Shown here: piece by piece, positions 1 to 64,000 of the stretch | How positions within the stretch are numbered: the stretch's first letter is position 1 | Layout of the letters: each line of letters begins with the position of its first letter | Virus record (IMG/VR): IMGVR_UViG_3300035698_035366 | Location: 124,001-188,000 of that record | DNA: 64,000 nucleotides | Reading direction: 5' to 3' (one strand) | Translations under genes and position numbers: made by a program | The notes under the pieces: model-generated | Database searches by the model: none | What the model was told of the DNA's origin: nothing | Seen by the model: the letters and a program-made list of their open reading frames with translations, nothing else

Positions 1-1
1 T

Positions 2-1426
2 CACCGCTTTGAAACAAGAGATGCACAAACAGAACAAGATTTTGGTGGACGACCAAAACCAAAATTCCTGTTTGGTGTGCGATTCATAACTCAGTTCAAT
101 TCACCGGCCTTTGGACAATTTTCTGACCAAAATGGCGACGTCGCTTTTATGGTTAAAACTGTTGATAAACCAAAAATTGATTTTGACGTCACAGTTATGA
201 ATCAATATAATAAGCGTAGATTAGTTCAAACAAAAATAAAATATCAACCAATTAATATGCGTTTTTATGATTCAGTAGATGAAAGACTATCAAAATTTAT
301 ATTATCATACATGCAGCATTACTATGGTGATCATTTAGCAGAAAATGTTGATCAATGGAGTTATGATAAAATTTCTTCAGAATTCAATAATGGTGTAGAT
401 GGTTGGGGTTACAGAGGTATTTCCCAACCAGGCCGCTCAAATTCTGCCCCTTTCATGTCACATATTGAACTTTATCAATTCTTTGGTGGTAATTTTTCTC
501 GTTGGGTTTTTGTTAACCCATTGATTACTAGCTTTGATCATGATAATGTTGATGCAGAATCGGGCAATGTTGCACAAGAAGCAAGTATGTCAGTCGAATT
601 TGAAGGACTTCTTTATAGAGAAAAAAATATCCCATTAGCAACATCTAAAGTTGGTCGCGCAGCAATTGATTTCTTCAAGCTAGAAGAGTTCGCTGATAAT
701 TTAGAATTACCTGATGCACTACAAATCGGCGGTTTAAATCTCGGTGGTATTAGTGATCTTGCATCGGCTAGATCAGTTTTTGGTCGAGAACTTGGTAGGA
801 AAACAATCGAAGTTTTGAGCGGTAGCCCAATCGATACATCAGGCATTTCTAGAACATCATCATCGGCATTAACACCGTTTGGTAACTTTGATTTTGGTTC
901 AGTTATTGTTGGTGAAGGTGTTGATGGATTAATTAGTAGCGGTGTAAGTGGATCGACAGGTGCGGTTTCAAACGCCATTAGAGCTGGTACTGCAAACGTT
1001 GCACGTGATGCTCTTAACTTGGTTAGAGGTAATATTCTTGGAACAGGTGGTACTCGACTCAATGACGGCGCTGCCTCGTTTTGTGCTGACCCAGCAACAG
1101 GATCTGGGACTTCACCGTCCGCATCCCCGGCAGGTGCCGCCAAAGCTGTTGGTCAAACAGGTGGGTTTTCCACACCAGGAGTAGCAGCAGATGAAAATTC
1201 AGCAGTTGTACAGTTTGCAGGAGCGGTGACAACTGGTGTTGATACAGTGGTCAAAGGGGTTGGTGATGGTTTACAGTTTGGATTAGAGACCATCGGGCTT
1301 AGAAATTCCCAATCTACTACAGGAAACCAAATTGGAGTAACAGCTAAACCATTTGTTGACCCAGATTCATTAACGCCTTCACAACGGGCTATTCGGGCAC
1401 AAAACCAATTTCCGGATAACACCTGA
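2..1426 (+). CDS. Tail tube/baseplate (T4 gp19/gp48/gp54-like) protein with long Gly/Ala/Ser/Thr-rich C-terminal extension; 5' end runs off the window
   Basis: Frame is open from position 2 (…RPKPKFLFGVRF…), upstream of the ORF-track start at 77. Motifs VKTVDKPKIDFDVTVMNQYN, YQPINMRFYD and ITSFDHD…SVEFE are typical of tube-fold proteins. Confidence 0.6.
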   Translation, partial: HRFETRDAQTEQDFGGRPKPKFLFGVRFITQFNSPAFGQFSDQNGDVAFMVKTVDKPKIDFDVTVMNQYNKRRLVQTKIKYQPINMRFYDSVDERLSKFILSYMQHYYGDHLAENVDQWSYDKISSEFNNGVDGWGYRGISQPGRSNSAPFMSHIELYQFFGGNFSRWVFVNPLITSFDHDNVDAESGNVAQEASMSVEFEGLLYREKNIPLATSKVGRAAIDFFKLEEFADNLELPDALQIGGLNLGGISDLASARSVFGRELGRKTIEVLSGSPIDTSGISRTSSSALTPFGNFDFGSVIVGEGVDGLISSGVSGSTGAVSNAIRAGTANVARDALNLVRGNILGTGGTRLNDGAASFCADPATGSGTSPSASPAGAAKAVGQTGGFSTPGVAADENSAVVQFAGAVTTGVDTVVKGVGDGLQFGLETIGLRNSQSTTGNQIGVTAKPFVDPDSLTPSQRAIRAQNQFPDNT

Positions 1427-1857
1427 TGGCTAAGTATGGTCATGTGCATAGTGGTGAATTTACGCCCAGCAATCCGGCAAAATATAAAGGTTCATATCCA
1501 ATAACATATAGAAGTTCATGGGAACTCACTGTATTCAACATGTTTGATTCGCACCCCAACGTTTTAGAATGGGCAAGTGAAAGCATAAAAATACCTTATA
1601 TGCACCCATTTAAGGGTAGAATGTCATTTTATATCCCAGACATTGTTGCAAAATTCGTGGATAAAAAAGGAAAAACTCATGTTGAGGTTATCGAGATAAA
1701 GCCTTTGAAAGAAACTTTGGCAGAACATGCCAAATCCAGGTATGATCAAGCACAATTAGCGGTTAATCATGCTAAATGGAAATCGGCTCAAGCTTATTGT
1801 GCAAAAGTCGGTATGAAATTTAGGATTTTAACCGAAAAACAAATATATAGAAATTAG
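1426..1857 (+). CDS. Head completion nuclease, T4 gp4-like (TnsA-type PD-(D/E)xK)
   Basis: G-x-F-x-P-x-N-P-x-K-Y, YRSSWE, WASE…IPY, YIPD and IEIKP motifs. Confidence 0.85.
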   Translation: MAKYGHVHSGEFTPSNPAKYKGSYPITYRSSWELTVFNMFDSHPNVLEWASESIKIPYMHPFKGRMSFYIPDIVAKFVDKKGKTHVEVIEIKPLKETLAEHAKSRYDQAQLAVNHAKWKSAQAYCAKVGMKFRILTEKQIYRN

Positions 1858-1954
1858 CAATTACTTAGTGCAATTGCGGTTTATACAACTTCTTTGCTGT
1901 GAACCTTACGAAATTCGTTTTGTAAATAATAAAAATATATTGAGGAGATATTGT

Positions 1955-2542
1955 ATGCCTAAACAGCAAAAAACAAAACTTGAAGAAACCTTGGATTTGC
2001 CCAGTTTATCTGACGCATTAGAAGAATCAAAAGTGTCAAAAGAAAAAGAAGCACTCGATGCTGAAGAAAAAGAAGTGGATGAATTGGAAGAAACAATGAA
2101 AGAACTTTCAGCAACCAATCCACAGTCTGCTTCAGATTTTAAAAATGCATTGGATTCAGCAGCTGAATTAGAAAACACTGTCGCTAGGCATGCTGATTTC
2201 AAAGAACATGATGATGAAATGAATGAAGTTTCTGCACACGCAATGGAAAGTTATGAAATGCTAATGGATTTTGGAATGAACTGTACACCAGCTCATGCCG
2301 GATCAATATTTGATACCGCCGCCACTATGTTAAAGATTTCCCTTGATGCTCGAAATTCTAAATCAGATAAAAAATTAAAAGTTTGGCGTTTACAAATTGA
2401 ACAAGCCAGATTGATGCGTGATATGGAAAAACAGCGAGATGATAGTGGTGAAATTATTGATAATAACAATAACCAAATTAAAGGTTCTAGAAATGCGATT
2501 ATTGAGGGAATCAAATCTGGTAAGATCAGCTTGGACGATTAA
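1955..2542 (+). CDS. Acidic helical hypothetical protein; possible small terminase subunit
   Basis: ATG at 1955 follows a GAGGAG RBS (1942-1947), so the ORF-track start at 1868 is probably too far upstream. The function guess is positional only. Confidence 0.5.
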   Translation: MPKQQKTKLEETLDLPSLSDALEESKVSKEKEALDAEEKEVDELEETMKELSATNPQSASDFKNALDSAAELENTVARHADFKEHDDEMNEVSAHAMESYEMLMDFGMNCTPAHAGSIFDTAATMLKISLDARNSKSDKKLKVWRLQIEQARLMRDMEKQRDDSGEIIDNNNNQIKGSRNAIIEGIKSGKISLDD

Positions 2543-2597
2543 AAACAATCAACCAGCTAAATATAAAGAAATACAATTCTTTTAAAGGCTTTGGAAT

Positions 2598-3425
2598 ATG
2601 AAAAAAACATTTATTGAACATTTGATAGAGAGCGATCGGGAATACAGCTACCGAATTAAATCGGTTGTTGATTTTGACGATACCCAAATGGAGAAATTGG
2701 AGAGATTGGTTCAAAAATATGAACTACGTGATATGGAATCTCCAAGAAAGACTATTATTCAAGATCATCCACTTGATTTCCCAGATGTGAACCATGCAGA
2801 AGTTTATATTATTGATATTGTCACTGGTGTACCAGTATCATCATATATATTACAACAAGAAATCCGAGAGAATTTGAAAGTACCGGAAAAGTTTATTGTT
2901 GTTCGTTCTGAGAATGATCCTCTAGAGATTGAAACAGAAAAAATGCTTGCAATGAAAGATATGCGTGATGAAGCTGAAAAGAAAGGCCTTGAACGAGATG
3001 CATTACTTTCAACTTCAAGTGTTTATGTTGAAGATGAAAACTCAGTTCCTGGTGAAGAAATGTATGGGGATATATATAATAAGAGATTTCTAGATACTCT
3101 TGCCCAAATATCAGCAACTCGTTCCCCAGAATTCATTGAAAACAAAGGCACGGGGATTTTCTCGTGGTTGAACAATGAAGTTGACGATGTTCCTGAAATT
3201 ATGACAGACGATAGTTTCAACAGTGGTAAAGAATACGAATATGCTCCAAAACCAACACCGTGGTGGAAAGCTTCCAGCGTTGATCACAGGTTACATGATG
3301 ATTTAAGTTTGGGAACAGCCGGAAACTTTGATGACGATTCAAAATTATATCATCAAAAATATAAAAAGATTGATGGAGAAGAAGTCCATATGATCCGTAA
3401 AACAGAGGGAATTCAAGATGACTAA
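2598..3425 (+). CDS. Hypothetical late/virion protein
   Basis: 275-aa ORF after GCTAAATA (2556). N-terminus MKKTFIEHLIES resembles the E-site leaders of the other head proteins. Confidence 0.6.
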   Translation: MKKTFIEHLIESDREYSYRIKSVVDFDDTQMEKLERLVQKYELRDMESPRKTIIQDHPLDFPDVNHAEVYIIDIVTGVPVSSYILQQEIRENLKVPEKFIVVRSENDPLEIETEKMLAMKDMRDEAEKKGLERDALLSTSSVYVEDENSVPGEEMYGDIYNKRFLDTLAQISATRSPEFIENKGTGIFSWLNNEVDDVPEIMTDDSFNSGKEYEYAPKPTPWWKASSVDHRLHDDLSLGTAGNFDDDSKLYHQKYKKIDGEEVHMIRKTEGIQDD

Positions 3426-5472
3426 CGAATTGGATAGAATGATTAAACTAGCGGGCATTCGTCTTGCAGAAGATAATATGACCACTGACGGATTTGATTT
3501 CTCAGGAATTTCAAAACTCGTTGATGAAAATAAAATCAATACATTACCATATGGTGATCAAAAAGAAATTTTTAGACTGTCAAGTATGATTGGTGATGGT
3601 GGTATCCATGATGCAGTTTCCAGAGCGAAGGCGATGATACAGAAAGATCCATCGATGAGTTCAACTATGCAGAGTATATTACAAGACCTAATTTCAAATA
3701 GTGGTGTCAGTGATGTACAGGAAAATCTTAGTCCAATCCATGGTTCTCCTGAGAATCCAGATGAGGATCTTTATCCAGATCAGGAAGTTCACCAACATGA
3801 TCACGATTGGAACAATAACGATTCGTCCGAAGCAACAGATGATGATGGGCATCTAGTAGAAGATGAAGGTTCGTTAACATTTAAACTTTCAAGAAAGAAA
3901 ACTGAAGACGGGGAATTTGTAGTTAAAGCATACAAAAATGGCAAATATTATGAGCCAGCAAGCTACTATACAGATGATTGGGAAGATGCAGTTGGAACTA
4001 AAGCTGATATGGAGAAACGTGAAGGCATCAAGGAAGATGGTGACATGGGCGAAGCGCGTGAATTACCAGATGCAGTTAAAAATAATTTTGAATATGATCC
4101 AGATGCAGAAGCAACCGAAATTAGCTTTGATACAGAAGAACCTATTTCGGAAGAAAATACAACAGAAGGTGTTGTCAAACTAATATCAATGCTAGACGGT
4201 GATAGAAAAACTGCTAAAGAAATTGTAAAGCAATTGGATGAATGGGTTAACTTTGCTGGTGAAGATTGGTCTTCTGATGATTTTGTTGATGAACTCATGA
4301 ATGCATTTCCTGACCTAAGTGAAGAGATGGCTACTGAAATTCTTGAAATGCATGAAATGGGTGAAATTGGCGTCTCGGCATCATCATATAATGAATTTGG
4401 TGAATCAATCAAAGAAGACGTTCGTCAAGACGTTCCTGTTCTTGAATTCGATTCAACAGGTGATGCTTATGATGCGTGCCAGTATGATGACAATATAAAG
4501 AATGGTGATGTACTTTTAATTCCATCCGAAGGTGTGGTTGGAATAGCTGGTACGTGGCCCGTGGCAGTCACAATAGAAAATGGTAATCTCCATTCAGCAA
4601 AGGATGGTGAGTTATCACTTTACTTGGATGAACAAAATATGGGAGCCGGATTAGATAAAGCTGTTGCAACTGCAAATGATCACGGCTTTGAAATTGTTCC
4701 TGAAATGGCACAAGAAATAACTGAAGGATTTATGGATGATCTTCGTTCAGCAGCCAGTGATTTAGAAGGTGAGCTTGTTGTTATGCGTGAAACCCCAGAT
4801 GAAAGCGAATATGGTGCGGTAGAGGCCTTGGTTCGGGATATGGCACAAGCATATCATGTCGATGAAGATAGTTTATCTAGAACATTTGAAGATGTTTATG
4901 GTGTACATCCAGAAGAATATATGATGCAAACCGAATCGATGAACGAAATTAATGAAGATTGGGGCTCATCAGATTGGTATCCAATCATACAAAATATCGA
5001 TCAGGCAATTGAAAGAGACGGTGTATCACCTGAATCTATTGAAAATGCGGCACGCGATAGTGCAGAAATGTATTACGACCACATGGGATATGAATCAGTA
5101 GATGATGCAGTAGATCCAATTATCAATGGTTGGATGCGCATGTCAAAGAAAGGTAAACAGCTTTCTGCTATGTTCGCACCAAAAGAGACTATGGATGAAC
5201 ATGAAAACGGTGAATACGATTTTGGTCACCGTCAGATGGGTTACAAAGATTATCAACAGGATGTTTTTGATTATAGAGGACGAGCAGAAACTTCTGGCTC
5301 CAAACTTCGAGTTGTTAATAATTATGGCGATAACCCAATGATTGAAGAAGACCCTAGAAATGATAATGGTATTCGTGGAAAGCGGTTTTATGAAAATCAA
5401 GATCCTATTGCTGTTCGTGAAGCTCAATATGCTAAAGAATTCCGAGCGTTTTTAAAAGAAGGAAAGAAATAA
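3418..5472 (+). CDS. Very acidic multi-module protein, putative internal head polyprotein
   Basis: 684 aa, D/E-rich, many (I/L/V/M)-x-E sites (LAE, LVE, IKE, ITE, INE, LKE), RMIKLAGI N-terminal motif. Confidence 0.6.
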   Translation: MTNELDRMIKLAGIRLAEDNMTTDGFDFSGISKLVDENKINTLPYGDQKEIFRLSSMIGDGGIHDAVSRAKAMIQKDPSMSSTMQSILQDLISNSGVSDVQENLSPIHGSPENPDEDLYPDQEVHQHDHDWNNNDSSEATDDDGHLVEDEGSLTFKLSRKKTEDGEFVVKAYKNGKYYEPASYYTDDWEDAVGTKADMEKREGIKEDGDMGEARELPDAVKNNFEYDPDAEATEISFDTEEPISEENTTEGVVKLISMLDGDRKTAKEIVKQLDEWVNFAGEDWSSDDFVDELMNAFPDLSEEMATEILEMHEMGEIGVSASSYNEFGESIKEDVRQDVPVLEFDSTGDAYDACQYDDNIKNGDVLLIPSEGVVGIAGTWPVAVTIENGNLHSAKDGELSLYLDEQNMGAGLDKAVATANDHGFEIVPEMAQEITEGFMDDLRSAASDLEGELVVMRETPDESEYGAVEALVRDMAQAYHVDEDSLSRTFEDVYGVHPEEYMMQTESMNEINEDWGSSDWYPIIQNIDQAIERDGVSPESIENAARDSAEMYYDHMGYESVDDAVDPIINGWMRMSKKGKQLSAMFAPKETMDEHENGEYDFGHRQMGYKDYQQDVFDYRGRAETSGSKLRVVNNYGDNPMIEEDPRNDNGIRGKRFYENQDPIAVREAQYAKEFRAFLKEGKK

Positions 5473-5520
5473 CCCTTAATTTTAGTGAGCAGCCTTATCA
5501 ATCTTAAAAAGGAAATTAAA

Positions 5521-5793
5521 ATGAAAGTATCAAAGGATTTTCAAGAACAGTTTGTTTACGGTAAGGTTAATACTACAATTCATGTTTATTATCACTTACC
5601 AGATTATAATTCTATAATACAGGAATTTGTCTGGAGAACTCTTGATCTTGATCCACATTTCCCTAGAATCCATCAATTTTTGGATCATTGGGATAGAAAT
5701 ATCGATGCACCAATAAAGGAAGCTTTCATCTCCTGTGATAAAGGAAACTTCAAACCAGAGTTCAGAAATGTTACTGCTTGGTTTAATGCCTAG
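5521..5793 (+). CDS. usg: Usg-family protein
   Basis: Pattern TTIHVYYHLPDYNSIIQEFVW…DLDPHFPRIHQFLDHW matches the alphaproteobacterial Usg family as I recall it. ATG 5521 follows AAGGAA. Confidence 0.75.
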   Translation: MKVSKDFQEQFVYGKVNTTIHVYYHLPDYNSIIQEFVWRTLDLDPHFPRIHQFLDHWDRNIDAPIKEAFISCDKGNFKPEFRNVTAWFNA

Positions 5794-5809
5794 ACCTACG
5801 TTTTTGCGT

Positions 5810-5817
5810 TATAAATA
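5810..5817 (+). promoter_or_regulatory. T4-type late promoter TATAAATA upstream of terminase
   Basis: Exact T4 late consensus. Other exact copies at 10542, 36927, 57377 and 62909. Confidence 0.65.
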
Positions 5818-5873
5818 TAATACTTACAACATGTTACAGAACGTGTTTGTAGATTATTAATTATACGGGGTAA

Positions 5874-7490
<1,617 letters not shown>

Positions 7491-7533
7491 CCTAGCATAA
7501 ATAAAGTATATAATGATAATATAAGGGTTTAAC

Positions 7534-9849
7534 ATGGCTGATAAGTTTGGTCTCTTGGCAGAAAGAATATTTAGTATTTTCAAAGGAACGGGGCACACCC
7601 TTAGACTCTTCGATGAGCAGGGAAACCAAACAATTGATCCTGAAAATGCTCGGCATTTCTTTGCTGTTGAAGACCGTATTATGGTTACTTTGCATCAAGA
7701 CAATGCGGATAACAATGAATTAACGTTAATGATTCCGGAAAAGAATGATAAGGGTGATGTCCGCCATTTTGCCGATATGATTAGATCTTTAAGACGGTCA
7801 GCACAACACTTTAATATTATGTTTACAGTTAGAAAATTTGGGCATGAGATTACACCGAAAGATGTGATCCATAAAATAAAAGAATCATGGAGTAATGACA
7901 TGGAAATCGCAGAACAGATGAATCCAAAGATGACGGGAACCTCTCGCACAAGTCATCAAAAGTGGAATGAAGCAAGACTAATCGTCAAGCACTCAAAAGT
8001 TGTAAATGAAGAACAACGGGGCGCTCGATCCAGAAATATTAGTCGGCTTTTTGTAGAAACCGCTGAAGGCGAACGTTTCTTGTTCCCTACAAAGAACTTA
8101 CAAGCTGCGAGAGCATGGTGTCGTCATCTGGGTGCGGGGGGTGTTGCTAATGACATAGTTAGTGAGCATATCAAAAGCCTAAGCAATGAAATGGAAACAT
8201 TGAAGGAATTTTCCGCACATATTTTCCGCAATAGGACAACTTTGGAAGAATCAGCACTTGCTGTTCGTTCATCTGCCCGCACTAGAATTGACGAGATCCG
8301 TAATGAGCTAGGTCGTTTTATGACTAAGAGAGCATACTTTACGGTTGCTGAAGAAATCGAAAGTTCTGAAACCAGCGGTGATACACTTGTCGAATCACAC
8401 ACCGATTTATCTGAGCGTTTAGAATGGTTGTCAGACACGTTAGCTATTGCAGAAGATCATGATTTATATGGTAAATTGTCTTCTTTAGTTGAATTTACCG
8501 AACCAGCTGTTGCTGACGAAGAACCAATGGAAGGACAATTTACTCCGGACGATGTTGCCCAAGCATATGAATTCCGTGGTGCAGATAATGCAGCCCGTGA
8601 CCCGGAAGGCACATTTGATTGGGAAGCAATCAATAAAGATACTCCTCCGGAGCACAAAGATCACCTGAAACCACCTGCCGTAGAACGTTTATATTTTGAA
8701 GAAGCTGCGGCCCTACTTAATACAAATGATTTTACGTTTTTTGACAAATACACCGATGACGACGCAAACAAACCAGATGAATGGACCCCTCGTGGAAAAT
8801 TAGCTTGGCGTTTAGCTTCAATCGCAAAGAGACTTGATCCAAAGGTTAAGGGACAATTGGTTCTTTCAAATATTCTTTCCTATGTGGCAGATAAGATGCA
8901 AGAAGGCGCAAGACCAAATCCACAAGCACAACGCATCGCTGGTCACTTCATTACAAATATTGCTCCAACAATTCATGAATCAATCAGCGTTCGTTTAGCA
9001 CAAATTGAAGAAAGTGTAAAACTTGGAGAATCATGGCTTGAAGATTTGGAATCAGCGGTTAATGATTTAGAAGCAGAGCTCGAAGCATTCATTGACAATG
9101 ACAGTGAATATGGCGCAGTTGACCCATTAATATACGATATGGCACAAGCCTATGGTGTAGATGTAGCAAGCTTGGCCAATGCATTCCACGACATGAAAGG
9201 TATACCACCAGAAGACTTCGTGTTTCGCGGTCGATCATTTGGTGAAAGCCGTGAACTAGACGAATGGTTCGAAGGATTTGATCCATTGAGAATTATTAAG
9301 GAATCTTCAAAAAAACTAACCGATGATATTCCAGTAATTCCGGGTGACATGGGAAAGGATTTTGAGGATGAAATTACAACCGATGGTTATGACCATGGTG
9401 AAGACGCGCAAAACATTATAAACTCAAACGACGAAATCGATACAGAGATGTATGAAGAAGTTGAATTGGCTAACGGTATGAAAGTTAAGTTTACTCCGGA
9501 TTATGCTGGTAATGACGCCGGTGAGGTTTTCACTTTAACGGGATGGGATGGCAAGCGTGGTCGAGTTGAAGATTCTCAAGGTCGTGGTTGGGGGGTTAGT
9601 GGTTATCAAATCGAGCCAGCTTTTTCAAGTCAAGACGACGATTACGATGATGATTCAATCCCAACGCAGGGATCATCCCGTGATCTGAGAGATATTAATG
9701 AAATTGCAGAATGGGCAGCTGATGCAGTTACCGATGGTAGAATGAATTTTGATGAAGCCGTTGAAGATTATTACCAAGACAATTTCGAAGAGAGTGGAAT
9801 TATGATTGGTAAATTCGAACAGATGGTTCAGGCACATTTGGATAGCTAA
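7534..9849 (+). CDS. Large hypothetical virion/head-associated protein with acidic modular C-terminal half
   Basis: 771-aa ORF after CATAAATA (7496). Many x-x-E sites (IKES, LVES, IHES, LGES, FGES). Shares a module with 3418..5472. Confidence 0.6.
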   Translation: MADKFGLLAERIFSIFKGTGHTLRLFDEQGNQTIDPENARHFFAVEDRIMVTLHQDNADNNELTLMIPEKNDKGDVRHFADMIRSLRRSAQHFNIMFTVRKFGHEITPKDVIHKIKESWSNDMEIAEQMNPKMTGTSRTSHQKWNEARLIVKHSKVVNEEQRGARSRNISRLFVETAEGERFLFPTKNLQAARAWCRHLGAGGVANDIVSEHIKSLSNEMETLKEFSAHIFRNRTTLEESALAVRSSARTRIDEIRNELGRFMTKRAYFTVAEEIESSETSGDTLVESHTDLSERLEWLSDTLAIAEDHDLYGKLSSLVEFTEPAVADEEPMEGQFTPDDVAQAYEFRGADNAARDPEGTFDWEAINKDTPPEHKDHLKPPAVERLYFEEAAALLNTNDFTFFDKYTDDDANKPDEWTPRGKLAWRLASIAKRLDPKVKGQLVLSNILSYVADKMQEGARPNPQAQRIAGHFITNIAPTIHESISVRLAQIEESVKLGESWLEDLESAVNDLEAELEAFIDNDSEYGAVDPLIYDMAQAYGVDVASLANAFHDMKGIPPEDFVFRGRSFGESRELDEWFEGFDPLRIIKESSKKLTDDIPVIPGDMGKDFEDEITTDGYDHGEDAQNIINSNDEIDTEMYEEVELANGMKVKFTPDYAGNDAGEVFTLTGWDGKRGRVEDSQGRGWGVSGYQIEPAFSSQDDDYDDDSIPTQGSSRDLRDINEIAEWAADAVTDGRMNFDEAVEDYYQDNFEESGIMIGKFEQMVQAHLDS

Positions 9850-9852
9850 GTC

Positions 9853-10437
9853 ATGCGCTTAGTTGAATTCGAAGATCCTGGAGTTTATGTTGCGTTTAAA
9901 CTTGATTTATCAAGTGCTACGCAATTATCAGATTTTGTTGAAAACGAGTTGGACATGAAGCCAATTCCTAAAGATTTAATGCATGTCACAGTGGCGTCAT
10001 TCAAAACTGGAACCATTAATGAGTCGACCTTTCCAAAAATAAATTTCCCAATTGAAATTGATATTGCGGATTCATTTAGTACCTTTGGTTTCTTTACACT
10101 TCCATTTAAAGGGATTTATAATGCTGCATATATCAATCTAGAAAATAACCGAGAACTAATGATTGCTAGGGGTAACATTTTAGATTGGATGGACGATTGC
10201 GGAATATCAACAAAAACACCAGGTGGTAGATTTAGAGCCAGATGGCGGGGATGGACCCCGCATGTTTCTGTTACTTTTCAGGATACAGAAAAAAATAAGC
10301 TTCCTTGGGAAGGGGGTAATATGATTAAAGTCAAAAACTTTTTAAGAGGGACTGTGGATCTACCAATTTCAACTATAAAAGTGTCAGATATAATTCTAAC
10401 GCCGCATGATAAGAATTGGGGAGCAGATTTAGTTTAA
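9853..10437 (+). CDS. 2H phosphoesterase, Acb1 (T4 gp57B)-like
   Basis: Two HxT/S motifs (MHVTV, PHVSV). GVYVAFK near the N-terminus and a W-x-x-D-L C-terminus parallel T4 57B as I recall it. Confidence 0.75.
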   Translation: MRLVEFEDPGVYVAFKLDLSSATQLSDFVENELDMKPIPKDLMHVTVASFKTGTINESTFPKINFPIEIDIADSFSTFGFFTLPFKGIYNAAYINLENNRELMIARGNILDWMDDCGISTKTPGGRFRARWRGWTPHVSVTFQDTEKNKLPWEGGNMIKVKNFLRGTVDLPISTIKVSDIILTPHDKNWGADLV

Positions 10438-10462
10438 CTATTTGAAATATATTGTTTAACTT

Positions 10463-10489
10463 GGGCGGGAGAAATCCCGTCCTTTTTTT
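10463..10489 (+). terminator. Intrinsic terminator
   Basis: GGGCGGGA-GAAA-TCCCGTCC followed by a T7 run. Confidence 0.85.
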
Positions 10490-10697
10490 GTGATTTTTTC
10501 ATTGATTTTTCGCCTATTTTTATATTGTTATTAACTTCAAGTATAAATATAATTAACATACAGTAAAGGGAAGCTTTATTGTGTGTTTAGGCAAAAGCAA
10601 AAAGTATTGGTGAAGTATTCATATTTTAATATTGATATCTTCACTGTACAGGCATTATATTATAGGCACTAACATAGGCAAAAAGGAAAACATAACT

Positions 10698-11759
10698 ATG
10701 GCAACATTAGCAGAAATCAGAGCAAAGCTCGCAGAACAAGAAGACCGTAAGTCATCTTACGGAAACAAAAAATCCAACAACGAAGTATATCCATTCTGGA
10801 ACATCGCAGACGGCTCAACGGCATTAGTCCGTTTCCTACCCGATGGCGATGACAATAATATCATGTTCTGGAAGGACCGTCAGATTATTAAGATCCCATT
10901 CGATTATGAAGGTAAGGAAGTTGAAGTCCAAGTTCCTTGCATGGATATGTATGGTAAGAAGTGTTTCATCACAGAAGAAATTAAGCCTTGGTGGAATGAT
11001 GACGACCTAATGCCACTAGCTCGTAAGTATTACAAGAAGCGCTCATATATCTTCCAGGGATTTGTGGTAAATAATCCACTTGAAGGCGATGAATGTGAAA
11101 CACCAATCCGTCGATTCGTAATCAATAAGAGCATTTTTGATATCATTAAGGCCAGTCTGCTAGATGCGGATATGGAAGATAGCCCAGTAGATTTTGATGC
11201 TGGTCGTGATTTCAAGATTACTAAGACAAAGAAAGGTAAGTATGCAGATTATACTACATCTGCATGGTCTATGAAGAGCCGCTCACTAAGCGACGAAGAA
11301 CGCGCAGCAATTGTTGAGCCAGGTCTTCATAATTTAAATGATTTTCTTCCAAACGAACCAAACGAAGAACAGCTAGTAGCAATCAAAGAAATGTTTGAAG
11401 CTAGTGTTAACGGTGACCCATACGATCTAAATCGTTGGGGCAACTTTTACCGTCCATATGGTATCCAGGCTCCAGAAGAATCCTCATCAGCCCCTGTTTC
11501 AAAGCCTACTACGCCCAAGCCAGTAGAAAAGGTAGCTGAAAAAGCAACTGAAACAGTCGTTGAAGACTCCGATGACAGCGTCCCTTTTGATGTCGACGAG
11601 TCAAACTCTCCAAAAGAAGACTCTTCAGCAGTTTCGTCCTTGAAAGACCGTGTTGCTGACGATGCACCTGCCCCTACAGGTAGTGATGATAGCTCGGAAG
11701 ATAAGCCCGATCCAAAAGCTATTATTGCGATGCTTCGTAACCGCAAAAAAGCTGAGTAA
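10698..11759 (+). CDS. Single-stranded DNA binding protein (T4 gp32-like)
   Basis: MATLAEIRAKL, ALVRFLPDGD, KRSYIFQGFV, GRDFKITK…YADY, acidic tail. ATG 10698 follows AGGA. Confidence 0.9.
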   Translation: MATLAEIRAKLAEQEDRKSSYGNKKSNNEVYPFWNIADGSTALVRFLPDGDDNNIMFWKDRQIIKIPFDYEGKEVEVQVPCMDMYGKKCFITEEIKPWWNDDDLMPLARKYYKKRSYIFQGFVVNNPLEGDECETPIRRFVINKSIFDIIKASLLDADMEDSPVDFDAGRDFKITKTKKGKYADYTTSAWSMKSRSLSDEERAAIVEPGLHNLNDFLPNEPNEEQLVAIKEMFEASVNGDPYDLNRWGNFYRPYGIQAPEESSSAPVSKPTTPKPVEKVAEKATETVVEDSDDSVPFDVDESNSPKEDSSAVSSLKDRVADDAPAPTGSDDSSEDKPDPKAIIAMLRNRKKAE

Positions 11760-11771
11760 GAAGAGCATATC

Positions 11772-11811
11772 TACCGGACGGTGCTCCCCGCGCCGTCCGG
11801 TACCTTTCTTT
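11772..11811 (+). terminator. Intrinsic terminator
   Basis: TACCGGACGGTGC / GCGCCGTCCGGTA stem followed by CCTTTCTTTT. Confidence 0.8.
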
Positions 11812-11881
11812 TATAGTATTACTTAAAAGATAAGCGTAGGATATAAGTATGGTTGGTTACAAAAAATGAGGAAAAATAAAA

Positions 11882-13018
11882 ATGAAACCATTTGATTTAA
11901 CAAAATTTCGTAAAAAAGTAGATGGAAAAATTGAAGGCCTTAGCGTTGGCTTTCATGACCCAAGCACTTGGTTGTCTACTGGTAATTATACGCTCAACTA
12001 TTTGATCAGCAACAATTTCCACCGCGGTATTCCACTAAGCCAAATAACAATGTTGGCAGGTGAATCGGGTTCCGGTAAGAGTTTGATTGCTGCTGGTATC
12101 ATTAGTTATGCACTTGATAACGGTATTTCGGTCGTGGCGTTTGATTCAGAGAATGCATACACTGAAGAATGGTTAACAAAAGCTGGTGTTGATGTTAAAA
12201 AGTATGACAAGGATCTCGGTGGTAATGGTATGCTTATGCGTATCCAGGTTAGTCTTGTTGATACTGTTGCAGAGACAATTTCCAGTTTTATGGAAGATTA
12301 TAAGAGAGAGTATAAAGACGTTGACCGCGATGACCGTCCACCTATGCTCATTGTCGTTGACAGTCTTGGTATGTTATTGACTCGTACTGATATGGATCAA
12401 TTCCAAAAAGGCGACCTTAAAGGTGATATGGGTCGTAAGCCAAAGGCGCTAAATGCTTTGGTAAGAAATTGTGTCGTTCAGTTCGCTGAATATAATGTTG
12501 GAATGTTGGCAACTAACCACACTTATGCATCACAGGACATGTTTGACCCAGATGATAAAATTTCTGGAGGTGGTGGATTTATCTTTGCTTCAAGTATTGT
12601 TATCGCAATGCGAAAATTGAAGCTAAAAGAAGATGAAAGTGGTAACAAAGTAACAGATGTTCGTGGTATACGAGCAGCCGTTAAGGTTGTGAAGTCCCGC
12701 TATAACAAACCATTTGAATCAGTGCAAGTTCGTGTTCCATATGAATCAGGAATTGATCCATACTCTGGTCTTGTTGATTTATTTGAAAAGCAGGAATTGC
12801 TAGAAAAGGTTGGTAATAAATTACAATATGTGGATTTAGAAGGAAATGAACACAAATATTTCCGTAAGTATTTTTTCACAGAAAAAGGCCATGAACTACT
12901 AAATCTTATGATGGCTGAACATGATGCACAAATGAATCTCAAACATGCATCCGGAGAGTTTGAGGTTATGGACGAACTAGAAGGAGAGGAAGGGGACGAC
13001 GATGAATCTATCGAGTGA
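11882..13018 (+). CDS. uvsX: RecA/UvsX recombinase
   Basis: AGESGSGKS Walker A, IVVDSLG Walker B, GDMGRKPK and SGGGGF motifs. Confidence 0.95.
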   Translation: MKPFDLTKFRKKVDGKIEGLSVGFHDPSTWLSTGNYTLNYLISNNFHRGIPLSQITMLAGESGSGKSLIAAGIISYALDNGISVVAFDSENAYTEEWLTKAGVDVKKYDKDLGGNGMLMRIQVSLVDTVAETISSFMEDYKREYKDVDRDDRPPMLIVVDSLGMLLTRTDMDQFQKGDLKGDMGRKPKALNALVRNCVVQFAEYNVGMLATNHTYASQDMFDPDDKISGGGGFIFASSIVIAMRKLKLKEDESGNKVTDVRGIRAAVKVVKSRYNKPFESVQVRVPYESGIDPYSGLVDLFEKQELLEKVGNKLQYVDLEGNEHKYFRKYFFTEKGHELLNLMMAEHDAQMNLKHASGEFEVMDELEGEEGDDDESIE

Positions 13019-13235
13019 TTTCGTAGCTGATTTTTGGGAATCAGTAAAACCATTGGTTACTAAAGAGAACCGTGAAGAATTTGTAGAAAAACTTTATATT
13101 ATTCTTCAGGAGTATGGAACAGACCCAGACGACTTAAAGGCCGCTGGCCATGAGGATGAAATCCTTGACATGGTTTGGGAAAATATGTTTCATGACCCTG
13201 ATGCGGAATTTTTTGAAGACGACGATGAAATATGA
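13002..13235 (+). CDS. Small acidic hypothetical protein
   Basis: 77-aa ORF overlapping the uvsX end, with RBS AGGGGA. Confidence 0.65.
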   Translation: MNLSSDFVADFWESVKPLVTKENREEFVEKLYIILQEYGTDPDDLKAAGHEDEILDMVWENMFHDPDAEFFEDDDEI

Positions 13236-13251
13236 GCGAATTTGAAAATTA

Positions 13252-13740
13252 ATGGACAGATATTACCAAGTTACCTCTGCCAATTCTGATGATCTTTCGG
13301 AGTTAGTGTCAGCTGTTGCTGATATTTTAAGCTATTTCGAAGATGAATATATGGAAGGCAAAATTGATATCCAGATTAAGGGGGCGGTCGAACGGGCCGC
13401 CTCCAAAATCCCTGGTATCACCGAGCATCGATGGTCACAACTCCAAGAATTAGAGGCCATTGTTGTTTATATTGAAACCGTTGTAAAAAAAGCTAAACAG
13501 CGAGCATTCAAGAAATATTTTGAAAATTACAACCGCCAGCTATCGAGTCGCGATGCGCAAATTTATGCAGACGCCGATGATGATGTTTTGAATAAAGCTG
13601 AGGTTTTGAACCAAGTTACCTTCATGCGTAATAAATTTTTAGGAATTTATAAGAGCATCGAAGCGAAGCATTGGCAACTCAACAACATAACAAAGTTGCG
13701 AACATCCGGAATGGACGACGCGTTTATTGATTACGATTGA
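13252..13740 (+). CDS. uvsY: Recombination mediator UvsY-like
   Basis: Helical protein with KKYFENYNRQLSSRDAQIYADAD and K-W-Q-L-N-N-I-T-K-L-R pattern, directly after uvsX. Confidence 0.75.
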   Translation: MDRYYQVTSANSDDLSELVSAVADILSYFEDEYMEGKIDIQIKGAVERAASKIPGITEHRWSQLQELEAIVVYIETVVKKAKQRAFKKYFENYNRQLSSRDAQIYADADDDVLNKAEVLNQVTFMRNKFLGIYKSIEAKHWQLNNITKLRTSGMDDAFIDYD

Positions 13741-13748
13741 TTATATAC

Positions 13749-13777
13749 TTGACTTATCATATTATGCTATGTATAAT
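13749..13777 (+). promoter_or_regulatory. Sigma70-type promoter
   Basis: TTGACT-17 nt-TATAAT. Confidence 0.8.
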
Positions 13778-13803
13778 TAAGTTTAATAGATAGAGGTATA
13801 TCA

Positions 13804-14517
13804 ATGTCGACGCACTTAGAAACCATTGTTGAAGAAGTTGCAGGTATATTCCATCATCTTCAATGGGACCAAGATAAATCCTTGAAAGTTTCACCCGCTG
13901 ATTTCAAATTCATTACTGATATCGCTGGCAAAACGAGTCAAGGTAAGCAAATCTCAACCAAGCAAGCCGAGGTTGCAATTCGTATTTTGCAGAAATATAT
14001 TACTGTACTTCCCACAAGGGACAATTTTCCATGGTCTGAGGAAGAGTTAAGCGCGGCAATTTCTATGCCCATTTATCGTCAACCCCCCTATCAAAGCGTT
14101 CCAGTCCGCCGTGAAGTTCGGTATATTGGTAATCGCAAAATAGCACTTCGGTCGAAATTTTCCCCTCAAGTTACGAAGAGGATACGATCAACAGTTGATA
14201 AAAAATGTATCCGTAATGTTATTGGTCGTTCTAGATATAACCATAACCAATTTGATTTTCCACGTTTTAATAAGAAACACAGACTCTGGGTAATCGAGGT
14301 TACCGAGGGAAACCTAGAAGCTGTAATGAGAACAGTTAAGAAAGCTAATTTTGAGTTCGATGATTCGGTCGTACAATTTCTAACGGATTGTGCAAACACC
14401 GTTGAAAACGAAACCACTATCAGCTCGGTTGATAATGAAATTGAAATTATCGTACAAAACGATGAATTTATGTCTTTGTGGTTAGATGATACCTTTAAGG
14501 AGAAGAAAAGTGTTTGA
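13804..14517 (+). CDS. Hypothetical protein
   Basis: 237-aa ORF with RBS GAGG, after the sigma70 promoter. Confidence 0.6.
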   Translation: MSTHLETIVEEVAGIFHHLQWDQDKSLKVSPADFKFITDIAGKTSQGKQISTKQAEVAIRILQKYITVLPTRDNFPWSEEELSAAISMPIYRQPPYQSVPVRREVRYIGNRKIALRSKFSPQVTKRIRSTVDKKCIRNVIGRSRYNHNQFDFPRFNKKHRLWVIEVTEGNLEAVMRTVKKANFEFDDSVVQFLTDCANTVENETTISSVDNEIEIIVQNDEFMSLWLDDTFKEKKSV

Positions 14518-15445
14518 TCGAGTAAGAATACCGAGAACTCCAAAGAACGCCCGGAAATTGATATATTGGGGGAATGTGAATTATACCACAATTCCTGATG
14601 ATCTTCAGAACCTTGCAATGCAGGATCATGTTTACCATCCAGATCCACAAGTACAAGAAGCCTGGCAGTATCTCATTGACAGAGATAATCGAGCAGTTAT
14701 TATGAACGATGTAGATGATATGCATCGTAATAAGAATCTTGTTTTTGATCACTTCACTAATCAAAAATTATTCCCGATGGTAATTATCGCTACTGAAGAG
14801 TTTGATGAATGGCTTAAAATTGCCAGCAATTTTGCAACTACGCATGAAAAGACAATGCAGATTGTGACAGGTAAGGATAATGCAAGTTCAATCGATGAAA
14901 ATTTAAAAACATCTGTGGTCGAAAACGCTGAAAACGGCCATGACATCTATGTCATAGACACAGTAAAAGATATAAACATTATATTGGACAGTATTTTTCC
15001 AGCAACTTCGATAAAATCATTAATTTATGATGTCACGGAAAAACACAGAGACAAAGGCCAGAGTAATCGGTATACTTTTGGTCTCCGCCAACGATATGAG
15101 TCTAACGACACTCTTCGGGCATTGTTTCTGGAAATCCCAAATGCTGTTATTCTTGCATCATACGAGGATATTTTTTCATTGCATAAAGGAAATAATGGGA
15201 AAAGAATAAACGATGTATCTTTGGATACGGAAGGTTTTGCATTTATTAACCATTTGCTGTATAATGAGAAAATACTACCAAAAGCATTCCCAATTGAACA
15301 TGATAGTATCAAGAAACAATTAAGCGACAGTGGTTATAAACTAACCGACGAAACGTTTTTAGCATACTTTCCTTTAATTGGCATTTCAACCGCCCTTTTA
15401 GGAGACAACCATGGATCAACTGCAAACAATGTCATTCCTGAGTAG
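14510..15445 (+). CDS. Hypothetical protein (possibly a degenerate helicase-like alpha/beta fold)
   Basis: Long ORF with a probable GTG start at 14510 after AGGAG. No intact catalytic motifs were recognised. Confidence 0.5.
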   Translation: MFDRVRIPRTPKNARKLIYWGNVNYTTIPDDLQNLAMQDHVYHPDPQVQEAWQYLIDRDNRAVIMNDVDDMHRNKNLVFDHFTNQKLFPMVIIATEEFDEWLKIASNFATTHEKTMQIVTGKDNASSIDENLKTSVVENAENGHDIYVIDTVKDINIILDSIFPATSIKSLIYDVTEKHRDKGQSNRYTFGLRQRYESNDTLRALFLEIPNAVILASYEDIFSLHKGNNGKRINDVSLDTEGFAFINHLLYNEKILPKAFPIEHDSIKKQLSDSGYKLTDETFLAYFPLIGISTALLGDNHGSTANNVIPE

Positions 15446-16049
15446 AAATAATAAGAACAAACTTGTGACGCTTAGAATAAGCAGGTCAGTTGACCCGTTC
15501 GAACAAAAGAATTTTCGATACATTAATCGCCAACTTCATATGACTGTAGGTGTAACTTCACCTACAAGCAAGCCGGAAGAATGGATTGAAGTTGAATCAT
15601 TCGAAGATGCTGAGCGCCAAGCTGTAAGGCTTATGGTTGATTTGGAGCCAGATTTTGAAATCAATCTCAATTCACGTCGAGCAAGAGATGTTCTTGCGGC
15701 AATGGGAAACCGTGTCGCAACCCTGTCTACTCGAGGCAATGCAACCAATTATATTGTGCATCCCAATCATGAAGAAACGCTTCATAGCCTTCTAAAAAGT
15801 TCTAACCGCGCATCAGTTTATGCAAACAAATATTGTCCAGAAGATAAAATGATGGTAGTTTTCAAAAATGCGCTACCTACAATGGCTATCGACGGGGCTT
15901 TTCATTATCTGTATGACAATGAGAGTGGCAAGCATTGGTTATGCACGGTGAAGGGGAAACCTACTGATATTACCTGGAAGCATTATATTTCTGTTGCTCA
16001 TATCGTTAACGGAACTGATTCCGATGAAGAGGATGAATCTTTTGACTAA
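15411..16049 (+). CDS. Hypothetical protein with a segment resembling the gp23-type capsid protein
   Basis: MGNRVATLSTRGNATNYIVHP resembles the capsid ANxIAxxTRRGxGNxxxxSP motif. RBS AGGAGA. Confidence 0.5.
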   Translation: MDQLQTMSFLSRNNKNKLVTLRISRSVDPFEQKNFRYINRQLHMTVGVTSPTSKPEEWIEVESFEDAERQAVRLMVDLEPDFEINLNSRRARDVLAAMGNRVATLSTRGNATNYIVHPNHEETLHSLLKSSNRASVYANKYCPEDKMMVVFKNALPTMAIDGAFHYLYDNESGKHWLCTVKGKPTDITWKHYISVAHIVNGTDSDEEDESFD

Positions 16050-16425
16050 ACCTAGATTTAAATTCGGCCCAATCCCCGAGGGTTATCACATGATTGACCC
16101 AAACGTTTATCTCCCTATGGATGAAAACGAAACGGTTTGGGAGAGCCTGTTGGGTTTTGAATTTGGTGGTGACGTCCGATGGAAGCTATCGAAGATCCAT
16201 GTCTATGAAAATGGATACAGATTCTCAAAGAGTATAAAGATATTGTATTTCGAGGATGAAGCTGATTTGGTCATGCTTAGGCTTATGCTTGACCGAAACG
16301 AACATAAGTCCGAACGGGTTTTTACTCTAGATGAACACGAGAAGATGAAGAAGATTCGGGATATAGCGATCGCCCGTGGTCGTATTAAGAATGCAAATAA
16401 TCCTGATTCGAATTCTATTTTTTAA
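16033..16425 (+). CDS. Small protein, FxxxxDAxLFKL-motif family (divergent)
   Basis: Contains ILYFEDEADLVMLRLML. Probable ATG at 16033. Confidence 0.55.
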   Translation: MNLLTKPRFKFGPIPEGYHMIDPNVYLPMDENETVWESLLGFEFGGDVRWKLSKIHVYENGYRFSKSIKILYFEDEADLVMLRLMLDRNEHKSERVFTLDEHEKMKKIRDIAIARGRIKNANNPDSNSIF

Positions 16426-16447
16426 AAGTCTGAAGATATAATAAGAA

Positions 16448-16474
16448 AGATGGGCCCGAAAGGGCTTATTTTTT
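16448..16474 (+). terminator. Intrinsic terminator
   Basis: GGGCCC-GAAA-GGGCTT followed by ATTTTTT. Confidence 0.75.
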
Positions 16475-16642
16475 GACTAAAATTCCAAGTAATACCAAAT
16501 AATTATTAAATTGCTGTATCCTAGTAATAAATAAAGTATATTATAAACTACCCTAATTATTGAATTAATTACTTTAAATTTGACAAGAGTAATAGTATTC
16601 GTGTTATTATTTCCTAATAATAAATTAATAAAGGAAATAATA

Positions 16643-17089
16643 ATGAATATAGAATGTAATAAAGTATTTGAATTTAGTTTAGAAAATATACAATTCGCAT
16701 ATCTTAGTCGGGAAGAAGTATTTAATATATTGTCCGATGGTCGAGTATCAAGTCATTTTTTAGAAAAATTACTTGAAAAATGGTTCCCGGAACTTGTACA
16801 TGTTGATAAAAAAGGATATGACCATATAGATTCTTTTAATTTTAAATACGACCAAAAATGTTTCACATTTAATGGTTTGAAGTTTATGCCAAGTAATCAG
16901 ATTGGTCAAGGTAGAAAATTTGATATAGAAAAATCACACATACATGCCCAAGAAATAACTTATATATGCTGTAGTGTATATGATTTGCCAACCGTTCGTG
17001 TTATTTTCAAAAAAGGTCGAGATTTAGTTAGAGATTTCCCTCAATGTCAAATTAAGTTCAATGACCGATCCTATTTGTTTAATAACTAA
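16643..17089 (+). CDS. Putative restriction endonuclease (PD-(D/E)xK-like)
   Basis: DGRVSSHFLE, YDH…YDQK and PSNQIGQGRK motifs; adjacent to an MTase; very AT-rich. ATG 16643 follows AAGGA. Confidence 0.5.
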   Translation: MNIECNKVFEFSLENIQFAYLSREEVFNILSDGRVSSHFLEKLLEKWFPELVHVDKKGYDHIDSFNFKYDQKCFTFNGLKFMPSNQIGQGRKFDIEKSHIHAQEITYICCSVYDLPTVRVIFKKGRDLVRDFPQCQIKFNDRSYLFNN

Positions 17090-17115
17090 ATATACAAAAA
17101 TAAAGGGAGCAATAT

Positions 17116-17919
17116 TTGCATATGACGTCAAGAGATTTAGATCAATTTTATACGAAAGAATCAATTTCTTTGGAATTGTACAATATATCTAAAAACTATA
17201 TTACCGATTTTAATGATTACGATATTATATTGGAACCGTCGGCCGGATCAGGATCTTTTTTCAAATTATTTCCTGAAAAACAAAGACTTGGTTTAGATAT
17301 CGAGCCAAAATTCAACGATATAGTTAAACAAGATTTCTTTGAGTTTAAACCAAATCCATTTTTAAGTTATATAACAATTGGAAATCCTCCATTTGGTAAA
17401 AATGCAAGTTTAGCAATTAAATTTTTTAATAAATGTTCTGAATTTTCTAATTATATATGTTTTGTGGTCCCTAAAACATTTCGTAAAGTTTCGTTACATA
17501 ATAAATTAAGTTTAAACATGCATCTTATATATGATAAGGAATTGCCGGAGAATTCATTTATATTTAATGATAATCCATATAATGTACCATGCTGTTTCCA
17601 AATTTGGCAGAAAGCTACAACGAAACGGAAAATTATCCCCCCTATTTCTTATCATACCGATTTTGAGAGGGTTGATGATGTTTCCCTAGCAGATTTTATT
17701 TTTCAGCGCGTTGGCGCGCGCGCTGGAACATTAAAAACAGACAATCTTCTAAAATGGGGGAAAACTAGTCATTATTATATCCGCTCAAAGATTGATAAAC
17801 AACTTATTATTTCTAGATTCAACGAATTAAACTTCGATGAAGTTAAATATAATACTGCTGGAAATCCAAGCATCTCATATTCTGAAATCATACGTTTATA
17901 TACAGATAGATATACTTAA
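17116..17919 (+). CDS. DNA adenine (amino) methyltransferase
   Basis: DQFYT, motif I EPSAGSGSF, motif IV GNPPFG. Confidence 0.9.
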   Translation: MHMTSRDLDQFYTKESISLELYNISKNYITDFNDYDIILEPSAGSGSFFKLFPEKQRLGLDIEPKFNDIVKQDFFEFKPNPFLSYITIGNPPFGKNASLAIKFFNKCSEFSNYICFVVPKTFRKVSLHNKLSLNMHLIYDKELPENSFIFNDNPYNVPCCFQIWQKATTKRKIIPPISYHTDFERVDDVSLADFIFQRVGARAGTLKTDNLLKWGKTSHYYIRSKIDKQLIISRFNELNFDEVKYNTAGNPSISYSEIIRLYTDRYT

Positions 17920-18033
17920 ATTATTAATCAGCGCAGGTAATACCAAGTACTCGTTAAATTATATTGAAACCATTACTTGTTTTATACTATAGTAAATATA
18001 GTAATAATAATAACAAGGCTAATAAACAAAGTA

Positions 18034-19062
18034 ATGGCAAAAGACCAATGCACACTAGTAATTGAAGATGAAGTCAACATTAAGTTCAACAATTTAGATC
18101 CAGCAACAAGGCGGAAAGTTGTAACAGAACTAAAATTCTTTGTCCCTTATGCACGTCACACACCAAGCTTCAAGCTTGGTAGATGGGATGGCACTATAAG
18201 CTTAGCCACAACAGGTGGTCGTACTTTCTTCAACCTTCTTGACCGTGTCCTTCCCATAATTATGGATGAAGGTTATGAAATTAAAATTGAGGATCAGCGG
18301 GCTAGTCTTGAACTAGAATTTCCAAAGGCAACGGTTGATATGTTCTCCGATACATTATGGCCAAAAGGTCATATGAATGAGGGAGAACCAATCATTCTAC
18401 GGGATTACCAAGCAGATGTTATTGATGCGTTCTTGCGCAACCCACAGAGTTTACAAGAGATTGCCACCGGCTCCGGTAAGACGATCATAACGGCGGCTCT
18501 TTCAAAACTTTGTGAACCATATGGAAGAACAATTGTTGTTGTCCCAAATAAGGATCTAGTCACACAGACAGAAGCTGATTATATCAACCTTGGACTTGAT
18601 GTTGGTGTATTTTTTGGTGACAGAAAAGAATGGAATAAAACTCATACTATTTGTACATGGCAATCATTGTCGGTTCTTGATAAAAAATCTAAAAATAAAT
18701 TGGCCCTAACCGATGAAGAACTAAACGATTTCCTCAACAATGTTCAAACTATTATTGTTGATGAATGTTTTCACGGGGATTCGTTGGTATTAACCCCAAA
18801 TGGATATATACCTATAAAAGATATTAAATCGGGAGATATTGTTGTTAATTATGATGAAAAAGAGAAATTATTCAAAAACGATGTTGTTAAACAAATATAT
18901 GAAAATTTAACAAATTCATCTAAGGAAGAAATGCTTGAACTTGTATTTGATAATGGTAAAATAATTAAAGTTACAGCTAATCACAAATTCCTAACAAATA
19001 AAGGCTGGATTAGGGCCGATGAATTAAATGAACATCTAACCATTATTGACATAAATACATAA
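18034..19062 (+). CDS. uvsW: UvsW-like SF2 helicase N-terminal half fused to split-intein N fragment
   Basis: LRDYQ Q-motif and IATGSGKT Walker A. The protein ends IIVDE followed by CFHGD…TANH…, an intein N domain. Confidence 0.9.
   Translation: MAKDQCTLVIEDEVNIKFNNLDPATRRKVVTELKFFVPYARHTPSFKLGRWDGTISLATTGGRTFFNLLDRVLPIIMDEGYEIKIEDQRASLELEFPKATVDMFSDTLWPKGHMNEGEPIILRDYQADVIDAFLRNPQSLQEIATGSGKTIITAALSKLCEPYGRTIVVVPNKDLVTQTEADYINLGLDVGVFFGDRKEWNKTHTICTWQSLSVLDKKSKNKLALTDEELNDFLNNVQTIIVDECFHGDSLVLTPNGYIPIKDIKSGDIVVNYDEKEKLFKNDVVKQIYENLTNSSKEEMLELVFDNGKIIKVTANHKFLTNKGWIRADELNEHLTIIDINT
18766..19059 (+). mobile_element. Split intein N fragment (IntN, 98 aa)
   Basis: Block A CFHGDSLVLTPNG…IKDIKSGD and block B IKVTANHKF, then TAA at 19060-19062. 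Confidence 0.9.
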
Positions 19063-19081
19063 AGCTAAAGGAGATGTATTT

Positions 19082-19975
19082 ATGCCAAAAAAATTTAATA
19101 TAATCAGATTTAATCAATTATTAATGAAACATAATCAAATATTACAAGCCAAATATATCAACAAACAAATAATGCTTACTAATGGAGTTGAGATTATCAC
19201 AATTCCGGAAGTTAGAAAATGTAAACGTCGGGTAATGAATGAATCTATTGAATATATTACCAGATTTGATTTAATATATTCCGGTAATGAAAATTTAGCT
19301 AAAAACGCATTACATGAAGCAAAATCTAAATCAGCATCTGTTGGTGGTAAGAAATGTCAAGAAAAGCATGGTGATTTAATAAAGAAAAATCTTAACACTG
19401 GCATACCTTGGAACAAAGATACTCAAGGTAATTATCCATATTCATTTCCATGTACCAAACAAACCAGAGAAAAAATAAGTAAAGCTAATTCAGGAAAACA
19501 TAATGGAATGTATGGTAAGAAAATGTCAGAATTTGATAAGAGTTATCGAAGCGAACTAATGAAAAATAAAATCAAAAATGGTGAATTTACACCTAATAGT
19601 AATAATAGAAATACTCATTGGGATTCGCATTATGATGGTAATAAATATAGAAGCTCATGGGAAGCACTTTATCATGCTAGTGATCAGGCGGCAGAATATG
19701 AAACTCTTCGAATACCATACAATATAAATGGTGTTGAGCGAATTTATATAGTTGATTTTGTAAATCATTCTACTAAAAAGGCAATCGAAGTAAAACCAAA
19801 ATCACAATTACAAAATTGCTATGAGAAAATAGAAGCATTAAAAGAATGGTGTTATAATAATAATTATGAAATGATAATAGCTGATGAAGATTATCTTCAA
19901 AAAATAGATAAAACAAAAATTAATTTTTCGTTGTTTGATGAAAAAACATTAACTAAAATTGGTAATATTAGATGA
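19082..19975 (+). CDS. Free-standing homing endonuclease (NUMOD3-like DNA-binding segment + TnsA/gp4-like nuclease domain)
   Basis: TREKISKANSGKHNGMYGKK, then YRSSWEA…IPY…YIVDF…IEVKP. Own RBS AAAGGAG; different frame from the two intein halves. Confidence 0.8.
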   Translation: MPKKFNIIRFNQLLMKHNQILQAKYINKQIMLTNGVEIITIPEVRKCKRRVMNESIEYITRFDLIYSGNENLAKNALHEAKSKSASVGGKKCQEKHGDLIKKNLNTGIPWNKDTQGNYPYSFPCTKQTREKISKANSGKHNGMYGKKMSEFDKSYRSELMKNKIKNGEFTPNSNNRNTHWDSHYDGNKYRSSWEALYHASDQAAEYETLRIPYNINGVERIYIVDFVNHSTKKAIEVKPKSQLQNCYEKIEALKEWCYNNNYEMIIADEDYLQKIDKTKINFSLFDEKTLTKIGNIR

Positions 19976-20076
19976 AATTAGTTTCTACAAAAATTATTGA
20001 AAAACCAGAAACCGTATATAATTTAGAAATCGAAAATGATCATAATTATATTGTTGAAGGAGCAGTTGTTTCAAAT
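19972..20076 (+). mobile_element. Split intein C fragment (IntC, 35 aa)
   Basis: Block F VYNLEI…HNY and block G VSN followed by +1 Cys (20077-20079). Confidence 0.9.
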
Positions 20077-20808
20077 TGTCACATGGCAAAGGCTGATGTT
20101 CTAAAAGGTCTTCTAACATCTGCATTCAAGGATTGTCCAATTCGTTGGGGGTTAACCGGGACCATTCCAAAAGAAGATCACGAATTCCTTTCAATTCTTT
20201 CAAGTATTGGCCCAGTCGTTGGAAGCCTAGCAGCAAAAGATCTTCAAGACATGGGTGTTCTTTCAAACTGTCATGTTGAGATTTGTCAACTTCAAGATCA
20301 GCAAGTATTTGGTGATTATCATTCAGAGCAAAAATTCTTATCAGAAAACCCCAACCGTTTAGATTGGGTCTCAAAATTTGTTGAAAATATTTCTAAAGAT
20401 GGCAATTCTTTAATTCTTGTAAATAAGATAGCGACGGGTGAAGCGTTACAAGCAGCAATTCCAGATTCAGTGTTTATATCAGGCAAAGTCAAAAGCGTTG
20501 ATCGAAAAGACGAGTATGATGCAGTATCGTTGGAAGATGGTAAAGTAATCATTGCAACTTATGGAGTTGCAGCCGTTGGAATTAACATACCGCGTATCTT
20601 TAATTTGTTCTTGTTTGAGCCTGGCAAATCCTTTGTCCGGGTTATTCAAAGCATTGGTCGCGGACTACGTAAAGCAAAAGATAAGGATTATGTTCAAATT
20701 TATGATATAACATCTAGTTGTAAATTCAGTAAGAGACATTTAACAGCTAGAAAACGTTTTTATAAAGATGCTGGGTACCCTTTTCGTGTAACCAAAGTTA
20801 AAATATGA
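19972..20808 (+). CDS. uvsW: Split-intein C fragment fused to UvsW-like helicase C-terminal half
   Basis: MKLVS…VYNLEIENDHNYIVEGAVVSN|CH, then WGLTGT (motif III), IATYGVAAVGINIP (V) and QSIGRGLR (VI). Confidence 0.9.
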   Translation: MKLVSTKIIEKPETVYNLEIENDHNYIVEGAVVSNCHMAKADVLKGLLTSAFKDCPIRWGLTGTIPKEDHEFLSILSSIGPVVGSLAAKDLQDMGVLSNCHVEICQLQDQQVFGDYHSEQKFLSENPNRLDWVSKFVENISKDGNSLILVNKIATGEALQAAIPDSVFISGKVKSVDRKDEYDAVSLEDGKVIIATYGVAAVGINIPRIFNLFLFEPGKSFVRVIQSIGRGLRKAKDKDYVQIYDITSSCKFSKRHLTARKRFYKDAGYPFRVTKVKI

Positions 20809-21365
20809 CAGAAAAATATATTGAAGACCCATCGAACGCAAGATTAGTGGACCATTTATATACAAATTATTTGGTACTGTGGTATTCTTTGTTTTCTTTA
20901 TCAGCACTACAAGATATACCTGATCGAGGAGATGTTACTGTTGGGATGAGCACCGGATCGAAAAATTTTAAAACAATGTTTTTGGATCAATATTCTGATT
21001 ATGAAGAACATATTAGAGACATTGCAATTGTTACCGCAGCAAGGGGATATTTAAAAGAAAACTTCCGCCTAACAAAAAATTATCTTGACGAGTGTGGTCA
21101 ATTGGATAGGATGCAAAATCGTCCTTGGTATCAATTCACTAGAATCCTAGTAAATTGTTTATCTCATAATATGGTTTTTGATTTCAGTACGGTCAATCCA
21201 AACCACCTGCCTGCTCGATATAATGATTATTATATTACTGAAGATATGGATGGGACCTACCCACCACTTGATTTTGATGCAGAGCTTTATATTAACCTCG
21301 GTGATAACATTAGGTATTTTGTAAATGTTAATCCGGACTTATTTGATACAAAGGGTAAAAAATAA
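20805..21365 (+). CDS. Hypothetical protein
   Basis: 186-aa ORF with ATGA overlap to the helicase stop. Confidence 0.6.
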   Translation: MTEKYIEDPSNARLVDHLYTNYLVLWYSLFSLSALQDIPDRGDVTVGMSTGSKNFKTMFLDQYSDYEEHIRDIAIVTAARGYLKENFRLTKNYLDECGQLDRMQNRPWYQFTRILVNCLSHNMVFDFSTVNPNHLPARYNDYYITEDMDGTYPPLDFDAELYINLGDNIRYFVNVNPDLFDTKGKK

Positions 21366-21367
21366 TA

Positions 21368-21907
21368 ATGAGAATTCTAACAAACGAAAATGATGTTTAT
21401 GAAATGAACAACTTACCTGAAGAAGTTAACGAATTGAACTATTGCGTGCTTGATTATTCTAATGCTGCTGATGTTGATTTTTATTTCGTCCCAATGCTAT
21501 TTATGGATACGTTTAGGTCACCCGCAGCCCTTTTACAAATTGGGCCGTATCAAGTACAAGTTCCTCTTGATTGGTCTCTTATAATTGGGGATAAACATTT
21601 AGGTGATTTGGAAATCTTAGAGATTATTAAAATTAATGACCGGGATTTTGATGTATTTACTTTTAATCCAATATCATCATATATGCCCGATTTTCAACAG
21701 TTGGCTATACTGGATATTTTCCCAGATATCAAATGGCATTTCCCAAAATTGAAGTTTGGTCATATTTTACCAATACCACTAGGTGAAAAGAAACAATGGC
21801 CCATGACGAAGGGACCTGAGCCTAAATTAAGCCCGGAATGCTTTTATATTGTTAAAGATATCAATAAGTTATCAGACAGTTTAGACATCGGTAAAGTCAT
21901 TGTATAA
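21368..21907 (+). CDS. Conserved-looking jumbo phage hypothetical protein
   Basis: 179-aa ORF in the replication operon. Confidence 0.6.
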   Translation: MRILTNENDVYEMNNLPEEVNELNYCVLDYSNAADVDFYFVPMLFMDTFRSPAALLQIGPYQVQVPLDWSLIIGDKHLGDLEILEIIKINDRDFDVFTFNPISSYMPDFQQLAILDIFPDIKWHFPKLKFGHILPIPLGEKKQWPMTKGPEPKLSPECFYIVKDINKLSDSLDIGKVIV

Positions 21908-22096
21908 CATTGTATAAAAACGAATGAAGCGGGGTATTACCCCGCTTCAAACTTGTTTAAGAAATTGTTCTGTTTTATCTTATACCGATGGTCGAGTTTT
22001 ACTTCCAACTTGGTGCTCGGTAAAACATCATTCGGAAGAAATATTGAATTACTTATTACTTATATTTATACTACATAGTGGTAATTGGAGATTTAC

Positions 22097-22732
22097 ATGG
22101 CTAAAACAGTGAAAAATACAAATAAAAACCCATATATGGAAGCATTGGCTGCATTAGACAGGGGTGATTTAGAGTATTGGAACCGTTTAGAGGAAGATGA
22201 TAGAAAGAAGATTCCTCCTTTTATTCTTGTGCAATATATGGCTTCCTATGCAGACAGTGAAGTTGATTGGAATGAAGCAAAGAGTCAAGGGCGTAAAAAG
22301 GGTGATGGTAAGGGTGCATGGCCACAACGATTATCTGATAATGCAGTTACTGAAGATTATTTGATACTCGTAAATGAAATGATTAACTTGAGTCTTTGGT
22401 CAATTATTGGTAAACCAGATATGGCATGGAGACTACTGGCCTATATTGGAAGAACTGTGAATAGTTCGAGCTTTTCTCCGAATCGAAATAGCCAACATGT
22501 TTGGATTAATCCAGGAAAGATGAGCACCACACCGAAACTAGATGAATTATTGCATAAATTATACCCATTGGCAAATGGCGATGAAATTGATTTAGTTCGA
22601 AATAATATGTCGGCCAAAGATGTTCAAGATATATGTGAAGATTCCGCAATGGATGCAGCAAAAGTAAAAACATATGTGAAAGAAATGCGTGATTATATTA
22701 AATCTAGAGATGAAGATGACGAATCCGAATAA
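22097..22732 (+). CDS. Possible clamp-loader small subunit (T4 gp62-like)
   Basis: ALAALDRGD…W…PPFILVQYMAS pattern and location. ATG 22097 follows GGAG. Confidence 0.4.
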   Translation: MAKTVKNTNKNPYMEALAALDRGDLEYWNRLEEDDRKKIPPFILVQYMASYADSEVDWNEAKSQGRKKGDGKGAWPQRLSDNAVTEDYLILVNEMINLSLWSIIGKPDMAWRLLAYIGRTVNSSSFSPNRNSQHVWINPGKMSTTPKLDELLHKLYPLANGDEIDLVRNNMSAKDVQDICEDSAMDAAKVKTYVKEMRDYIKSRDEDDESE

Positions 22733-22749
22733 TTTTGCAGTAAAAAACC

Positions 22750-23421
22750 ATGTCATACACTTGTGAATTTTGTAAAAAATCGTTTGTGAAAGAACGAACA
22801 TTAATGGTTCATGTTTGTGAAAAGAAACGCAGATGGATGAATCGAGATGAGCAATATGTAAAAATTGGTTTTATGTCATTCCAGAGATGGTATAAAATGA
22901 ATGGATATAAAAAGGAGAAGACGTACGAAGATTTTATGCAATCAACTTTTTACATAGTATTTACAAAATTTGGAAGGCATTGTATTGATATTCGGGCCAT
23001 TGAAATTGACTCATTTATTGATTTTTTAATCAAAGGAACTGTTAAGGTTGATCGATGGCATAGAGACGAGGTATATATGGAATTCGTTCGTCATCAAACT
23101 TCTAGGGAATCAGCTGAACGCGCAGTTGCAAGAAATGTTCTACTCATGCAACAATGGGCTATGGAAAATTATGAAGAATGGACTGACTTTTTCCGACAAA
23201 TACAAACAGGTGATGCAATACGTTATATAAACACCGGAAGATTAAGCCCCTGGCTACTGTTAAACTGTCCTTCAGCCGAAGAGTTGTTAAATAAAATGAG
23301 CGATGAACAAATGGGAATTGTATCAAAAATGGTCAATCCCAGGAGTTGGCAACGTAAATTTAGAGAAGACCCAGAAGCTGTCATAATGATAAAAGACTGG
23401 GCTAAGGAAAGTGGGCTATGA
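22750..23421 (+). CDS. Hypothetical protein with N-terminal zinc finger
   Basis: YTCEFCKKSF…LMVHVC. Confidence 0.65.
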   Translation: MSYTCEFCKKSFVKERTLMVHVCEKKRRWMNRDEQYVKIGFMSFQRWYKMNGYKKEKTYEDFMQSTFYIVFTKFGRHCIDIRAIEIDSFIDFLIKGTVKVDRWHRDEVYMEFVRHQTSRESAERAVARNVLLMQQWAMENYEEWTDFFRQIQTGDAIRYINTGRLSPWLLLNCPSAEELLNKMSDEQMGIVSKMVNPRSWQRKFREDPEAVIMIKDWAKESGL

Positions 23422-23696
23422 CAAACTTAAAAAAAATGCAATATCAAGAAAAAAGAACTCAAGAGGAAATTGAGGCGGCTAAGCCCGATCCAATTCCTCT
23501 ACCATTTGTTCAAGCCAAAGAAGCTGTTACTGTTGTTGGTACCGATAATCCAAAGCATCAAGAGACAGTAATAAAACACGACCGAGAAATAAAGAAATTG
23601 ACAAATCAATTACGTAATGCTATGTTAACTATACGTAATATGGAAAATAGAATTAAAGTATTAGAGAGAGAACGACAAAGCGCAGCAAGATGGTAA
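23418..23696 (+). CDS. Small coiled-coil hypothetical protein
   Basis: ATGA-coupled ORF with heptad-like C-terminal half. Confidence 0.6.
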   Translation: MTNLKKMQYQEKRTQEEIEAAKPDPIPLPFVQAKEAVTVVGTDNPKHQETVIKHDREIKKLTNQLRNAMLTIRNMENRIKVLERERQSAARW

Positions 23697-24280
23697 AAAC
23701 GGTAACAGATATTGACATTGATTTTGGCGGTCGAGATAATGTTTTGGAATTAATTCCTCACATCACTGCAAGCCGGTTAGATGGAAATATGCTTGTCAAA
23801 CACAATGTTGGGGTTTATCTCCAGGAAATACCAATGGACCCAATAACTGGGTTATCCACTATTCCATATCAAGAAGCAGAAGAACGTGGATATTTTAAGT
23901 TTGATTTCCTTAATGTCCGGGCTTATGGTTTGGATCAAATCGAAGATGAAGATCATTTATTAAGACTTATTGATCAAGAACCAATTTGGGATATGTTGCG
24001 TTATCAAGATATCACTAACCAACTATTCCAAGTTAACGGAGAGGAAAATTTCCGTCTATTGCAATTAATGCACCCGAAATCAGTTGAACAACTAGCAATG
24101 ACTTTGGCATTACAACGACCCGGAAAACGGCATTTAGTTGGGAAATCATGGGAAAAAATTGAAGAAGAAGTTTGGGATGCCACTGGCGATGGTTATGTCT
24201 TCAAGCGCAGTCACGCTACTGCTTACGCGATAGCGATTGTGGTGCAATTAAATTTATTAACGGAACAAGCGATTGGATGA
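23690..24280 (+). CDS. Miniature DNA polymerase III alpha (DnaE)-like protein
   Basis: DIDIDF, KHNVGVY, FKFDFL, LALQRPG and FKRSHATAY motifs in only 196 aa. Confidence 0.75.
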   Translation: MVKTVTDIDIDFGGRDNVLELIPHITASRLDGNMLVKHNVGVYLQEIPMDPITGLSTIPYQEAEERGYFKFDFLNVRAYGLDQIEDEDHLLRLIDQEPIWDMLRYQDITNQLFQVNGEENFRLLQLMHPKSVEQLAMTLALQRPGKRHLVGKSWEKIEEEVWDATGDGYVFKRSHATAYAIAIVVQLNLLTEQAIG

Positions 24281-24606
24281 CAAGCTGGAAATCTTACGAC
24301 TGGTATAAGGTAGAGAGGTGCCCACAATTCGTTCAAGATGCTGATTGTTGTGATATAAATGATGATGGTGTGTTACCAATTAAATTAGATGTTCCGCAAA
24401 TGAAATTACATCATTTGTTTTGGTGTGTTGATAATTGTGAAGGTTTATTCCATCGATGCCGGCAAGAAAAAATTGACCCAATAGCTGATAATTCGGATAT
24501 AGCTTGGGTTCCGGTAGTAAATGTTATGGCTTTCGAAAATAAAAATGATGCAATTATGTTTAGGCTTAGATGGGGAATGATAGACGATGGCTCCGAAATT
24601 ATTTGA
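24277..24606 (+). CDS. Small protein, FxxxxDAxLFKL family
   Basis: MAFENKNDAIMFRLRWG. ATGA overlap at 24277. Confidence 0.65.
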   Translation: MTSWKSYDWYKVERCPQFVQDADCCDINDDGVLPIKLDVPQMKLHHLFWCVDNCEGLFHRCRQEKIDPIADNSDIAWVPVVNVMAFENKNDAIMFRLRWGMIDDGSEII

Positions 24607-24928
24607 TCACTTAGAACCAACCGATGGGCGAACATTTGAAGAGCTTCACCGATTTCTAACTGGCGAACGAAACGAAAATCACGCAAATAGAATTACTAAA
24701 ATAAATAAATCCAATATAACGCTCCTTAATTCATTAGATTTTGATTGGATGGTTAACAAAGTATTACCTTGGCCTGTTAAATTAAATGACGGTCCACCCT
24801 ATAAGAATTTCGACGCTATTGAAGAATGGTTGATGGATAATTGTCTTGGTCGATATTATGGTAATTATGGGTCGTTTAGATTTGAAATTAAAGATGATGC
24901 AATACGATTCAAAATGACCTGGATGTAA
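24587..24928 (+). CDS. Small protein, FxxxxDAxLFKL family
   Basis: EEWLMDNCLGRY…FRFEIKDDAIRFKMTW. Confidence 0.65.
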   Translation: MAPKLFDHLEPTDGRTFEELHRFLTGERNENHANRITKINKSNITLLNSLDFDWMVNKVLPWPVKLNDGPPYKNFDAIEEWLMDNCLGRYYGNYGSFRFEIKDDAIRFKMTWM

Positions 24929-24929
24929 A

Positions 24930-25127
24930 ATGCATATCGTTGTTATTAAAAATGAAACGCAAGAAGAACGAGCAGAGATGAAGCGATGGTTCATTGATAA
25001 ATATGGTTCTTTGAATAGACGCCGTGATGCATCATTATTTGATTCCGGTAATTTAGCCAAACTCACTTCTTGGGGATTCTTTTTTGAAGAAGAGGACGCG
25101 ATCTTGTTTAAGTTGACTTGGGGATAA
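24930..25127 (+). CDS. Small protein, FxxxxDAxLFKL family
   Basis: FFFEEEDAILFKLTWG. Confidence 0.65.
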   Translation: MHIVVIKNETQEERAEMKRWFIDKYGSLNRRRDASLFDSGNLAKLTSWGFFFEEEDAILFKLTWG

Positions 25128-25130
25128 AGG

Positions 25131-25159
25131 TTGACTTACGCCTCCCAATAAATTATATT
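25131..25159 (+). promoter_or_regulatory. Sigma70-type promoter inside the paralogue array
   Basis: TTGACT-17 nt-TATATT. Confidence 0.65.
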
Positions 25160-25217
25160 AATGCAATCTTACGTATATAAGAAGATGAGATATTGTTTAA
25201 ATTAAAATTGGATTTCA

Positions 25218-25457
25218 GTGATGCAAACATATAACATGGATGAATTTAAGCATTTCGTGCCGATACCTGAAAAAATGCAAGGAGTATCCTGGAAGATAAC
25301 AGATTTGCTATACGACGTTAAACCAAAAGACTATATGATTTTATATAATCTTTACCATGAAGCGAATGGACAATGGCATACTGGGCCATCTACTGTAGCT
25401 GTAGTAATCGCCTTTAAAAATGAGGAAGACGCGGTTAAACTTAGGTTGCAGTTATGA
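25218..25457 (+). CDS. Small protein, FxxxxDAxLFKL family
   Basis: IAFKNEEDAVKLRLQL. Confidence 0.65.
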   Translation: MMQTYNMDEFKHFVPIPEKMQGVSWKITDLLYDVKPKDYMILYNLYHEANGQWHTGPSTVAVVIAFKNEEDAVKLRLQL

Positions 25458-25717
25458 GGTTGTTTTTCTGGAGAAAAGACGAATGTGAACTTCCTACTCA
25501 AATAGAGGAAACTTGGTATGACGAATTTCCTCATGAAATAATTTTGAACTCAATTATAACGATTACTTCAACAGATGTTTATCAATTTCTGAGAGAGAAC
25601 TTTGAAATTGGATCATACCGGGATATCAGGCAACAACAGGGATTTTTTACAGTTACAATTGGATATAAATTCAAGAACGAGGAGGATGCCGCACTCTTTA
25701 AGCTTTGTTTTTTGTAA
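25454..25717 (+). CDS. Small protein, FxxxxDAxLFKL family
   Basis: YKFKNEEDAALFKLCFL. Confidence 0.65.
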   Translation: MRLFFWRKDECELPTQIEETWYDEFPHEIILNSIITITSTDVYQFLRENFEIGSYRDIRQQQGFFTVTIGYKFKNEEDAALFKLCFL

Positions 25718-25728
25718 ATAAGAGCGTA

Positions 25729-26061
25729 ATGCATGATACGATGAAATACTTGAAACTTCGAGAACCTTATCAAGATACTGAGCATGATCTTCTGATTAAA
25801 TCCAAATGGAGAAAAACTGAAAAAATATGTGAAGATAAATGGGATCATGACCTTGATAGGGGATATATTTCAAGTGATAAAAATAAGGCTTATTCTTATC
25901 AAGTGATTGTCGATCAGGTGATAGCGCATAATGAATTGCGTTGGTGTGGTGAGAATTGTAGCGGTAAATTTTATAGAGACCGACAATTTAAATCAGGTTG
26001 TTTGAACATTATGGTGTTTGAATTAGAAGAGGACGCCATATTATTCAGGATGGCTCATTAA
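25729..26061 (+). CDS. Small protein, FxxxxDAxLFKL family
   Basis: LRWCGENCSGKFY…VFELEEDAILFRMA. The start is uncertain (25705 TTG or 25729 ATG). Confidence 0.6.
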   Translation: MHDTMKYLKLREPYQDTEHDLLIKSKWRKTEKICEDKWDHDLDRGYISSDKNKAYSYQVIVDQVIAHNELRWCGENCSGKFYRDRQFKSGCLNIMVFELEEDAILFRMAH

Positions 26062-26600
26062 TGACCAAAATAATTAAACCAATACTAAAAAATACCAATA
26101 TGAGTTTGCTAAGATCATGGCTTGAAGAAGATATGAGCTATGTATCTTGGGAAATAGTGGGAAACGCGATCGAATTCAAAGATGATGGAACAACGGCTTC
26201 GCAATGTGATATAAACCATTATGATACAATGTGGGCTGTCACTTATCCTGATAATGTAGTATTACTTCCAATACACAAAAATGAAGAAATGTTGGCAACA
26301 TGGTTTAATTTGACATGTGATAAAACTTATATACTTAACGAATTTATGATAACAGAAAATTTAAGAACCGTTATACAAGATTCAAAAGATAAGTCAGTTC
26401 ATATAATGTGTAAAAACACTGGGGCATCTTCAATCTCTAAAATTGAAATTGTTGATTTTCATTATGTTTCTAATTGTTCAGTATTATCTACCCCTATGAA
26501 TATAATATCCACTAGCATTGCAATAACATTTGAAGATTATGATGAACAGGTAGAATTTGTTCTTACGTGGGGAGATGCCCGCCATGATACGAATGATTAA
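26061..26600 (+). CDS. Protein of the FxxxxDAxLFKL family, possibly two tandem units
   Basis: C-terminal ITFEDYDEQVEFVLTWG; internal HKNEEMLATWFNLT. Confidence 0.55.
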   Translation: MTKIIKPILKNTNMSLLRSWLEEDMSYVSWEIVGNAIEFKDDGTTASQCDINHYDTMWAVTYPDNVVLLPIHKNEEMLATWFNLTCDKTYILNEFMITENLRTVIQDSKDKSVHIMCKNTGASSISKIEIVDFHYVSNCSVLSTPMNIISTSIAITFEDYDEQVEFVLTWGDARHDTND

Positions 26601-26892
26601 CCTTGATACCTTTGAACAAGAACAATGGAACCATAAGAACGAAGATAAACGGAAACCATTTGTATGGATTAATGGCAACACTGGTTTTAACGCAACTGAA
26701 TTGATACAATGGGTTAATGATAATTGTAAAGGGCGTTTTTTCATACCGGCCACCATGGCCGCCAATCCTAAAATGTTTAGTCATGATATTCTTCGAATTG
26801 GAACTTGGCGTATATGGTTTGAAGAAAAAGATGATGCGGTATTATTTATTTTGACATTTGGTAAAGGTAAAAGCCCGTTTGAATTATCTTAG
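26584..26892 (+). CDS. Small protein, FxxxxDAxLFKL family
   Basis: IQWVNDNCKGRFF…IWFEEKDDAVLFILTFG. Confidence 0.65.
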   Translation: MIRMINLDTFEQEQWNHKNEDKRKPFVWINGNTGFNATELIQWVNDNCKGRFFIPATMAANPKMFSHDILRIGTWRIWFEEKDDAVLFILTFGKGKSPFELS

Positions 26893-27284
26893 TCCATTTT
26901 ACGAACAAGTGAAATTGTTCTTTTCTTAATCCTCTTTGACATAATATCTTGTAAAGAAATAATCGGACCAAAAACAATTGTAAAATCTTTGCGATTAAAT
27001 GTTTTTAAAATGGGTCTAAACGGCTCAAAATCTCTTTTAATAAAAATGTTGATTGGTATTGTGCGATTGCTTTCCCACCACCAATGATCACCCAGCTCTA
27101 AAAATTTATTTTTGTCGTCGTCATTGATAATTTGATTCCAGCAATAGATACTGATAATTTGGTTATCACAATTCTGAACTATTCCCACATAATCTTTATC
27201 TAAATATTGTCCATACGTCATGAATGGAAATTTTTCACGTATACGAATATAAGCTGGATTGATATTTTCTAAATTTTCTTCCAT
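26889..27284 (-). CDS. Conserved-looking jumbo phage hypothetical protein
   Basis: MEENLE…KFPFMTY…YVGIVQN…WWWESNRTIPINIF. Probable ATG at 27284. Confidence 0.65.
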   Translation of the reverse strand: MEENLENINPAYIRIREKFPFMTYGQYLDKDYVGIVQNCDNQIISIYCWNQIINDDDKNKFLELGDHWWWESNRTIPINIFIKRDFEPFRPILKTFNRKDFTIVFGPIISLQDIMSKRIKKRTISLVRKMD

Positions 27285-27396
27285 TGGTAACCCGATATTG
27301 TTAGTGATCCCCGATCTTCTAATATTTAGCAGTACAAAAATTAAGACTTTGAAATAAATATAATAGTTATAATGTATTACATTCGGAGACTTAACA

Positions 27397-28317
27397 ATGG
27401 ATCGACTAGTTTTAAATAACCTCAATGACCTGAGACAACTTCATACCAATCAAGGGGATGGTTTTGAATTTTTTACACTTTCAAAAGAATTCCCATTGAA
27501 AGCAGAAAAGGAGTATTCATCTATAACTGCTTGGTGGTGTGCTGAATTCGCTAGATTGGCGTATGTTGAAGATGTGACTCGAATTAAAGATGAATGTATT
27601 AAACATGGATTTAAAATTGAGTTGTTTTATGTAGATGACACCGAGGCACATATTGCGTGGGATGATGATCATATTATCTGCTTCTTCCGTGGAACCCAAC
27701 CAGATCAAATTGGTGATATTGTAACTGATTTGCGTTTTTTCAAAGAGCAGTCGCGTACCCATGGGCTTGTTCATGGTGGATTCAAGGATTCGTTGGATGA
27801 AGTATGGAATGATATGGAAATATTACTCAATATTATAGATAATGGAAAAAGAAAATTCCTATTTACTGGGCATTCATTGGGGGCCGCCCTGGCAACTCTA
27901 GCAGCATCGAGATGGTTAAAAGAAACAATTGTATATACATTTGGGTCACCTCGATGTGGTAATAAACAATTTGCAACTGGGTTTGATGCAGAAAATGTAC
28001 ATCATCGATTTACAAATGACAATGATATAGTACCACACATCCCACCGAGGTTTATGGGTTTTGTTCACACTGGTCAACGACATGTTATTGATTATAATGA
28101 AGCATTTGAATACCATGATGACGGAAAGGGTAGTAAAATATATCAAAAAGTAATGAAGATTATATTGTCCGTAACGAAGCTATGGGTGAGAACAGTTATA
28201 GCGACCACTGCTATCATCGTTCGTAAACTGGTTACTGAAAAAATAACTGATCACAGCATGGCCCATTATTCAAAATATTTAGAGAATCACCTACGTGAAA
28301 TGTTATCGGTTAAATAA
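27397..28317 (+). CDS. Class 3 (fungal-type) lipase
   Basis: FRGT, VHGGF, nucleophile elbow TGHSLG, YTFGSPR, NDIVPHIP, C-terminal DHSMAHY. Confidence 0.9.
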   Translation: MDRLVLNNLNDLRQLHTNQGDGFEFFTLSKEFPLKAEKEYSSITAWWCAEFARLAYVEDVTRIKDECIKHGFKIELFYVDDTEAHIAWDDDHIICFFRGTQPDQIGDIVTDLRFFKEQSRTHGLVHGGFKDSLDEVWNDMEILLNIIDNGKRKFLFTGHSLGAALATLAASRWLKETIVYTFGSPRCGNKQFATGFDAENVHHRFTNDNDIVPHIPPRFMGFVHTGQRHVIDYNEAFEYHDDGKGSKIYQKVMKIILSVTKLWVRTVIATTAIIVRKLVTEKITDHSMAHYSKYLENHLREMLSVK

Positions 28318-28346
28318 GTGAGTAGTTAATTAATGAGGTAGAATGT

Positions 28347-28877
28347 ATGTTTAAATTAAAAATATGCGGTTTATACGAATCAGGATATTTTATGAATCAA
28401 TGTACGAAAGCGATTGGTATCGTTAATCCTGATGCAGAAGTAACACCAACAGAAAAATATCATGTAACTGTGTGTCATGATATATCTGAGAATATGGAAG
28501 ATTGGTATGTGCTACCAACAATTGAAATGTTTGAAGAGGTTTTAGAATTCTCCAAGGGTTTCGTAGAGTATGATAAAGTTATGATTCATTGCTCGGCAGG
28601 AATAGCAAGAAGCACAGCCACAGCTTTAATGGTATTATTACAGCATGGCGCAACAATAGAAGAAGCATATGATATTGTATTTGAAGCTAGGCCACATATG
28701 AATCCAAATACATTGATACTTTCTTTTGCTGATAACTTATTAGGTTATTCGGGAGAATTGATTGATTATCATAAAAAATGGGCAAAAAACAAACGAATCA
28801 ATCCTACTAATTTTGCTGGACAGAAACTCGCTAACCCAGAAATCGACACCATGAAGAAAATGTTAGCACGACTTTGA
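28347..28877 (+). CDS. Cys-based (dual-specificity/tyrosine) phosphatase
   Basis: HCSAGIARS (CX5R), then RPHMNPN. Confidence 0.85.
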   Translation: MFKLKICGLYESGYFMNQCTKAIGIVNPDAEVTPTEKYHVTVCHDISENMEDWYVLPTIEMFEEVLEFSKGFVEYDKVMIHCSAGIARSTATALMVLLQHGATIEEAYDIVFEARPHMNPNTLILSFADNLLGYSGELIDYHKKWAKNKRINPTNFAGQKLANPEIDTMKKMLARL

Positions 28878-28906
28878 GCTAAATAAGCTAATAAAGGTGG
28901 ATAATC

Positions 28907-29734
28907 ATGCCCAGAGCAAAAGTGAAACTATATGTTTATCCATGGAAAGTTCAGCTGACACTGGGCAACCATGGAGTGGAGAATTATAATATGCCATTTG
29001 GTGAAGCGGATTTTCGTGTATACAAAGGATCAACGACTAATATCGATTTTGAGATTAAAGACGTTGATCGCAAACCAGTTAGTGCAATTGGTAAAAATGC
29101 AATCATAACAATCCTTGATCATGAGAATCGTTTCGAAGTTCTTACCAAGGATTTGGAAGTGATTAATGATCTAAAAGGAAAACTACAATTACAGTTGACA
29201 CCAACTGATGTTAATAGTTTGGATGATGGTTGGTATGACTATGTTGTTCTGTTAGAGAATGAAGATGGTACGCAAAATGTTCTTTATACTGATCAAACAA
29301 TGACGGCCAGGGGATATTTTGAAATTATCGGTGATATGCTCCCTCCAAATGTTATGTCTATGGATTTTGGTGACCCAATGACTGATTGGTTGGCCTCCAC
29401 CAATGCTGATACTTTGATTACAACGTATTATAGCGCACCAGAGCTGGGTGATGCATCAATAGGCGATGAGTGGGGCCTACACACAGCGGCTATTTACCTA
29501 ACTGACTATTCCGGTACAATTAAGATTCAGGGATCACTGGAAAGCACTGCGCCATCTGATAACGCACAGTGGTTTGATATTTCCATTACACCTAATACCT
29601 TTGAAGCAGTTTTTGAGAATGTTTCAGGTATTCAGGCGTATAATTTTGAAGCCAATGTTACATGGGTGCGTTTTTGTCGTGTTGATGCTACTCTAAATAC
29701 CGGTACAGTAGATAAGGTCCTTCTTAAACTATAA
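28907..29734 (+). CDS. Putative virion structural protein (Ig/BppU-like beta-rich)
   Basis: Beta-strand-rich 275-aa ORF after GCTAAATA (28878). Confidence 0.55.
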   Translation: MPRAKVKLYVYPWKVQLTLGNHGVENYNMPFGEADFRVYKGSTTNIDFEIKDVDRKPVSAIGKNAIITILDHENRFEVLTKDLEVINDLKGKLQLQLTPTDVNSLDDGWYDYVVLLENEDGTQNVLYTDQTMTARGYFEIIGDMLPPNVMSMDFGDPMTDWLASTNADTLITTYYSAPELGDASIGDEWGLHTAAIYLTDYSGTIKIQGSLESTAPSDNAQWFDISITPNTFEAVFENVSGIQAYNFEANVTWVRFCRVDATLNTGTVDKVLLKL

Positions 29735-29769
29735 ATTGATAATTATCAAGTATTATGTTAAATTAAAGT

Positions 29770-30099
29770 ATGGAAAACTATATGTTTGCATATTTTGAAA
29801 CAACTGACCGTCTCAAAATGTATAAGGATAATACACTTGGGGCGATTTCGCTTGACGAAAATGTCAAACTTTGGGCAGAAAATAATGGGATTAATTATAA
29901 CATCCCCAAAATTAGATTTATAACATTGGATCATTTAGATACACGTCTGTCAATGACTGGTTCGCACCCAATGATCGGATATAGACTCATAGAATCGGAT
30001 GCTGTATTATTTAAGTTAGAGTTTATGCTTGCCAAGTTTGAAAAAATTGGATCAAGGGAATATGATGAAATTGATTATATAAAGATAAAAAGAATATGA
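29770..30099 (+). CDS. Small protein, FxxxxDAxLFKL family (divergent)
   Basis: YRLIESDAVLFKLEF. Confidence 0.6.
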   Translation: MENYMFAYFETTDRLKMYKDNTLGAISLDENVKLWAENNGINYNIPKIRFITLDHLDTRLSMTGSHPMIGYRLIESDAVLFKLEFMLAKFEKIGSREYDEIDYIKIKRI

Positions 30100-31124
30100 A
30101 TATAGTTGATGAAGTACGAAGGCATTTACCTTCAAAAAGACGGCAAGTCGCCGCGGGTTGGATTTCATTTGACTGTCCAGCCTGCATCGCAGCGGGTGAG
30201 TCTAGAGAAGATACCCGGAGTCGAGGTGGGATATTGTTTTCACCTGATGGTGGTATTGTATATCATTGTTTCAATTGTAAGACCAAAGCCCGTTGGGAAC
30301 CAGGAAATCGTTTTTCTGCGAAGATGAAGTTTGTATTTAAGCAATTGGGTATCCCATATGAGCTTATACGTAAAATGGATTTCGAAGCTTGGAGAATGGA
30401 AGAATTAGAGAAGCTCGATGATAATTCATTAGCTGAACGTTATCAGAAGCTTGAACTAAATTTTGATGTGAAAAGCTTACCCAAAGGAACAAAATCATTT
30501 AATGAATGGTTGAAAGAAGAGATAATTCCGGAAAAGTGCATTGATGCAATAAACTATGTCAAAGAACGTGGCCCTCATTTACTAACACATTATAATTTTT
30601 ATTGGTCTCCCGGTCGAAGGAACCAAATGAATGAGAGAGTAATTGTACCATTCACCTATAAAGGTGATATTGTTGGTTATAACGCACGTTTATTTGGTAC
30701 CGGTAAGAATAGATATTATGGTGATATTCCTACAAATTTCCTGTTTAATAATCAAGTATTGGAAAAACATGATAGGAAATATGTATTAGTAGTTGAAGGC
30801 ATTTTTGACGCATATGCAGTTGATGGTGTATCGGCATTGGGATCAACTCTATCTAAAATACAACGACAATGGATTAATGAATCCGGATTGATACCAGTTG
30901 TCATAGCTGATAAAGATAAAGGTGGACAATCTTTGATTGATGCAGCTATTGAAGAACGTTGGGCCGTGTCTTTTCCATATTGGGAAGAAGGCATCGGGGA
31001 TCCTGCAAAAGCTGTGGAAGAATATGGTAGATTGTTTGTTATCAAGTCAATAATTGATAATATAGAGACTAGTAAAATAGCTATTAATGTAAGAAGGAAA
31101 AGGTGGTATGACAATGCAAATTAA
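30096..31124 (+). CDS. DNA primase
   Basis: Zn finger CPAC…HCFNC and TOPRIM VLVVEGIFDA…ADKD. Confidence 0.9.
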   Translation: MNIVDEVRRHLPSKRRQVAAGWISFDCPACIAAGESREDTRSRGGILFSPDGGIVYHCFNCKTKARWEPGNRFSAKMKFVFKQLGIPYELIRKMDFEAWRMEELEKLDDNSLAERYQKLELNFDVKSLPKGTKSFNEWLKEEIIPEKCIDAINYVKERGPHLLTHYNFYWSPGRRNQMNERVIVPFTYKGDIVGYNARLFGTGKNRYYGDIPTNFLFNNQVLEKHDRKYVLVVEGIFDAYAVDGVSALGSTLSKIQRQWINESGLIPVVIADKDKGGQSLIDAAIEERWAVSFPYWEEGIGDPAKAVEEYGRLFVIKSIIDNIETSKIAINVRRKRWYDNAN

Positions 31125-31422
31125 TTTTGAGATAAAAGCAACTGAAATTGAATATATGCCTTATTCAACGGTTTATAATACAACTTCAAATGGCGGACAG
31201 CCTGTTTATGATAACATTGCAAAATATCTAGATCAAAACGTTGAAACTCGCAATCTAGAAATAGATGATAGACTAAATGAACTGGTGAGACGTTTAGATA
31301 GGCTTGAAGAACAAATGAACCAAGAAAAAGAAATTCGAGAAAATAATGAATTCGTCAACGATTTGTATATGCAATATCAATCTGCATTGAAATTAGTAAC
31401 AGATTCAGATAATATTAAATAA
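31108..31422 (+). CDS. Small coiled-coil hypothetical protein
   Basis: 104-aa ORF between primase and helicase. Confidence 0.55.
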   Translation: MTMQINFEIKATEIEYMPYSTVYNTTSNGGQPVYDNIAKYLDQNVETRNLEIDDRLNELVRRLDRLEEQMNQEKEIRENNEFVNDLYMQYQSALKLVTDSDNIK

Positions 31423-31446
31423 TAAACAGTTGGAGGTTTATAAGTA

Positions 31447-32868
31447 GTGAATTACGGCGAAGACACACAGAAAATTTTATTGAGTCTTTTATCGAGTAGC
31501 GAGGAATTATTCATTCGTGTTAGGTCAATTATCAAACCGTATTACTTTGATAAGAAATTCCAAAAGACCGTAAAGTTTATTATCACATATGCTGACGAGC
31601 ATAATGCATTACCTGATGAAAGAATAATTTCGTCCGAGACTGGTTTAGAAGTTGAGACCTTTCCGGATATCGATAGGGGAACCGGAGAATGGTTTCTAAA
31701 AGAGATTGAAAATTTCTGCAAGTATAAGGCATTGGAATATGCTGTAGAATCAGGCCCTGAAATGATTGATAAGGGCGACTATGCTAAACTTGAGAAAAGA
31801 ATTAAAGATGCAATCCTTATTAGCCTGAATAAAGAACTTGGCGTTAATATGTTTGATAACCCAGCATCGGTAATCCAAAGATTAAAAGACAATAATGGTC
31901 AAGTGGGTACAGGTTGGAAAACTATGGATACTATTATCTATGGTGGATTTAATCGAGGAGAATTAGAAATCTTTGCAGGTGCTCCAGGTACCGGTAAGTC
32001 AATTTTCCTACAAAACTTAGCAATCAATATGATTGAACAAGGATTAAATGTTGTTTATTTCACATATGAATTGAGTGAAGAATTAGTTGCCCAGCGGCTT
32101 ATGGCAATGATGGCTGGTGTATCAACCAAAGATGTTATGCGAAAAACCGATGATGTATCTCTTACCATCATGCAACAAAAAAGAAAGAATTCATATGGTG
32201 AGTTACACGTCAAATACATGGGTGCAGGTTCCTGTACAAACGATCTTAAAAGTTATTTGAAGGAATATGAAATACAAACAGGTAACAAAATTGATGTAAT
32301 TGTTCCTGATTACTTGGATTTGATGAGTCCAAATAATAAACGGGTAAGCCCATCAGATTTGTTCATTAAAGATAAGTATGTTTCGGAAGAATTGCGTTCA
32401 CTAGCTGCTGAACTAAATGCTATTTGCATTACGGCATCACAGTTAAACAGAGCAGCAATGGAAGAACAGGATCACGAAATGTACCACATCGCTGGTGGCG
32501 TCTCAAAGATTAACACCGCTGATAATGTTATGACGATTTATACTTCTGAAAGTTTGAAAGAACGTGGTGAATATCGGGTACAGTTTATTAAAACTCGATC
32601 ATCAGCCGGCGTCGGTAAACGATTGAATCTCGCGTTCTCCACCAATTCATTACGGCTTAGTGATTTGGATGAAGATACTGCAACACAAACCAGACAAACA
32701 ATTACTGATATTGGTACCACTTTAAATCGCAAAACTACAATTAAGGCTGTCGATGCGGTGCAAGACGACATTGATGAAAATGATCAAACCGAGAAAGCCA
32801 AACAACAAATTGCTGATAAAGGTAAAAATCTTCGGAGCATTATTAGCAACATACGCAATGATGGTTAA
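31447..32868 (+). CDS. Replicative DNA helicase (DnaB/T4 gp41-like)
   Basis: AGAPGTGKS, VPDYLDLM, ITASQLNR. No intein. Confidence 0.95.
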   Translation: MNYGEDTQKILLSLLSSSEELFIRVRSIIKPYYFDKKFQKTVKFIITYADEHNALPDERIISSETGLEVETFPDIDRGTGEWFLKEIENFCKYKALEYAVESGPEMIDKGDYAKLEKRIKDAILISLNKELGVNMFDNPASVIQRLKDNNGQVGTGWKTMDTIIYGGFNRGELEIFAGAPGTGKSIFLQNLAINMIEQGLNVVYFTYELSEELVAQRLMAMMAGVSTKDVMRKTDDVSLTIMQQKRKNSYGELHVKYMGAGSCTNDLKSYLKEYEIQTGNKIDVIVPDYLDLMSPNNKRVSPSDLFIKDKYVSEELRSLAAELNAICITASQLNRAAMEEQDHEMYHIAGGVSKINTADNVMTIYTSESLKERGEYRVQFIKTRSSAGVGKRLNLAFSTNSLRLSDLDEDTATQTRQTITDIGTTLNRKTTIKAVDAVQDDIDENDQTEKAKQQIADKGKNLRSIISNIRNDG

Positions 32869-32923
32869 TTACAATTTACACCTAAGCTAAATAGTTGATA
32901 GAATTGTATTTAGGAGTATTAGT

Positions 32924-33529
32924 GTGAGTAATTTACACCATTTAGATCAAATGAAGGACTTCATCGCCGCCGCCTATGGCGTCGAACGACCAAGTCTTAG
33001 TGAAGAATCCGAAGAACAATATATTCCAAAATTTGCTCTAGACACATTCAATATGAGTGAAACGTTACTTGAAATGAACATTGACCGTATAAGCAGCATG
33101 TTGGGTGACCGAACGTCTGCAGAAATTGTTCTCGAATCATGCGAAAATTTACGTAATAAAATGGCTGAACAAGATTACCAAGCAGTATACGAAGTAGGTG
33201 AATGTTTAGCGTCAATATTGAAAGATGTTACCAATGACGATACCCCAGAACAATTAACTGAAAGTATGCAACGTAATCGTTATATGTATGATTCAGTCAT
33301 TGAGGATATAAGTGATAAAAAAGAAAAGGTATTGGCTGAAAGTATAGAAAAAATTATCGACGATTGGGAAATGTATTCCGATACTGAAGATAGGGAGGGA
33401 ACATTCTCTGAAGGCGTGGAATATGGTTATACTCTAGCAGCACAAAAAATGCGTGAGATTCTAGAAGCACATACAAAAGAAGAGATTGAACAAGACGAAC
33501 GCGAGGAAAATAATGAAAAACATTATTGA
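32924..33529 (+). CDS. Acidic putative head protein
   Basis: After GCTAAATA (32886); LSEE, LLE, VLES, LTES, LAES sites. Confidence 0.55.
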   Translation: MSNLHHLDQMKDFIAAAYGVERPSLSEESEEQYIPKFALDTFNMSETLLEMNIDRISSMLGDRTSAEIVLESCENLRNKMAEQDYQAVYEVGECLASILKDVTNDDTPEQLTESMQRNRYMYDSVIEDISDKKEKVLAESIEKIIDDWEMYSDTEDREGTFSEGVEYGYTLAAQKMREILEAHTKEEIEQDEREENNEKHY

Positions 33530-33752
33530 AGAACTTGATAAGATTGAAAAAGATAATAATAGATATCTTTTTATTGAATCAAAAGCCAACAACGCAATTG
33601 TCGCTGCAATAAATGTATTGCGTCAAATTAATGAAACCTTTAACCCGGAAGAAGCAGATGAACTAAAGCGTCGGCTGGTTAATTCAATCAAAGGGGAAGA
33701 TCCTCGGAAATTCCAACGAAAGATTCGCCAGTTAAAGGAATCTAAGGAGTAA
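33513..33752 (+). CDS. Small hypothetical protein
   Basis: ATG 33513 after GAGGA; MKNIIEEL…LKES. Confidence 0.6.
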   Translation: MKNIIEELDKIEKDNNRYLFIESKANNAIVAAINVLRQINETFNPEEADELKRRLVNSIKGEDPRKFQRKIRQLKESKE

Positions 33753-33754
33753 TT

Positions 33755-33952
33755 ATGTCTAACGTATCCATTATGAGATCGATAATCAACGATTTGGCTA
33801 ATGAAAAAAGAATTTCGTTAATCGAAAATCCCGGCGTTACTATGCCAGACCAACGGTCATTACGTGATCAATTGTGGGATTTGCATTCTCTAGCAAATCG
33901 AAATAAATTATACGATGCTGCTGATTGGTTGAAAAGGTATTTGGAGAAATAA
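33755..33952 (+). CDS. Small hypothetical protein
   Basis: 65 aa, RBS AAGGAG. Confidence 0.6.
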   Translation: MSNVSIMRSIINDLANEKRISLIENPGVTMPDQRSLRDQLWDLHSLANRNKLYDAADWLKRYLEK

Positions 33953-33954
33953 AT

Positions 33955-35181
33955 ATGTCTTCAGCTAATTATATGCGCGACATTTTAGATAATATGCCCC
34001 ATCGTTTAGATGAGAAAGGTATTATTGGTAGAGCTATGGGTTCTGCCAAACGCAAAGCTTCTAAGCGTATAGGACAAGCCAGGGTTGATAGCGGAAATGC
34101 TAAAAAATCTGCTAAAGGATCTCAACAAGTGCAAGATGTGGATTCTTATGATAATATGGTTGATGCGTTTGGTTATACGTGGAATACATGGTCGAGTAAT
34201 AAAAAAGATAATAATAAATGGCCTGATGCAGATCGCAAACGTAATGGTACAAAAACAAAAACTGTTGGTAATCTGGCATTGTATCTTTTTGGCTTGGGGC
34301 TTGAAGTAACAGAAATTAGAGACTTCTTCAGTCAAGCTAAACTTGATGCACGAGAAGGATTAGGGAAAATTAAAAACCATTTGGATGCAACGGGATTGGG
34401 GAATCAACCGAAAGACACGAAAGACACGAAAGACCCTAACGTCGCGAAAGACACTAACGACACCGAAGACCCAGACGATTTACGCAATATACTTGATTCA
34501 ATGCGTATACCAACTTCAGCTGATAGATTCATGCTATTAGAATTTGTTGTGTTATTAACCGAAGCCGGCGCGTCTTTCAACTTGAAGTCAGTAGCTGACG
34601 ATTTTGCAAACTGGGCCATTGATACTGGCAAAGATTATTTGGGAATCGGTAATGATGATGGTACTGACGGTGCAGGTGAAGAGAAAGTAGATACTGAAGA
34701 GTTTCGAAAAGATTTAATCTCAGCACTTCTAAAATATGGTAAAGGGACCAGTAAGAACCCTGAATGGGTTCAGAACCGCCTCCTACCAGATTCCAAAATG
34801 GAATTATTGCAAAAATTGAATAAACTTAATAACAAGGATGCCAAAAACCCCGAGGAAGAATTAAATGGTACTTTGATAAATGACGAAAAGAATCGAAAAT
34901 TTATCGAGTTTGCCCATATACTTTTGGGAATGTATAAAGATAACAAAGAAAAGTACAGTTTGTTGAGTAAAGAGATAATGAAGGCTATGGTTAAGGCTGG
35001 CCCCGCGGATGGAAAAAGTGCTGGGAAAGAAATTGAAGATGGTTTAAAGAACTACTTACGGCAAATATCTGGTCCTATGAAAAATAATGCGTATGAACAG
35101 GGAACAGCTAGAAAGCTTTGGGCATTTGGATATGCCGGAGCAAGGTATATTAACAATAAGAAGTTATACGTGGAGAAATAA
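33955..35181 (+). CDS. Putative internal head/ejection protein
   Basis: ATG 33955 after GGAG; leader ending LDE|KGIIG. Confidence 0.55.
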   Translation: MSSANYMRDILDNMPHRLDEKGIIGRAMGSAKRKASKRIGQARVDSGNAKKSAKGSQQVQDVDSYDNMVDAFGYTWNTWSSNKKDNNKWPDADRKRNGTKTKTVGNLALYLFGLGLEVTEIRDFFSQAKLDAREGLGKIKNHLDATGLGNQPKDTKDTKDPNVAKDTNDTEDPDDLRNILDSMRIPTSADRFMLLEFVVLLTEAGASFNLKSVADDFANWAIDTGKDYLGIGNDDGTDGAGEEKVDTEEFRKDLISALLKYGKGTSKNPEWVQNRLLPDSKMELLQKLNKLNNKDAKNPEEELNGTLINDEKNRKFIEFAHILLGMYKDNKEKYSLLSKEIMKAMVKAGPADGKSAGKEIEDGLKNYLRQISGPMKNNAYEQGTARKLWAFGYAGARYINNKKLYVEK

Positions 35182-35182
35182 T

Positions 35183-35956
35183 ATGACCTTTGAACTGTTT
35201 AATGATTTGTTGGAAAGTAGATTAATAAGGAGTCGATCGGCTTTATCAAAATATGATGCACAGGACATTGCTAATCTAACATTTCTATATTTTATTGCTA
35301 TGGAAATTTTATCACAGGAGTTTTCAACAACTAGATTTGCAAGTAATTATGCTCGAAAGACCATTACATATAATAATTTTGATAGGCTAATAACCGCATC
35401 TACTGATTTATATGTACTAATGCATGTATTGATGGGTAAGAATAGCGAGGAAGCCCGTAAGCAATTAAAAAATGATTCATCGAATGATGTTTTTTTCCAA
35501 GGATTGAATTTACCGCTTCCACAAATTAAAAAATATTTTAACGATATTCATAAAAATAAACGGGATACTGGTTTTTCGAGACGTTTATTATACACACTAC
35601 AAAGCAAATTAAGAATATCCAATTCAAATTATCGCTCGATGCGAATATTAGCAAGTGATTGGTCTGAACAGACAGAAGAGCGTAAGCGTTTAACAATGAC
35701 TAGGTTGCTTATGGCATTACGAAAAAATGCAATTATGAGTGAACTTCTACCGGTATTAGAAAAAGTGGCTAAGAGTAATAAATATGAGATAAAAGGAGCC
35801 AATAATCCAGAAGAAGAACAGCCAAAGAAAAATGGTAGTAATTTTTGGAAAACATTGGCTGTTGGGGCATTAGGTGCCGCAGGTGGCGCATATGCTGGAT
35901 ATAAATTAGTTCAAAATCCAAATATAAGGAAACAGAGATCATGGTCAACCAAATAA
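35183..35956 (+). CDS. Putative virion protein with C-terminal glycine-rich hydrophobic helix
   Basis: MTFELFNDLLES leader; FWKTLAVGALGAAGGAYAGYKLV. Confidence 0.6.
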   Translation: MTFELFNDLLESRLIRSRSALSKYDAQDIANLTFLYFIAMEILSQEFSTTRFASNYARKTITYNNFDRLITASTDLYVLMHVLMGKNSEEARKQLKNDSSNDVFFQGLNLPLPQIKKYFNDIHKNKRDTGFSRRLLYTLQSKLRISNSNYRSMRILASDWSEQTEERKRLTMTRLLMALRKNAIMSELLPVLEKVAKSNKYEIKGANNPEEEQPKKNGSNFWKTLAVGALGAAGGAYAGYKLVQNPNIRKQRSWSTK

Positions 35957-36903
35957 AGAGAGAGATGCGTAAATTGTTGGATCATATTAATGATGGTTAT
36001 AATAATACGACACCAAAGAAAAAGTTGAATGAGAGTCGTATTGTGATGGAAGCTGATAATGATTTCACAGATGCTCTACGCCAGAAGATCGTTAATGACG
36101 ATGATTATAAAAATGGTGACGTACATCAAGCAATTTTGAATGTCGCATATGATGATTGGCAAAATAATGATAAAATGCAAGGTTATAGAGATATGATTGA
36201 ACATACCCATGTTACTTATGGTCCATTGGCTGCATTTGCAGTTCTTGCAGGAAAGCACAACCAACAAGTTGAGAATGGTGGCCATGCGCAATATTTCGAT
36301 AATGGTTATGCTGGTGGTGATGGGCCGGGTGGTCGGAAAGATGAAAGTGATACAGAATTGCATCAAATGCTCATTGAATTCGCCAATCAATATAATATTT
36401 CATCCTTATCCGGTGGTTCAGATGCTTTAGAAATTTATAATGAATGGAAACCAAGTCAATCAGATTGTGATGAATGCGGCGGTAATGGACACTACGAAGA
36501 AGACTGTCCTGACTGTCATGGTCAAGGTATGGATGATGAAGGAGAAACGTGTGAATACTGTGATGGTAGCGGAGTTGATCAAGGCGAATGTAGTCAATGC
36601 TGGGGAAGTGGTGAAGGTGAAGTTACCGGAGAAGCTGATTATTTAGATAGTGCATGGTATAAACTTAACGGACCATACATGAAAGCATTAAACAGTTTCT
36701 TTGCCAGCAAGCTAAAATCCAATACAACAGAAGAAAGCTTTAACCATGTAGAAGAAACAGCTACTTCCGGTGGATCAAGTGCTGGTGGTATCGCGTCTGT
36801 ACCTGGATCTTTGGGTGCGGGATTCGGCGGAGACCCAAAAGCAAGCATTTATCACAAAAAAGAAAAGAAAAACCGGAAAAAGCCTACCATAATTAAGAGA
36901 TAA
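35941..36903 (+). CDS. Protein with DMP19/DUF4375-like domain and inserted DnaJ-type zinc finger
   Basis: QQVENGGHAQYFDN plus four CxxCxGxG repeats. Confidence 0.6.
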   Translation: MVNQIKREMRKLLDHINDGYNNTTPKKKLNESRIVMEADNDFTDALRQKIVNDDDYKNGDVHQAILNVAYDDWQNNDKMQGYRDMIEHTHVTYGPLAAFAVLAGKHNQQVENGGHAQYFDNGYAGGDGPGGRKDESDTELHQMLIEFANQYNISSLSGGSDALEIYNEWKPSQSDCDECGGNGHYEEDCPDCHGQGMDDEGETCEYCDGSGVDQGECSQCWGSGEGEVTGEADYLDSAWYKLNGPYMKALNSFFASKLKSNTTEESFNHVEETATSGGSSAGGIASVPGSLGAGFGGDPKASIYHKKEKKNRKKPTIIKR

Positions 36904-36994
36904 GGTGCAACAAAATATACTTCTTGTATAAATAATATTACACGGACTCAAAATATTTGAGGCCATATTAACACATTTATTGGAGACAAATAAA

Positions 36995-37447
36995 ATGGTA
37001 ACTAAAGTAAACGGTTTTAGCCAGACAGGAGTAGAAGCTCTTACTGGTAATCTAGACTTCTTCACAGTTCGCACACTTGAGCCAATCCTAACAGATGGCC
37101 AGGATGAAGGAACGCCAGTATCTGGTGAAGTAACACAGGGCGACGCAACCACACAGGCTGCCCTAGACCTCCTAATCGAAACAATTTCACAGCGTGCTCA
37201 GCCAGTAATTCTTTCCAACGTTGCTGTTTCTCGTGAAGCGGTTGCCGGTATCACTGACCTTCCAGCAGTTGCCGACGATGGTGATACAAATGATACAGTT
37301 TATGTATTCAAGTTTGCAATCGAGCATACAGAAGCATGGGATGCAGACCTACTAGCAGAAGCACTTGACTCTGCAAACGGTGTATTCGTATTCCGTACAC
37401 CAACAACAAACAACAACGTTGCAATCGTTCGTAACGCAACTCTATAA
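36995..37447 (+). CDS. Abundant structural protein candidate (head decoration-like)
   Basis: TATAAATA at 36927, RBS GGAG, biased high-expression codon usage, own terminator. Confidence 0.6.
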   Translation: MVTKVNGFSQTGVEALTGNLDFFTVRTLEPILTDGQDEGTPVSGEVTQGDATTQAALDLLIETISQRAQPVILSNVAVSREAVAGITDLPAVADDGDTNDTVYVFKFAIEHTEAWDADLLAEALDSANGVFVFRTPTTNNNVAIVRNATL

Positions 37448-37472
37448 TATTTAGAGTAATTGTTTAACATTT

Positions 37473-37500
37473 AATGGCGGGGCTTGTCCCCGCCATTCTT
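37473..37500 (+). terminator. Intrinsic terminator/stem-loop
   Basis: AATGGCGGGG-CTTGT-CCCCGCCATT followed by CTT. Confidence 0.75.
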
Positions 37501-37583
37501 GTATCTAGAACTTCAGAATCTGCTAAATAAATATAATATACTGTGGCATAATGTCACCATGACAAATTGAAGGGATTTAGGGA

Positions 37584-38555
37584 ATGTTAACAACTAAAAA
37601 CTTTAGAAATAAACTTATTCGAGAAGCAATTGAATCTTTGCTTGAAACAGGATTTAATTTGAAAGAATATGATATCGAAGAGCTTAAACGCGGGATCCTG
37701 AAGAATTTCGCCAGGTCGACGGAAGCGCGTTTTGATGTGGATAGTATAGATGATGCGACCAATATGCGTGGTATGTTTACTAGGCTTGCTAAAAAATCAT
37801 TTGCAGATCAAGAAATTCCACTTGAATCAACCAATGAAGATACTCAATTAGGACCAGATGGCCGCGGTGCATGGAAAGTTACTTATGTTTCTCCAGATAA
37901 GAAAGACATCGGTAATGATAATTTTGAAACTGAACGTGAAGCCAGACGATTTGCTCGCGCTTTAAAACGTAAAGGATATAACGATGTCCACGTTGAATTA
38001 GGTCAACTTGGTGAGGCCTACCCTGATGATTTTGACTCCAAAGCCGCTGATGCTTATTGGGGTGACAATGAAGAAGAATTCGAAAAGATGGCTGAAGCTT
38101 TAAAGTATGAAATTGATAATGTTGACCTAGAAGGGCATTCTAAAGATCCAGAAGATTATGAATATAATATGGAACATCTACTTGATGCGTTAGTTGGCGG
38201 TTTAAAATCCCGAGCAGAAGATGAAAATGCATTCCATGACATGTACAAAGATCTTTACAACTATGGTGAGAAAATTCTTGCTCCCAAGTTAAAAAAATAT
38301 ATGGGAATGGTTGATGAGGGTTATCATGTAGTTCCGGGAATTAATACAGAAAGATATCAAGAACGCGCCGGCTTAGAAGGACCATTCGGAACTAGAAGTG
38401 GGAAGGTTGTTTATTATGACCCGAAGGAAGGAAAATATTATGATTCGGATAGTGATATGTATTTGAGTCATGATGAATACGAGGCACTCAATTCAAATAG
38501 AAACGTTCATGAGAATGCACTTGTTAAACTTAGAAGATTATCAGGCATAAAGTAA
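37584..38555 (+). CDS. Acidic multi-module putative internal head protein
   Basis: LLE, TNE, LGE, VDE and VHE sites; ends KLRRLSGIK; after GCTAAATA (37522). Confidence 0.6.
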   Translation: MLTTKNFRNKLIREAIESLLETGFNLKEYDIEELKRGILKNFARSTEARFDVDSIDDATNMRGMFTRLAKKSFADQEIPLESTNEDTQLGPDGRGAWKVTYVSPDKKDIGNDNFETEREARRFARALKRKGYNDVHVELGQLGEAYPDDFDSKAADAYWGDNEEEFEKMAEALKYEIDNVDLEGHSKDPEDYEYNMEHLLDALVGGLKSRAEDENAFHDMYKDLYNYGEKILAPKLKKYMGMVDEGYHVVPGINTERYQERAGLEGPFGTRSGKVVYYDPKEGKYYDSDSDMYLSHDEYEALNSNRNVHENALVKLRRLSGIK

Positions 38556-38596
38556 TAAATACAACTAACTAGGGTTAAACACAGAAGGGCAATAAA

Positions 38597-38905
38597 ATGA
38601 CACTTGACGAATTATTTGAAGATGATGATTTCGAGAAAGAACTTGGGGAATCAGTAAAACGTATTTGGGCGAGATCTGGTAAGAAGGTTGTTCGTAAATT
38701 CAGGTGTACTGCTGGCCCAAAACAAGGTCGTATTGTTGCATCCGCCGCCGCATGTGGACGCGCACCTGATCCTAAAAAGCGTATGACGTTGAAAAAAACA
38801 AAAGCTGCTAAGGGAAAGCGTATGTCCCGTAAGGCCTTAAAGACAAAAAAGAGAAATCCAGCTTCAATTAGAGTTCAAAGACTTAATAAACAGGCAGGTA
38901 AGTAA
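38597..38905 (+). CDS. Small basic protein with acidic leader (prohead core-like)
   Basis: MTLDELFE…LGE|S, then K/R-rich body with two Cys. Confidence 0.6.
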   Translation: MTLDELFEDDDFEKELGESVKRIWARSGKKVVRKFRCTAGPKQGRIVASAAACGRAPDPKKRMTLKKTKAAKGKRMSRKALKTKKRNPASIRVQRLNKQAGK

Positions 38906-39558
38906 TGACTGAAAAAACTCTAACTGAGGTTTTGCGAGACTATCAAAATTCAATTGAACGGAGCCTAGCTGGTGCAATTACCGGTAAAAAAGATGACGAG
39001 CTTGATAATTCGGATATCGAATCAGCCCAACAAATAGCAGCGAAAACAACAGATTCTTCGTATATGGCACTCGCAAATGCATTAGATATCGATGATGCGA
39101 AACAAGTACAAGATATAGTACATAGTATTAATCCGACTATAAAATTTGTAGAAATGAGGGAAACTAACTTGTTAGATCGAGACATGCTGGAATCTGCTGG
39201 TTTCACTTATGCTGCAATAGTACCACAAGAGTTGACTAAAAGGATTTCAGATTATTTGGATGAAAACGAAATTGATTATATGGATGATGGTACAGGAAAC
39301 TACCAGTTAAAACTCGGTGACCGAGAATCAGCATACAAAATTGGGCGTGGATTAAACAAAATGCTTACAGCAAGCCATATAGTTAGAGATTCAAAAGAAG
39401 AAGAAAACAAAACCAAGAAAAAAATTGTCAAAAGACATCGAACAGGGCTCGCTGGTATACAACAAACGGGTTCTGGTCCACACACCGCAGCTAAATATAC
39501 TAAACAAGATAGACGTGGTGGAAAGCACCGCAAAGAATTTAATTCGGGAGACGAATGA
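38905..39558 (+). CDS. Hypothetical head-cluster protein
   Basis: 217-aa ORF translationally coupled to its neighbours. Confidence 0.55.
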   Translation: MTEKTLTEVLRDYQNSIERSLAGAITGKKDDELDNSDIESAQQIAAKTTDSSYMALANALDIDDAKQVQDIVHSINPTIKFVEMRETNLLDRDMLESAGFTYAAIVPQELTKRISDYLDENEIDYMDDGTGNYQLKLGDRESAYKIGRGLNKMLTASHIVRDSKEEENKTKKKIVKRHRTGLAGIQQTGSGPHTAAKYTKQDRRGGKHRKEFNSGDE

Positions 39559-39559
39559 T

Positions 39560-40369
39560 ATGACAAAAGATAATAAATTAGATGAGCAGGTTCTTGGCTT
39601 CGCAAGTGTTGGTCGTCTACAGAAACTAGCAGGAATCCACAGTAATCTTCCGATTGTTAAACAAATCGATGAAGAAGATGATAAAAAACCTGACGAAGAT
39701 GGTGATGGTGTTCCTGATTGGGCCGATAAGAAGTCTGGAAAAGATGACAAGGAAGCCGTTAACGAAGATGAGTTTGATGGAATTGATGACTTCGATGATG
39801 ATCCGGTAATCGACCCAATGGGCGATAGCGGAATGCCTGGCGAATTGGGAGATGAACCAGTTGAAGAACCATTTGATCCAGAAATGGATGATATGGCACC
39901 AGAGCTCGACGATATGCCAGGAGATGACATGGGTCCTGATATGGACGATGACATGGTTTCAATGGATGATCTACCATCAGTAGAACCAGAACCAATGATG
40001 CCAGATTCAAGAATGGATATGGGAATGGGATCTGATATGGTTGGTGACGTTCGTTCAGAAATGGAAAGCAATTTAGACAGTTTATTGTCTTCTGCACCAA
40101 ACTTGAAGATTGCAGATTTCAAGGATGTTTTACACCACGCTGAAGAAGTTGTTGCGCAGATCCGTGCAATGGGTGCGCAGTACCTCAAGGAAGGTCGAGT
40201 AACAAGGCGTAATGCAAACAAAACGCTCCGTGAAGGATCAAATGCTTCTGGTTCAGGTTTCCGCAAGTCACTGTTTGAAGTTAATACAATTGTTAGTGAT
40301 AAAAAATATTCTAATAAAACCCACCCAACTCACCGATTGAAGCGTGGCAAAACAGCCGCAACCAAATAA
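39560..40369 (+). CDS. Acidic low-complexity protein (scaffold-like)
   Basis: LDE|Q…RLQKLAGI, then a D/M/P-rich tract. Probable ATG at 39560. Confidence 0.55.
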   Translation: MTKDNKLDEQVLGFASVGRLQKLAGIHSNLPIVKQIDEEDDKKPDEDGDGVPDWADKKSGKDDKEAVNEDEFDGIDDFDDDPVIDPMGDSGMPGELGDEPVEEPFDPEMDDMAPELDDMPGDDMGPDMDDDMVSMDDLPSVEPEPMMPDSRMDMGMGSDMVGDVRSEMESNLDSLLSSAPNLKIADFKDVLHHAEEVVAQIRAMGAQYLKEGRVTRRNANKTLREGSNASGSGFRKSLFEVNTIVSDKKYSNKTHPTHRLKRGKTAATK

Positions 40370-40599
40370 TGCGTTGGATAGAAGTCCTTGGTGGATTACG
40401 AATGCCAATCAACAACGAGGAATCCAAGCTCGTTGATAAGATTGACGAATCCAAAGAATTTGATAAGGAAAAACTGTCAGAAAGAGAGCAAGAATTGGCT
40501 CGCAATCTCGTATCACGTGGAGTTTTAAATAGATTTTCCAATGATGATAGTATAGTATATTATACAGTTAATAAAATTCAACCAGCCTGGAGGGAATGA
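40369..40599 (+). CDS. Small hypothetical protein (winged-helix-like pattern)
   Basis: LSEREQELARNLVSRGVL. Confidence 0.6.
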   Translation: MRWIEVLGGLRMPINNEESKLVDKIDESKEFDKEKLSEREQELARNLVSRGVLNRFSNDDSIVYYTVNKIQPAWRE

Positions 40600-41288
40600 T
40601 GGTTTCCACTGAAGAAAAGAATGAAATGAAGAGACTACGTGCTATCTTGGATTCAGGATTTGACGGATCAGTTCATTCGGATCCAGAAATACCATTCACG
40701 GAAACACCAAATACCGATGGTAAGATAGCCCCTCCAGCGTTATCATCGGCTAGAGATCCACAAATGGCTAAATTTTTGGCCATTACTGAAGGCTTTACCG
40801 ATACAGCAGAAAAATCTGCACAGTCATTACAAGAAAGCAATGACCCTGAAATACGGGAAGCACTCAATACTAATCACAGCGATGATAGTATTAGTATCGG
40901 AAATTGGAAGATTAAAATAGTTGAAAGGCCATCATATTCAAAGAAAAATATTAAGACATATGATATTATCAATAATTTGAACAACCAAGTAATAGTTGAG
41001 GGGTTGTATATTTATGAAGCCGCTCGCGGTCTTGTTCGACTACTAAACAAAGGTATTCCTTTAAACCAAACATCTCCACAACATATCATCCAGCTTGAAG
41101 CAAAATATGTCGCATTGCGTGATGATTTATATCGAGCAATGAAAAAACGCATTAAACTACGCGAAGAAGGTCACCTGAGCCAGTCAGGCATTTATAAGGC
41201 CCGAGCCGAAGATTATCAAGAGAAGGCATTTCTTACTAAAAAACAGATCATTGAGGCTTCAAACAACGCTCTGCGCCTACTTAGATAA
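40596..41288 (+). CDS. Hypothetical head-cluster protein
   Basis: 230-aa ORF with LQES site. Confidence 0.55.
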   Translation: MMVSTEEKNEMKRLRAILDSGFDGSVHSDPEIPFTETPNTDGKIAPPALSSARDPQMAKFLAITEGFTDTAEKSAQSLQESNDPEIREALNTNHSDDSISIGNWKIKIVERPSYSKKNIKTYDIINNLNNQVIVEGLYIYEAARGLVRLLNKGIPLNQTSPQHIIQLEAKYVALRDDLYRAMKKRIKLREEGHLSQSGIYKARAEDYQEKAFLTKKQIIEASNNALRLLR

Positions 41289-41353
41289 AAATTGAAATCG
41301 TACAACTAGTCAGGCATAAATAGTATATTAGTATACTAAAAGGGCTTGAACAA

Positions 41354-42643
41354 ATGGTTATTGATCAATTAGAATCTGGCACAGATCTTAATAAAATTTT
41401 AAACCTTCTGCGTAAACGCTTTGGTGTTGACTTGCGATTGCATGAATCAACCAAAGATGAAGTGGAACAAATTCTAGAACATTACGAGAATGTTAAGCGA
41501 ACAATTGCCTTAGCAGAATCTTTCAATACGACAATCAGTCATCCTGAATATGCAAAAGCAATTTTGATATGTGAGGCTTGCCGATTGTTTCTACATGAGA
41601 TTGCTCCTGCACGCAAGAACGCAAAGGTTCGCACTAAGAAGCAACAGAAAGCAGAAAAAACTATAGATGGCTCCGTTACTGAAGACATTTCTCCAGAATT
41701 ACAGATTGGTAAAGATTTTGAAGATGCCGGTACATGTTTTGATGGAGAAGATCATACACGGGATTACCGAGCAGATCGTAATCCAGCAAATCCGAAATCA
41801 TTTTCGTTTGATTATACAAAAGATGATTCAGCTGTTTTTGTCAAGGACGAATCACCTGAAACTTTACCAATTGATACAGAGAAATCATTTGAGGTTGTTT
41901 CGAAAGATGACGAATCGGGTGTTGTTGCTCGATATTCAGTACATAGAAACTTAAACCCAGATGATTATGCGGACGATCGAGATCCACGATCAATAACACC
42001 TGAACCAGAATCATCTAATCCAATGGATGCATTACGTGCAAGGTCCGACGCCGACAATCCAGAAACGAAGACGGGATTGGATCCAAGTCTTGAAACCGGT
42101 ATGACTATAGAAAAACCAAAATTTGTTGGCAGTGGAATACGGAAGAATATGAAAAAGGGATCATCAAATCCTACTCAACGAGAAATACCAGATCCAAATG
42201 ATCTACAAGCCGGAAACAAACAATTTTATAATAACGGTCACGTAAATGAAGCATCATTGGCATTGGCTTGGATTAACAAAATTAATGATAAAAAATATTA
42301 TAATAAAATCTTAGAAGCTGCTGATGCAGTCGCCACAGAACGAGATAAAGATATTATTCATATATTGAATGCTGTTGAAACTTATGGTCATCGTTATGCA
42401 AATTCAAAAAATGATGAGTATACTTTGGCTATGGTTGAAGCACTTAATATGCTAGGTGACGTTTCGGATCTTAATATTATAATGGAGGCACGATCCTCCG
42501 GCGATAAACATCGAAAATTATTCAATAAATTACTAAATAACTGTAGACAATTTAACCTGACTGAGGGACAGAAAAAGCGTTTTGTGTATGCTGCTCATAA
42601 TGCCTTGTTCCAAACAAATTTGGTTAAACATAATATTTTATAA
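41354..42643 (+). CDS. Hypothetical head-cluster protein
   Basis: 429-aa ORF after CATAAATA (41315); LHES, LAES, VTE, VNE and IME sites. Confidence 0.55.
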   Translation: MVIDQLESGTDLNKILNLLRKRFGVDLRLHESTKDEVEQILEHYENVKRTIALAESFNTTISHPEYAKAILICEACRLFLHEIAPARKNAKVRTKKQQKAEKTIDGSVTEDISPELQIGKDFEDAGTCFDGEDHTRDYRADRNPANPKSFSFDYTKDDSAVFVKDESPETLPIDTEKSFEVVSKDDESGVVARYSVHRNLNPDDYADDRDPRSITPEPESSNPMDALRARSDADNPETKTGLDPSLETGMTIEKPKFVGSGIRKNMKKGSSNPTQREIPDPNDLQAGNKQFYNNGHVNEASLALAWINKINDKKYYNKILEAADAVATERDKDIIHILNAVETYGHRYANSKNDEYTLAMVEALNMLGDVSDLNIIMEARSSGDKHRKLFNKLLNNCRQFNLTEGQKKRFVYAAHNALFQTNLVKHNIL

Positions 42644-42661
42644 GGGCACAAGGAGTCAATT

Positions 42662-44329
42662 ATGAACAAGAAATCACTTGCCGCAGCGAAACTGAAGGAA
42701 ATGACGCGTCTCGCTCAAAAGCGACAATCTCTTCTAGAAGAAAAAAGATTGCGTGATAATCCTGCATTGGGAATGTCATTACTGCTTGAAGGCGATTTAG
42801 AACAAGCCGAGATTGCTCTTGCAATCCAGTCAATGGAAGCCGATATCCAGAGCATGGCAGAAAAGGTTGCAAAAATGTCAGTTGAGGAGGTTATGCCACT
42901 GACTGACCGCATCCGTGAACAGTTCGGTACAGATAAAGCTGATGCATTTGATGCCGCCGCCAATGAAACACTAACCACTTTATTAGATGCAGTTAAGGAC
43001 ACACGTGAAGCACTTTCCCAGCAGAGTCTAATCATTCAGGGAAAAGCCGAAGCCAGTGAATTTTCCGATATGGGAAAGGATGATGGTGGTGAAATGGATT
43101 TAGATGGTGCTGATATGGATTTGGGAGATGGGGAAGAGGATTCAAGCGGAGACAGCGAAATTGATGATTTATTTAATGGGTCTGAAGCTGCATCAGGACC
43201 TGAGGAAGAGCCATTAGGTCGTGCCAAGAAAGAATCGGCACGCAACTCAAAGAAAGTTCTTGAGTCTAAAAAAAAAATCTACGAAGATGAGAAGCTAACC
43301 TCTGCATTAGAAGAAATCAGTCAAGCTGAAACCGTGTTCGAGCAAGAACTTATTGCTGATCGTCACGGTTTCCTTCTTGAAGAACTTACCGAATTTTTAG
43401 AATCAAACGATGCTGCGGAAGCCGAAGAACTCTTGCGTAAAATTAGGACGCCTGGTTCAGCTATTCGTGAAGCCCTTGGAATTGAAGAGGGTGTTCTTGG
43501 TGATCTAGCATTAACAGCCGCAAAATGGATCCCTAGCCCAATAGCACCAATTGCTAGGGCTGCTGATGCACTCGGTGCCTTTGACGATAATGACGAAAAC
43601 GCTGATGATCCAAAGACCGGCGAAGATGCCGCTCAAGCAGCCAAAGATGAAAAAATTAAAAAAATGCCAATGGTTAAGCAAGCCATACAAAAGGTATCAA
43701 ATAAGGTTGCTAAGAATCCAGCCGTTAAAAAAGTAGCTGATGCACTTGGTGTCGATCCAGAATCCGCTGCTGAATTGGCAACAGGATTAACTGACTCAAT
43801 TGAGTATTCATCACCAATCCTTGAACACGCTATTGTTGAAATGGTAGATGATTCCGAGATGCGTGAATCAGAAGCAATTGATCTCCTAAAAAATAAAATG
43901 TCGGCGGCCCGTGCAGGAAAATCAATTGCAGAAACTGAAGCATTTGATGGAGGAATGACATTATCTACTCCTCGCAGTTTAATGAAGCAACTCACCAAAA
44001 AGTATGGATCACCAGATGGGTGGCAGATTGCTGAAAACGATGAGGGTGGTTATTACGTTATTTCTGAGCGTATTCCAGAAACACTCCGTGCAAAAGAAAT
44101 TGAAAAGACACTTGAGTCACTTGATGCCGAGTCTGCAAACCTTCGAGAAGAATACGGTGATTTGGAAGAAGATTTTCAGCTACCACAAGAAATCCGCGCA
44201 ACCAAATTGAGAGATCAACTTAAAGAACTTGCACAAGGTTATCACCACCCAGTTGCGCGTTGGTGTACAATGGACGAGGCCCGTTCAATTGTTGCACTAG
44301 GTCGCCGCTGGTTTGGAAAAGAAGCCTAA
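42662..44329 (+). CDS. Putative prohead scaffold/core protein
   Basis: Acidic coiled coil with repeated VLES/FLES/LLE/IAE sites; RBS AAGGAG. Confidence 0.55.
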   Translation: MNKKSLAAAKLKEMTRLAQKRQSLLEEKRLRDNPALGMSLLLEGDLEQAEIALAIQSMEADIQSMAEKVAKMSVEEVMPLTDRIREQFGTDKADAFDAAANETLTTLLDAVKDTREALSQQSLIIQGKAEASEFSDMGKDDGGEMDLDGADMDLGDGEEDSSGDSEIDDLFNGSEAASGPEEEPLGRAKKESARNSKKVLESKKKIYEDEKLTSALEEISQAETVFEQELIADRHGFLLEELTEFLESNDAAEAEELLRKIRTPGSAIREALGIEEGVLGDLALTAAKWIPSPIAPIARAADALGAFDDNDENADDPKTGEDAAQAAKDEKIKKMPMVKQAIQKVSNKVAKNPAVKKVADALGVDPESAAELATGLTDSIEYSSPILEHAIVEMVDDSEMRESEAIDLLKNKMSAARAGKSIAETEAFDGGMTLSTPRSLMKQLTKKYGSPDGWQIAENDEGGYYVISERIPETLRAKEIEKTLESLDAESANLREEYGDLEEDFQLPQEIRATKLRDQLKELAQGYHHPVARWCTMDEARSIVALGRRWFGKEA

Positions 44330-44352
44330 ATAATTTTGTCTCAAGGAGATAT

Positions 44353-44784
44353 ATGATGCGCTTAAAAGAGTTATTTGAAAATTTGGATACCATTATATAT
44401 TATTCGCCGGAGGTTGATGATCTTACGGAAGAGTCTGAAACTTTGGAAGACATAGAGCGATCAATAATTGATTCGTTAGTTTATGCACGAGCACAAAATC
44501 TTGAACATATTTATCTACACCATATTGAAGATAGAGTTAGAAAACAAGGTATGGAAATACCAAAAGATTTCCTAATGGATTTTTTAATGTCTCGACCTGA
44601 TATTGAAAAGATTGCTCCTATCGATGCAAAACATCACGGTGACGAAGTTTTCGAAATTGTATTTACTGACCAGGATGCTGATGTGCATCAAAGAGTTGAT
44701 CAAGATAAAGAAGCAATGGATCAAGAGATGATCGATAGAAAAGCCAAAGCCCAAGCAAAGAAAAATGTTAAGGATAAAGAATAA
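44353..44784 (+). CDS. Hypothetical head-cluster protein
   Basis: MMRLKELFE leader; RBS AAGGAG. Confidence 0.6.
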   Translation: MMRLKELFENLDTIIYYSPEVDDLTEESETLEDIERSIIDSLVYARAQNLEHIYLHHIEDRVRKQGMEIPKDFLMDFLMSRPDIEKIAPIDAKHHGDEVFEIVFTDQDADVHQRVDQDKEAMDQEMIDRKAKAQAKKNVKDKE

Positions 44785-45116
44785 TGAGTGAAGTATTTCC
44801 AACAGCATCTGAATTGCGTACACGCAAGACAAAGAGCCGAACAATACAGGAAGAAATTTCTGCTATTCAACTCGGTATTTTAACCGCCGACGAAGCGGGT
44901 GCAATCGAAACAACATTAGCTAATACTCCGTTTACAATACCAGGTGATGCTGATGCGGAATTTAGGTATGAAGTATTTAAAAAAACTGAAACAGATCGAT
45001 TGGTTTCATTGGAACTGTCTGAGGTTGAAAATTATTTTTCGACCAGAGGGTATAGCATAGTAAAATTAACAAATGGTGATACCGGTAACACCTTTTTATG
45101 GAGTATAAAATGGTAA
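44784..45116 (+). CDS. Hypothetical protein
   Basis: 110-aa coupled ORF. Confidence 0.6.
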   Translation: MSEVFPTASELRTRKTKSRTIQEEISAIQLGILTADEAGAIETTLANTPFTIPGDADAEFRYEVFKKTETDRLVSLELSEVENYFSTRGYSIVKLTNGDTGNTFLWSIKW

Positions 45117-46363
45117 ATAATTTTAAGAAGCTTGTTAGGGAAAGCTTGGATATCGTCGAATCAGGCAATAAACCATTGATGGAATTTAGTGCAATAAGGA
45201 CCATTGATTGGGTTAAAAAGAACGTTGATAATTTTGACTCAGTTGATGAGATCATTGATGCTTTAAAAAACAAAGTAACAAATCCAAAGCTACTTAAAGA
45301 TCCAAAAGCAATGGACTATTTTGTAAAGAATATTTTTGAACCAGTAGCAACAAAAGCTATGAAAAATAAGGATCAATCCAAGGAAGTTAACGAGTCAGAC
45401 AACCCAGATGATTGGATCGATATTTTTGAAAATCTAAAGAAGGGTGATCGCCTACAATTAGCATGGAAAGGAGTTATGTCTGGTGGACCGGATACCCCAA
45501 TTACAATGGTTGCTGTTCGTAAAAGCTATTCTAAAAAATATAATGTTACAAGATGGGTTGTAGTTAAAGAAGGTGCAACACCAACACCAAAAAAATCAAA
45601 TAAAATGAATACATACTGCCTATACCAAAGAGGTGAGGGGAAACCTATCACTATGGCACATGGTGATATGGGAATTATGTTGAAATATATGAGTAAGGAT
45701 CTTGGTGAATCCATGGATCTTTCAGAAGATGCAATGGATGATGCAATGCATGATCTAGACAATGAAGGCATTGATGCATTGAATGATATCGCCGCTGATT
45801 ATAATCTTGATCCAGTAGTTGTTGCAAGCCAGTATCGTCAATGGCAAGAGCGTGGAGAGGCTTCTAGAGTTGCTTCTAAAGTACACCAGTCTGAATTGGA
45901 TAGAGCTGAGGCAGAAATGCGTGCTGTCACTAAAGCAAACCGATCAGCCGCCGCCAAGAAAGCCGCAGCTAATCGCGCACCATATTATGTACAGTCTGAA
46001 CGATATTATGACGAAAGGGTTCCAGTAACACATGATGATATACAAGAACTCGGACATTATATGATGGGAGCCGCCGGCGAATCATTTCCGGACGGTGACC
46101 CAAACAATCAATTAATGCGTTTCTTCCGGCAGAAAGGTTGGGATTCAAGTAATGCATTTGAAAAACTTGTTCCAGTCGCCGCTAGAAAGGTATTACAGAC
46201 AAACTCCTATAATGAGTATCTAGCTGATATGTGGGATGATTTCTATGGTGACGCTAAATATGATGCCGAACATCCAATAAAGAATCCTGATGGAAGTGAA
46301 TATTATGATACTTCTAGACTAGATATGCTTGGCGGAGCCAATGCACATAATCCTTGGAGATAA
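45110..46363 (+). CDS. Multi-module putative internal head protein
   Basis: VRES, IVES, LME, VNES, LGES and LSE sites separating distinct modules. Confidence 0.55.
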   Translation: MVNNFKKLVRESLDIVESGNKPLMEFSAIRTIDWVKKNVDNFDSVDEIIDALKNKVTNPKLLKDPKAMDYFVKNIFEPVATKAMKNKDQSKEVNESDNPDDWIDIFENLKKGDRLQLAWKGVMSGGPDTPITMVAVRKSYSKKYNVTRWVVVKEGATPTPKKSNKMNTYCLYQRGEGKPITMAHGDMGIMLKYMSKDLGESMDLSEDAMDDAMHDLDNEGIDALNDIAADYNLDPVVVASQYRQWQERGEASRVASKVHQSELDRAEAEMRAVTKANRSAAAKKAAANRAPYYVQSERYYDERVPVTHDDIQELGHYMMGAAGESFPDGDPNNQLMRFFRQKGWDSSNAFEKLVPVAARKVLQTNSYNEYLADMWDDFYGDAKYDAEHPIKNPDGSEYYDTSRLDMLGGANAHNPWR

Positions 46364-46409
46364 TAAATGCCTAGGATTAATAAAACTTATATAGGATGAA
46401 TAATTTATT

Positions 46410-46856
46410 ATGAGAGCACGAGAATTTTTGTTTGAATTATTTTTTAATGGGTTTGAGAACAGAAATAGGAAATATGTTGAACTGTTTATTAATCCAACTA
46501 GTAAAGAATTGCAGCAATTAGAAAGTCATGATACAATAAGAGCATTTTTAACAGAAGATGATTGTATAGCATGGGATTCAAATTTGGCATTGCACTATGA
46601 AGTTTCGGAAAATATAAATTTAGATAAAAACACAGTATCAATTTTACTGTATTATACCCCATCTGAACCAAACATATTAATATTAGTCACTGATTTTACG
46701 AAAAAAAGCCAATGGTTCCATAATCCTAATTTAGCAGATTGGATTAAAGATCATCCTTATATACAATCACTCGCCGATGAAGGTTATATCGATATATCTT
46801 ATTTCGATGAAGATATATATGGTGATTGGGAAAACCTAGAAGATGAGAGCTCATAA
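46410..46856 (+). CDS. Hypothetical protein with MRAREFLFE leader
   Basis: 148-aa ORF. Confidence 0.6.
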   Translation: MRAREFLFELFFNGFENRNRKYVELFINPTSKELQQLESHDTIRAFLTEDDCIAWDSNLALHYEVSENINLDKNTVSILLYYTPSEPNILILVTDFTKKSQWFHNPNLADWIKDHPYIQSLADEGYIDISYFDEDIYGDWENLEDESS

Positions 46857-46865
46857 GTAATAATA

Positions 46866-46895
46866 TTGACAATAAAGTATTCGTAGTGTTAATAT
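46866..46895 (+). promoter_or_regulatory. Sigma70-type promoter
   Basis: TTGACA-18 nt-TAATAT with extended TG. Confidence 0.55.
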
Positions 46896-46924
46896 AAGTA
46901 ATAATTAACTAAAAAGAAGAAAAG

Positions 46925-47611
46925 ATGATCCCAATAGTTGAAAAATTCGAATATCCAACGCTAAAACAGATCAATAATTATCAGGGAACAAAAACTCGCC
47001 GTTACGAAACCCCCGATAATGAAAAGCTTCCAAGCGTAACAACAATCCTTAGTGCTACTGGTGATAAAAGCGGTCTTAAAGCTTGGCGAGATTGGGTAGG
47101 CGACAAAGAAGCCGACCGTCAGATGAAAGAAGCTGCTGGTATTGGTTCGTTGATGCACACACATCTAGAAAATTACATTGATGGTGTTGAGCGCCCAAGG
47201 GGAAATAACTTGGCTCGGGTTATGGCCAGAAAGATGGCGGACGAAATTATTAACCGGGGATTGTTTGAGGTTAGTGAAATATGGGGATTAGAGAAGAAAC
47301 TATATTTCCCGGGCCTCTATGCCGGAACCGCCGATGTTATTGGTCTCTGGCGTGGCCTTCCTGCAATTATGGATTATAAGTCATCAAAGAAGATTAAAAA
47401 AGAAGAACATATGCAGGATTATTATTGTCAATTATGCGCTTACTCGATGGCCCATGATGAATTGTTTGGGACAAAAATAAAACACGGTGTTATTTTTATG
47501 GCTGATAGAGAATATAATTACCAGTCGTTTATCATCGATGGTATTAAATTTCAAGAGAAACAGGATATGTGGCTTGGTCGCTTAGATGAATATTACAATA
47601 AACAAATTTAA
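46925..47611 (+). CDS. PD-(D/E)xK exonuclease (RecB/Cas4/MGME1-like)
   Basis: LPSVTTIL, G-S-L-M-H, YAGTADV, IMDYKSS, QLCAY. Confidence 0.85.
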   Translation: MIPIVEKFEYPTLKQINNYQGTKTRRYETPDNEKLPSVTTILSATGDKSGLKAWRDWVGDKEADRQMKEAAGIGSLMHTHLENYIDGVERPRGNNLARVMARKMADEIINRGLFEVSEIWGLEKKLYFPGLYAGTADVIGLWRGLPAIMDYKSSKKIKKEEHMQDYYCQLCAYSMAHDELFGTKIKHGVIFMADREYNYQSFIIDGIKFQEKQDMWLGRLDEYYNKQI

Positions 47612-47922
47612 CCAAAAGAAGATTTAAATAAAACTGCATCTTCTTGATATTCAAACAACACTAGATAAAAATTATTTTTGGAATCTGGTAAAGTTTGGAT
47701 TGTTGGTTTCAATACAAGATCACCGAACGGTGTTTGGCCATTGTTCTTCGCAGCACAACCTATTATTGCATCACTTGAGCATTTAGTTGTAAAGAACATT
47801 CCAGTGCAATTATCTGAGCACCATTCTTTTATCTCTGTTACTTTGCTAAAAGAGAGACTTTCAGACATAACCATAATGACATGGTTGAATTTTAATTCAT
47901 CGTTTCCTGAAAGAGCTTTCAT
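47608..47922 (-). CDS. Small protein, FxxxxDAxLFKL family
   Basis: IKEWCSDNCTGMFF…VLFEYQEDAVLFKSSFG. Confidence 0.65.
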   Translation of the reverse strand: MKALSGNDELKFNHVIMVMSESLSFSKVTEIKEWCSDNCTGMFFTTKCSSDAIIGCAAKNNGQTPFGDLVLKPTIQTLPDSKNNFYLVLFEYQEDAVLFKSSFG

Positions 47923-47925
47923 TAT

Positions 47926-48369
47926 TTAATCCCCCAAAATATGATCATTAAAAAAATCTGGTAATTGTAATTTGAAATTAATGGCATCTTTGATATCCGA
48001 AAAGGTTAAATCTAATTCATATTCAAATCTTTTAGTTTCGTATAATGACATATGCGTGTCAAAGCCATCATAGATTCGTAATTTATAGTAAATGAAAAAT
48101 GGATATGACGGCAGTGAATTATTAAGCAAGTGTAGAAAAGATTCATTTTTAATAACTATATCTCTATGCCCTCCCAATTCTTCATTGTGCATAAACGTAA
48201 CGTTTATTGATTTGGTAAACCTAAATTTAAGAGTATATGAATGACATACTATTGCCTTAATCCATTTGAATACATACCAAAACGATGGCTTTTTGCTAAT
48301 AAAAAATTCTTTATTTATTAAAAACTCATCAGTAGAACCAGTATATTTCCATATATTAATCAACATCAA
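47926..48369 (-). CDS. Small protein, FxxxxDAxLFKL family
   Basis: LTFSDIKDAINFKLQL; internal SYPFFIYY. Confidence 0.6.
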   Translation of the reverse strand: MMLINIWKYTGSTDEFLINKEFFISKKPSFWYVFKWIKAIVCHSYTLKFRFTKSINVTFMHNEELGGHRDIVIKNESFLHLLNNSLPSYPFFIYYKLRIYDGFDTHMSLYETKRFEYELDLTFSDIKDAINFKLQLPDFFNDHILGD

Positions 48370-48775
48370 TTTTAAACTCTGCTAACGAAGACATTGATAA
48401 GAGCGATAAAATGGCGTCAGATTTGACCATTGTGATTCGTAAATTTATATGATGCATCTCCCATGAAGTAGAACCGGGATTATCGAGATCATATGCAATA
48501 ATACTATTATATGATATAAAAAATGGATATTCTGTATCCAAGTTTTCTAACTCGTCGAATATTTTTACATTTCCCACTGTTGGTTTATCAATGCCATCGT
48601 TGAATATACTAACACCATTTCTTCCGTGAACAAATTTATAGTCTGCTATATGTTTTTTACGAAACAGTGAGAACCATGATTTTGGCAACTTTGATAATTC
48701 TGGTCGGATGATAATACTTACCGATTGTTCGGCCCATCCACGACCATGATTGTGCCTGTTGTTAAACATTAACAT
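48356..48775 (-). CDS. Small protein, paralogue of 47926..48369
   Basis: EYPFFISY…ITMVKSDAILSLL. The start is uncertain. Confidence 0.55.
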   Translation of the reverse strand: MLMFNNRHNHGRGWAEQSVSIIIRPELSKLPKSWFSLFRKKHIADYKFVHGRNGVSIFNDGIDKPTVGNVKIFDELENLDTEYPFFISYNSIIAYDLDNPGSTSWEMHHINLRITMVKSDAILSLLSMSSLAEFKIDVD

Positions 48776-48868
48776 AAAATTAATATAACAGTATATAATA
48801 TCCAATGTCAATATCTAAGTTGGCTTGCTAAATACTATAAGAAACATAGTTTGAAGAGGATTTTAACA

Positions 48869-51295
48869 ATGCCCATTACTCAAGTATCTAGAATAATGCA
48901 CCGTCGGGGGCTATCTACTGAGTTACCACTAGCTCTAAATGAAGGTGAGATTGGTCTAACAACTGATACAGGCCAAGTTTTTATTGGTTCTCCCAATTTT
49001 GCGCCTATTGTCAACCGAGTGGATTTTCCATTTCAAAATATCGAACTCCTTACTGAATTTTCCATAGCTAATCTTTTAGAGACTTCAGCGACTTATACTT
49101 ATCGTTACCAGGATCCAACCAGTATACAATTCCCTGGTCCTGGTTCGTTTAGAACAACACCTGCGTTTACTGCTGAAGGAGAGCGTCTTCTCCAGGAACG
49201 TTTGGATGAATCAGTAAGTGTTAAAGCTTATGGAGCAATCGGTGATGGTATTAAAGATGATACACTGGCAATTATACGGGCCTGTCAGGATATTTTCTCA
49301 AATGAAGCATTATTAGAAGGACCAGCTAGAACATTGTTTTTCCCTGCTGGAGAATATATAATTACATCTACGATACCACTTTATCCATTCACAAAATGGC
49401 TTGGAGAGGGTATTGGAAAAACAAAAATTACTCTAACATCGGTGATTTCAATTGATAGTCTTGGTACATTGACTGTTGGAGTCGACGCTCTTCCTAGCAG
49501 CCCAACCGCCGGTGATCGTTACATCGTATCTGGCACAGGTAATTTAATCGATGGTAGTTTTTCAATTGCAGTCAGTGATGGAGATCAAATTATCGCAACT
49601 GGGATTGATGTTAGCGTCGGCGATCCTTGGAAATTATCCAATGAAATATTAAAAGCCGTTGCTGAAACCGTCGATGGTCAAGGCAATACGGGACTAAACA
49701 TAACTGATCTACATACAATACCGCAAGACATTGAGGTTATTGGTATTGACTTCCAGCTTTCCGACAGTGTTTCAATTGATGCTATTGGTATCGAAGGAGC
49801 AACTGATATTATCCAGCTCAATCGTTCAAATAATGTTAGGTTTGCTTATTGTAGATTTGCGGGTAATTTCGAATGTGCTGACCTAGAAAACAAGATTGAA
49901 TTCGGTGGATATTTCGATGAACCAGGTGCTATTGATTCTAATTTCATGTTACATGGAAAATTTGACATTGATCGTGATGGTATGTGTGTTCGTATTGATT
50001 CATTGAGCAATTTAACACCAGAGATTTTTTCACGTTCTAATTATCAATTTATAGGATGTGAATTCTCTAATCAACCATATGCATTTTATATCACAGATTC
50101 AGTGATTAATGTGAATGTTACTGATGCTAAATTTTATGAAAATTACCGCTCAATCGTTCTTGGAGAAGGCTGTATACCAGGTTTCGCCATAGCAACCGGA
50201 GATTTGACTATTCCATCACCGTTTGTCCCCTTAACAAAGTTTGGACCTAAAAATTTCCGAGTAACCAACTCATTGTTTGAAAATATCGCTGGACCAGGTT
50301 TTAGTGTTTATTCAACCAACTCGGATAACATTTCAGCATATAATGCCTATCGTCATTATGGGCGTGGATGTATCACAACTGAAGATCTAATTCTTGAACC
50401 ATTCATTGCGCCGGGCGTATTCTTTTATGGTGACCCAGAGAATGATTTAGTTACAACTGGTAATGCTTCAGTTAATGATGATTTTGATTATGAACCAGAC
50501 CAGGATAGAGTCGCTGCTCTTAGTGTATTTGCTGATCAAGATAATCGCAGAGTGTTTACATTGTCAAACACCAACACTATTACTGGTTCATCTTTAATTG
50601 ATCATCATCCCAAGGGAACGCAATCAGGTGCAATTACACGAGGCGAAATGGAGCCAACGGTTATTGAACTTGAGAATAATATTTTAGCAGAGCCACAACA
50701 AATTAATAAACCAACTGGTATCATTCTTGAATTAGACGGTGAACAAAAAGCTGACACTATTATTATTGATTATTCATTACGACGAGGGTTTTCATCCCGA
50801 AAGGGCCAACTTCATATTTGTGCTGACTCTTCGGGTTCAGACATTGAATGGGATGAGCATGTTGTTGAGGTGGGTAACGTAGCCATAGATGTTGACTTTG
50901 ATGTTACATTGGCTGTATTATCAAGCCCTGAACTCGCTGATCCATTATTTGTTCGTGTAAAATATACCGATAATGCTGATCCAGTTGATTATGGCAACCC
51001 AGGTTTTCACGAATCAACCGACAAGATATATCTTAAATGGGCCGCTACTTATTGGGATAGTTCAATAACATCATATGGGACGACCACCCCTGCAGAGCTT
51101 GAGCCAAACGGTCTTATTGATATTGCTGATCAAGCGGGCGTTCTTGATTATGGTTTCGTTACTGACCTTCTACCGGATCAGGAAGACTTTGAATCAGTTG
51201 ACGGATCTCCAGAATCATTAACCGCACCGAATGCTAATATGACATTACCAATGGAAGCCCCAGATAGTCCTCCAACTGTCTACGGCACTTTATAA
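48869..51295 (+). CDS. Tailspike/tail fibre-like protein with pectate-lyase-type beta-helix
   Basis: N-terminal HRRG…LNEGEIGLTTDTG; LQERLDESVSVKAYGAIGDGIKDDTLAI; LFFPAGEY. After GCTAAATA (48827). Confidence 0.75.
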   Translation: MPITQVSRIMHRRGLSTELPLALNEGEIGLTTDTGQVFIGSPNFAPIVNRVDFPFQNIELLTEFSIANLLETSATYTYRYQDPTSIQFPGPGSFRTTPAFTAEGERLLQERLDESVSVKAYGAIGDGIKDDTLAIIRACQDIFSNEALLEGPARTLFFPAGEYIITSTIPLYPFTKWLGEGIGKTKITLTSVISIDSLGTLTVGVDALPSSPTAGDRYIVSGTGNLIDGSFSIAVSDGDQIIATGIDVSVGDPWKLSNEILKAVAETVDGQGNTGLNITDLHTIPQDIEVIGIDFQLSDSVSIDAIGIEGATDIIQLNRSNNVRFAYCRFAGNFECADLENKIEFGGYFDEPGAIDSNFMLHGKFDIDRDGMCVRIDSLSNLTPEIFSRSNYQFIGCEFSNQPYAFYITDSVINVNVTDAKFYENYRSIVLGEGCIPGFAIATGDLTIPSPFVPLTKFGPKNFRVTNSLFENIAGPGFSVYSTNSDNISAYNAYRHYGRGCITTEDLILEPFIAPGVFFYGDPENDLVTTGNASVNDDFDYEPDQDRVAALSVFADQDNRRVFTLSNTNTITGSSLIDHHPKGTQSGAITRGEMEPTVIELENNILAEPQQINKPTGIILELDGEQKADTIIIDYSLRRGFSSRKGQLHICADSSGSDIEWDEHVVEVGNVAIDVDFDVTLAVLSSPELADPLFVRVKYTDNADPVDYGNPGFHESTDKIYLKWAATYWDSSITSYGTTTPAELEPNGLIDIADQAGVLDYGFVTDLLPDQEDFESVDGSPESLTAPNANMTLPMEAPDSPPTVYGTL

Positions 51296-51325
51296 AACCA
51301 CATATAGTCTAACGGGAGAAATCCA

Positions 51326-51757
51326 ATGACCGACTTCAATCTACCGCCAGAACGCCGGCTTGAAAATTGGCAGAATTTCAGGGAATCATTAAACACGCAA
51401 GACGATTTTACACAGTTAGAAAGTGTAGCAACATATTGGTCAATGGCCCCGATATTAAATTGGTATTTGGATGATGAGCATCCGGAAGAATGGCCAACCC
51501 CGTGGGAAATCATTTATGACGGAAATTATTGCTCAACAACTATTGCGTTTTTGATGAAGGAAACATTACGCCTATCTAATGGTGATAAATGGGAAAATAG
51601 CAGATTTTCAATTAAGTTTATCAAGGACTTAAAACATGATAAAATGGTGACCGCACTAATAGTAGACGATGAGTGGGTTTTGAATTATGATTGGTCTAAA
51701 GTAATAAATTGGTCAAGTATTGCTTCTCATGTTACAATAATCAATTCAATAGAATAA
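51326..51757 (+). CDS. Hypothetical protein (weak transglutaminase-like pattern)
   Basis: PWEIIYDGNYC…TL…VDDEWVLNY. Confidence 0.55.
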   Translation: MTDFNLPPERRLENWQNFRESLNTQDDFTQLESVATYWSMAPILNWYLDDEHPEEWPTPWEIIYDGNYCSTTIAFLMKETLRLSNGDKWENSRFSIKFIKDLKHDKMVTALIVDDEWVLNYDWSKVINWSSIASHVTIINSIE

Positions 51758-51955
51758 ATTAATTTAGCTTTGTATTTTTGTAATAACGTTGTAGTTTAAC
51801 TACGAATATTTGATTAATAAATAACTTTAATCAACAACTGATAGAATTACTTGGAAAATCCAAATATAAGTGGCAATCGACCAGAATTAATATTGATTGA
51901 ACAGTGGTTTTATCTTATAATACATAGAAATTATAAGAAAGGATAGCAAGTAAAA

Positions 51956-54256
51956 ATGAAAGTAAGAAAAAGAACAGGGGAACTGGTTGAGCTAGATATC
52001 AATAAAATGCATAAGGTTGTATACTGGGCGACAGAGGGAATCGCTGGCGTATCTGCATCTGAAGTCGAATTGAAATCTCATTTGCAATTTTACGAAGGTA
52101 TTGAAACGAGCAATATACAGGAAACTTTGATCAAAGCCGCTGCTGATTTGATTACGGAGGAAACACCGAATTATCAGTTTGTTGCTGGTAGATTGATTTC
52201 ATATCATTTGCGGAAACAGGTTTATAATCAATATGAACCATGGCATTTATATGATCTCGTTAAAAAGAATGTTGATATTGGATTCTATGATCCTGAACTT
52301 CTTGAGACCTATACCGAAGATGATTTCAATAAACTAAACTCATATATCAACCATGACCGGGATATGAATTTAACATATGTCGCAATGGAACAGTTTCGTG
52401 GTAAGTACCTAGTACAAAACCGAGTAACGGGTAAAATATTCGAAACACCGCAAATGTCATATATTTTAATTGCTGCTTCATTGTTTTCTGATTACCCAGT
52501 CGAAACAAGAATGCAATATATTCGAGAATATTATAATGCCATTTCAACATTTGCTATCAGCTTACCAACTCCGGTTATGGCCGGTGTTCGTACACCACAA
52601 CGCCAATTTTCCTCTTGCGTTTTGATTGAGACCGATGACAGTTTGGATTCAATTAGTGCAACTTCAGCAGCTATTGTTCGTTATGTTTCCCAAAAGGCGG
52701 GTATTGGTATTGGTGCGGGCCGAATCCGCGCCATTAATTCACCTATTCGTAATGGCGATGCATATCACACTGGTGTTATTCCTTTCTATAAAATGTTTCA
52801 GGCGGCTGTTAAAAGTTGCTCACAGGGCGGTGTAAGGCGCGCCGCCGCCACATTATATTATCCAGTGTGGCATTTAGAAGTCGAAGATTTGCTTGTATTA
52901 AAGAACAATAAGGGCACTGAAGATAACCGTGTTCGTCAACTTGATTATGGGGTCCAATTTAGTAAGCTCTTTTATGAACGGCTTATTAAAGGTGAAAACA
53001 TAACATTGTTCAGTCCAAAAGATGTTCCTGGATTATATGATGCCTTTTTCAACGATGAAGAACTATTTCGTAAATTATATGAAGAGGCCGAAAATGATTC
53101 AACATTACGGAAAAAGACAATCAAAGCAAATGATTTGTTTACTTCTTTCATGCAGGAAAGAAAAGATACGGGTCGCATATACTTGATGAATGTAGATAAT
53201 GCAAACCAACATTCTTCTTTCGATGAAAAAGTTGCTCCGATTTATATGTCCAATCTTTGCTGCGAGATAACGCTTCCAACAAAGCCCTTGAATGATATAA
53301 ATGACCCGGATGGCCGAATAGCCCTCTGTACACTCTCAGCAATTAATTGGGGTGTTATTAAAAACCCTGAAGATTTTGCAAAACCATGTGATCTAGCAAT
53401 CCGTGGACTTGATGCATTATTGGATTACCAAAAATATCCTGTATTGGCTGCACAATTACATTCAATTGAATGGCGCCCACTCGGTGTTGGTATAATTAAT
53501 CTTGCATACTTTCTAGCAAAAAATGATACCAATTATACCAACCCAAATTTGGAATTAGTTGACGAATATGCAGAAGCTTGGAGTTATTATCTAACTAAGG
53601 CAAGTGCTGATTTGGCTACTGAAAAGGGTGCATGTTTGTCAAATAATAATACCAAATATAGTAGGGGTATTTTACCTATTGATACACGTAAACCAGCAGT
53701 GGATGAACTGGTTCCGTATAAAGAACGTATGCCGTGGGAAGAGTTGCGTCAACAATTGAAAGAAACAGGGATTAGAAATGCAACGTTAATGGCTCTTATG
53801 CCAGCAGAAACATCAGCGCAAATTAGTAATTCGACCAATGGTGTTGAACCACCCCGTTCATATGTTAGTATTAAGCAAAGCAAGCACGGTGTTTTGAAGC
53901 AAGTTGTTCCAGAATTTCGCCGCCTGAAAAACAAATATGAATTACTTTGGGATCAGGAAAGCCCTGAGGGCTATTTGAAGATCATGGCTGTATTACAAAA
54001 ATATGTTGACCAAGCAATTAGTGTAAATACATCATATAACCCAAAATTCTATGAAGATGAAAAAATTCCGATGTCGGAAATGTTGAAGCACCTTTTGATG
54101 TTTTATAAGTACGGAGGGAAACAACTCTATTATTTCCAGACACATGACGGCGCCGGAGAAATTGATTTCGGTGATATTGAAACAAGTGACACATCCAATC
54201 TAGAAGTATTAACCTCACTTGATGATGAGGAAGGTTGTGATAGTTGTATTTTATAA
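51956..54256 (+). CDS. nrdA: Class Ia ribonucleotide reductase alpha subunit
   Basis: ATP cone VRKRTG, PTPVMAG, FSSCVL, SNLCCEI, MPAETS, KQLYY, C-terminal CDSC. Confidence 0.97.
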   Translation: MKVRKRTGELVELDINKMHKVVYWATEGIAGVSASEVELKSHLQFYEGIETSNIQETLIKAAADLITEETPNYQFVAGRLISYHLRKQVYNQYEPWHLYDLVKKNVDIGFYDPELLETYTEDDFNKLNSYINHDRDMNLTYVAMEQFRGKYLVQNRVTGKIFETPQMSYILIAASLFSDYPVETRMQYIREYYNAISTFAISLPTPVMAGVRTPQRQFSSCVLIETDDSLDSISATSAAIVRYVSQKAGIGIGAGRIRAINSPIRNGDAYHTGVIPFYKMFQAAVKSCSQGGVRRAAATLYYPVWHLEVEDLLVLKNNKGTEDNRVRQLDYGVQFSKLFYERLIKGENITLFSPKDVPGLYDAFFNDEELFRKLYEEAENDSTLRKKTIKANDLFTSFMQERKDTGRIYLMNVDNANQHSSFDEKVAPIYMSNLCCEITLPTKPLNDINDPDGRIALCTLSAINWGVIKNPEDFAKPCDLAIRGLDALLDYQKYPVLAAQLHSIEWRPLGVGIINLAYFLAKNDTNYTNPNLELVDEYAEAWSYYLTKASADLATEKGACLSNNNTKYSRGILPIDTRKPAVDELVPYKERMPWEELRQQLKETGIRNATLMALMPAETSAQISNSTNGVEPPRSYVSIKQSKHGVLKQVVPEFRRLKNKYELLWDQESPEGYLKIMAVLQKYVDQAISVNTSYNPKFYEDEKIPMSEMLKHLLMFYKYGGKQLYYFQTHDGAGEIDFGDIETSDTSNLEVLTSLDDEEGCDSCIL

Positions 54257-54276
54257 GGTAGATGGATTAACCAATA

Positions 54277-55416
54277 ATGAAAAAGTTTAGCGTTTTCAAT
54301 ACTAATAATCATTCCGATCATACAAAAAATAAAGCTTTTCTTGATGAATCTGGATCAATAACATTACAGAGGTATGAGTCTTTAAAATACCGACAGTTTG
54401 ATAAGCTTACAGATAAATCATTGGGTTTTTTCTGGAGACCAGAAGAGGTTGACGTGGTCGGTGATTCGAAAGATTTTAAAGAACTCAATGAGCATGAACG
54501 TCATATTTTTACATCAAACCTAAAACGACAAATACTTCTAGATTCTGTACAAGGTAGATCACCCAATTTGGCATTCTTACCAATTGTAAGTGTTCCTGAA
54601 ATTGAAGCATTTATTGAAACATGGGCATTCTTTGAGACAATTCATAGTCGAGCATATACGCATATCATCCGTAATGTTTATTCGAACCCAAGTAAGGTGT
54701 TTGATGAAATGATGGACTTGGAAGAAATTGTAAAATGTTCAAAGGATATATCGGTACATTACGATGAATTAATAGAATTATCAAATTGGTATAGATTGCT
54801 TGGCGAAGGAACACATACCGTCAATGGTGAAAAAATACCAGTTAAGCTATATGACTTAAAGAAATTGTTATGGCTTGCAATCATGAGCGTTAACATATTG
54901 GAAGGAGTACGTTTTTATGTGAGTTTTGCATGTTCATGGGCGTTCGCAGAATTAAAGAAGATGGAAGGAAACGCAAAACTCATTAAATTTATTGCTAGAG
55001 ATGAAAATGTTCATCTTGCAGCAACGCAACAATTAATAAAAATCTTACCACAAGACGACCCAGATTTTATAAAGATTAGAAAAGAAACAATGGATCAATG
55101 TACTGAAATGTATGTTGAAGCTGTTAGTCAAGAAAAAGATTGGGCCAAATTTCTATTTAACGATGGATCAATGATTGGACTCAACGAATTATTACTATCT
55201 GAATATATTGAATGGATTGCTTCAAAGAGAATGCAAGCAGTGGGGATAAAAAGCCCATATAGCGTGCCACAAGCAAATCCATTACCCTGGACACAGAAGT
55301 GGATCTCAGGAAGTGAAGTACAGGTAGCACCACAAGAAACTGAAATATCAAGCTATGTCATTGGTGGAACCAAGCAAGACGTAGATGAAGATACATTTAA
55401 AGGATTTGAACTATGA
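54277..55416 (+). CDS. nrdB: Class Ia ribonucleotide reductase beta subunit
   Basis: FFWRPEE, LDSVQGR, ETIHSRAY, EGVRFY, RDENVH. Confidence 0.97.
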   Translation: MKKFSVFNTNNHSDHTKNKAFLDESGSITLQRYESLKYRQFDKLTDKSLGFFWRPEEVDVVGDSKDFKELNEHERHIFTSNLKRQILLDSVQGRSPNLAFLPIVSVPEIEAFIETWAFFETIHSRAYTHIIRNVYSNPSKVFDEMMDLEEIVKCSKDISVHYDELIELSNWYRLLGEGTHTVNGEKIPVKLYDLKKLLWLAIMSVNILEGVRFYVSFACSWAFAELKKMEGNAKLIKFIARDENVHLAATQQLIKILPQDDPDFIKIRKETMDQCTEMYVEAVSQEKDWAKFLFNDGSMIGLNELLLSEYIEWIASKRMQAVGIKSPYSVPQANPLPWTQKWISGSEVQVAPQETEISSYVIGGTKQDVDEDTFKGFEL

Positions 55417-55670
55417 TTACATTATACACAAAAAACAATTGCCCGTATTGCAAAATGACTAAAACCTTATTAGGAGAAAACGGTCTTTCTTTCAGAGAAA
55501 TTAACATTGAGGAAATACATACTGCCCGAGAGTTCTTGATCGAAAATGGTCACAAAACTGTCCCACAAATTTATTTCAATAATGAAATATTAGTTGAAGG
55601 CGGTTTTACAGGTTTATCTAACGTTGATTTTGACCTATTAAAGCAGCGAGTTTTTGTCGAGGCGGCTTAA
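55413..55670 (+). CDS. Glutaredoxin
   Basis: CPYC and TVPQI. Confidence 0.92.
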   Translation: MITLYTKNNCPYCKMTKTLLGENGLSFREINIEEIHTAREFLIENGHKTVPQIYFNNEILVEGGFTGLSNVDFDLLKQRVFVEAA

Positions 55671-56029
55671 TGGATGAAATGCAAAATCCAGTTTATGTAT
55701 ATCAAGGAAGCCGAATATCCGTAGGGCAAAAATTTAAATTGGATATTGAGACGGGTGATTCTTGGTTTGAATTAGATGCTACTTTAAGCAAAATTTTAGT
55801 AGGTCATACTATTGTACAAATAAATCATGGACAATTACTACAATTAGTTAAGTCATCTGAATTCCAAGACCACATGTATGAAACTTCATATAGAGATTGG
55901 TATAACAAACGTTTATTAGATCGAAACCCAACGGCACCATCGACGGTAGTTAATAACGCAAAGACGCAAGACACACTTACCGACCTTAATGGATTAGGTG
56001 CGCTGGGGGTTCGAATTCAACGACATTGA
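55670..56029 (+). CDS. Hypothetical protein
   Basis: 119-aa coupled ORF. Confidence 0.55.
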   Translation: MDEMQNPVYVYQGSRISVGQKFKLDIETGDSWFELDATLSKILVGHTIVQINHGQLLQLVKSSEFQDHMYETSYRDWYNKRLLDRNPTAPSTVVNNAKTQDTLTDLNGLGALGVRIQRH

Positions 56030-56040
56030 AAGGAATAAAC

Positions 56041-56394
56041 ATGCTAGAAATTAAATCCCAAAAATTAAAAACAACTGACATCGCAGTTCTAAAATTAAAT
56101 TCCGGAGAAGAAGTTATTGGTCGTGTTACCAATATTGCCAATGGCTCCATTACGATTACCAAGCCTGGAACCCTTGGACCAGTTCAAACTGCACAAGGAA
56201 TTACAATAGCAATGCAGCCATTTATGTTTGGTGTAGATGCAGATGGATCATTTGTATTCACTTCTGACAAATATATCGTTGCGCTACCAGCAATGAAACA
56301 AGCGGCAGATATGTATACCAAGCAGACATCAAGTATTCAGTCAGCATCGTCCGTTGACCTTTCGGGAATTGATTTATCAAATTTAAAAACTTGA
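56041..56394 (+). CDS. Hypothetical protein (Sm-like beta pattern)
   Basis: VLKLNSGEEVIGRV. ATG 56041 follows AAGGA. Confidence 0.6.
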   Translation: MLEIKSQKLKTTDIAVLKLNSGEEVIGRVTNIANGSITITKPGTLGPVQTAQGITIAMQPFMFGVDADGSFVFTSDKYIVALPAMKQAADMYTKQTSSIQSASSVDLSGIDLSNLKT

Positions 56395-56418
56395 CAATGA
56401 CCACAATTGTGTTATAAT
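56391..56418 (+). promoter_or_regulatory. Sigma70-type promoter
   Basis: TTGACA-16 nt-TATAAT with extended TG. Confidence 0.7.
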
Positions 56419-56569
56419 AAAACTATAGAAGGAAACAAATGATGAAAATATTTCTAGTATCTATAATTTTGATGTCTTTGATGATGGCTACTGGTTTAGT
56501 TGTCAATAATGATGTTTTTGCAGCTAGGGTTATTGGACCGTCAATTTAATTTGCTTTTAGGAGGATATT

Positions 56570-57385
56570 GTGGATAAAACTCCCCTTGGTGATCGCATGA
56601 AAGCGTATGAAAATCAGGAAACTGGACGCAAATTAATGCCTGGACTTCCTGTTTATGCACGAGTAGATGGGCGAAGTTTCAGTAATTTTACAAAGAAATT
56701 TAAACGACCATTTGATTATGATATGTCGGCTATGATGGTCGCAACCACAAAATACCTAGTTGAAGAAACTCATGCTATCGTTGGTTATACCCAAAGCGAT
56801 GAGATTAGCCTTGCGTGGTTACCAAGCGAAGATCAAAATAACATGATTTTTGCAGGGAAGATTTTCAAATTGGTTAGTAACATTGCATCACTAGCAACGG
56901 TTAAGTTTAACCATTTGGGCGTTAACAGTGAAAACAAAGAAATTCTAAAGGCAACGTATTCTAAATTACCAACCTTTGATTGTCGAGTATGTCAAATACC
57001 CGATGAGGATGAACTCCTGAGCATGTTTATTTGGCGTGAACGGGATGCAATGAAAAATGCAGTTAGTATGGCAGCATCCGCCTATTTCTCCCACAAGTCA
57101 TTGAATGGTCTCACTGGTTCAGAAAAGCAGGAAAGGCTTTTTCAAGAAAAGGGGATTAATTTTAACGATTATCCGTCATTCTTCAAGCGTGGAACTTATG
57201 TTCGTCGTGTCAATGTTGAACGTCATCTCACCGATTATGAGATGGAAGACATTCCAGAACAACATCGTCCAACTGGTCCAGTTATTCGAAGTAAAATTGT
57301 TAGTCTTGATATTCCACCAGTTGCAAAATTGGATAATGCAAAGACTGTATTGTTTGGTGATCTTCCTTCATCTTGCTATAAATAA
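56570..57385 (+). CDS. tRNA(His) guanylyltransferase / Thg1-like protein
   Basis: RMKAYE, ARVDGRSF…RPFD, YTQSDEIS, FDCR, WRERDA…N. Confidence 0.9.
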   Translation: MDKTPLGDRMKAYENQETGRKLMPGLPVYARVDGRSFSNFTKKFKRPFDYDMSAMMVATTKYLVEETHAIVGYTQSDEISLAWLPSEDQNNMIFAGKIFKLVSNIASLATVKFNHLGVNSENKEILKATYSKLPTFDCRVCQIPDEDELLSMFIWRERDAMKNAVSMAASAYFSHKSLNGLTGSEKQERLFQEKGINFNDYPSFFKRGTYVRRVNVERHLTDYEMEDIPEQHRPTGPVIRSKIVSLDIPPVAKLDNAKTVLFGDLPSSCYK

Positions 57386-57394
57386 GTAAAGAAC

Positions 57395-57559
57395 ATGAGA
57401 AACTTAGTTAAGTATCCGTTGACTCTAGATGAAATAGAGAAATATTTGGAAGATCAAATGAATCAATTGCAAAATTTGGAAGAGAGACCAATTGGCAGCA
57501 TGGAACCATTAATTTTACAAACCTTGTTATCGTGGGTTAAAGAGAAGAAAGAGGGGTAA
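57395..57559 (+). CDS. Small hypothetical protein (54 aa, not in the ORF track)
   Basis: MRNLVKYPLTLDEIEK…KEG* fills the gap after TATAAATA (57377). Confidence 0.45.
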   Translation: MRNLVKYPLTLDEIEKYLEDQMNQLQNLEERPIGSMEPLILQTLLSWVKEKKEG

Positions 57560-57563
57560 GTTA

Positions 57564-58016
57564 ATGGAATGGGAACAATTACAACCTTCACAATTGCAAG
57601 AACTCGTTGATTACGAAGTTGGTATTTTTGATGAACCTGACCGAAGCACTGTTCAAGAATATCTTAACCATATAAAAACAAATAATTTACATATTCACGT
57701 ATTGCGTGACTCTTCCGGAATTATTGGTTGTTATCAAATATTACCTGAAGAAGATCGGGTTTTTATGTGTGGTTTCTCCATACATCCAAATCATCGCGGT
57801 GGGGATTTATCTAGAATACTTATGAATCATCTTATCCACAATTACCTTGATCAAGGGATTGTTTGTAAAACATTAGCCAATCATCCAGCAATGCGCAAAA
57901 TATTGAATTCATCTGGTTGGAAAAATGATCTAGATAAATTTGAAAAGGGAATTTTGTGGAGTTGGTGGTATATCAATAATGATACCATTGCTAAAAAAGC
58001 TGGCTTGAAGCCTTAA
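57564..58016 (+). CDS. GNAT-family acetyltransferase
   Basis: FSIHPNHRGGDLS acetyl-CoA loop and N-H-P-A…L…SGW. Confidence 0.75.
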   Translation: MEWEQLQPSQLQELVDYEVGIFDEPDRSTVQEYLNHIKTNNLHIHVLRDSSGIIGCYQILPEEDRVFMCGFSIHPNHRGGDLSRILMNHLIHNYLDQGIVCKTLANHPAMRKILNSSGWKNDLDKFEKGILWSWWYINNDTIAKKAGLKP

Positions 58017-60697
58017 ATTTCTAGTTCTTTTGGAATTGGGATACCATCACCTTCTAAACGTTCTTTAAATCGCTGGAATACAATCTTACGCAATTCAATT
58101 GGTTTCTTTTTAAGTAACGGCATTATGGTTTCAACTCTATCTAGATCCGCGGCGGTTACATCAGTCTTTACATCACCAAACAAAAATTGGGCAATATCAT
58201 TTGGGTTATCCATAGACCACTTTTTTCCAAACTTATCAATTTCAACGCTGGTGAATTCTTTCTTAAAATTCTCTATGTCTACCGTCTGTTCACCCTTTAG
58301 TCTTGGCTTACTAGCAAGATCAACGCCTTGCTTAATTTCCTTTTTCGTAAGCTTTTTTCTTGGGCGCAATTTGGCGCGGATATTTAATCCAGTGCTTGGT
58401 GCAAAGGCTGGGCCAAATCGACCAACCAATTCATCATCTCCTTCATCATAGAAGATTTGGTTCATAGCACTAGCCATACTTGCTATTAATATCGTACGAA
58501 GAACACCTTTATATTTTGATTTATCACCCGCAGAATGATATCCAAATTTTAGGGTATTTGCATTACCAAACATAAAATCTACTTGCACCATGCCAGTGCG
58601 TTCTTTATCTGTTTGATCATTTATGCTTTCATCGTAACCAGCAATTTTCATTGGGAATGAAATGACCGCTCCGAGCCTTGGATTAAGACCGGCTTTTTTG
58701 AGTTCATTGAATACTTCTTGTTTATCATGCAACCCATCATCCAGCGCAATATCAATATCACCTGAGAATTTGGCCTTACCAACGGATCCAAGAGTACCAT
58801 TCTTAATTTCACTAAATGGTATATCAGCAGCCTTTGCGATTTCTTTTAACGTGGCGGGAATTTCCCCTATATAAATTGCACCACCCCCCTCAATAGCTCG
58901 ACCACCTTCCATAATTATAGATTCAGTAACGGACTCATGAGCAAGAAGAGCAATCAAATCATCCATTTGTTCTTCATCAAAATCACCAAGTTCAGAATAT
59001 TGTTTTTGCAATTCCGAGCGAATCTTATTAACTGCTAATGCAGTTTTTCCACGGCGTTTTGCATTGGTATAGAACGATCGTAGTTTGGTGAGCCTTCCAC
59101 CTTTTGATAGGTCAGTTGCAACTCTAGCGACATCATCGCCCTTGTTTGCCAAAGACTTACCAATTTTTATAGCACCTTGTCCTAGTTTACCAACACCACG
59201 TGCAAGAGCTGAAACTCCTTTACCAACACCTGAGATAATTCCTTCGTCGATATATTCCTCAGTTGTAATGGATGATAATTTATCACCAGCAAAAATTACA
59301 ATCAAATCTTCTGGTGTTTTAGCTGTTTTCAATGCTTTTAAATAATCAGCAAGTAATTCATGTGTTTCTGCAAATGTTTGTAATGTACGTTCTTTTACAC
59401 CTTCTTGATAATCTATGTTAGCATACTGACCAGTTTTGTTTTTGAAATTCTCTAAATTATCTAATAGTTCTTTGTTAGCTACCTTAACTTGTTGGACAAA
59501 AACCTTCTTAACTTTGGGGAAATTCATATCTGATGCTAGATTAACTGTTTGTTCTTCTGCACTGTTACCGAATTTTTTAGCATACCTCTTCGCTTGGGCA
59601 CCACTTAATGGACCATGACCCATTACATTGGCTACTTCATGTCGCATTTTCATAACAACTGATTCTGAGTTACGACTATCATAAATGTCGTTCCGAACTA
59701 GCCAATTATAATTATTGATTGAAGTGAAACCTTCTTTGTCTACGATTTTAGTCATTGCTCCTTCTTGATCTTTAGCAACGACCCCTTCGATCCAACCCCC
59801 GTTCTCAATATCAGGACCAAAGTCAGATTGTTGATTATGCACAAAAGCAGAAAGGAGTTGGTTTTTAATCTCCAGCTTGGATGACATTAATGCCTTTTTG
59901 ATTTCTTCTTGTTTTTCTTTTACCAGGGCCTTAATTTCTTTCCAATTGCCGTCACCAAGCCAATCTGGCTTTTTATTAAGTGGAATGGCAATAACTTCTT
60001 TAACTAAGAGTTCTTTTTCACCAACTTTGATATTTCTATCAAGTAAAACTTCTATCTTCTTAACTTCCTCATCTACTATCTGTTGAGCTTCTTCATTGCT
60101 CATTTGATCAGCACGTTTTTTTGGAACAACTGCAACGACCCATTCATGTTCCTCATCTCTACGATTAATGGAGATACCATTTTCAGTATATGGAACATTT
60201 TCAACTTGAACAGTTACTTCATGATCTTCCAGAACTTTGTTCATGTGTTCAAGAGATTTTCTAGCCTCATCACTGTCCTTTTCAGAGTCTTTTGAAAGTA
60301 AAATTATTTGGTTAATTTCACCACTATAAAGAACAGCATTTGGTAATTTTCCAAATAAAATCTCTACGGAGAAAACATCACCTGTTTGTATAATCTTTCG
60401 TTTACGTAATGGAGTCATTAATTTCTTTAGGGCATCATGCGCAGAACGAAAACCAGTCGACATAAATTTAGTTCCCCATTCATCTCCATTACGAATCCGT
60501 CGATCGTCACCTTTGTTTTCCCTACTTGTAAAAAACCCGTCATCATCGAAGCCAAATCTCATAGCGGCACCATCGACTTTTTCGGAGATTTCCCATGAAT
60601 TGAGGTTCTTTACAGCTCGAAGAAACTCATCCTCGCTTAGATCCTCAATATGGGTAATACCCTCGTTTAGATCTACATATAATTCGTTGAGTATCAT
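58013..60697 (-). CDS. Polyprotein: RNA/DNA-ligase-like adenylation domain + Pol-beta-family nucleotidyltransferase domain
   Basis: ISEKVDG (motif I), EGVVAK (IV), KIVDK (V); later LGSVGK…SGDIDIA and VQVDFM. Domains are bounded by LNE|G, IDE|G and IME|G. Confidence 0.7.
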   Translation of the reverse strand: MILNELYVDLNEGITHIEDLSEDEFLRAVKNLNSWEISEKVDGAAMRFGFDDDGFFTSRENKGDDRRIRNGDEWGTKFMSTGFRSAHDALKKLMTPLRKRKIIQTGDVFSVEILFGKLPNAVLYSGEINQIILLSKDSEKDSDEARKSLEHMNKVLEDHEVTVQVENVPYTENGISINRRDEEHEWVVAVVPKKRADQMSNEEAQQIVDEEVKKIEVLLDRNIKVGEKELLVKEVIAIPLNKKPDWLGDGNWKEIKALVKEKQEEIKKALMSSKLEIKNQLLSAFVHNQQSDFGPDIENGGWIEGVVAKDQEGAMTKIVDKEGFTSINNYNWLVRNDIYDSRNSESVVMKMRHEVANVMGHGPLSGAQAKRYAKKFGNSAEEQTVNLASDMNFPKVKKVFVQQVKVANKELLDNLENFKNKTGQYANIDYQEGVKERTLQTFAETHELLADYLKALKTAKTPEDLIVIFAGDKLSSITTEEYIDEGIISGVGKGVSALARGVGKLGQGAIKIGKSLANKGDDVARVATDLSKGGRLTKLRSFYTNAKRRGKTALAVNKIRSELQKQYSELGDFDEEQMDDLIALLAHESVTESIIMEGGRAIEGGGAIYIGEIPATLKEIAKAADIPFSEIKNGTLGSVGKAKFSGDIDIALDDGLHDKQEVFNELKKAGLNPRLGAVISFPMKIAGYDESINDQTDKERTGMVQVDFMFGNANTLKFGYHSAGDKSKYKGVLRTILIASMASAMNQIFYDEGDDELVGRFGPAFAPSTGLNIRAKLRPRKKLTKKEIKQGVDLASKPRLKGEQTVDIENFKKEFTSVEIDKFGKKWSMDNPNDIAQFLFGDVKTDVTAADLDRVETIMPLLKKKPIELRKIVFQRFKERLEGDGIPIPKELEI

Positions 60698-60722
60698 GTT
60701 TGTGCCTTTAATTATGTGCTAT

Positions 60723-60730
60723 TATTTAGC
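60723..60730 (-). promoter_or_regulatory. Late-promoter variant GCTAAATA
   Basis: Upstream of the ligase/NTase polyprotein. The same 8-mer lies upstream of genes at 2556, 28878, 32886, 37522 and 48827. Confidence 0.55.
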
Positions 60731-62837
60731 GACGTCTAATTGTATTAAACAGGGTTCGGAATTCTATAAATGCCGTGGTCATTTCGCCTCTCGAGTCCGA
60801 ATATGCAATGTCATATGCTAGATCCATTAATCTCTCAATTTCATCACTGGTTGCCTTCTTTCGAACAATAACAACTAAACGTACCCATCTAAATGGCACT
60901 GGATATCCCGGATACTTATCACCTCGAACTGGTCTATAACCAGTATCAGGAACTGATTCCTCTGGCACCGGCACTATGGTATCAGACATTTTTTCTGTTT
61001 CAATTTCAGTTGTTATATTAAACGATGATTCAGTTGTGGTTTTCTTCTCCCCGAGTTCAGTAGTCTGAGACCCATCTGACCATTTAATTGTTGTAACTGT
61101 CCAAGTTGTTAAAGTGGTAACGGTTTCAGTTTTAATTTGGAAATGATGATCTTCATAAACAACTGTATGAACATCACCATTGTCATGTGTGTGGGTTTCT
61201 GTTCTTTGTTCAACATGGGTCTCTTGACGAATTGGATCCAAAACTTGGATATTTTCAATTTTTTCAAGGTTTACAAATCTACCAGTTTCTTTTAGTTCTT
61301 TCTCCAAAATGGGTGTAAGTTTACTGTCGATAACTTCGTGAGAATGCGATACACTAACATCATCCTTGATTGTAATGCCCTCAAATGGTTCACCCTGTTT
61401 AACACCAATTGTACCATCAGAATATTTGGTTGTTGTAACCCATGCTTTGGTTATTATTGTGGAAATTTTTATCGTTGTAACGTGTTTGTAAAAACGAACC
61501 AACTCCCACAGGATAGAACCATCACTTTGTTCCGTTTCTTGTTCCTTATCTTCAAACGTAGTAACTGTTATTGGATCACCTTCACTTACCACTGTTGATA
61601 ATGTTTTGTATTCAGTCTTAACATCAACCACAGTAATTTCCTCAACAACCGGCTCTGGTTTAGCTTTTTCAATAATTGGTTCTAGATCAACATATAACGC
61701 TCTATTTGCTGAGGTTTGTGTAGCTCTTGAATGTAATGCTAATGTATCTTTGATAGATGAATTAACAACCCATTCATGAACATGTTCAACGTCCTTTGCA
61801 TTAGCGGTTGTTTCCATTCCTTGAGCATAAAGGGCGCAGGCTCCAGCAACGTGGGGTGAAGCCATCGAGGTACCTGAAAGCATATTTTCAGAATCAACGC
61901 CATCTTTTCCAGCAGCGCAAATATAATGGCCAGGGGCAAAAACGTCAACTGTTTTACCATAATTGGAGAATGAAGAAATTCTATCCTTGATATCATGTGA
62001 ACCAACAGTAACAGCGCGGGCAACTTCAGCAGGCATAACATCGTAACCAACTTCTGCAAGATCCCTGCCATCGTTACCAGCAGCAACAACACAAATTATT
62101 CCTGCATTGATGCAGTCATTTACAACCTGTTCTTCGGTCTTGTGTGCTGGCCCACCAAGTGATAGGTTCATAATGCTTGGGTTCATATTACCTTGAGCAC
62201 GCTTATTACGGTGATGCTTTAGGCACGCATCAATTCCAGAAACGATAGCAGCAAGAGAAGCACCACCAGTTTCAAACACCTTACTAATAAGAAGATTGCA
62301 TTCCTTAGCTACGCCATACTTCACCCCACCAACTGTAGATGCAACATGAGTTCCATGTCCCTGTTGATCAAACCCATAACCTGTTTGTCCTTTCTTCGCA
62401 TAGTAATCGAAGATTGGAACAGCGCGGCCTTGGAAATCATTATGAGAAAAGTTACAACCAGTATCAACTATATAAACGTCAACATTTTTTCCTGTTCGGT
62501 TATATTCGTATTTTCCATTAAATGGGTACCAGTTGCTATCATTCCATTCGTCACCGTGTGTAATTCTACTTAGTCCCCAATTATCACCAAAACCATATCG
62601 GGAAACAGCAATATTCTGAATAGCTTTAAATTCAACAATAGCATCCGCGGGTGCGACATGTTCGATCTCTCGTTCAGTTTTCAACTTGGTCTTTTTCATA
62701 TCGTCCATTGTAATTTTGAACATACGCTCTAAACCACGATAATCTTCGTCAATCGTAGCGTTATATCTAGAAGCTAGATTTTTGAATCTTTGGTTACTAC
62801 AACCCATTTTAACTGTTACGATATATTCTTTGTTCAT
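60726..62837 (-). CDS. Subtilisin-like S8 serine protease with I9-like prodomain and C-terminal Thr/Val/Glu-rich repeats
   Basis: VYIVDTG (D), GHGTHVAS (H), AAGN, SGTSMASPHVAG (S). RBS AAGGAG. Confidence 0.92.
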   Translation of the reverse strand: MNKEYIVTVKMGCSNQRFKNLASRYNATIDEDYRGLERMFKITMDDMKKTKLKTEREIEHVAPADAIVEFKAIQNIAVSRYGFGDNWGLSRITHGDEWNDSNWYPFNGKYEYNRTGKNVDVYIVDTGCNFSHNDFQGRAVPIFDYYAKKGQTGYGFDQQGHGTHVASTVGGVKYGVAKECNLLISKVFETGGASLAAIVSGIDACLKHHRNKRAQGNMNPSIMNLSLGGPAHKTEEQVVNDCINAGIICVVAAGNDGRDLAEVGYDVMPAEVARAVTVGSHDIKDRISSFSNYGKTVDVFAPGHYICAAGKDGVDSENMLSGTSMASPHVAGACALYAQGMETTANAKDVEHVHEWVVNSSIKDTLALHSRATQTSANRALYVDLEPIIEKAKPEPVVEEITVVDVKTEYKTLSTVVSEGDPITVTTFEDKEQETEQSDGSILWELVRFYKHVTTIKISTIITKAWVTTTKYSDGTIGVKQGEPFEGITIKDDVSVSHSHEVIDSKLTPILEKELKETGRFVNLEKIENIQVLDPIRQETHVEQRTETHTHDNGDVHTVVYEDHHFQIKTETVTTLTTWTVTTIKWSDGSQTTELGEKKTTTESSFNITTEIETEKMSDTIVPVPEESVPDTGYRPVRGDKYPGYPVPFRWVRLVVIVRKKATSDEIERLMDLAYDIAYSDSRGEMTTAFIEFRTLFNTIRRR

Positions 62838-62885
62838 ACCTGAATCTCCTTAGTCGGAATTATATAATTATTTATCATAAAAGTG

Positions 62886-62916
62886 TTGACTTTCTATAGG
62901 GATTGTTGTATAAATA
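62886..62916 (+). promoter_or_regulatory. tmRNA promoter (sigma70 -35/-10 overlapping a T4-type late TATAAATA)
   Basis: TTGACT-17 nt-TATAAA(TA). Confidence 0.75.
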
Positions 62917-62920
62917 TACT

Positions 62921-63220
62921 TGTAAATGCTTGATGCTAATAATAGCAAATCAGGACCCGGGCTCGTTCCCGGCATCTCCACCAACACTTCGGTGGCATCT
63001 CTTTTTTATGGGGATGAAAGGTTCGACTGGTGCGTGAAAGTTTAGTTTAGTTTACATCGGATTGGTGAGCCGACCACAAAGTAACCCGTTTTAAATGCAA
63101 ACGACAATGCTCCCGTACAGGAAATGCGCCTAGCGGCCTGATCCTGGTAGGGAAATTCCGGAGACGAATGCGATCTTCGGTGGAGTTTGGAGGGCACTCA
63201 TCATCAGGAGCCCTCCGTTT
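62921..63220 (+). ncRNA. ssrA: Circularly permuted two-piece tmRNA
   Basis: Acceptor piece ends CATCTCC-A-CCA (62973-62983) and comes before the coding piece starting GGGGATG (63010). The two form a 7-bp stem with G3:U70. Tag ANDNAPVQEMRLAA* at 63097-63141. Outer boundaries are approximate. Confidence 0.92.
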
Positions 63221-63999
63221 TATTCCATAATTTCCAATTCAAGTTCCTCTAATAATATAGAAGAATCACTGCTTTTAGAACTATTTTCAGATACTGTTAA
63301 AAATTCGCAATTTTTTATATGTCCTATTATGGATGGGTCGATTTGATTGTTATAACCATAATGTATACTTAATCGATGATCTTTAACAACCCCACCTGGA
63401 TTATTTTTAGGATGAAACCATCCCAATTTAACCAATAAATCATATCCTTTGATTCCCTTTATATTTTCTGGTGTAATATGAAATGAACAAATAGAACGAT
63501 ATGAATGTATATCTTTTTCAGAACTGGATAAAATACGTTGTTGTTCCTCATTTAATGAGGTTATTTCGTGGTCCATAATTAATTGTAATTCTTTAATTAA
63601 TTCAGAGTATTTAGGATTGGTAATTTCTATTCTCTTTTGTATATGCTCCAATTTTCTAAACGTTGAGAAATTCCTTAAAAACATTTTTCGTATAGATTTG
63701 GTCTTGCGTTTTTGATTAAGTTTATAATAAATAGATTTTGGTATTAAATTATAGGCTAACAGCATCCTGTCCGCAAATATATAATTAGCAAACCCTACAT
63801 CCGATTGATCTATATCAATATTAAATAATGATTTTAACATTAATGATAATTCACTATGTGTTATATTAGGTAATTTCTTTTTGATAACGCCACCAAAGGA
63901 CTGATGCAAATCTGCTAACCCGTCAACTACAATTTCGGTATATGGATAATCGTTACTGTCTGAAGATAATGAACTATTAATATAGGCCCGTAGTTTGAT
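63220..63999 (-). CDS. HNH-like endonuclease; 5' end runs off the window
   Basis: KDHRLSIHYG…IIGHIKNCEFL…ENSSKS. The frame stays open from 63909 to the window edge. Confidence 0.65.
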   Translation of the reverse strand: MKLRAYINSSLSSDSNDYPYTEIVVDGLADLHQSFGGVIKKKLPNITHSELSLMLKSLFNIDIDQSDVGFANYIFADRMLLAYNLIPKSIYYKLNQKRKTKSIRKMFLRNFSTFRKLEHIQKRIEITNPKYSELIKELQLIMDHEITSLNEEQQRILSSSEKDIHSYRSICSFHITPENIKGIKGYDLLVKLGWFHPKNNPGGVVKDHRLSIHYGYNNQIDPSIIGHIKNCEFLTVSENSSKSSDSSILLEELELEIME

Positions 64000-64000
64000 A

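Follow-up and report, generated by a model that had tools for sequence, protein, structure and literature searches.

Leader peptides and hydrophobic-x-Glu sites on putative head-cargo proteins of a jumbo phage related to RaK2 and Atu_ph07

About 20 otherwise unrelated proteins of a jumbo phage are most likely tagged, by a short N-terminal leader and by hydrophobic-x-Glu sites, for trimming by the head protease after loading into the capsid. The DNA analysed here, a window of 64,000 nucleotides (Table 1), belongs to a 296 kb phage of the RaK2 / PA5oct / Atu_ph07 group, whose nearest kin by TerL are Phosso, PA5oct, Atu_ph07 and RaK2. We consider it likely that the 32.9-46.9 kb genes encode head cargo and core proteins and that w2598, w3418, w7534 and probably w9853 belong with them; such proteins would be targeted by the leader and cut by the protease. 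For the leader proteins, packaging in the head and processing are well supported, if indirectly, by comparison with related phages.

The original prediction gave 2598-46856 as the range of a large set of acidic proteins. This range is too wide, as the ~22 kb at 10.6-32.9 kb are largely taken up by replication genes and others outside the cargo set (gp32, UvsX, helicases, an endonuclease and DnaB, besides many ORFs lacking annotation); synteny suggests a primase in the same region. The cargo genes are placed between the replicative helicase and an exonuclease, away from the head genes. ‘Acidic’ describes about 12 of the 19 proteins of the 32.9-46.9 kb cluster and fails for two strongly basic members, w38597 (+21) and w35183 (+16). 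Megablast gave no match between GenBank phages and the cluster, a tRNA scan found none, and the standard genetic code is sufficient. The T4 late promoter TATAAATA shows no enrichment (6 found, 7.9 expected), and a looser [CAT]TAAATA, found upstream of cluster genes and likewise of many other genes, is a poor guide to timing.

Table 1. Features of the window, with positions counted from its first nucleotide; an arrow within a motif marks the candidate cut position
Feature	Position	Strand	Description
w2598	2598..3425	+	275 aa; 11-residue leader ending LIE↓S; PHROG 14802 ‘virion structural protein’
w3418	3418..5472	+	684 aa, very acidic (net -97), rich in candidate cut sites
w7534	7534..9849	+	771 aa, acidic; PHROG 13484 ‘virion structural protein’; Atu_ph07 gp108 homologue
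w9853	9853..10437	+	194 aa; 2H phosphoesterase (LigT / Acb1-like); leader A MRLVEF
	32924-33529	+	acidic, 7 refined sites; late-promoter-like CTAAATA upstream
w33513	33513-33752	+	virion-protein family
	33755-33952 and 33955-35181	+	both with leader of the MR-x-hydrophobic-hydrophobic-D type
w35183	35183..35956	+	257 aa, basic; 11-residue leader ending LLE↓S
w35941	35941..36903	+	320 aa; leader, DMP19-like domain with inserted DnaJ-type zinc ribbon, C-terminal module
w35941 C-module	36757-36900	+	separable; after VEE↓T (Glu codon 36754-36756)
w36995	36995..37447	+	150 aa, virion-protein family, without leader; TATAAATA upstream
	37584..38555	+	323 aa, acidic; PHROG 13298; C-terminus KLRRLSGIK copies scaffold C-terminal tail
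w38597	38597..38905	+	102 aa; acidic leader MTLDELFE, second site LGE↓S, very basic body
	38905-39558	+	first of two genes in 38905..40369
	39560-40369	+	acidic (net -33); RLQKLAGI at residues 20-26
40369 gene	in 40369..41288	+	76 aa, virion-protein family; leader A MRWIEV
	40599-41288	+	229 aa
	41354..42643	+	429 aa; 8 refined sites
w42662	42662..44329	+	555 aa, acidic (net -48); PHROG 14154
w44353	in 44353..45116	+	143 aa; leader A MMRLKELFE↓N
	44784-45116	+	110 aa, without leader
w45110	45110..46363	+	417 aa; read-through fusion of two cargo genes
w46410	46410..46856	+	148 aa, acidic; relaxed leader A MRAREFLFE↓L
w58013	58013..60697	-	894 aa; relaxed leader MILNELYVDLNE↓G

Leaders and hydrophobic-x-Glu sites

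Two types of leader were defined. Strict leader A, which consists of M, an optional second M, [RK], a hydrophobic residue, any residue (x), [EDQ] and a hydrophobic residue, opens 13 proteins genome-wide, compared with 0.9 expected from its internal frequency (Poisson 2e-11), and these 13 are not paralogues of each other. The second leader is x5-9-MR-x-hydrophobic-hydrophobic-[E/D], and ‘MR.[ILFM][ILVM]’ occurs nine times at residues 2-15 and five times at all internal positions, that is, ~28-fold more densely near the N-terminus. The leaders quoted in the original prediction are real, all of them lying at true starts with Shine-Dalgarno sites; leader genes with such starts include w2598, w33513, w35183, w38597, w44353, w46410 and w58013, and an ORF listed at 39425 truly starts at 39560. 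In related loci, the leader is present on 129 of 1274 distinct ORFs (2.7 expected). An all-against-all BLASTP of the candidates revealed almost no paralogy, so that a short putative N-terminal propeptide is common to otherwise unrelated proteins, and the codons of the leader vary while the peptide is kept, which indicates that conservation acts on the protein. For about one third of the leader-A N-termini the cut position is uncertain, as no second hydrophobic-x-E follows within 16 residues. A copy of the leader is also present inside the genome ORF 101183(-), and w58013, for which neither Pfam nor PHROG gave a match, belongs to the leader set with uncertainty.

Several leaders are kept among relatives. 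The w35183 homologues in two related loci (L006 and L007) have hydrophobic-x-E↓G at the same place, the start of w46410 has a counterpart in MRASEFLTE↓F of a relative (L123), and the w38597 orthologues in L005-L007 keep both leader and basic body, making this protein a candidate DNA-associated internal protein. For w44353, BLASTP found no match in other phages; it is, as the next gene after the gp44 homologue, the positional counterpart of the virion proteins Atu_ph07 gp043 and BF gp297, which start with MRLIDLLE↓S and MRFSQITE↓D.

As for the sites themselves, the raw motif is only mildly enriched over what composition would give, and a refined one is twofold enriched in the cluster. Raw [ILVM]-x-E is 1.42x its shuffled expectation in the cluster and 1.15x in the rest of the genome (in w3418, 27 sites vs 16.3 expected, z 3.1), and a plain hydrophobic-x-E is found within the first 14 residues of 114 of 445 ORFs and therefore does not discriminate. 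When S/G/N/Q/A/T is required at P1', the cluster contains 67 sites vs 33.0 ± 5.3 expected, a count reached by none of 500 composition-preserving shuffles, and the enrichment is confined to the cluster (elsewhere 523 vs 501 ± 21). Ser follows 16% of the cluster sites as compared to 6% in the background, a P1' bias shared by the scaffold and absent elsewhere. The mild genome-wide excess and the quarter of all ORFs with an N-terminal site would fit a chance product of Glu- and Leu-rich helical proteins, with the N-terminal motif being a translation-initiation or mRNA feature. This explanation is largely refuted, and we give it hardly any credence, by the shuffles, the P1' bias, the invariance of the site in divergent alignments, the variable codons behind a constant peptide, the power of the leader to predict presence in virions (see below) and the finding that the major late structural proteins have no leader.

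The head protease and virion homologues

A prohead protease of the gp21 family (Peptidase S77; PF03420, 91 bits, E 1e-26) is encoded outside the window at genome positions 76537-76986, directly followed by the genes for the scaffold and the major capsid protein. The scaffold has ~70 hydrophobic-x-Glu sites per 1000 residues, and its C-terminal tail is copied by several members of the set; w3418, for example, opens with the scaffold-tail-like MIKLAGI and then LAE↓D. In the capsid protein, ‘PLME↓[TN]ATAG’ is kept between this phage and Atu_ph07, apparently at about the point where T4 cuts gp23, and cleavage there would remove a propeptide of ~62 residues, similar to the 65 residues of the T4 capsid-protein propeptide.

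The cluster is syntenic with clusters of virion proteins detected by mass spectrometry (MS) in Serratia phage BF and Atu_ph07. In Atu_ph07, 23 of 25 leader ORFs encode MS-detected virion proteins, compared with 112 of 830 others (p 1.5e-17, odds ratio 74), where the leader expression was partly shaped after Atu_ph07 N-termini had been seen and half of the matches are one paralogue family; counted by independent families, 11 of 13 leader families are in the virion (p 1.6e-8). Individual homologies agree with this picture: w2598 is 32% identical to gp113, which was detected in virions, and the N-terminal 114 residues of w7534 are 39% identical to gp108. The four-gene stretch 32924..35181 includes a match to PHROG 11854 and homology to BF gp290, an annotated virion protein, and the 76- and 229-residue proteins of 40369..41288 (PHROG 16215 and PHROG 16179) are homologous to Atu_ph07 gp046 (virion by MS) / BF gp294 and to Atu_ph07 gp045 / BF gp295, respectively. 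The leaderless w36995, which is 34% identical to Atu_ph07 gp050 (virion by MS) and the positional counterpart of BF gp292, is probably an ordinary structural protein. BLASTP detected no homology between w3418 and its positional counterpart gp112; w3418 and w7534 have an 85-residue module in common.

Several Atu_ph07 proteins, homologues of the set among them, run in gels as if fragmented. The w42662 homologue gp44 (86 kDa) peaks in band 10, gp108 (98 kDa) in the lowest band, and gp53, gp42 and the two-repeat gp594 far below their predicted sizes, whereas gp112 is not fragmented; such evidence is coarse, and degradation could give the same picture. By homology to gp108, w7534 is likely cut into small pieces.

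Recognisable functions are few. Searches of ten cluster proteins and ten leader proteins elsewhere against Pfam yielded almost nothing apart from an M3 oligopeptidase (no family above the cut-off for the ten cluster proteins), PHROG yielded almost nothing for either group, and most candidate cargo proteins have no recognisable function by Pfam, PHROG or structure searches. The exceptions are w9853, a candidate packaged enzyme with a weak Pfam match to Acb1 and Atlas feature and structure matches to 2',3'-cyclic phosphodiesterase / Acb1 families (TM 0.6-0.7), and w35941, in whose family six of eight members match DMP19 (PF14300; best E 1e-5). In Atu_ph07, the cluster protein gp042 contains an InPase domain, and the nearby leader-bearing virion protein gp053 a Zeta-toxin-like kinase. 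The Atu_ph07 gp53-62 paralogues (‘YRGM’) were considered as Alt-like ADP-ribosyltransferases, a reading not adopted here, Pfam giving no ART match.

Most of these proteins could instead be core or scaffold-like parts of the prohead, broken down by the protease and cleared from the head before DNA is packaged, with no delivery to the host. Such a role would suit the members that copy the scaffold tail, the strong acidity of many others, resembling the very acidic core protein encoded at genome position 75459, the scarcity of enzyme domains and the w42662 module, which is modelled as a long helical hairpin with a disordered acidic linker, as in a scaffold. It is harder to reconcile with homologues recovered from mature virions with good peptide coverage, with the basic DNA-binding-like protein, the DMP19-like domain and the 2H phosphoesterase of the set, and with the Zeta-toxin-like kinase and InPase domain of the Atu_ph07 set. 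We regard it as unlikely for the set as a whole; it is not exclusive of packaging and may apply to some members only. Whole-virion MS does not localise proteins, and the authors of the Atu_ph07 study connect the unusual, whisker-bearing morphology of such phages with the many uncharacterised virion proteins in CDS 31-76, which raises the alternative of external virion parts, i.e. hair-like fibres or whiskers as on Atu_ph07 and 121Q, with the N-terminal motif serving for docking and unrelated to the head protease. We find this very improbable, given that the leader motif ends in a protease cut motif, that large homologues appear as small fragments, that the same sites are present in the scaffold and the capsid propeptide, and that the ten scanned cluster proteins have no Pfam family above the cut-off.

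Modules, gene fusion and gene fission

The idea of polyproteins cut inside the head is backed, in sequence comparisons, by genes that appear to have fused and split at hydrophobic-x-Glu sites. The protein w42662 is composed of a leader helix, LLE↓G (Glu43, codon 42788-42790), a conserved helical-hairpin module, a disordered acidic linker, KKE↓S (Glu191), VLE↓S (Glu201) and then variable C-terminal modules. In an alignment of 36 relatives, Glu43 is invariant and Glu191 nearly so. In ~57 distinct relatives the module is always preceded by [L/I/V]-x-E↓[G/N/S/Q], at positions from residue 9 to ~620. These relatives were gathered with two scan patterns, one of which included the cut site; the 13 distinct matches found by the site-free pattern alone still have it. 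An AlphaFold model predicts an all-helical protein with a disordered linker and Glu43 inside a helix. The N-terminus of the 41354..42643 protein resembles that of a protein in L005 bearing the w42662 module at its C-terminus (BLASTP E 0.006, 24% over 55 residues), a tentative link as the match is weak and limited to this locus.

The C-terminal module of w35941 is present in four of eight homologues, each time after [VI]EE↓T. In BF (gp291) and several metagenomic relatives it forms a small gene by itself, complete with a leader. A fusion is seen in w45110, where a single change turned a TAA stop into CAA (Gln codon 45626-45628) and the internal ATG at 45653 still opens a leader of its own, with the sites GE↓S and SE↓D. 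In a close relative the two genes (168 and 236 aa) are separate, with spacer and Shine-Dalgarno site intact. A free-standing copy of the C-module opens with the leader that w45110 has at its N-terminus. The w45110 model, which is confident only at residues 290-417, gave no match by VIA-align (best Z 6.9) and none among viral models by Foldseek at E ≤ 0.001, and an Atlas search returned nothing. Our word-index protein search spans only 0.55-1.75x the query length, so that the few matches for w9853, w35941 and w45110 are uninformative on longer or shorter kin.

In the model that we favour, each gene or module would open with a short amphipathic leader of the form M-[R/K]-hydrophobic-x-[E/D]-hydrophobic-hydrophobic-(x)-E or x5-9-M-R-x-hydrophobic-hydrophobic-[E/D], which would act like the T4 capsid-targeting sequence and direct the protein to the prohead's scaffold core. 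The gp21-type serine protease would then cut after hydrophobic-x-Glu, with a small or polar next residue preferred, removing leaders and separating modules, as suggested by the conserved sites and the gel behaviour of homologues. After release, the pieces would remain associated with the DNA, perhaps entering the host along with it, or be lost from the head as scaffold debris. Comparison of related loci indicates that adjacent cargo genes can merge or separate and remain functional; as the targeting and cut signal moves with each module, fusion and fission would be tolerated, giving the polyprotein look. The original prediction of head-packaged, cut polyproteins therefore stands in part: the S77 protease, the synteny, the link between leader and virion, the sites at module borders and the gel bands of homologues argue for it, and some members (the w42662 module, w36995) look like scaffold or core proteins, or like simple structural proteins that have no leader. 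By analogy with T4, the cargo may be ejected into the host with the DNA; its role as effectors is mostly unproven and rests on two recognised domains, DMP19-like (w35941) and 2H phosphoesterase (w9853).

Relation to known systems and implications

The scheme proposed here would be a larger version of the trick used by phage T4, in which IPIII carries a 10-residue targeting sequence and Alt a 7-residue propeptide (PMC9026906). The protease family (S77), the predicted hydrophobic-x-Glu cut rule, the putative short N-terminal propeptide on unrelated proteins and a set comprising a small basic protein and enzymes are all shared with T4 IPI-III and Alt. In contrast to T4, there are many more genes (~20 in the window, with more clusters in other parts of the genome), they are not near the head genes, the leader consensus is M-[RK]-hydrophobic-x-E-hydrophobic-hydrophobic-x-E or of the MR-x-LL-E type, and, at the sequence level, some proteins combine several modules and have leaders and candidate cut sites in their interior. 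Giant phages with a large internal protein mass, including phiKZ, 201phi2-1 and SPN3US, also have a gp21-like protease (gp175 / gp245) that processes ejection and inner-body proteins, cuts many head proteins after x-x-Glu and removes propeptides (PMC5694885, PMC7411985, PMC10052503). The likeness lies in giant size, a gp21-type protease and Glu sites. The phiKZ/SPN3US-type cut motif has a small residue at P3 (S/A/G-x-E), whereas P3 at the conserved w42662-module site is L, I or V (37, 10 and 3 of 50); in addition, all-against-all BLASTP revealed no paralogous inner-body families here, and the lineage is another one by TerL. Polyvalent proteins combine several conflict-related domains in one polypeptide and are predicted to accompany the DNA when it is delivered (Iyer et al. 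2017, PMC5512222). The InPase domain and the Zeta-toxin-like kinase of Atu_ph07 gp042 and gp053 may be of this kind; in the cluster, the domains recognised within one polypeptide are the DMP19-like domain and zinc ribbon of w35941. The modules described here are short, mostly without known function and split by putative head-protease sites, and targeting appears to rely on a leader peptide; Pfam matched no MuF or portal anchor in the scanned cluster proteins.

The principle is classical T4 biology, so this is an extension of a known kind of system and not a new one; a literature search found no paper pairing a capsid-targeting sequence with any phage of the RaK2/Atu_ph07 clade. We tentatively suggest, as a possibility short of an even chance, that this clade (RaK2, Atu_ph07 and metagenomic relatives) uses a portable cassette of leader and cut site as a general address label for the capsid interior, with cargo being gained, fused by stop loss, split and shuffled; copies of the scaffold C-terminal tail and of the mature N-arm of the capsid protein might then act as further addresses. 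Jumbo phages carry mostly genes without an assigned function, and their virions contain a hundred or more proteins of unknown place and role; a sequence rule for head-loaded, processed proteins would place a sizeable share of such genes in a single functional class straight from metagenomes. It would also explain the evolution of cargo sets through fusion and fission, and would point to the first proteins delivered or used at entry, e.g. the candidate anti-defence DMP19-like and 2H phosphoesterase proteins. Should the cassette reading hold, the packaged proteome of an uncultured giant phage could be predicted just from the leader, which would also be a ready tag for loading foreign proteins.

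The head-maturation genes and N-terminal leaders

TerL identities (Sinorhizobium phage Phosso, the closest, 56%; Atu_ph07, 51%; PA5oct, 50%; RaK2, 47%), together with T4-like core genes for the tail tube, a gp4-like head completion protein, TerL, gp32, UvsX, a DnaB-like helicase and RNR, place this phage, on sequence grounds, among the jumbo phages of the RaK2 / Atu_ph07 group. The 296 kb record that contains the window (its bases 124001-188000) is probably incomplete, since a 408 kb contig (407,795 bases) carries proteins identical to those of this phage; IMG/VR labels the record a provirus, and its genes are those of a jumbo myovirus of lytic type. A gp21-type prohead protease is encoded outside the window, with genes for a scaffold-like protein and then the major capsid protein immediately after it (see table). 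Fragments of the capsid protein are repeated in two small ORFs downstream of its gene, and the N-terminus of a 707-aa ORF resembles, by eye, an EF-G type translational GTPase (…NIGIIAHVDAGKTTTTE…). Within the window, a DNA helicase is divided over two ORFs with a TnsA-like endonuclease ORF between them, which looks like a mobile-element insertion.

All of the leaders quoted in the original prediction are present, each at the first ATG with a good ribosome-binding site upstream, and they are similar to the T4 leader MKTYQEFIAE. Hydrophobic-x-Glu by itself near the N-terminus carries no information, being present in 114 of 445 ORFs, and it shows no N-terminal enrichment genome-wide. Leader A (M-[RK]-hydrophobic-x-[E/D/Q]-hydrophobic) starts 13 non-paralogous proteins, where the pattern's frequency inside proteins predicts 0.9; a relaxed form adds four more, among them w38597, w46410 and w58013(-) (ORFs named by window start, (-) denoting the minus strand). 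Leader B, in which 5-9 residues precede M-R-x-hydrophobic-hydrophobic-[E/D], has, at residues 2-15, about 28 times the density seen in protein interiors. Leader codons vary between genes, and selection therefore acts on the peptide. Across 80 related metagenomic loci, leader A is found in 129 of 1274 distinct ORFs (2.7 expected). Of 154 distinct leaders, 70 carry a second hydrophobic-x-Glu whose Glu falls at residue 8 or 9; 54 lack one within 16 residues.

Outside the window, a second group of leader-bearing genes, with zero matches in Pfam and PHROG searches, probably encodes further head cargo. Leader A is also found on an M3 oligopeptidase, which could clear peptides freed in head maturation, or this match may be due to chance.

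Features of the predicted head system and neighbouring observations (↓, predicted cut after Glu)
Feature	Coordinates	Strand	Remarks
Prohead protease, gp21 type	genome 76.5 kb		Pfam Peptidase_S77, 91 bits
Scaffold-like protein	genome 77131-78378		scaffold-tail motif
Major capsid protein	genome 78405-79640		predicted mature N-terminus TATAGSSSAGN
Two capsid-piece ORFs	genome 82027-82360		~2.4 kb downstream of capsid gene; 64-68% identity to capsid protein over ~30 residues
707-aa ORF	genome 87486-89609	minus	
Second leader-gene group	genome 98783-103093 and 107784-109569	minus	MRLYELFDE; …NMR[KT][IL]LE↓[SA]
636-aa protein	genome 101183-103093	minus	scaffold-tail motif
Full-length M3 oligopeptidase	genome 114432-116462 (window -9568 to -7538)		Pfam E 7.8e-125; leader A MRLSEL
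w3418	window 3418-5472		scaffold-tail motif, aa 8-14
Helicase ORFs	window 18034-19062 and 19972-20808		
TnsA-like endonuclease ORF	window 19082-19975		
w35941 C-module	window 36757-36900		starts TATSGGSSAGG
w37584	window 37584-38555		scaffold-tail motif, C-terminus
w39560	window 39560-40369		scaffold-tail motif, aa 20-26
w45110 junction codon	window 45626-45628		TAA to CAA
w45110 internal ATG	window 45653		
Exonuclease promoter	window 46857-46924		TTGACA-17-TTAATA

Predicted internal cut sites and module shuffling

The range given in the original prediction for proteins with (I/L/V/M)-x-E sites, 2598-46856, proved too wide: replication genes occupy part of 10.6-32.9 kb, alongside many ORFs that lack annotation and were not linked to the feature. 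In the cluster of 19 candidate cargo proteins at window 32.9-46.9 kb, the plain motif occurs at 1.42 times the shuffled expectation, a weak signal because the rest of the genome also lies above expectation (1.15 times). The signal becomes clear when hydrophobic-x-E is followed by S, G, N, Q, A or T, with 67 sites observed against 33.0 ± 5.3 expected in the cluster (reached by 0 of 500 shuffles) and 523 against 501 ± 21 in the rest of the genome. This preference for a small or polar P1' residue is common to the cluster, the scaffold and an acidic core protein and is not seen in other proteins. The proteins had also been described as acidic, which holds for about 12 of the 19, while two are strongly basic.

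A conserved border site lies in w42662 (window 42662-44329), whose conserved module spans residues 44 to ~130. Relatives were gathered with two scan patterns, one of which includes the cut site; [L/I/V]-x-E followed by G, N, S or Q stands directly N-terminal of the module in all ~57 distinct relatives, 13 distinct matches were found by the site-free pattern alone, and variants outside the pattern retain the Glu. The start of the module ranges from residue 9-10, where it follows a T4-like leader of ten residues, to residue ~620. In an alignment of 36 sequences (15% mean identity), the sole invariant columns are Met1, Glu43, two Ala and one Arg, and Glu191 of the site KKE↓S is nearly invariant. 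The AlphaFold model has a confident helical hairpin, followed by a disordered acidic linker (139-187) up to the Glu191/Glu201 sites; Glu43 lies within a predicted helix, at a confidence dip.

Several genes appear joined in one phage and separate in another. The last 48 residues of w35941 come after VEE↓T, are absent from half of its homologues and exist as a small gene of their own, leader included, in Serratia phage BF and several metagenomic phages. Likewise, w45110 corresponds to two neighbouring genes of a close relative, the sole junction difference being a lost stop codon; translation now runs through the former spacer and its ribosome-binding site, and a leader with two Glu↓Ser/Asp sites persists on the second module. 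Because the ORF still contains the earlier ribosome-binding site and ATG, this module might also be translated separately. The N-terminal leader of w45110 is also found on a stand-alone copy of its second module elsewhere, the 636-aa protein contains an internal repeat of both neighbours' leader, and an 85-residue module is common to w3418 and w7534. These cases show that the conserved entity is a leader-and-site unit, and that the joining of such units gives rise to polyproteins.

Virion proteins of related phages

The cluster is flanked by a DnaB-like helicase (w31447) and an exonuclease (w46925), and corresponds to gp290-297 in phage BF, with six annotated virion structural proteins, and to gp043-050 in Atu_ph07. 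PHROG families labelled virion structural protein are matched by five window proteins. The exonuclease gene has a host-type promoter, whereas several cluster genes have an upstream [C/A]TAAATA, which hints at different timing, although the latter motif is too common to decide.

In Atu_ph07, 131 virion proteins were identified by ESI-MS/MS, 29 of them within CDS 31-76 (PMC6102473). We rebuilt its genome from the IMG/VR copy and assigned 138 of 140 transcribed Table S5 entries to ORFs via molecular weight and gene order. Leader A ORFs were detected in 23 of 25 cases, compared with 112 of 830 others (odds ratio 74, p 1.5e-17), where 13 leader hits belong to one paralogue family and the leader regex was widened after some Atu_ph07 N-termini had been seen; by sequence family, 11 of 13 were detected (p 1.6e-8). 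Table S5 also gives the gel band of peak abundance per protein (PMC6102473). The w42662 homologue gp44 (86 kDa) peaks in band 10, among ~20 kDa proteins, the w7534 homologue gp108 (98 kDa) in the lowest band, gp53 (87 kDa) in band 9, gp42 (35 kDa) in band 11, and gp594 (24 kDa), which has two repeats with I-x-E before each, in the lowest band. These low positions are, at this coarse resolution, as predicted by cutting into modules.

Composition of the probable cargo and relation to the T4 system

Few functions can be named among the candidates. A DMP19-like domain with an inserted DnaJ-type zinc ribbon is found in w35941, the DMP19 family taking its name from a DNA-mimic protein. w9853 belongs to the 2H phosphoesterases (LigT / Acb1 kind), and some relatives are fused to portal proteins in other phages. 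The homologous cluster of Atu_ph07 includes an InPase domain, in gp042, and a nearby leader-bearing virion protein of that phage, gp053, has a Zeta-toxin-like kinase. w38597, conserved in relatives, has a small, very basic body behind an acidic leader, recalling T4's basic internal proteins. The w42662 module resembles core or scaffold material more closely, as do several very acidic proteins. The many small effector domains of the original prediction were thus not borne out, few being recognised, and the better fit is a mixed set in which core and DNA-associated proteins occur with a few enzymes.

In both this phage and Atu_ph07, the scaffold has a C-terminal tail formed by a motif of seven residues, hydrophobic-[RKQ]-x-L-[A/S]-G-[I/L/R] (e.g. 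RLQKLAGIK). Four candidate head proteins contain it as well, for five matches in 88,677 residues against ~0.1 expected by a rough hand estimate from residue frequencies, and it may be a second means of prohead docking. The w35941 C-module and BF gp291 share a start close to the predicted mature capsid N-terminus, both after x-x-E, which could reflect capsid N-arm mimicry or an extended protease recognition site.

In T4, exchanging the P1 Glu for Asp stops cleavage and leaves targeting intact. There, the first 10 residues of IPIII are enough for head targeting, and the gp21 system removes 7 residues from Alt and 65 from gp23 (PMC9026906). The system of this phage, known here from sequence and homologues' proteomics, resembles it. 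In contrast, phiKZ and SPN3US have a different P3 residue and paralogous inner-body families that this phage does not have. Cleavage of the capsid protein was merely suspected in the RaK2 paper, the PA5oct and Atu_ph07 papers contain no analysis of processing, and no paper linking a capsid-targeting sequence to this clade was found in the literature searched. Comparative data and proteomics borrowed from relatives give good support to the predicted leader/protease head system, a variant of the T4-type one.

What the first reader, a model, noticed from the sequence alone, without database searches (positions are those of the whole stretch)
9853..10437. Acb1-like 2H phosphodiesterase, a candidate anti-CBASS enzyme
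Seen: HVT and HVS catalytic motifs, GVYVAFK start, PIPKDLMH, and a WGADLV end. Known: T4 gp57B (Acb1) is a 2H phosphoesterase that degrades cyclic oligonucleotide immune signals and, as I recall it, has the same landmarks (GLYVAAK, PVPREKIHST, WADDLK). Inference: immune-evasion enzyme. It is coupled to a late virion gene and has an MRLVEFE leader, so it may be packaged and delivered at injection.
Basis: partly seen in the sequence, partly recalled or inferred. Interest (0 to 1): 0.7.

Follow-up and report, generated by a model that had tools for sequence, protein, structure and literature searches.

The report
Divergent Acb1-like 2H phosphodiesterase gene
A jumbo phage from a salt lake carries a real, conserved gene for a two-histidine (2H) phosphodiesterase that is a distant relative of phage T4 Acb1, the enzyme that destroys the bacterial CBASS alarm nucleotides, so it is most likely an immune-evasion enzyme of a known kind in an unusually divergent form.

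Summary
Window 9853-10437 (+) is a 194-aa ORF under purifying selection (dN/dS 0.19 against a 74%-identical relative). It has two invariant H-x-T/S motifs (H44-V-T46, H137-V-S139).

An AlphaFold2 model (pLDDT 88) has the 2H fold. Its best solved match is Acb1 (Z 12.7, 139 of 140 residues aligned), but LigT and other 2H enzymes are close behind (Z about 11.7).

Sequence profiles decide:
- the family profile hits Acb1 first in the PDB (E 4e-5);
- hhalign against the Acb1 family gives 96.8% probability across both catalytic motifs;
- hhalign against an enterobacterial LigT family gives 5.9%.

Aromatic residues stand at the Acb1 base-stacking positions Y12, F107 and lid W147. The adenine-reading E141 is replaced by Thr. 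There are about 45 extra residues, and the protein scores below Pfam's Acb1 cut-off. Only six relatives were found among 1.84 billion representatives.

The gene is an insertion between a virion-protein gene and gene 32 that related jumbo phages lack.

The packaging idea is unproven. The N-terminal MRLxE[LFI] peptide is shared by seven unrelated ORFs of this phage (0.09 expected). T4 Acb1's own N-terminus matches the T4 internal-protein capsid-targeting core.

Verdict: new, divergent member of a known kind. Activity is untested.

The parts
9853..10437 (+). 194-aa ORF (stop codon included): divergent Acb1-like 2H phosphodiesterase
   Evidence: ORF and translation. dN/dS 0.19 against L009. AF2 model pLDDT 88. 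Best PDB fold matches are Acb1 7t26/7t27. hhalign against the Acb1 family gives 96.8%.
9853..9879 (+). N-terminal peptide MRLVEFEDP (aa 1-9), placed before the first beta strand. It contains an L-x-E at residues 3-5.
   Evidence: Residues 1-7 have pLDDT below 50 and the first strand starts at residue 11. The motif MR[LA]xE[LFI] starts 7 of 362 ORFs, against 0.09 expected. Canonical Acb1 proteins have a counterpart peptide.
9886..9888 (+). Y12, at the position of the Acb1 base-stacking Y12
   Evidence: Aligned GVYVA/GLYVA. Aromatic in 7 of 7 family members. The role of Y12 in Acb1 is from PMC9117128.
9982..9990 (+). First catalytic motif, H44-V-T46
   Evidence: Sequence. H is invariant and T/S conserved. 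Aligned to Acb1 H44/T46.
10243..10254 (+). W131-R-G-W134, aromatic residues 6 and 3 positions before the second His. They stand at the positions of Acb1 F107 and Y110.
   Evidence: Alignments. Position 131 is aromatic in 6 of 7 members and position 134 in 7 of 7. F107 stacks on a base in Acb1 (PMC9117128).
10261..10269 (+). Second catalytic motif, H137-V-S139
   Evidence: Sequence. Invariant P136-H137. Aligned to Acb1 PHITLSY.
10399..10434 (+). C-terminal segment T183-P-H-D-K-N-W189-G-A-D-L-V. It is the counterpart of the Acb1 E141...W147 lid (EPLKLDWADDLK). W189 stands at W147; T183 replaces E141.
   Evidence: MAFFT alignment A3. Position 189 is aromatic in 6 of 7 members. The roles of the lid and of E141 are from PMC9117128 and bioRxiv 2025.08.21.671373.
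7534..9849 (+). Upstream 771-aa gene, an orthologue of a virion structural protein. It ends 3 nt before the 2H ORF and lies in the same reading frame.
   Evidence: phrog_13484 'virion structural protein', E 1.9e-29. Phosso gp412, E 2e-54. PA5oct gp278, E 4e-48, annotated ESI-MS/MS.
10463..10492 (+). Intrinsic-terminator-like hairpin (8 pairs, 6 G-C) plus a T run, which closes the transcription unit after the 2H ORF
   Evidence: A similar hairpin and T run stand at the same place in the relative L009.
10695..11759 (+). gp32-type ssDNA-binding protein gene: the next, separate gene block. TATAAATA lies at 10542-10549 upstream.
   Evidence: Pfam gp32 and phrog_1192, E 1.4e-65. The start is judged from PA5oct and Phosso N-termini. 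TATAAATA.

Best explanation
The ORF encodes a metal-independent 2H phosphodiesterase of the viral Acb1-like kind.

Proposed mechanism, inferred from Acb1:
1. A cyclic di- or trinucleotide immune signal sits in the U-shaped cleft between the two lobes.
2. Its bases are stacked by Y12, W131/W134 and the C-terminal W189 lid.
3. The H44-x-T46 / H137-x-S139 tetrad catalyses attack of a ribose 2'-OH on the adjacent 3'-5' phosphodiester. This opens the ring through a 2',3'-cyclic phosphate that is then hydrolysed.
4. That removes the second messenger of CBASS (and possibly of type III CRISPR or related systems) before the effector kills the cell.

Expression, inferred from gene layout: the gene is an accessory insertion at the 3' end of a packaging/virion gene block, which suggests it is made late. 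That is when CBASS is known to fire in T4 infection.

Shown here:
- a real gene under purifying selection;
- a 2H fold with an intact catalytic tetrad;
- specific remote homology to Acb1;
- aromatic residues at three of the four Acb1 base-stacking positions, including a C-terminal Trp at the lid position.

Inferred: the substrate class, the biological role and the timing.
For: Gene reality:
- ORF.
- 74%-identical orthologue in the same synteny, with dN/dS 0.19.

Family:
- Only six true relatives in 1.84e9 representatives. Both His are invariant and both T/S positions conserved.

Fold:
- AF2 model with the family alignment: pLDDT 88.2, pTM 0.83.
- Foldseek against the PDB: rank 1-2 is Acb1 7t26/7t27 (E 3.9e-6), rank 3 is phage BCSR5 PDE-9.
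- VIA-align: Acb1 7t27 at Z 12.7, rmsd 2.7, 139 of 140 residues aligned.
- BFVD: six of the eleven best viral matches are named Acb1; the other five carry no name.

Sequence:
- Pfam's best hit is Acb1 in 5 of 7 members.
- The family profile against the PDB hits Acb1 first, at E 4.2e-5, with both motifs collinear.
- hhalign against 17 Acb1 proteins: probability 96.8%, E 3e-10, 111 columns.
- hhalign against an enterobacterial LigT family: probability 5.9%.

Functional residues defined in PMC9117128:
- Aromatic or identical residues stand at Y12, H44, T46, F107 (W131), H113 (H137), T115 (S139) and W147 (W189).

Context:
- The relatives Phosso and PA5oct have TerL - virion protein - gp32 - UvsX with no gene at this spot, so the ORF is an accessory insertion.
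- Other family members sit in unrelated, poorly annotated contexts.

Timing precedent:
- T4 Acb1 activity starts at about 15 min.
- A type II CBASS is activated late by the T4 gp21 protease.
- This phage encodes a gp21-type protease, Peptidase_S77, E 1e-26.

Biochemical precedent:
- The two nearest solved structures, Acb1 and PDE-9, both belong to the structural group with the broadest activity on CBASS messengers (bioRxiv 2025.08.21.671373).
Against: - No biochemical or expression data exist. Only DNA metagenome runs hold the sequence.
- The Pfam Acb1 score is 17.4 bits, below the 27-bit cut-off, and covers only residues 10-48.
- The structure does not separate Acb1 (Z 12.7) from LigT or plant CPDase (Z 11.7).
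- The ESM Atlas structure search ranks bacterial LigT-like clusters first (TM 0.65, against 0.62 for Acb1 clusters).
- E141, the only base-specific contact of Acb1, is Thr here and varies across the family.
- The equivalent of W74 is uncertain. hhalign puts Y89 there, MAFFT does not, and only 4 of 7 members are aromatic at that position.
- About 45 extra residues, in four insertions, could reshape the pocket.
- In the published screen, two of seven tested viral 2H structural groups cleaved none of 18 messengers.
- The host, and whether it has CBASS, is unknown.
Confidence: 0.6

Rival explanations
1. It is an RNA-end-healing enzyme: a LigT/ThpR-like 2',3'-cyclic phosphodiesterase, or a 2'-5' ligase-like enzyme. 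It would work with the phage's RNA ligase to repair tRNAs or mRNAs cut by host anticodon nucleases or other ribotoxins.
For: - LigT chains score nearly as high as Acb1 in structure comparison (Z 11.5-11.7).
- Atlas structure neighbours are led by bacterial LigT-like clusters.
- 4 of 7 family members give weak hits to Pfam 2_5_RNA_ligase2, and one to LigT_PEase.
- The phage encodes an Rnl2-type RNA ligase at C1:190578-191066.
Against: - hhalign against a LigT family gives 5.9% probability over 43 columns, against 96.8% over 111 columns for Acb1. Caveat: the LigT alignment was less diverse.
- No LigT chain appears in the profile search of the PDB, even at E up to 10.
- The RNA ligase lies about 57 kb away, with no Pnk or ligase neighbour.
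- T4 itself has both RNA ligases and Acb1, so a ligase in the genome does not discriminate.
- The C-terminal Trp lid and Y12 are Acb1 landmarks.
Confidence: 0.15
2. It is a 2H phosphodiesterase with a substrate outside the Acb1 range. Examples are 2'-5'-linked oligoadenylate-like signals, a narrow single messenger, ADP-ribose-derived cyclic phosphates, or a housekeeping nucleotide. In that case it is immune-related but not anti-CBASS, or it is metabolic.
For: - Viral 2H PDEs show group-specific and sometimes very narrow substrate ranges, and some groups cleave none of 18 tested messengers (bioRxiv 2025.08.21.671373).
- The adenine-reading E141 is lost.
- Four insertions add about 45 residues.
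- The second-best PDB sequence hit is the rotavirus VP3 2'-5'A phosphodiesterase domain (E 0.13).
- The plant Appr>p CPDase scores Z 11.7.
Against: - Aromatic residues stand at three of the four Acb1 stacking positions, including the lid Trp.
- The two nearest solved structures are both broad-range CBASS-signal degraders.
- The VP3 hit is not significant.
Confidence: 0.17
3. It is compatible with the main explanation and is not an alternative to it. The enzyme would be targeted into the prohead by its N-terminal peptide, trimmed by the gp21-type protease at L3-V4-E5, and injected with the DNA. It would then already be present when the next cell is infected.
For: - MR[LA]xE[LFI] starts 7 of 362 ORFs (0.09 expected; 0 of 20000 column shuffles reach 7).
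- The seven proteins show no BLASTP similarity to one another, and their codons differ, so the constraint is on the peptide.
- One of the seven is a homologue, aligned from residue 1, of PA5oct gp279 (MKLFEVF...), which carries an ESI-MS/MS note as a structural protein.
- Another begins MRLYELFDEDD, close to the T4 injected protein Alt, MELITELFDED.
- The motif contains the I/LxE consensus of gp21-type proteases (PMC12991175), and the phage has such a protease.
- In T4, the pattern M-x-x-[FY]-[KQ]-[DE]-F occurs six times in the genome. Five are the start codons of ipI, ipII, ipIII, 57B (Acb1) and 61.1.
- T-even internal proteins are diverse anti-defence proteins that share only a capsid-targeting sequence (PMC3012670).
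- Acb1 or 2H domains fused to portal or large head proteins exist.
- The gene follows a virion-protein gene by 3 nt.
Against: - No virion proteomics exist for this phage.
- The other motif-bearing ORFs have no demonstrated virion role. One is an M3 oligopeptidase whose PA5oct homologue carries no ESI-MS/MS note.
- The motif is not widespread in PA5oct: two ORFs in the 150 kb examined.
- PA5oct ESI-MS/MS notes also mark non-structural proteins (gp32-like, UvsX), so that label is not proof of packaging.
- No paper in the searched library links Acb1 to capsid targeting.
- T4 cGAMP-cleaving activity is first seen at about 15 min, not at injection.
- Both motif patterns were defined after seeing the hits.
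Confidence: 0.2

Closest known systems
Acb1 (phage T4 gp57B; Erwinia phage FBB1 Acb1, PDB 7T26/7T27; Pfam PF23474)
   Same: - 2H fold.
- The HxT/S pair lies on equivalent strands, and H44 even has the same residue number.
- GxYVAxK first strand with the stacking Tyr.
- Aromatic residue 6 positions before the second His.
- C-terminal Trp lid (NWGADLV against DWADDLK).
- Short conserved N-terminal peptide with hydrophobic-x-acidic-Phe.
- Phage-encoded accessory gene next to virion and late genes.
- Best PDB match by both sequence profile and structure.
   Different: - 16% identity in the multiple alignment.
- Below Pfam's gathering score (17.4 against 27 bits).
- 194 aa against about 150 aa, owing to four insertions: roughly residues 74-87, 100-104, 118-130 and 151-170.
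- Ser instead of Thr in the second motif.
- E141 is replaced by Thr.
- The W74 equivalent is uncertain.
- The host phage belongs to the PA5oct / Atu_ph07 / Phosso jumbo group, not Straboviridae.
2H PDE-9 of Burkholderia phage BCSR5 (PDB 9Q2Y/9Q2G); 'structural group 3' viral 2H PDEs of Doherty et al. 2025
   Same: Second-best solved structure (Z 12.1, 147 residues aligned). It is a phage 2H PDE that degrades 3'3'-cGAMP.
   Different: PDE-9 uses an N-terminal lid of 15 residues. Our protein has the Acb1-type C-terminal Trp, plus a 9-residue N-terminal peptide of unknown role. There was no detectable sequence match in the PDB profile search.
LigT/ThpR RNA 2',3'-cyclic phosphodiesterase (E. coli, PDB 5LDI and others; Pfam PF02834/PF13563)
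   Same: Same 2H fold and catalytic tetrad, and similar length (176 aa). Z is 11.5-11.7.
   Different: Profile-profile probability is only 5.9%. There are no significant Pfam or PDB sequence hits. LigT is a cellular housekeeping or RNA-repair enzyme without the C-terminal Trp lid.
T4 internal proteins IPI/IPII/IPIII and Alt (capsid-targeting-sequence proteins)
   Same: Unrelated proteins share only a short N-terminal peptide, in a phage with a gp21-type prohead protease. The N-terminal peptides are similar: MRLYELFDEDD against Alt MELITELFDED; T4 57B MMEFKDF against IPI MKTFKEF.
   Different: Packaging and cleavage are shown for the T4 proteins (PMC3012670). Nothing is shown for this phage, and the motif here is MRLxE[LFI], not MKT[FY][KQ]EF.

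Membership tests
2H phosphoesterase superfamily | Two H-x-T/S motifs on facing beta strands of a pseudo-two-fold alpha+beta fold | tested here: met
   H44-V-T46 and H137-V-S139 are invariant or conserved in 7 of 7 members. In the AF2 model (pLDDT 88), strand 44-50 begins at H44 and strand 137-139 holds the second motif. 57 PDB chains score Z >= 8, and every entry listed at Z >= 8 is 2H-fold.
Acb1 (Pfam PF23474) | Score at or above Pfam's gathering threshold (27 bits) | tested here: not met
   17.4 bits, E 0.0037, residues 10-48 only. The best family member reaches E 6.5e-4. The genome search gives 14.3 bits.
Acb1 | Detectable homology to Acb1 proteins across both catalytic motifs | tested here: met
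   hhalign of the family against 17 Acb1 proteins: probability 96.8%, E 3.1e-10, 111 columns. The family profile ranks 7t26 first in the PDB at E 4.2e-5, with both motifs collinear.
Acb1 | Aromatic base-stacking residues Y12, W74, F107, W147 (PMC9117128) | tested here: inconclusive
   Aromatic residues stand at Y12 (Y12), F107 (W131) and W147 (W189), and are aromatic in 6-7 of 7 members. The W74 equivalent is Y89 by hhalign but not by MAFFT, and that position is aromatic in only 4 of 7. The mapping is by alignment, not by superposed coordinates.
Acb1 | E141 contact to adenine N6 (the requirement for one adenosine) | tested here: not met
   T183-P184 aligns with E141-P142. The family has T, M, T, S, D, D, E at this column.
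Acb1 | Short flexible C-terminal lid that closes over the ligand (residues 145-152) | tested here: inconclusive
   The sequence counterpart is present (KNWGADLV against LDWADDLK), and pLDDT falls to 70-81 at the C-terminus. Closure over a ligand cannot be tested here. The ligand job was not folded.
Acb1 | [quoted passage not shown] | not testable with these tools
   This needs enzyme assays and plaque assays.
LigT/ThpR (Pfam PF02834, PF13563) | Score at or above the Pfam thresholds, or profile homology to LigT | tested here: not met
   PF13563 scores 14.5 bits against a 27-bit cut-off. hhalign against an enterobacterial LigT alignment gives probability 5.9%. No PF13563 match was found in the genome search at E <= 1.
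T4-type capsid-targeted internal proteins | N-terminal targeting peptide shared among unrelated proteins, a gp21-type protease, and presence in the virion | tested here: inconclusive
   The shared peptide is enriched, 7 against 0.09 expected. The protease is present. Presence in the virion cannot be tested here.

The most novel reading that the evidence does not exclude
Acb1-type enzymes, including this one and perhaps T4 gp57B itself, carry a capsid-targeting-type N-terminal peptide. They would be loaded into the phage head and injected with the DNA. The phage would then arrive already armed against cyclic-oligonucleotide signalling. In this jumbo phage, the MRLxE[LFI] peptide would mark a whole set of at least seven injected proteins.
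Probability: 0.18. Interest if true: 0.75.

Novelty: new member of a known kind. Interest (0 to 1): 0.45.

Why it matters
The finding extends the Acb1-like immune-evasion phosphodiesterases to a lineage that standard annotation misses.
- Pfam and PHROGs give only sub-threshold hits.
- tblastn finds nothing in 50,697 phage genomes.
- Only six relatives exist in 1.84 billion representative proteins.
- The host phage belongs to the PA5oct / Atu_ph07-like jumbo phages and comes from a salt lake.

The loss of the adenine-reading Glu and the four insertions make the protein a useful natural variant. It could be used to ask how the 2H core sets messenger specificity, including whether it avoids decoy signals such as the Panoptes 2'3'-c-di-AMP.

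The side observation concerns the N-terminal peptide. In T4, Acb1's N-terminal peptide matches the core pattern shared by the internal-protein capsid-targeting sequences. In this phage, the peptide belongs to a strongly enriched N-terminal motif. This gives a cheap, testable hypothesis about pre-packaged counter-defence.

Tried and rejected
- **Single-sequence AF2 model:** useless, pLDDT 31. It was replaced by the model built on the alignment.
- **tblastn and megablast against 50,697 phage genomes:** no match.
- **phmmer of the single protein against the PDB:** no match.
- **P0005 (5073 aa):** listed by the representative search at E 6e-12. It is a false positive, a repetitive cadherin/beta-helix protein with no BLASTP similarity, and was left out of all alignments.
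- **The search for related loci with the family alignment:** With the single protein it found only a 100%-identical copy on a second IMG/VR contig.
- **Synteny of the distant homologue P0003:** rejected. Its 354-aa neighbour is not gp32.
- **PA5oct gp279 as orthologue of the upstream 771-aa gene:** rejected. The orthologue is gp278.
- **Test of the N-terminal motif against PA5oct virion MS annotation:** uninformative. Only two motif-bearing ORFs occur in the 150 kb examined.
- **TATAAATA late-promoter count in the window:** not enriched, 6 against 7.9 expected. No promoter claim is made.
- **Complex prediction with 3'3'-cGAMP:** not folded, no verdict. It is not evidence either way.
- **Sequencing runs:** only DNA metagenomes from a salt lake, so no transcript evidence.
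- **Paralogy as the explanation of the shared N-terminal motif:** rejected. There are no BLASTP hits among the motif proteins, and their codons differ.
Full report
**1. The observation**

The window holds one ORF at 9853-10437 (+), 194 aa.
- It begins MRLVEFEDPGVYVAFK.
- It contains PIPKDLMHVTV (H44-V-T46, nt 9982-9990) and TPHVSVTF (H137-V-S139, nt 10261-10269).
- It ends KNWGADLV.

I translated T4 gene 57B from the T4 record.

The ORF is a real gene.
- A 193-aa orthologue at 74% identity lies in the same gene order on a 23-kb metagenomic contig.
- Codon comparison gives dN 0.167, dS 0.87 and dN/dS 0.19.
- An identical copy is on a second IMG/VR contig.

**2. The genome**

- The window is bases 124001-188000 of a 296-kb IMG/VR virus record, estimated 79% complete. 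The same protein also lies on a 408-kb contig.
- GC content is 38%.
- The large terminase is closest to the jumbo phages Sinorhizobium Phosso (56%), Pseudomonas PA5oct (50%), Agrobacterium Atu_ph07 and Klebsiella RaK2.
- The phage has T4-type core genes: tail tube, gp4-like head completion, TerL, gp32, UvsX, UvsY. It also has a gp21-type prohead protease, Peptidase_S77, E 1e-26.
- The DNA is found only in salt-lake metagenome runs.

**3. The locus**

- The 2H ORF starts 3 nt after a 771-aa gene (7534-9849). That gene is orthologous to Phosso gp412 (E 2e-54) and to PA5oct gp278 (E 4e-48). PA5oct gp278 is annotated as a virion structural protein detected by ESI-MS/MS.
- No strong Shine-Dalgarno sequence precedes the ATG (read directly).
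- A terminator-like hairpin follows at 10463-10482. A similar hairpin stands at the same place in the relative.
- The next block is gp32 (true start 10695, judged from relatives), UvsX and UvsY.
- In Phosso and PA5oct the order is TerL - virion protein(s) - gp32 - UvsX, with nothing where the 2H ORF sits. The ORF is therefore an accessory insertion at an operon end.
- The more distant family members lie in unrelated, poorly annotated neighbourhoods.

**4. What the protein is**

*Direct family searches are weak.*
- Pfam Acb1: E 0.0037, 17.4 bits against a 27-bit cut-off, residues 10-48 only.
- Pfam 2_5_RNA_ligase2: E 0.037.
- PHROG 755 'RNA ligase': E 0.0033.

*The family is small.*
- An exhaustive HMMER search of 1.84 billion representative proteins found seven hits. 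One, P0005, is a repetitive false positive.
- In the seven-sequence alignment both histidines, P136 and G10 are invariant, and both T/S positions are conserved.

*Sequence profiles point to Acb1.*
- The profile of this alignment finds Acb1 (7t26) as the best PDB sequence, at E 4.2e-5, with both motifs aligned in order. The next hit, the rotavirus VP3 phosphodiesterase domain, is at E 0.13. No LigT chain appears.
- Profile-profile comparison with 17 Acb1 proteins gives 96.8% probability, E 3e-10, over 111 columns spanning both motifs.
- The same comparison with 14 enterobacterial LigT/ThpR proteins gives 5.9% over 43 columns. That alignment is less diverse, which lowers its reach.

*Structure confirms the fold but does not discriminate.*
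- With the family alignment, AlphaFold2 gives pLDDT 88.2 and pTM 0.83.
- Foldseek ranks Acb1 7t26/7t27 first (E 3.9e-6), then phage BCSR5 PDE-9, then LigT.
- VIA-align gives Acb1 7t27 Z 12.7 (rmsd 2.7, 139 of 140 residues), PDE-9 12.1, and LigT and plant CPDase 11.7.
- Among viral models, six of the eleven best matches are named Acb1; the other five carry no name.
- The ESM Atlas places it among viral 2H clusters with mixed labels. By structure, bacterial LigT-like clusters are as close as Acb1 clusters.

Overall, the fold is certain. The assignment to the Acb1 side rests on sequence profiles and on specific residues.

**5. Functional residues**

Hobbs et al. (PMC9117128) define these Acb1 features:
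- the H44/T46/H113/T115 tetrad;
- the stacking residues Y12, W74, F107 and W147;
- E141, which reads adenine N6;
- a C-terminal lid, residues 145-152.

Here the alignments give:

| Acb1 feature | This protein | Family conservation |
|---|---|---|
| Y12 | Y12 | aromatic 7 of 7 |
| H44, T46 | H44, T46 | H invariant; T/S 7 of 7 |
| F107 | W131 | aromatic 6 of 7 |
| Y110 | W134 | aromatic 7 of 7 |
| H113, T115 | H137, S139 | H invariant; T/S 7 of 7 |
| W147 | W189 | aromatic 6 of 7 |
| E141 | T183 | not conserved; variable |
| W74 | uncertain (Y89 by hhalign only) | aromatic 4 of 7 |

Relative to Acb1 there are four insertions, at about residues 74-87, 100-104, 118-130 and 151-170.

Doherty et al. 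(bioRxiv 2025.08.21.671373) report three relevant points.
- Viral 2H PDEs are very diverse.
- Substrate range follows the structure of the core.
- Acb1 and PDE-9, our two nearest solved neighbours, have the broadest range on CBASS messengers, while two other groups cleaved nothing in their panel.

**6. Mechanism proposed**

A metal-independent 2H phosphodiesterase opens cyclic oligonucleotide immune signals by 2'-OH attack, through a 2',3'-cyclic phosphate. Bases are held by Y12, W131/W134 and the W189 lid. The loss of the E141 equivalent suggests a different or looser base requirement.

The role and the substrate are inferred, with confidence about 0.6.

Late co-expression with virion genes is inferred from layout only. 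It fits published data: T4 Acb1 activity appears at about 15 min, and a type II CBASS is switched on late by the T4 gp21 protease cutting the CD-NTase at an I/LxE site (PMC12991175).

**7. The 'leader' and packaging**

Residues 1-9 precede the first strand and are modelled with low confidence.

*The peptide is ancestral to Acb1-like proteins.*
- Most of the roughly 65 canonical Acb1 proteins listed carry an 8-9-residue peptide of the type M-x-[FL]-x-[DE]-[FLV]-x-x before GLYVAAK.
- MRLVEFEDP is therefore an ancestral feature and a further collinear landmark with Acb1.
- The FBB1 crystal construct lacks this peptide (P0068).

*The motif is enriched in this phage.*
- Seven of 362 ORFs start MR[LA]xE[LFI], against 0.09 expected. 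No shuffle out of 20000 reached seven.
- These proteins are unrelated to one another and use different codons, so the constraint is on the peptide.
- One is homologous, from residue 1, to PA5oct gp279 (MKLFEVF...), which carries an ESI-MS/MS note as a structural protein.
- One begins MRLYELFDEDD, close to T4 Alt MELITELFDED.
- One is an M3 oligopeptidase.
- The motif contains the L-x-E consensus of gp21-type proteases.

*T4 shows a parallel.*
- The pattern M-x-x-[FY]-[KQ]-[DE]-F occurs six times in the whole T4 genome.
- Five of these are the start codons of ipI, ipII, ipIII, 57B (Acb1) and 61.1.
- 57B lies beside ipI.
- T-even internal proteins are described as diverse anti-defence proteins that share only a capsid-targeting sequence (PMC3012670).

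*Fusions exist.* Acb1 or 2H domains fused to portal or large head proteins are found.

*Caveats.*
- Both patterns were chosen after seeing the hits.
- No virion data exist for this phage.
- PA5oct shows no spread of the motif.
- I found no paper linking Acb1 to capsid targeting.

I rate packaging at about 0.2.

**8. Comparison and novelty**

The protein works like Acb1 and is its remote homologue. It fails Pfam's membership threshold and lacks E141, so I file it as a divergent Acb1-like viral 2H phosphodiesterase rather than as an Acb1 orthologue.

Given the published diversity of viral 2H PDEs, this is a new member of a known kind. Interest is moderate. The part with most upside is the N-terminal peptide.

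Noticed in passing
Own genome G000:C1 22314-23363(-), 23363-24616(-), 98783-99118(-), 114432-116462(+), 133853-134437(+) = window 9853-10437, 170410-170856(+) = window 46410-46856, 248988-249656(+): Seven unrelated ORFs begin MR[LA]xE[LFI], against 0.09 expected, and their codons differ. This looks like a peptide-level N-terminal signal containing the L-x-E consensus of gp21-type proteases. One ORF is a homologue of PA5oct gp279, which carries an ESI-MS/MS note as a structural protein. One resembles the N-terminus of T4 Alt. One is an M3 oligopeptidase.
   Followed up: partly
L002 / T4 NC_000866: start codons at 74410 (57B), 73878 (ipI), 65718 (ipII), 66415 (ipIII), 19130 (61.1): The pattern M-x-x-[FY]-[KQ]-[DE]-F occurs six times in the whole T4 genome. 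Five are these start codons, so T4 Acb1 (and gp61.1) share the core of the internal-protein capsid-targeting sequence. Most canonical Acb1 proteins listed have a similar 8-9-residue N-terminal peptide, which the FBB1 crystal construct lacks. No paper in the library links Acb1 to capsid targeting.
   Followed up: partly
window 9847-9855: The 771-aa virion-protein ORF and the 2H ORF are in the same reading frame, separated only by TAA GTC. The relative L009 has the same arrangement (TAA GTT). Read-through would fuse the 2H domain to a virion protein. With two close relatives this may well be chance.
   Followed up: no
ESM Atlas and BFVD hits: One cluster of 553-aa viral proteins combines Phage_portal_3 with an Acb1 domain. 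2H domains also occur inside proteins of about 880-1130 aa from Gordonia and Microbacterium phages and an uncultured phage; two of these are named structural or capsid-morphogenesis proteins. Virion-attached 2H phosphodiesterases therefore exist.
   Followed up: no
window 10438-10694: The intergenic region before gene 32 is about 257 nt, AT-rich and conserved in the relative L009. It holds a terminator (10463-10482) and a TATAAATA (10542-10549). It could hold a gp32 translational operator like that of T4. It was not examined.
   Followed up: no
G000:C1:261529-262638 and 114432-116462: A 369-aa ORF with a PEP-CTERM sorting motif and a full-length M3 oligopeptidase A-like gene (E 8e-125) lie in this virus record. 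PA5oct also has the oligopeptidase. The PEP-CTERM gene may hint at the host group, or at host DNA at the record's end; IMG/VR classes the record as a provirus.
   Followed up: no
G000:C1:23363-24616 (417 aa): This motif-bearing protein has a conserved GKNTKWCT region shared with PA5oct gp279. It also has about seven tandem repeats of 'HREDGPA-E---G-K-W-LNG', which look MORN-like.
   Followed up: no
L011 12243-12582; L013 7544-8308: Contigs that carry distant family members also encode an ART-PolyVal ADP-ribosyltransferase domain protein (L011) and a TIR_2 domain protein (L013), within 6 kb of the 2H gene.
   Followed up: no

What the first reader, a model, noticed from the sequence alone, without database searches (positions are those of the whole stretch)
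16489..17960. AT-rich endonuclease + adenine MTase cassette bracketed by an imperfect 24-bp direct repeat
Seen: a clear NPPF-type MTase preceded by a 148-aa putative nuclease. Both are visibly more AT-rich than their neighbours, lie between a terminator and the helicase, and are flanked by GTAATACCAA-n8-TAAATT at 16489 and 17937 (20/24 identity). Inference: a recently inserted phage-borne restriction-modification-like unit for host DNA degradation or exclusion of competing phages; the repeat may be an insertion scar.
Basis: partly seen in the sequence, partly recalled or inferred. Interest (0 to 1): 0.6.

Follow-up and report, generated by a model that had tools for sequence, protein, structure and literature searches.

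The report
Phage-borne GTAC restriction-modification gene pair
A giant T4-like phage carries a recently acquired pair of genes, a small DNA-cutting enzyme of the RsaI (GTAC) family and an adenine methylase that should protect the phage's own DNA; relatives of the cutter in other phages show that such viruses shield themselves either by methylation or by having no GTAC sites at all.

Summary

The small ORF is a PD-(D/E)XK nuclease. It has invariant D60, D/E70-x-K72, a confident model closest to NhoI/PvuII, and a predicted homodimer. It matches PADLOC's Type II REase profile and is 36-40% identical to cyanophage proteins annotated R.RsaI.

In 60 viral contigs, homologues of this nuclease lie next to:
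- a homologue of this methyltransferase in 25, in three gene arrangements
- a Mom-family gene in 11
- an SPPY methyltransferase in 1
- no recognised modification gene in 23

Contigs with the nuclease but no methyltransferase have almost no GTAC: 10 of 14 lineages have none, against 6 of 79 control loci. This points to GTAC as the target.

It is therefore a mobile Type II R-M cassette in a hypervariable slot.

Three points remain open:
- The repeat is only marginally non-random (about 1 in 100 shuffles), and no empty site was found.
- The window's nuclease uniquely has Ser for an otherwise invariant Asp111.
- The biological role (host DNA degradation or exclusion of rival phages) is inferred.

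The parts
16445..16474 (+). Intrinsic-terminator-like hairpin ending the upstream gene (stop at 16425). It marks the left edge of native sequence before the AT-rich tract.
   Evidence: RNA fold dG -16.4 kcal/mol, z -4.87, 0/200 shuffles as stable. Sequence read.
16486..16512 (+). Left copy of the imperfect direct repeat (CAAGTAATACCAAATAATTATTAAATT), 11 nt after the terminator.
   Evidence: the repeat finder family D1, 22/27 with the right copy. Shuffles reach it in 11-16 of 1000. The composite motif is unique to these two places in the genome.
16513..16642 (+). Very AT-rich leader of the nuclease gene, with AAGGA 7 nt before the ATG. No convincing promoter was identified.
   Evidence: The upstream spacer 16426-16642, of which this is the right-hand part, has GC 0.226. 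The sigma-70 scan gives no site on the + strand upstream of the ORF, and sites overall are no more frequent than in shuffles.
16643..17089 (+). Restriction endonuclease gene, 148 aa. It is a PD-(D/E)XK enzyme of the RsaI-like family with catalytic candidates D60, D70 and K72. It has Ser111 where the family has Asp.
   Evidence: PADLOC REase_II PDLC03550, E 3.1e-9. 40% and 36% identity to 'R.RsaI endonuclease' of Syn19 and ACG-2014j. AF2 pLDDT 94.2. NhoI Z 7.4 and PvuII Z 6.6. PvuII by Foldseek, prob 0.92. Residue conservation in 225 sequences. Homodimer ipSAE 0.73 against 0.01 for the best control.
17122..17919 (+). DNA methyltransferase gene, 265 aa (267 aa if it starts at TTG 17116). Motif order is X (DQFYT), I (EPSAGSGSF), IV (NPPF), then a C-terminal target-recognition region. 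This is the gamma-type order of an adenine-N6 enzyme.
   Evidence: PADLOC MTase_II PDLC03255, E 1.2e-43, full length. phrog_5172, E 3e-71. AF2 pLDDT 94.2. Foldseek hits to M.TaqI, CamA, M.BseCI and Erm/KsgA at E about 1e-5 to 1e-6. Invariant motifs in 27 homologues.
17934..17960 (+). Right copy of the direct repeat (CAGGTAATACCAAGTACTCGTTAAATT). It lies 14 nt after the methyltransferase stop and 3 nt before a promoter-like site for uvsW. It contains one GTAC.
17964..17993 (+). Sigma-70-like site (TTGAAA-18-TATAGT) ahead of uvsW (ATG 18034). It marks the right edge of the cassette.
   Evidence: 10 of 12 consensus matches. This is a consensus match only.

Best explanation
The segment 16486-17960 is a two-gene Type II restriction-modification cassette, carried by a large T4-like phage (a virus record of 296 kb).

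Gene 1 encodes a small homodimeric PD-(D/E)XK endonuclease of the RsaI-like family. Its fold is closest to NhoI and PvuII. It most probably recognises the palindrome GTAC.

Gene 2 encodes a gamma-type NPPF adenine-N6 DNA methyltransferase. It most probably methylates the same site (GTm6AC) and so keeps the phage's roughly 500 GTAC sites uncut.

The cassette is foreign DNA from an AT-richer donor. It is lodged in a hypervariable slot between the recombination genes (gp32, uvsX) and uvsW.

During infection the methylated phage DNA would be spared, while unmethylated DNA would be cut. That means the host chromosome and co-infecting phages.

Shown here: the family membership of both proteins, their catalytic motifs and folds, their repeated co-occurrence in other viruses, the compositional anomaly, and the GTAC signature of the nuclease family.

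Inferred: the exact site and methylated base for this particular pair, whether this nuclease allele is active, and the biological pay-off.

The confidence of 0.7 is a blend. I put about 0.85 on the cassette being an RsaI-like nuclease with a cognate methyltransferase that was acquired horizontally, and about 0.5 on the proposed role.
For: Nuclease:
- It matches the PADLOC Type II REase profile (E 3e-9).
- It has homologues annotated R.RsaI in Syn19, Syn2 and ACG-2014j. BFVD gives TM 0.91 to the Syn19 protein.
- D60, D/E70 and K72 are invariant in 223 of 223 family members that cover those positions, with D-x9-(D/E)-x-K spacing.
- The top structural matches are almost all restriction or PD-(D/E)XK nucleases.
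- A symmetric homodimer through residues 12-47 is predicted: ipSAE 0.73, best control 0.01, a mark reached by 20/30 solved homodimers and 1/23 single chains.
- The RsaI family was assigned to PD-(D/E)XK on theoretical grounds in PMC2441816.

Methyltransferase:
- It gives full-length PADLOC Type II MTase hits.
- Motifs I and IV are intact.
- The fold matches adenine-N6 methyltransferases.

Pairing:
- 25 of 60 viral contigs with a nuclease homologue have a homologue of this methyltransferase beside it. The arrangements are R>M>, convergent and M>R>.
- Elsewhere the same nuclease family sits beside an SPPY N6_N4 methyltransferase (Syn19, ACG-2014j, L118) or a Mom-family gene.

Specificity:
- In contigs with the nuclease but no methyltransferase, GTAC is the most depleted of all 256 tetramers (59 observed, 291 expected).
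- 10 of 14 lineage representatives have zero GTAC, against 6 of 79 control loci of related phages without the gene (Fisher p 7.5e-7).
- Five 15-kb stretches far from the gene in three such phages have 0 GTAC against 226 expected. A complete phage with the nuclease and the methyltransferase has 49 against 57 expected.
- The window's genome keeps 500 GTAC sites, O/E 0.77.

Foreign origin:
- The GC anomaly.
- None of 59 uvsW-syntenic relatives has the gene pair beside uvsW (one, L079, has only a methyltransferase homologue about 6 kb upstream), and the g13252-to-uvsW interval is variable.
- In other phages the cassette's GC matches its flanks.

Precedent for the role: chlorovirus R-M systems degrade host DNA (PMC7019647).
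Against: - Ser111 replaces an Asp that is present in all 223 other family sequences. The change needs two base substitutions and is shared with the identical twin contig. The enzyme may be weakened, altered or dead.
- No direct comparison with authentic R.RsaI was possible. The link rests on other people's annotation and on a PADLOC profile without a name.
- Structural Z scores are below 8, in the range the tool warns can be generic. There is no Pfam or PDB sequence match.
- The methyltransferase family is large (1972 hits) and mostly orphan in other phages. JGI labels it 'predicted RNA methylase', and Erm/KsgA score as well as DNA methyltransferases. Its site is therefore not proven.
- 23 of 60 nuclease loci have no recognised partner nearby.
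- No promoter was identified.
- In marseilleviruses a viral R-M system did not degrade host DNA (PMC7253447), so the chlorovirus analogy may not transfer.
Confidence: 0.7

Rival explanations
1. The nuclease gene is a decayed or attenuated remnant (D111S), and the working part is the methyltransferase. It would act as an orphan-style protective enzyme that shields the phage's GTAC sites. The threats would be GTAC-cutting enzymes of hosts or of the many co-occurring phages that carry this nuclease family.
For: - The Ser at invariant Asp111 is unique to this protein.
- The methyltransferase family is mostly found without the nuclease (230 phage records, for example phAPEC8-like phages). One relative, L079, has the methyltransferase alone.
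- Orphan methyltransferases left behind after loss of the nuclease are described for chloroviruses (PMC7019647).
Against: - The ORF is full length.
- D60, D70, K72 and every other invariant position checked are intact.
- The gene is strongly predicted to fold and dimerise.
- The low GC suggests too little time for decay.
Confidence: 0.2
2. The small nuclease is a free-standing homing endonuclease that mobilises itself and a passenger methyltransferase into intergenic sites of T4-like genomes. It would resemble the seg/mob genes of T4 and the HEG sitting 2 kb downstream in uvsW.
For: - It has an intergenic position beside a conserved gene.
- It shares the low GC of the neighbouring split-intein HEG.
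- Solitary copies occur in replication modules of other phages.
- I-Ssp6803I, a PD-(D/E)XK homing enzyme, is among the structural matches (Z 6.1).
Against: - Genome-wide loss of the 4-bp word GTAC in carriers without a methyltransferase is what a short-site restriction enzyme predicts. It is not what a long-site homing enzyme predicts.
- The nuclease is repeatedly paired with three unrelated DNA-modifying enzymes.
- It matches a REBASE-derived Type II profile.
- It has no extra DNA-binding domain.
Confidence: 0.05
3. The flanking 24-27-bp repeat is a coincidence of two AT-rich spacers, not a trace of insertion. The cassette would have arrived by ordinary illegitimate or homologous recombination, leaving no scar.
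For: - Only 22/27 positions are identical, with a wholly different 8-nt centre.
- Many comparable weak repeats occur in the same 4 kb.
- There is no transposase or integrase in or beside the cassette.
- The motif is absent from 19 other cassettes.
Against: - The geometry is tidy. Copy 1 starts 11 nt after the native terminator, and copy 2 starts 14 nt after the methyltransferase stop and 3 nt before the uvsW promoter-like site. The copies therefore bracket exactly the low-GC DNA.
- The composite motif occurs nowhere else in 296 kb.
Confidence: 0.6

Closest known systems
RsaI restriction-modification system (Rhodobacter sphaeroides; GT^AC)
   Same: The nuclease belongs to the family that cyanophage annotators named R.RsaI. 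That family was predicted to be PD-(D/E)XK (PMC2441816). The in-silico signature points to GTAC.
   Different: M.RsaI makes m4C (PMC2588503). That fits the SPPY N6_N4 partner seen in Syn19. Here the partner is an unrelated gamma-type NPPF adenine methyltransferase. The host is a phage, not a bacterium. No direct alignment with R.RsaI itself was possible.
Chlorovirus R-M systems (e.g. CviQI, G^TAC with GTm6AC; CviAI)
   Same: They are virus-encoded adjacent nuclease-methyltransferase pairs with 2-4-bp sites and adenine methylation. Their nucleases degrade host DNA (PMC7019647, PMC2588503). Homologues of both window genes lie side by side on giant-virus MAG contigs.
   Different: R.CviQI is listed as its own unclassified family, separate from RsaI (PMC2441816). 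The host here is presumably a bacterium. Virion packaging of the nuclease is unknown.
PvuII / NhoI / EcoRV-type PD-(D/E)XK endonucleases
   Same: The protein is small (about 150 aa) with D-x9-(D/E)-x-K spacing. PvuII uses D58, E68 and K70 (from my own knowledge). The predicted dimer forms through N-terminal helices. These are the best structural matches.
   Different: There is no detectable sequence similarity. The Z scores of 6.6-7.4 are modest.
M.TaqI / CamA / M.BseCI gamma-class adenine-N6 DNA methyltransferases
   Same: The motif order is X-I-IV, with NPPF and a Rossmann fold followed by a C-terminal recognition region.
   Different: It is much shorter (265 aa). It has no Pfam hit. Erm/KsgA rRNA methyltransferases match the catalytic domain equally well.
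T4 host-DNA nucleases protected by base modification (EndoII/EndoIV with hmC DNA)
   Same: The logic is the same: the phage cuts DNA that lacks its own mark. Some nuclease homologues sit inside Tet/JBP-type hypermodification clusters.
   Different: The enzymes are different and the protective chemistry is different.

Membership tests
Type II (IIP) restriction-modification system | An endonuclease with a recognised catalytic fold and motif | tested here: met
   PD-(D/E)XK: D60, D70-Q-K72 are invariant in the family. Structural matches are NhoI, PvuII, EcoRV and others. PADLOC REase_II E 3e-9. Caveat: Ser111 stands in place of an invariant Asp.
Type II (IIP) restriction-modification system | An adjacent SAM-dependent DNA methyltransferase with motifs I and IV | tested here: met
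   EPSAGSGSF and NPPF are present. PADLOC MTase_II E 1e-43. There are 32 nt between the nuclease stop codon and the ATG at 17122 (26 nt to the alternative TTG at 17116), and the genes are on the same strand.
Type II (IIP) restriction-modification system | The two gene families travel together in independent genomes | tested here: met
   They are adjacent in 25 of 60 contigs, in three arrangements.
Type II (IIP) restriction-modification system | The nuclease and the methyltransferase act on the same sequence, and methylation blocks cleavage | not testable with these tools
   This needs enzymology or a methylome. There is indirect support: genomes with both genes keep GTAC, and genomes with the nuclease alone lack it.
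Type II (IIP) restriction-modification system | A homodimer acting on a palindrome | tested here: met
   This is a prediction only: ipSAE 0.73 against a best control of 0.01, with a symmetric interface through residues 12-47.
RsaI-family endonuclease (GTAC) | Sequence homology to R.RsaI itself | tested here: inconclusive
   The protein is homologous to proteins annotated R.RsaI. Authentic R.RsaI was not available. The scan of one genome per prokaryote species found only two MAG contigs.
RsaI-family endonuclease (GTAC) | Recognition of GTAC | tested here: met
   The evidence is indirect and at family level. GTAC is the most depleted tetramer and is absent from 10 of 14 carrier lineages without a methyltransferase, against 6 of 79 controls. 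It was not tested for this protein.
Gamma-class adenine-N6 DNA methyltransferase | Motif order X, I, IV, then the recognition domain, with (N/D)PP(Y/F) | tested here: met
   DQFYT at residue 7, motif I at residue 38, NPPF at residue 88, and a C-terminal 130-265 region.
Gamma-class adenine-N6 DNA methyltransferase | DNA rather than RNA as substrate | tested here: inconclusive
   PADLOC Type II MTase profiles and the pairing with a nuclease favour DNA. Erm/KsgA folds score equally well, and JGI names the family an RNA methylase.
Transposon-like insertion with target-site duplication | Identical short direct repeats at both ends | tested here: not met
   22/27, with a non-matching 8-nt centre.
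Transposon-like insertion with target-site duplication | A transposase, integrase or other recombinase | tested here: not met
   The cassette has only the two genes. The upstream neighbours (13804-16425) have no Pfam, PHROG or PADLOC hit of that kind.
Transposon-like insertion with target-site duplication | An empty site with one repeat copy in a relative | tested here: inconclusive
   The only close relative is 100% identical and carries the cassette. The other 59 relatives are too diverged (52-61% UvsW identity) and have unrelated DNA in this slot.
Free-standing homing endonuclease | A long, rare target site near its own insertion point | tested here: not met
   Genome-wide purge of the 4-bp word GTAC in carriers argues for a short-site enzyme.

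The most novel reading that the evidence does not exclude
GTAC-cutting nucleases of this family are a widespread weapon of marine T4-like phages, jumbo phages and giant viruses. Carriers use two alternative forms of self-immunity. One is a cognate modification enzyme. The other, with no modification gene recognised nearby, is complete removal of GTAC from the genome, in effect a restriction enzyme without a methyltransferase. The window's phage, with 500 GTAC sites, would be a recent convert. It would depend on its methyltransferase both for self-protection and for protection against the same nuclease brought in by rival phages. Its unique D111S allele could be a toned-down nuclease tolerated while methylation is established.
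Probability: 0.35. Interest if true: 0.75.

Novelty: new member of a known kind. Interest (0 to 1): 0.5.

Why it matters
Complete Type II R-M systems in lytic phages are uncommon, and their role is debated. In chloroviruses they degrade host DNA. In marseilleviruses they do not.

This cassette gives a small, clonable pair from a jumbo phage. It comes with a clear, testable prediction: cutting at GTAC and GTm6AC protection.

The comparison made to interpret it gave a wider result. The same nuclease family is partnered with three unrelated modification enzymes. In many phages it has no recognised partner, and those phages have no GTAC at all.

If confirmed, this would show that site avoidance in phage genomes can reflect the phage's own nuclease rather than host defences. 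It would also give a sequence-only way to read the specificity of unknown viral nucleases.

Tried and rejected
- Megablast of 7.6 kb around the cassette against 50,697 phage records found no match.
- Pfam, NCBIfam and PHROGs gave nothing for the nuclease. Pfam and NCBIfam gave nothing useful for the methyltransferase.
- PDB sequence searches with the methyltransferase and with the nuclease profile found no hit.
- The search for an empty site gave nothing usable. Queries with the upstream genes returned only the identical twin contig. The 59 uvsW relatives were too diverged.
- The repeat as a genome-wide regulatory motif is rejected. The composite motif occurs only twice in 296 kb, and the 10-mer is absent from the other cassettes.
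- The window methyltransferase as a homologue of the Syn19 or ACG-2014j 'dam' partner is rejected. There is no similarity, and those are SPPY N6_N4 enzymes.
- The scan of one genome per prokaryote species for bacterial relatives of the nuclease found only two short MAG contigs. That scan used narrow peptide patterns, so it says little about distant bacterial kin.
- The word search with a giant-virus homologue, made to obtain a named chlorovirus relative, returned no names.
- The nuclease was looked for on five zero-GTAC control contigs and not found. They are 4-13% complete, so this is uninformative.
Stretches were fetched and counted in a script instead.
- The large representative-protein search was not needed.
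- No alternative genetic code was used.
Full report
**Setting.** The window is bases 124001-188000 of a 296,119-bp virus record. It encodes a T4-type large terminase, gp32, UvsX and UvsW. About 59 relatives were found through UvsW, with 52-61% identity for those matched over most of the query. Some lie on contigs of 290-520 kb, so this is a jumbo T4-like phage lineage.

**The observation.**
- The small ORF is 16643-17089 (148 aa). The methyltransferase ORF is 17122-17919 (265 aa, or 267 aa from TTG 17116).
- NPPF is at residues 88-91, after EPSAGSGSF at residue 38 and DQFYT at residue 7.
- The upstream gene ends at 16425. It is followed by a stable hairpin at 16445-16474 that runs into a U tract (dG -16.4, z -4.9).
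- uvsW starts at 18034, behind a promoter-like TTGAAA-18-TATAGT.
- GC falls to 0.23-0.30 across 16426-18033, against 0.36-0.41 in the flanking genes. Only 0.07% of 1475-bp windows in the genome are as low.
- The repeat extends to 27 nt (16486-16512 and 17934-17960, 22/27).
- Dinucleotide shuffles of the two spacers reach it 11-16 times in 1000. The composite motif occurs nowhere else in the genome. It is real, but statistically only suggestive.

**The small ORF is a restriction-type nuclease.**
- Pfam, NCBIfam and PHROGs are silent. PADLOC's Type II REase profile PDLC03550 matches residues 22-121 (E 3.1e-9).
- tblastn finds only five phage records: Syn19 (two records), Syn2 and ACG-2014j (two records). 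In four of them the matching gene is annotated 'R.RsaI endonuclease'. Identity is 40% and 36%.
- In 225 unique family sequences, D60, D/E70 and K72 are invariant in all 223 that cover those positions. They are spaced D-x9-(D/E)-x-K on consecutive strands of a model with pLDDT 94.
- Foldseek ranks PvuII first (prob 0.92).
- The exhaustive aligner ranks NhoI (Z 7.4), PvuII (6.6), I-Ssp6803I, Hjc, Eco15I, ThaI, EcoRV, HinP1I, NaeI and DpnI. Twenty-one of the top 24 are PD-(D/E)XK nucleases or relatives.
- The Z values are modest, but the list is uniform. Orlowski and Bujnicki had placed the RsaI family in this superfamily on theoretical grounds (PMC2441816).
- A symmetric homodimer through residues 12-47 is predicted. 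The ipSAE is 0.73 against 0.01 for the best control, with partner pLDDT at least 87 and the runs agreeing in 100% of contacts. That mark was reached by 20 of 30 solved homodimers and 1 of 23 single chains. This is what a Type IIP enzyme on a palindrome needs.

**The second ORF is a DNA methyltransferase.**
- PADLOC Type II MTase profiles match end to end (E 1.2e-43). phrog_5172 matches at 3e-71.
- The model (pLDDT 94) resembles the adenine-N6 enzymes M.TaqI, CamA, M.BseCI and Erm/KsgA.
- The family is large, with 1972 hits. It is common as a lone gene in phages such as phAPEC8.

**The two genes are a pair.**
- I fetched 60 viral contigs that encode a nuclease homologue.
- In 25 of them a homologue of the window's methyltransferase lies beside it. 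The arrangements are R>M> (as here), convergent, and M>R>. Some of these contigs are giant-virus MAGs.
- In 11 the neighbour is a Mom-family gene that overlaps the nuclease start.
- In one contig, and in Syn19, ACG-2014j and probably Syn2, the neighbour is an SPPY N6_N4 methyltransferase. It is unrelated to the window's enzyme. This fits the published statement that M.RsaI makes m4C (PMC2588503).
- In 23 no modification gene was recognised within about 2.5 kb. There the gene sits among T4-like replication genes: gp41, ligase, gp45, NT5C and 2OG oxygenases.
- In one further lineage it sits beside a Tet/JBP-type cluster.

**Reading the specificity from genomes.** If the nuclease cuts a short site, carriers without a methyltransferase must lack that site.
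- In such loci GTAC is the most depleted of all 256 tetramers. With one locus per lineage it is 59 observed against 291 expected.
- 10 of 14 lineage representatives have no GTAC at all.
- All 12 Mom-type loci have 0 GTAC against 194 expected.
- Among 79 loci of related phages (63-78% identical gp41) without the gene, only 6 lack GTAC, and overall O/E is about 0.6. Fisher p is 7.5e-7 on lineage representatives.
- The purge is genome-wide. Five 15-kb stretches far from the gene in three carriers have 0 GTAC against 226 expected. None of those contigs holds the window-type methyltransferase.
- A complete 190-kb phage with the nuclease and the methyltransferase has 49 against 57 expected.
- Three carrier lineages (L128/L129, L135) keep GTAC and remain unexplained.
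- The window's genome has 500 GTAC (O/E 0.77), four of them inside the cassette. This phage therefore needs its methyltransferase if the nuclease is active.
- RsaI is blocked by GTm6AC (PMC2588503), so an adenine methyltransferase is a workable partner.

**Origin.**
- None of the 59 uvsW-syntenic relatives has the gene pair at this place. One (L079) has only a methyltransferase homologue about 6 kb upstream of uvsW.
- The interval between the conserved g13252 homologue and uvsW varies from about 1.1 to 7.5 kb with unrelated content.
- In other phages the cassette's GC matches its flanks. Here it is 10 points lower. This argues for a recent arrival from an AT-richer donor.
- The neighbouring split-intein homing-endonuclease insertion in uvsW has the same low GC.

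**The repeat.**
- The geometry is suggestive. Copy 1 starts 11 nt after the native terminator. Copy 2 starts 14 nt after the methyltransferase stop and 3 nt before the uvsW promoter-like site.
- Against that, the copies differ in 5 of 27 positions, all of them in or next to the centre. There is no recombinase. The motif is absent from other cassettes.
- The only close relative is 100% identical over 14.2 kb.
- I put the scar reading at roughly one in three.

**Caveat on activity.**
- The window's nuclease has Ser at position 111. All 223 other sequences have Asp there. The codon differs by two bases, and the identical twin contig shares it.
- The residue ends the fourth core strand of the model. 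I could not place it relative to the active site, because the model's coordinates are not exposed.
- The enzyme may be fully active, attenuated or inactive.

**Mechanism proposed.**
- The phage DNA is methylated at GTAC by the NPPF enzyme. The dimeric nuclease cuts unmethylated GTAC in the host chromosome and in incoming rival phages.
- The family assignments, the pairing, the GTAC signature and the foreign composition are shown.
- The exact methylated base, timing, activity and benefit are inferred.
- Chloroviruses provide the precedent for host-DNA degradation (PMC7019647). Marseilleviruses show that a viral R-M system need not do that (PMC7253447).

**Not done.** No read-level or expression evidence was therefore obtained, and read laying was not used. 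No sequence was taken for human, and no alternative genetic code was used.

Noticed in passing
window 18034-20808: uvsW is a fractured gene. Its parts are:
- N-extein 18034-18765
- N-terminal split-intein half 18766-19062, which starts CFHGD and is inserted inside helicase motif II (DE|CH)
- a free-standing endonuclease gene 19082-19975 (NUMOD3 plus a TnsA-like nuclease domain)
- C-terminal intein half 19972-20076 (...VVSN|C)
- C-extein 20077-20808

Its GC of 0.24-0.27 is like that of the R-M cassette. The arrangement recalls the split-intein 'fractured genes' described from marine metagenomes (recalled from memory, not checked).
   Followed up: partly
loci L035, L037, L038, L042, L056, L058, L079-L083 against the other uvsW loci (L026-L084): The intein-plus-endonuclease insertion in uvsW is polymorphic. 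It is present in 11 of 59 relatives, L026 has an intein match without the endonuclease gene, and the rest have an uninterrupted gene. L080-L083 carry a second insertion of about 1.6 kb in the N-terminal part of uvsW.
   Followed up: partly
window 16973-16975 (codon 111 of the nuclease): Ser (AGT) stands where all 223 other family members have Asp. Two base changes would be needed. Its effect on activity is unknown.
   Followed up: partly
L230-L233, L236 (records behind L105, L108, L122); L088-L111, L116-L127: Phages that carry the nuclease homologue without a methyltransferase have no GTAC at all, also tens of kb from the gene. One of them (behind L105) has almost no GATC (1 site in 30 kb) and no ACGT, and another (behind L122) has no GATC. 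The Mom-type loci also have no CGCG.
   Followed up: yes
L128, L129, L135: These loci have a nuclease homologue, no recognised modification gene nearby, and normal GTAC counts (24-30 per 8 kb). They are exceptions to the pattern. A partner elsewhere in the genome, or a different specificity, is possible.
   Followed up: no
L004-L006 (Tara and Logan contigs): Here the nuclease homologue sits at the end of a cluster with Tet/JBP, a nucleotidyl-transferase, an AMP-binding enzyme and a weak TAGT-like hit. This looks like a DNA hypermodification cluster. L004 has no GTAC in 12.4 kb.
   Followed up: no
window 13741-18033 compared with L026-L084: The interval between the conserved 162-aa gene (13252-13740) and uvsW is a hypervariable slot, 1.1-7.5 kb long in relatives. 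The window's four ORFs there (13804-16425) have no family match in Pfam, PHROGs, NCBIfam or PADLOC. Only 13804-14517 has homologues in two relatives.
   Followed up: partly
window 17970-18037: A long-range stem (17970-17985 with 18022-18037) pairs the leader with the uvsW start codon region (dG -14.9, z -2.6). It may give translational control or may be chance.
   Followed up: partly
G000:C1:55701-57575 and 80001-82675 (outside the window; L148, L149): These are two further islands with GC of 0.30 or less in the same genome. Their ORFs have no Pfam match apart from a weak SMC_N hit.
   Followed up: partly
whole record G000: IMG/VR classes the 296-kb record as a provirus at 79% completeness. 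The same protein is seen on a 407,795-bp contig. For a T4-like jumbo phage the provirus label is doubtful, and the longer contig may be the fuller genome.
   Followed up: no
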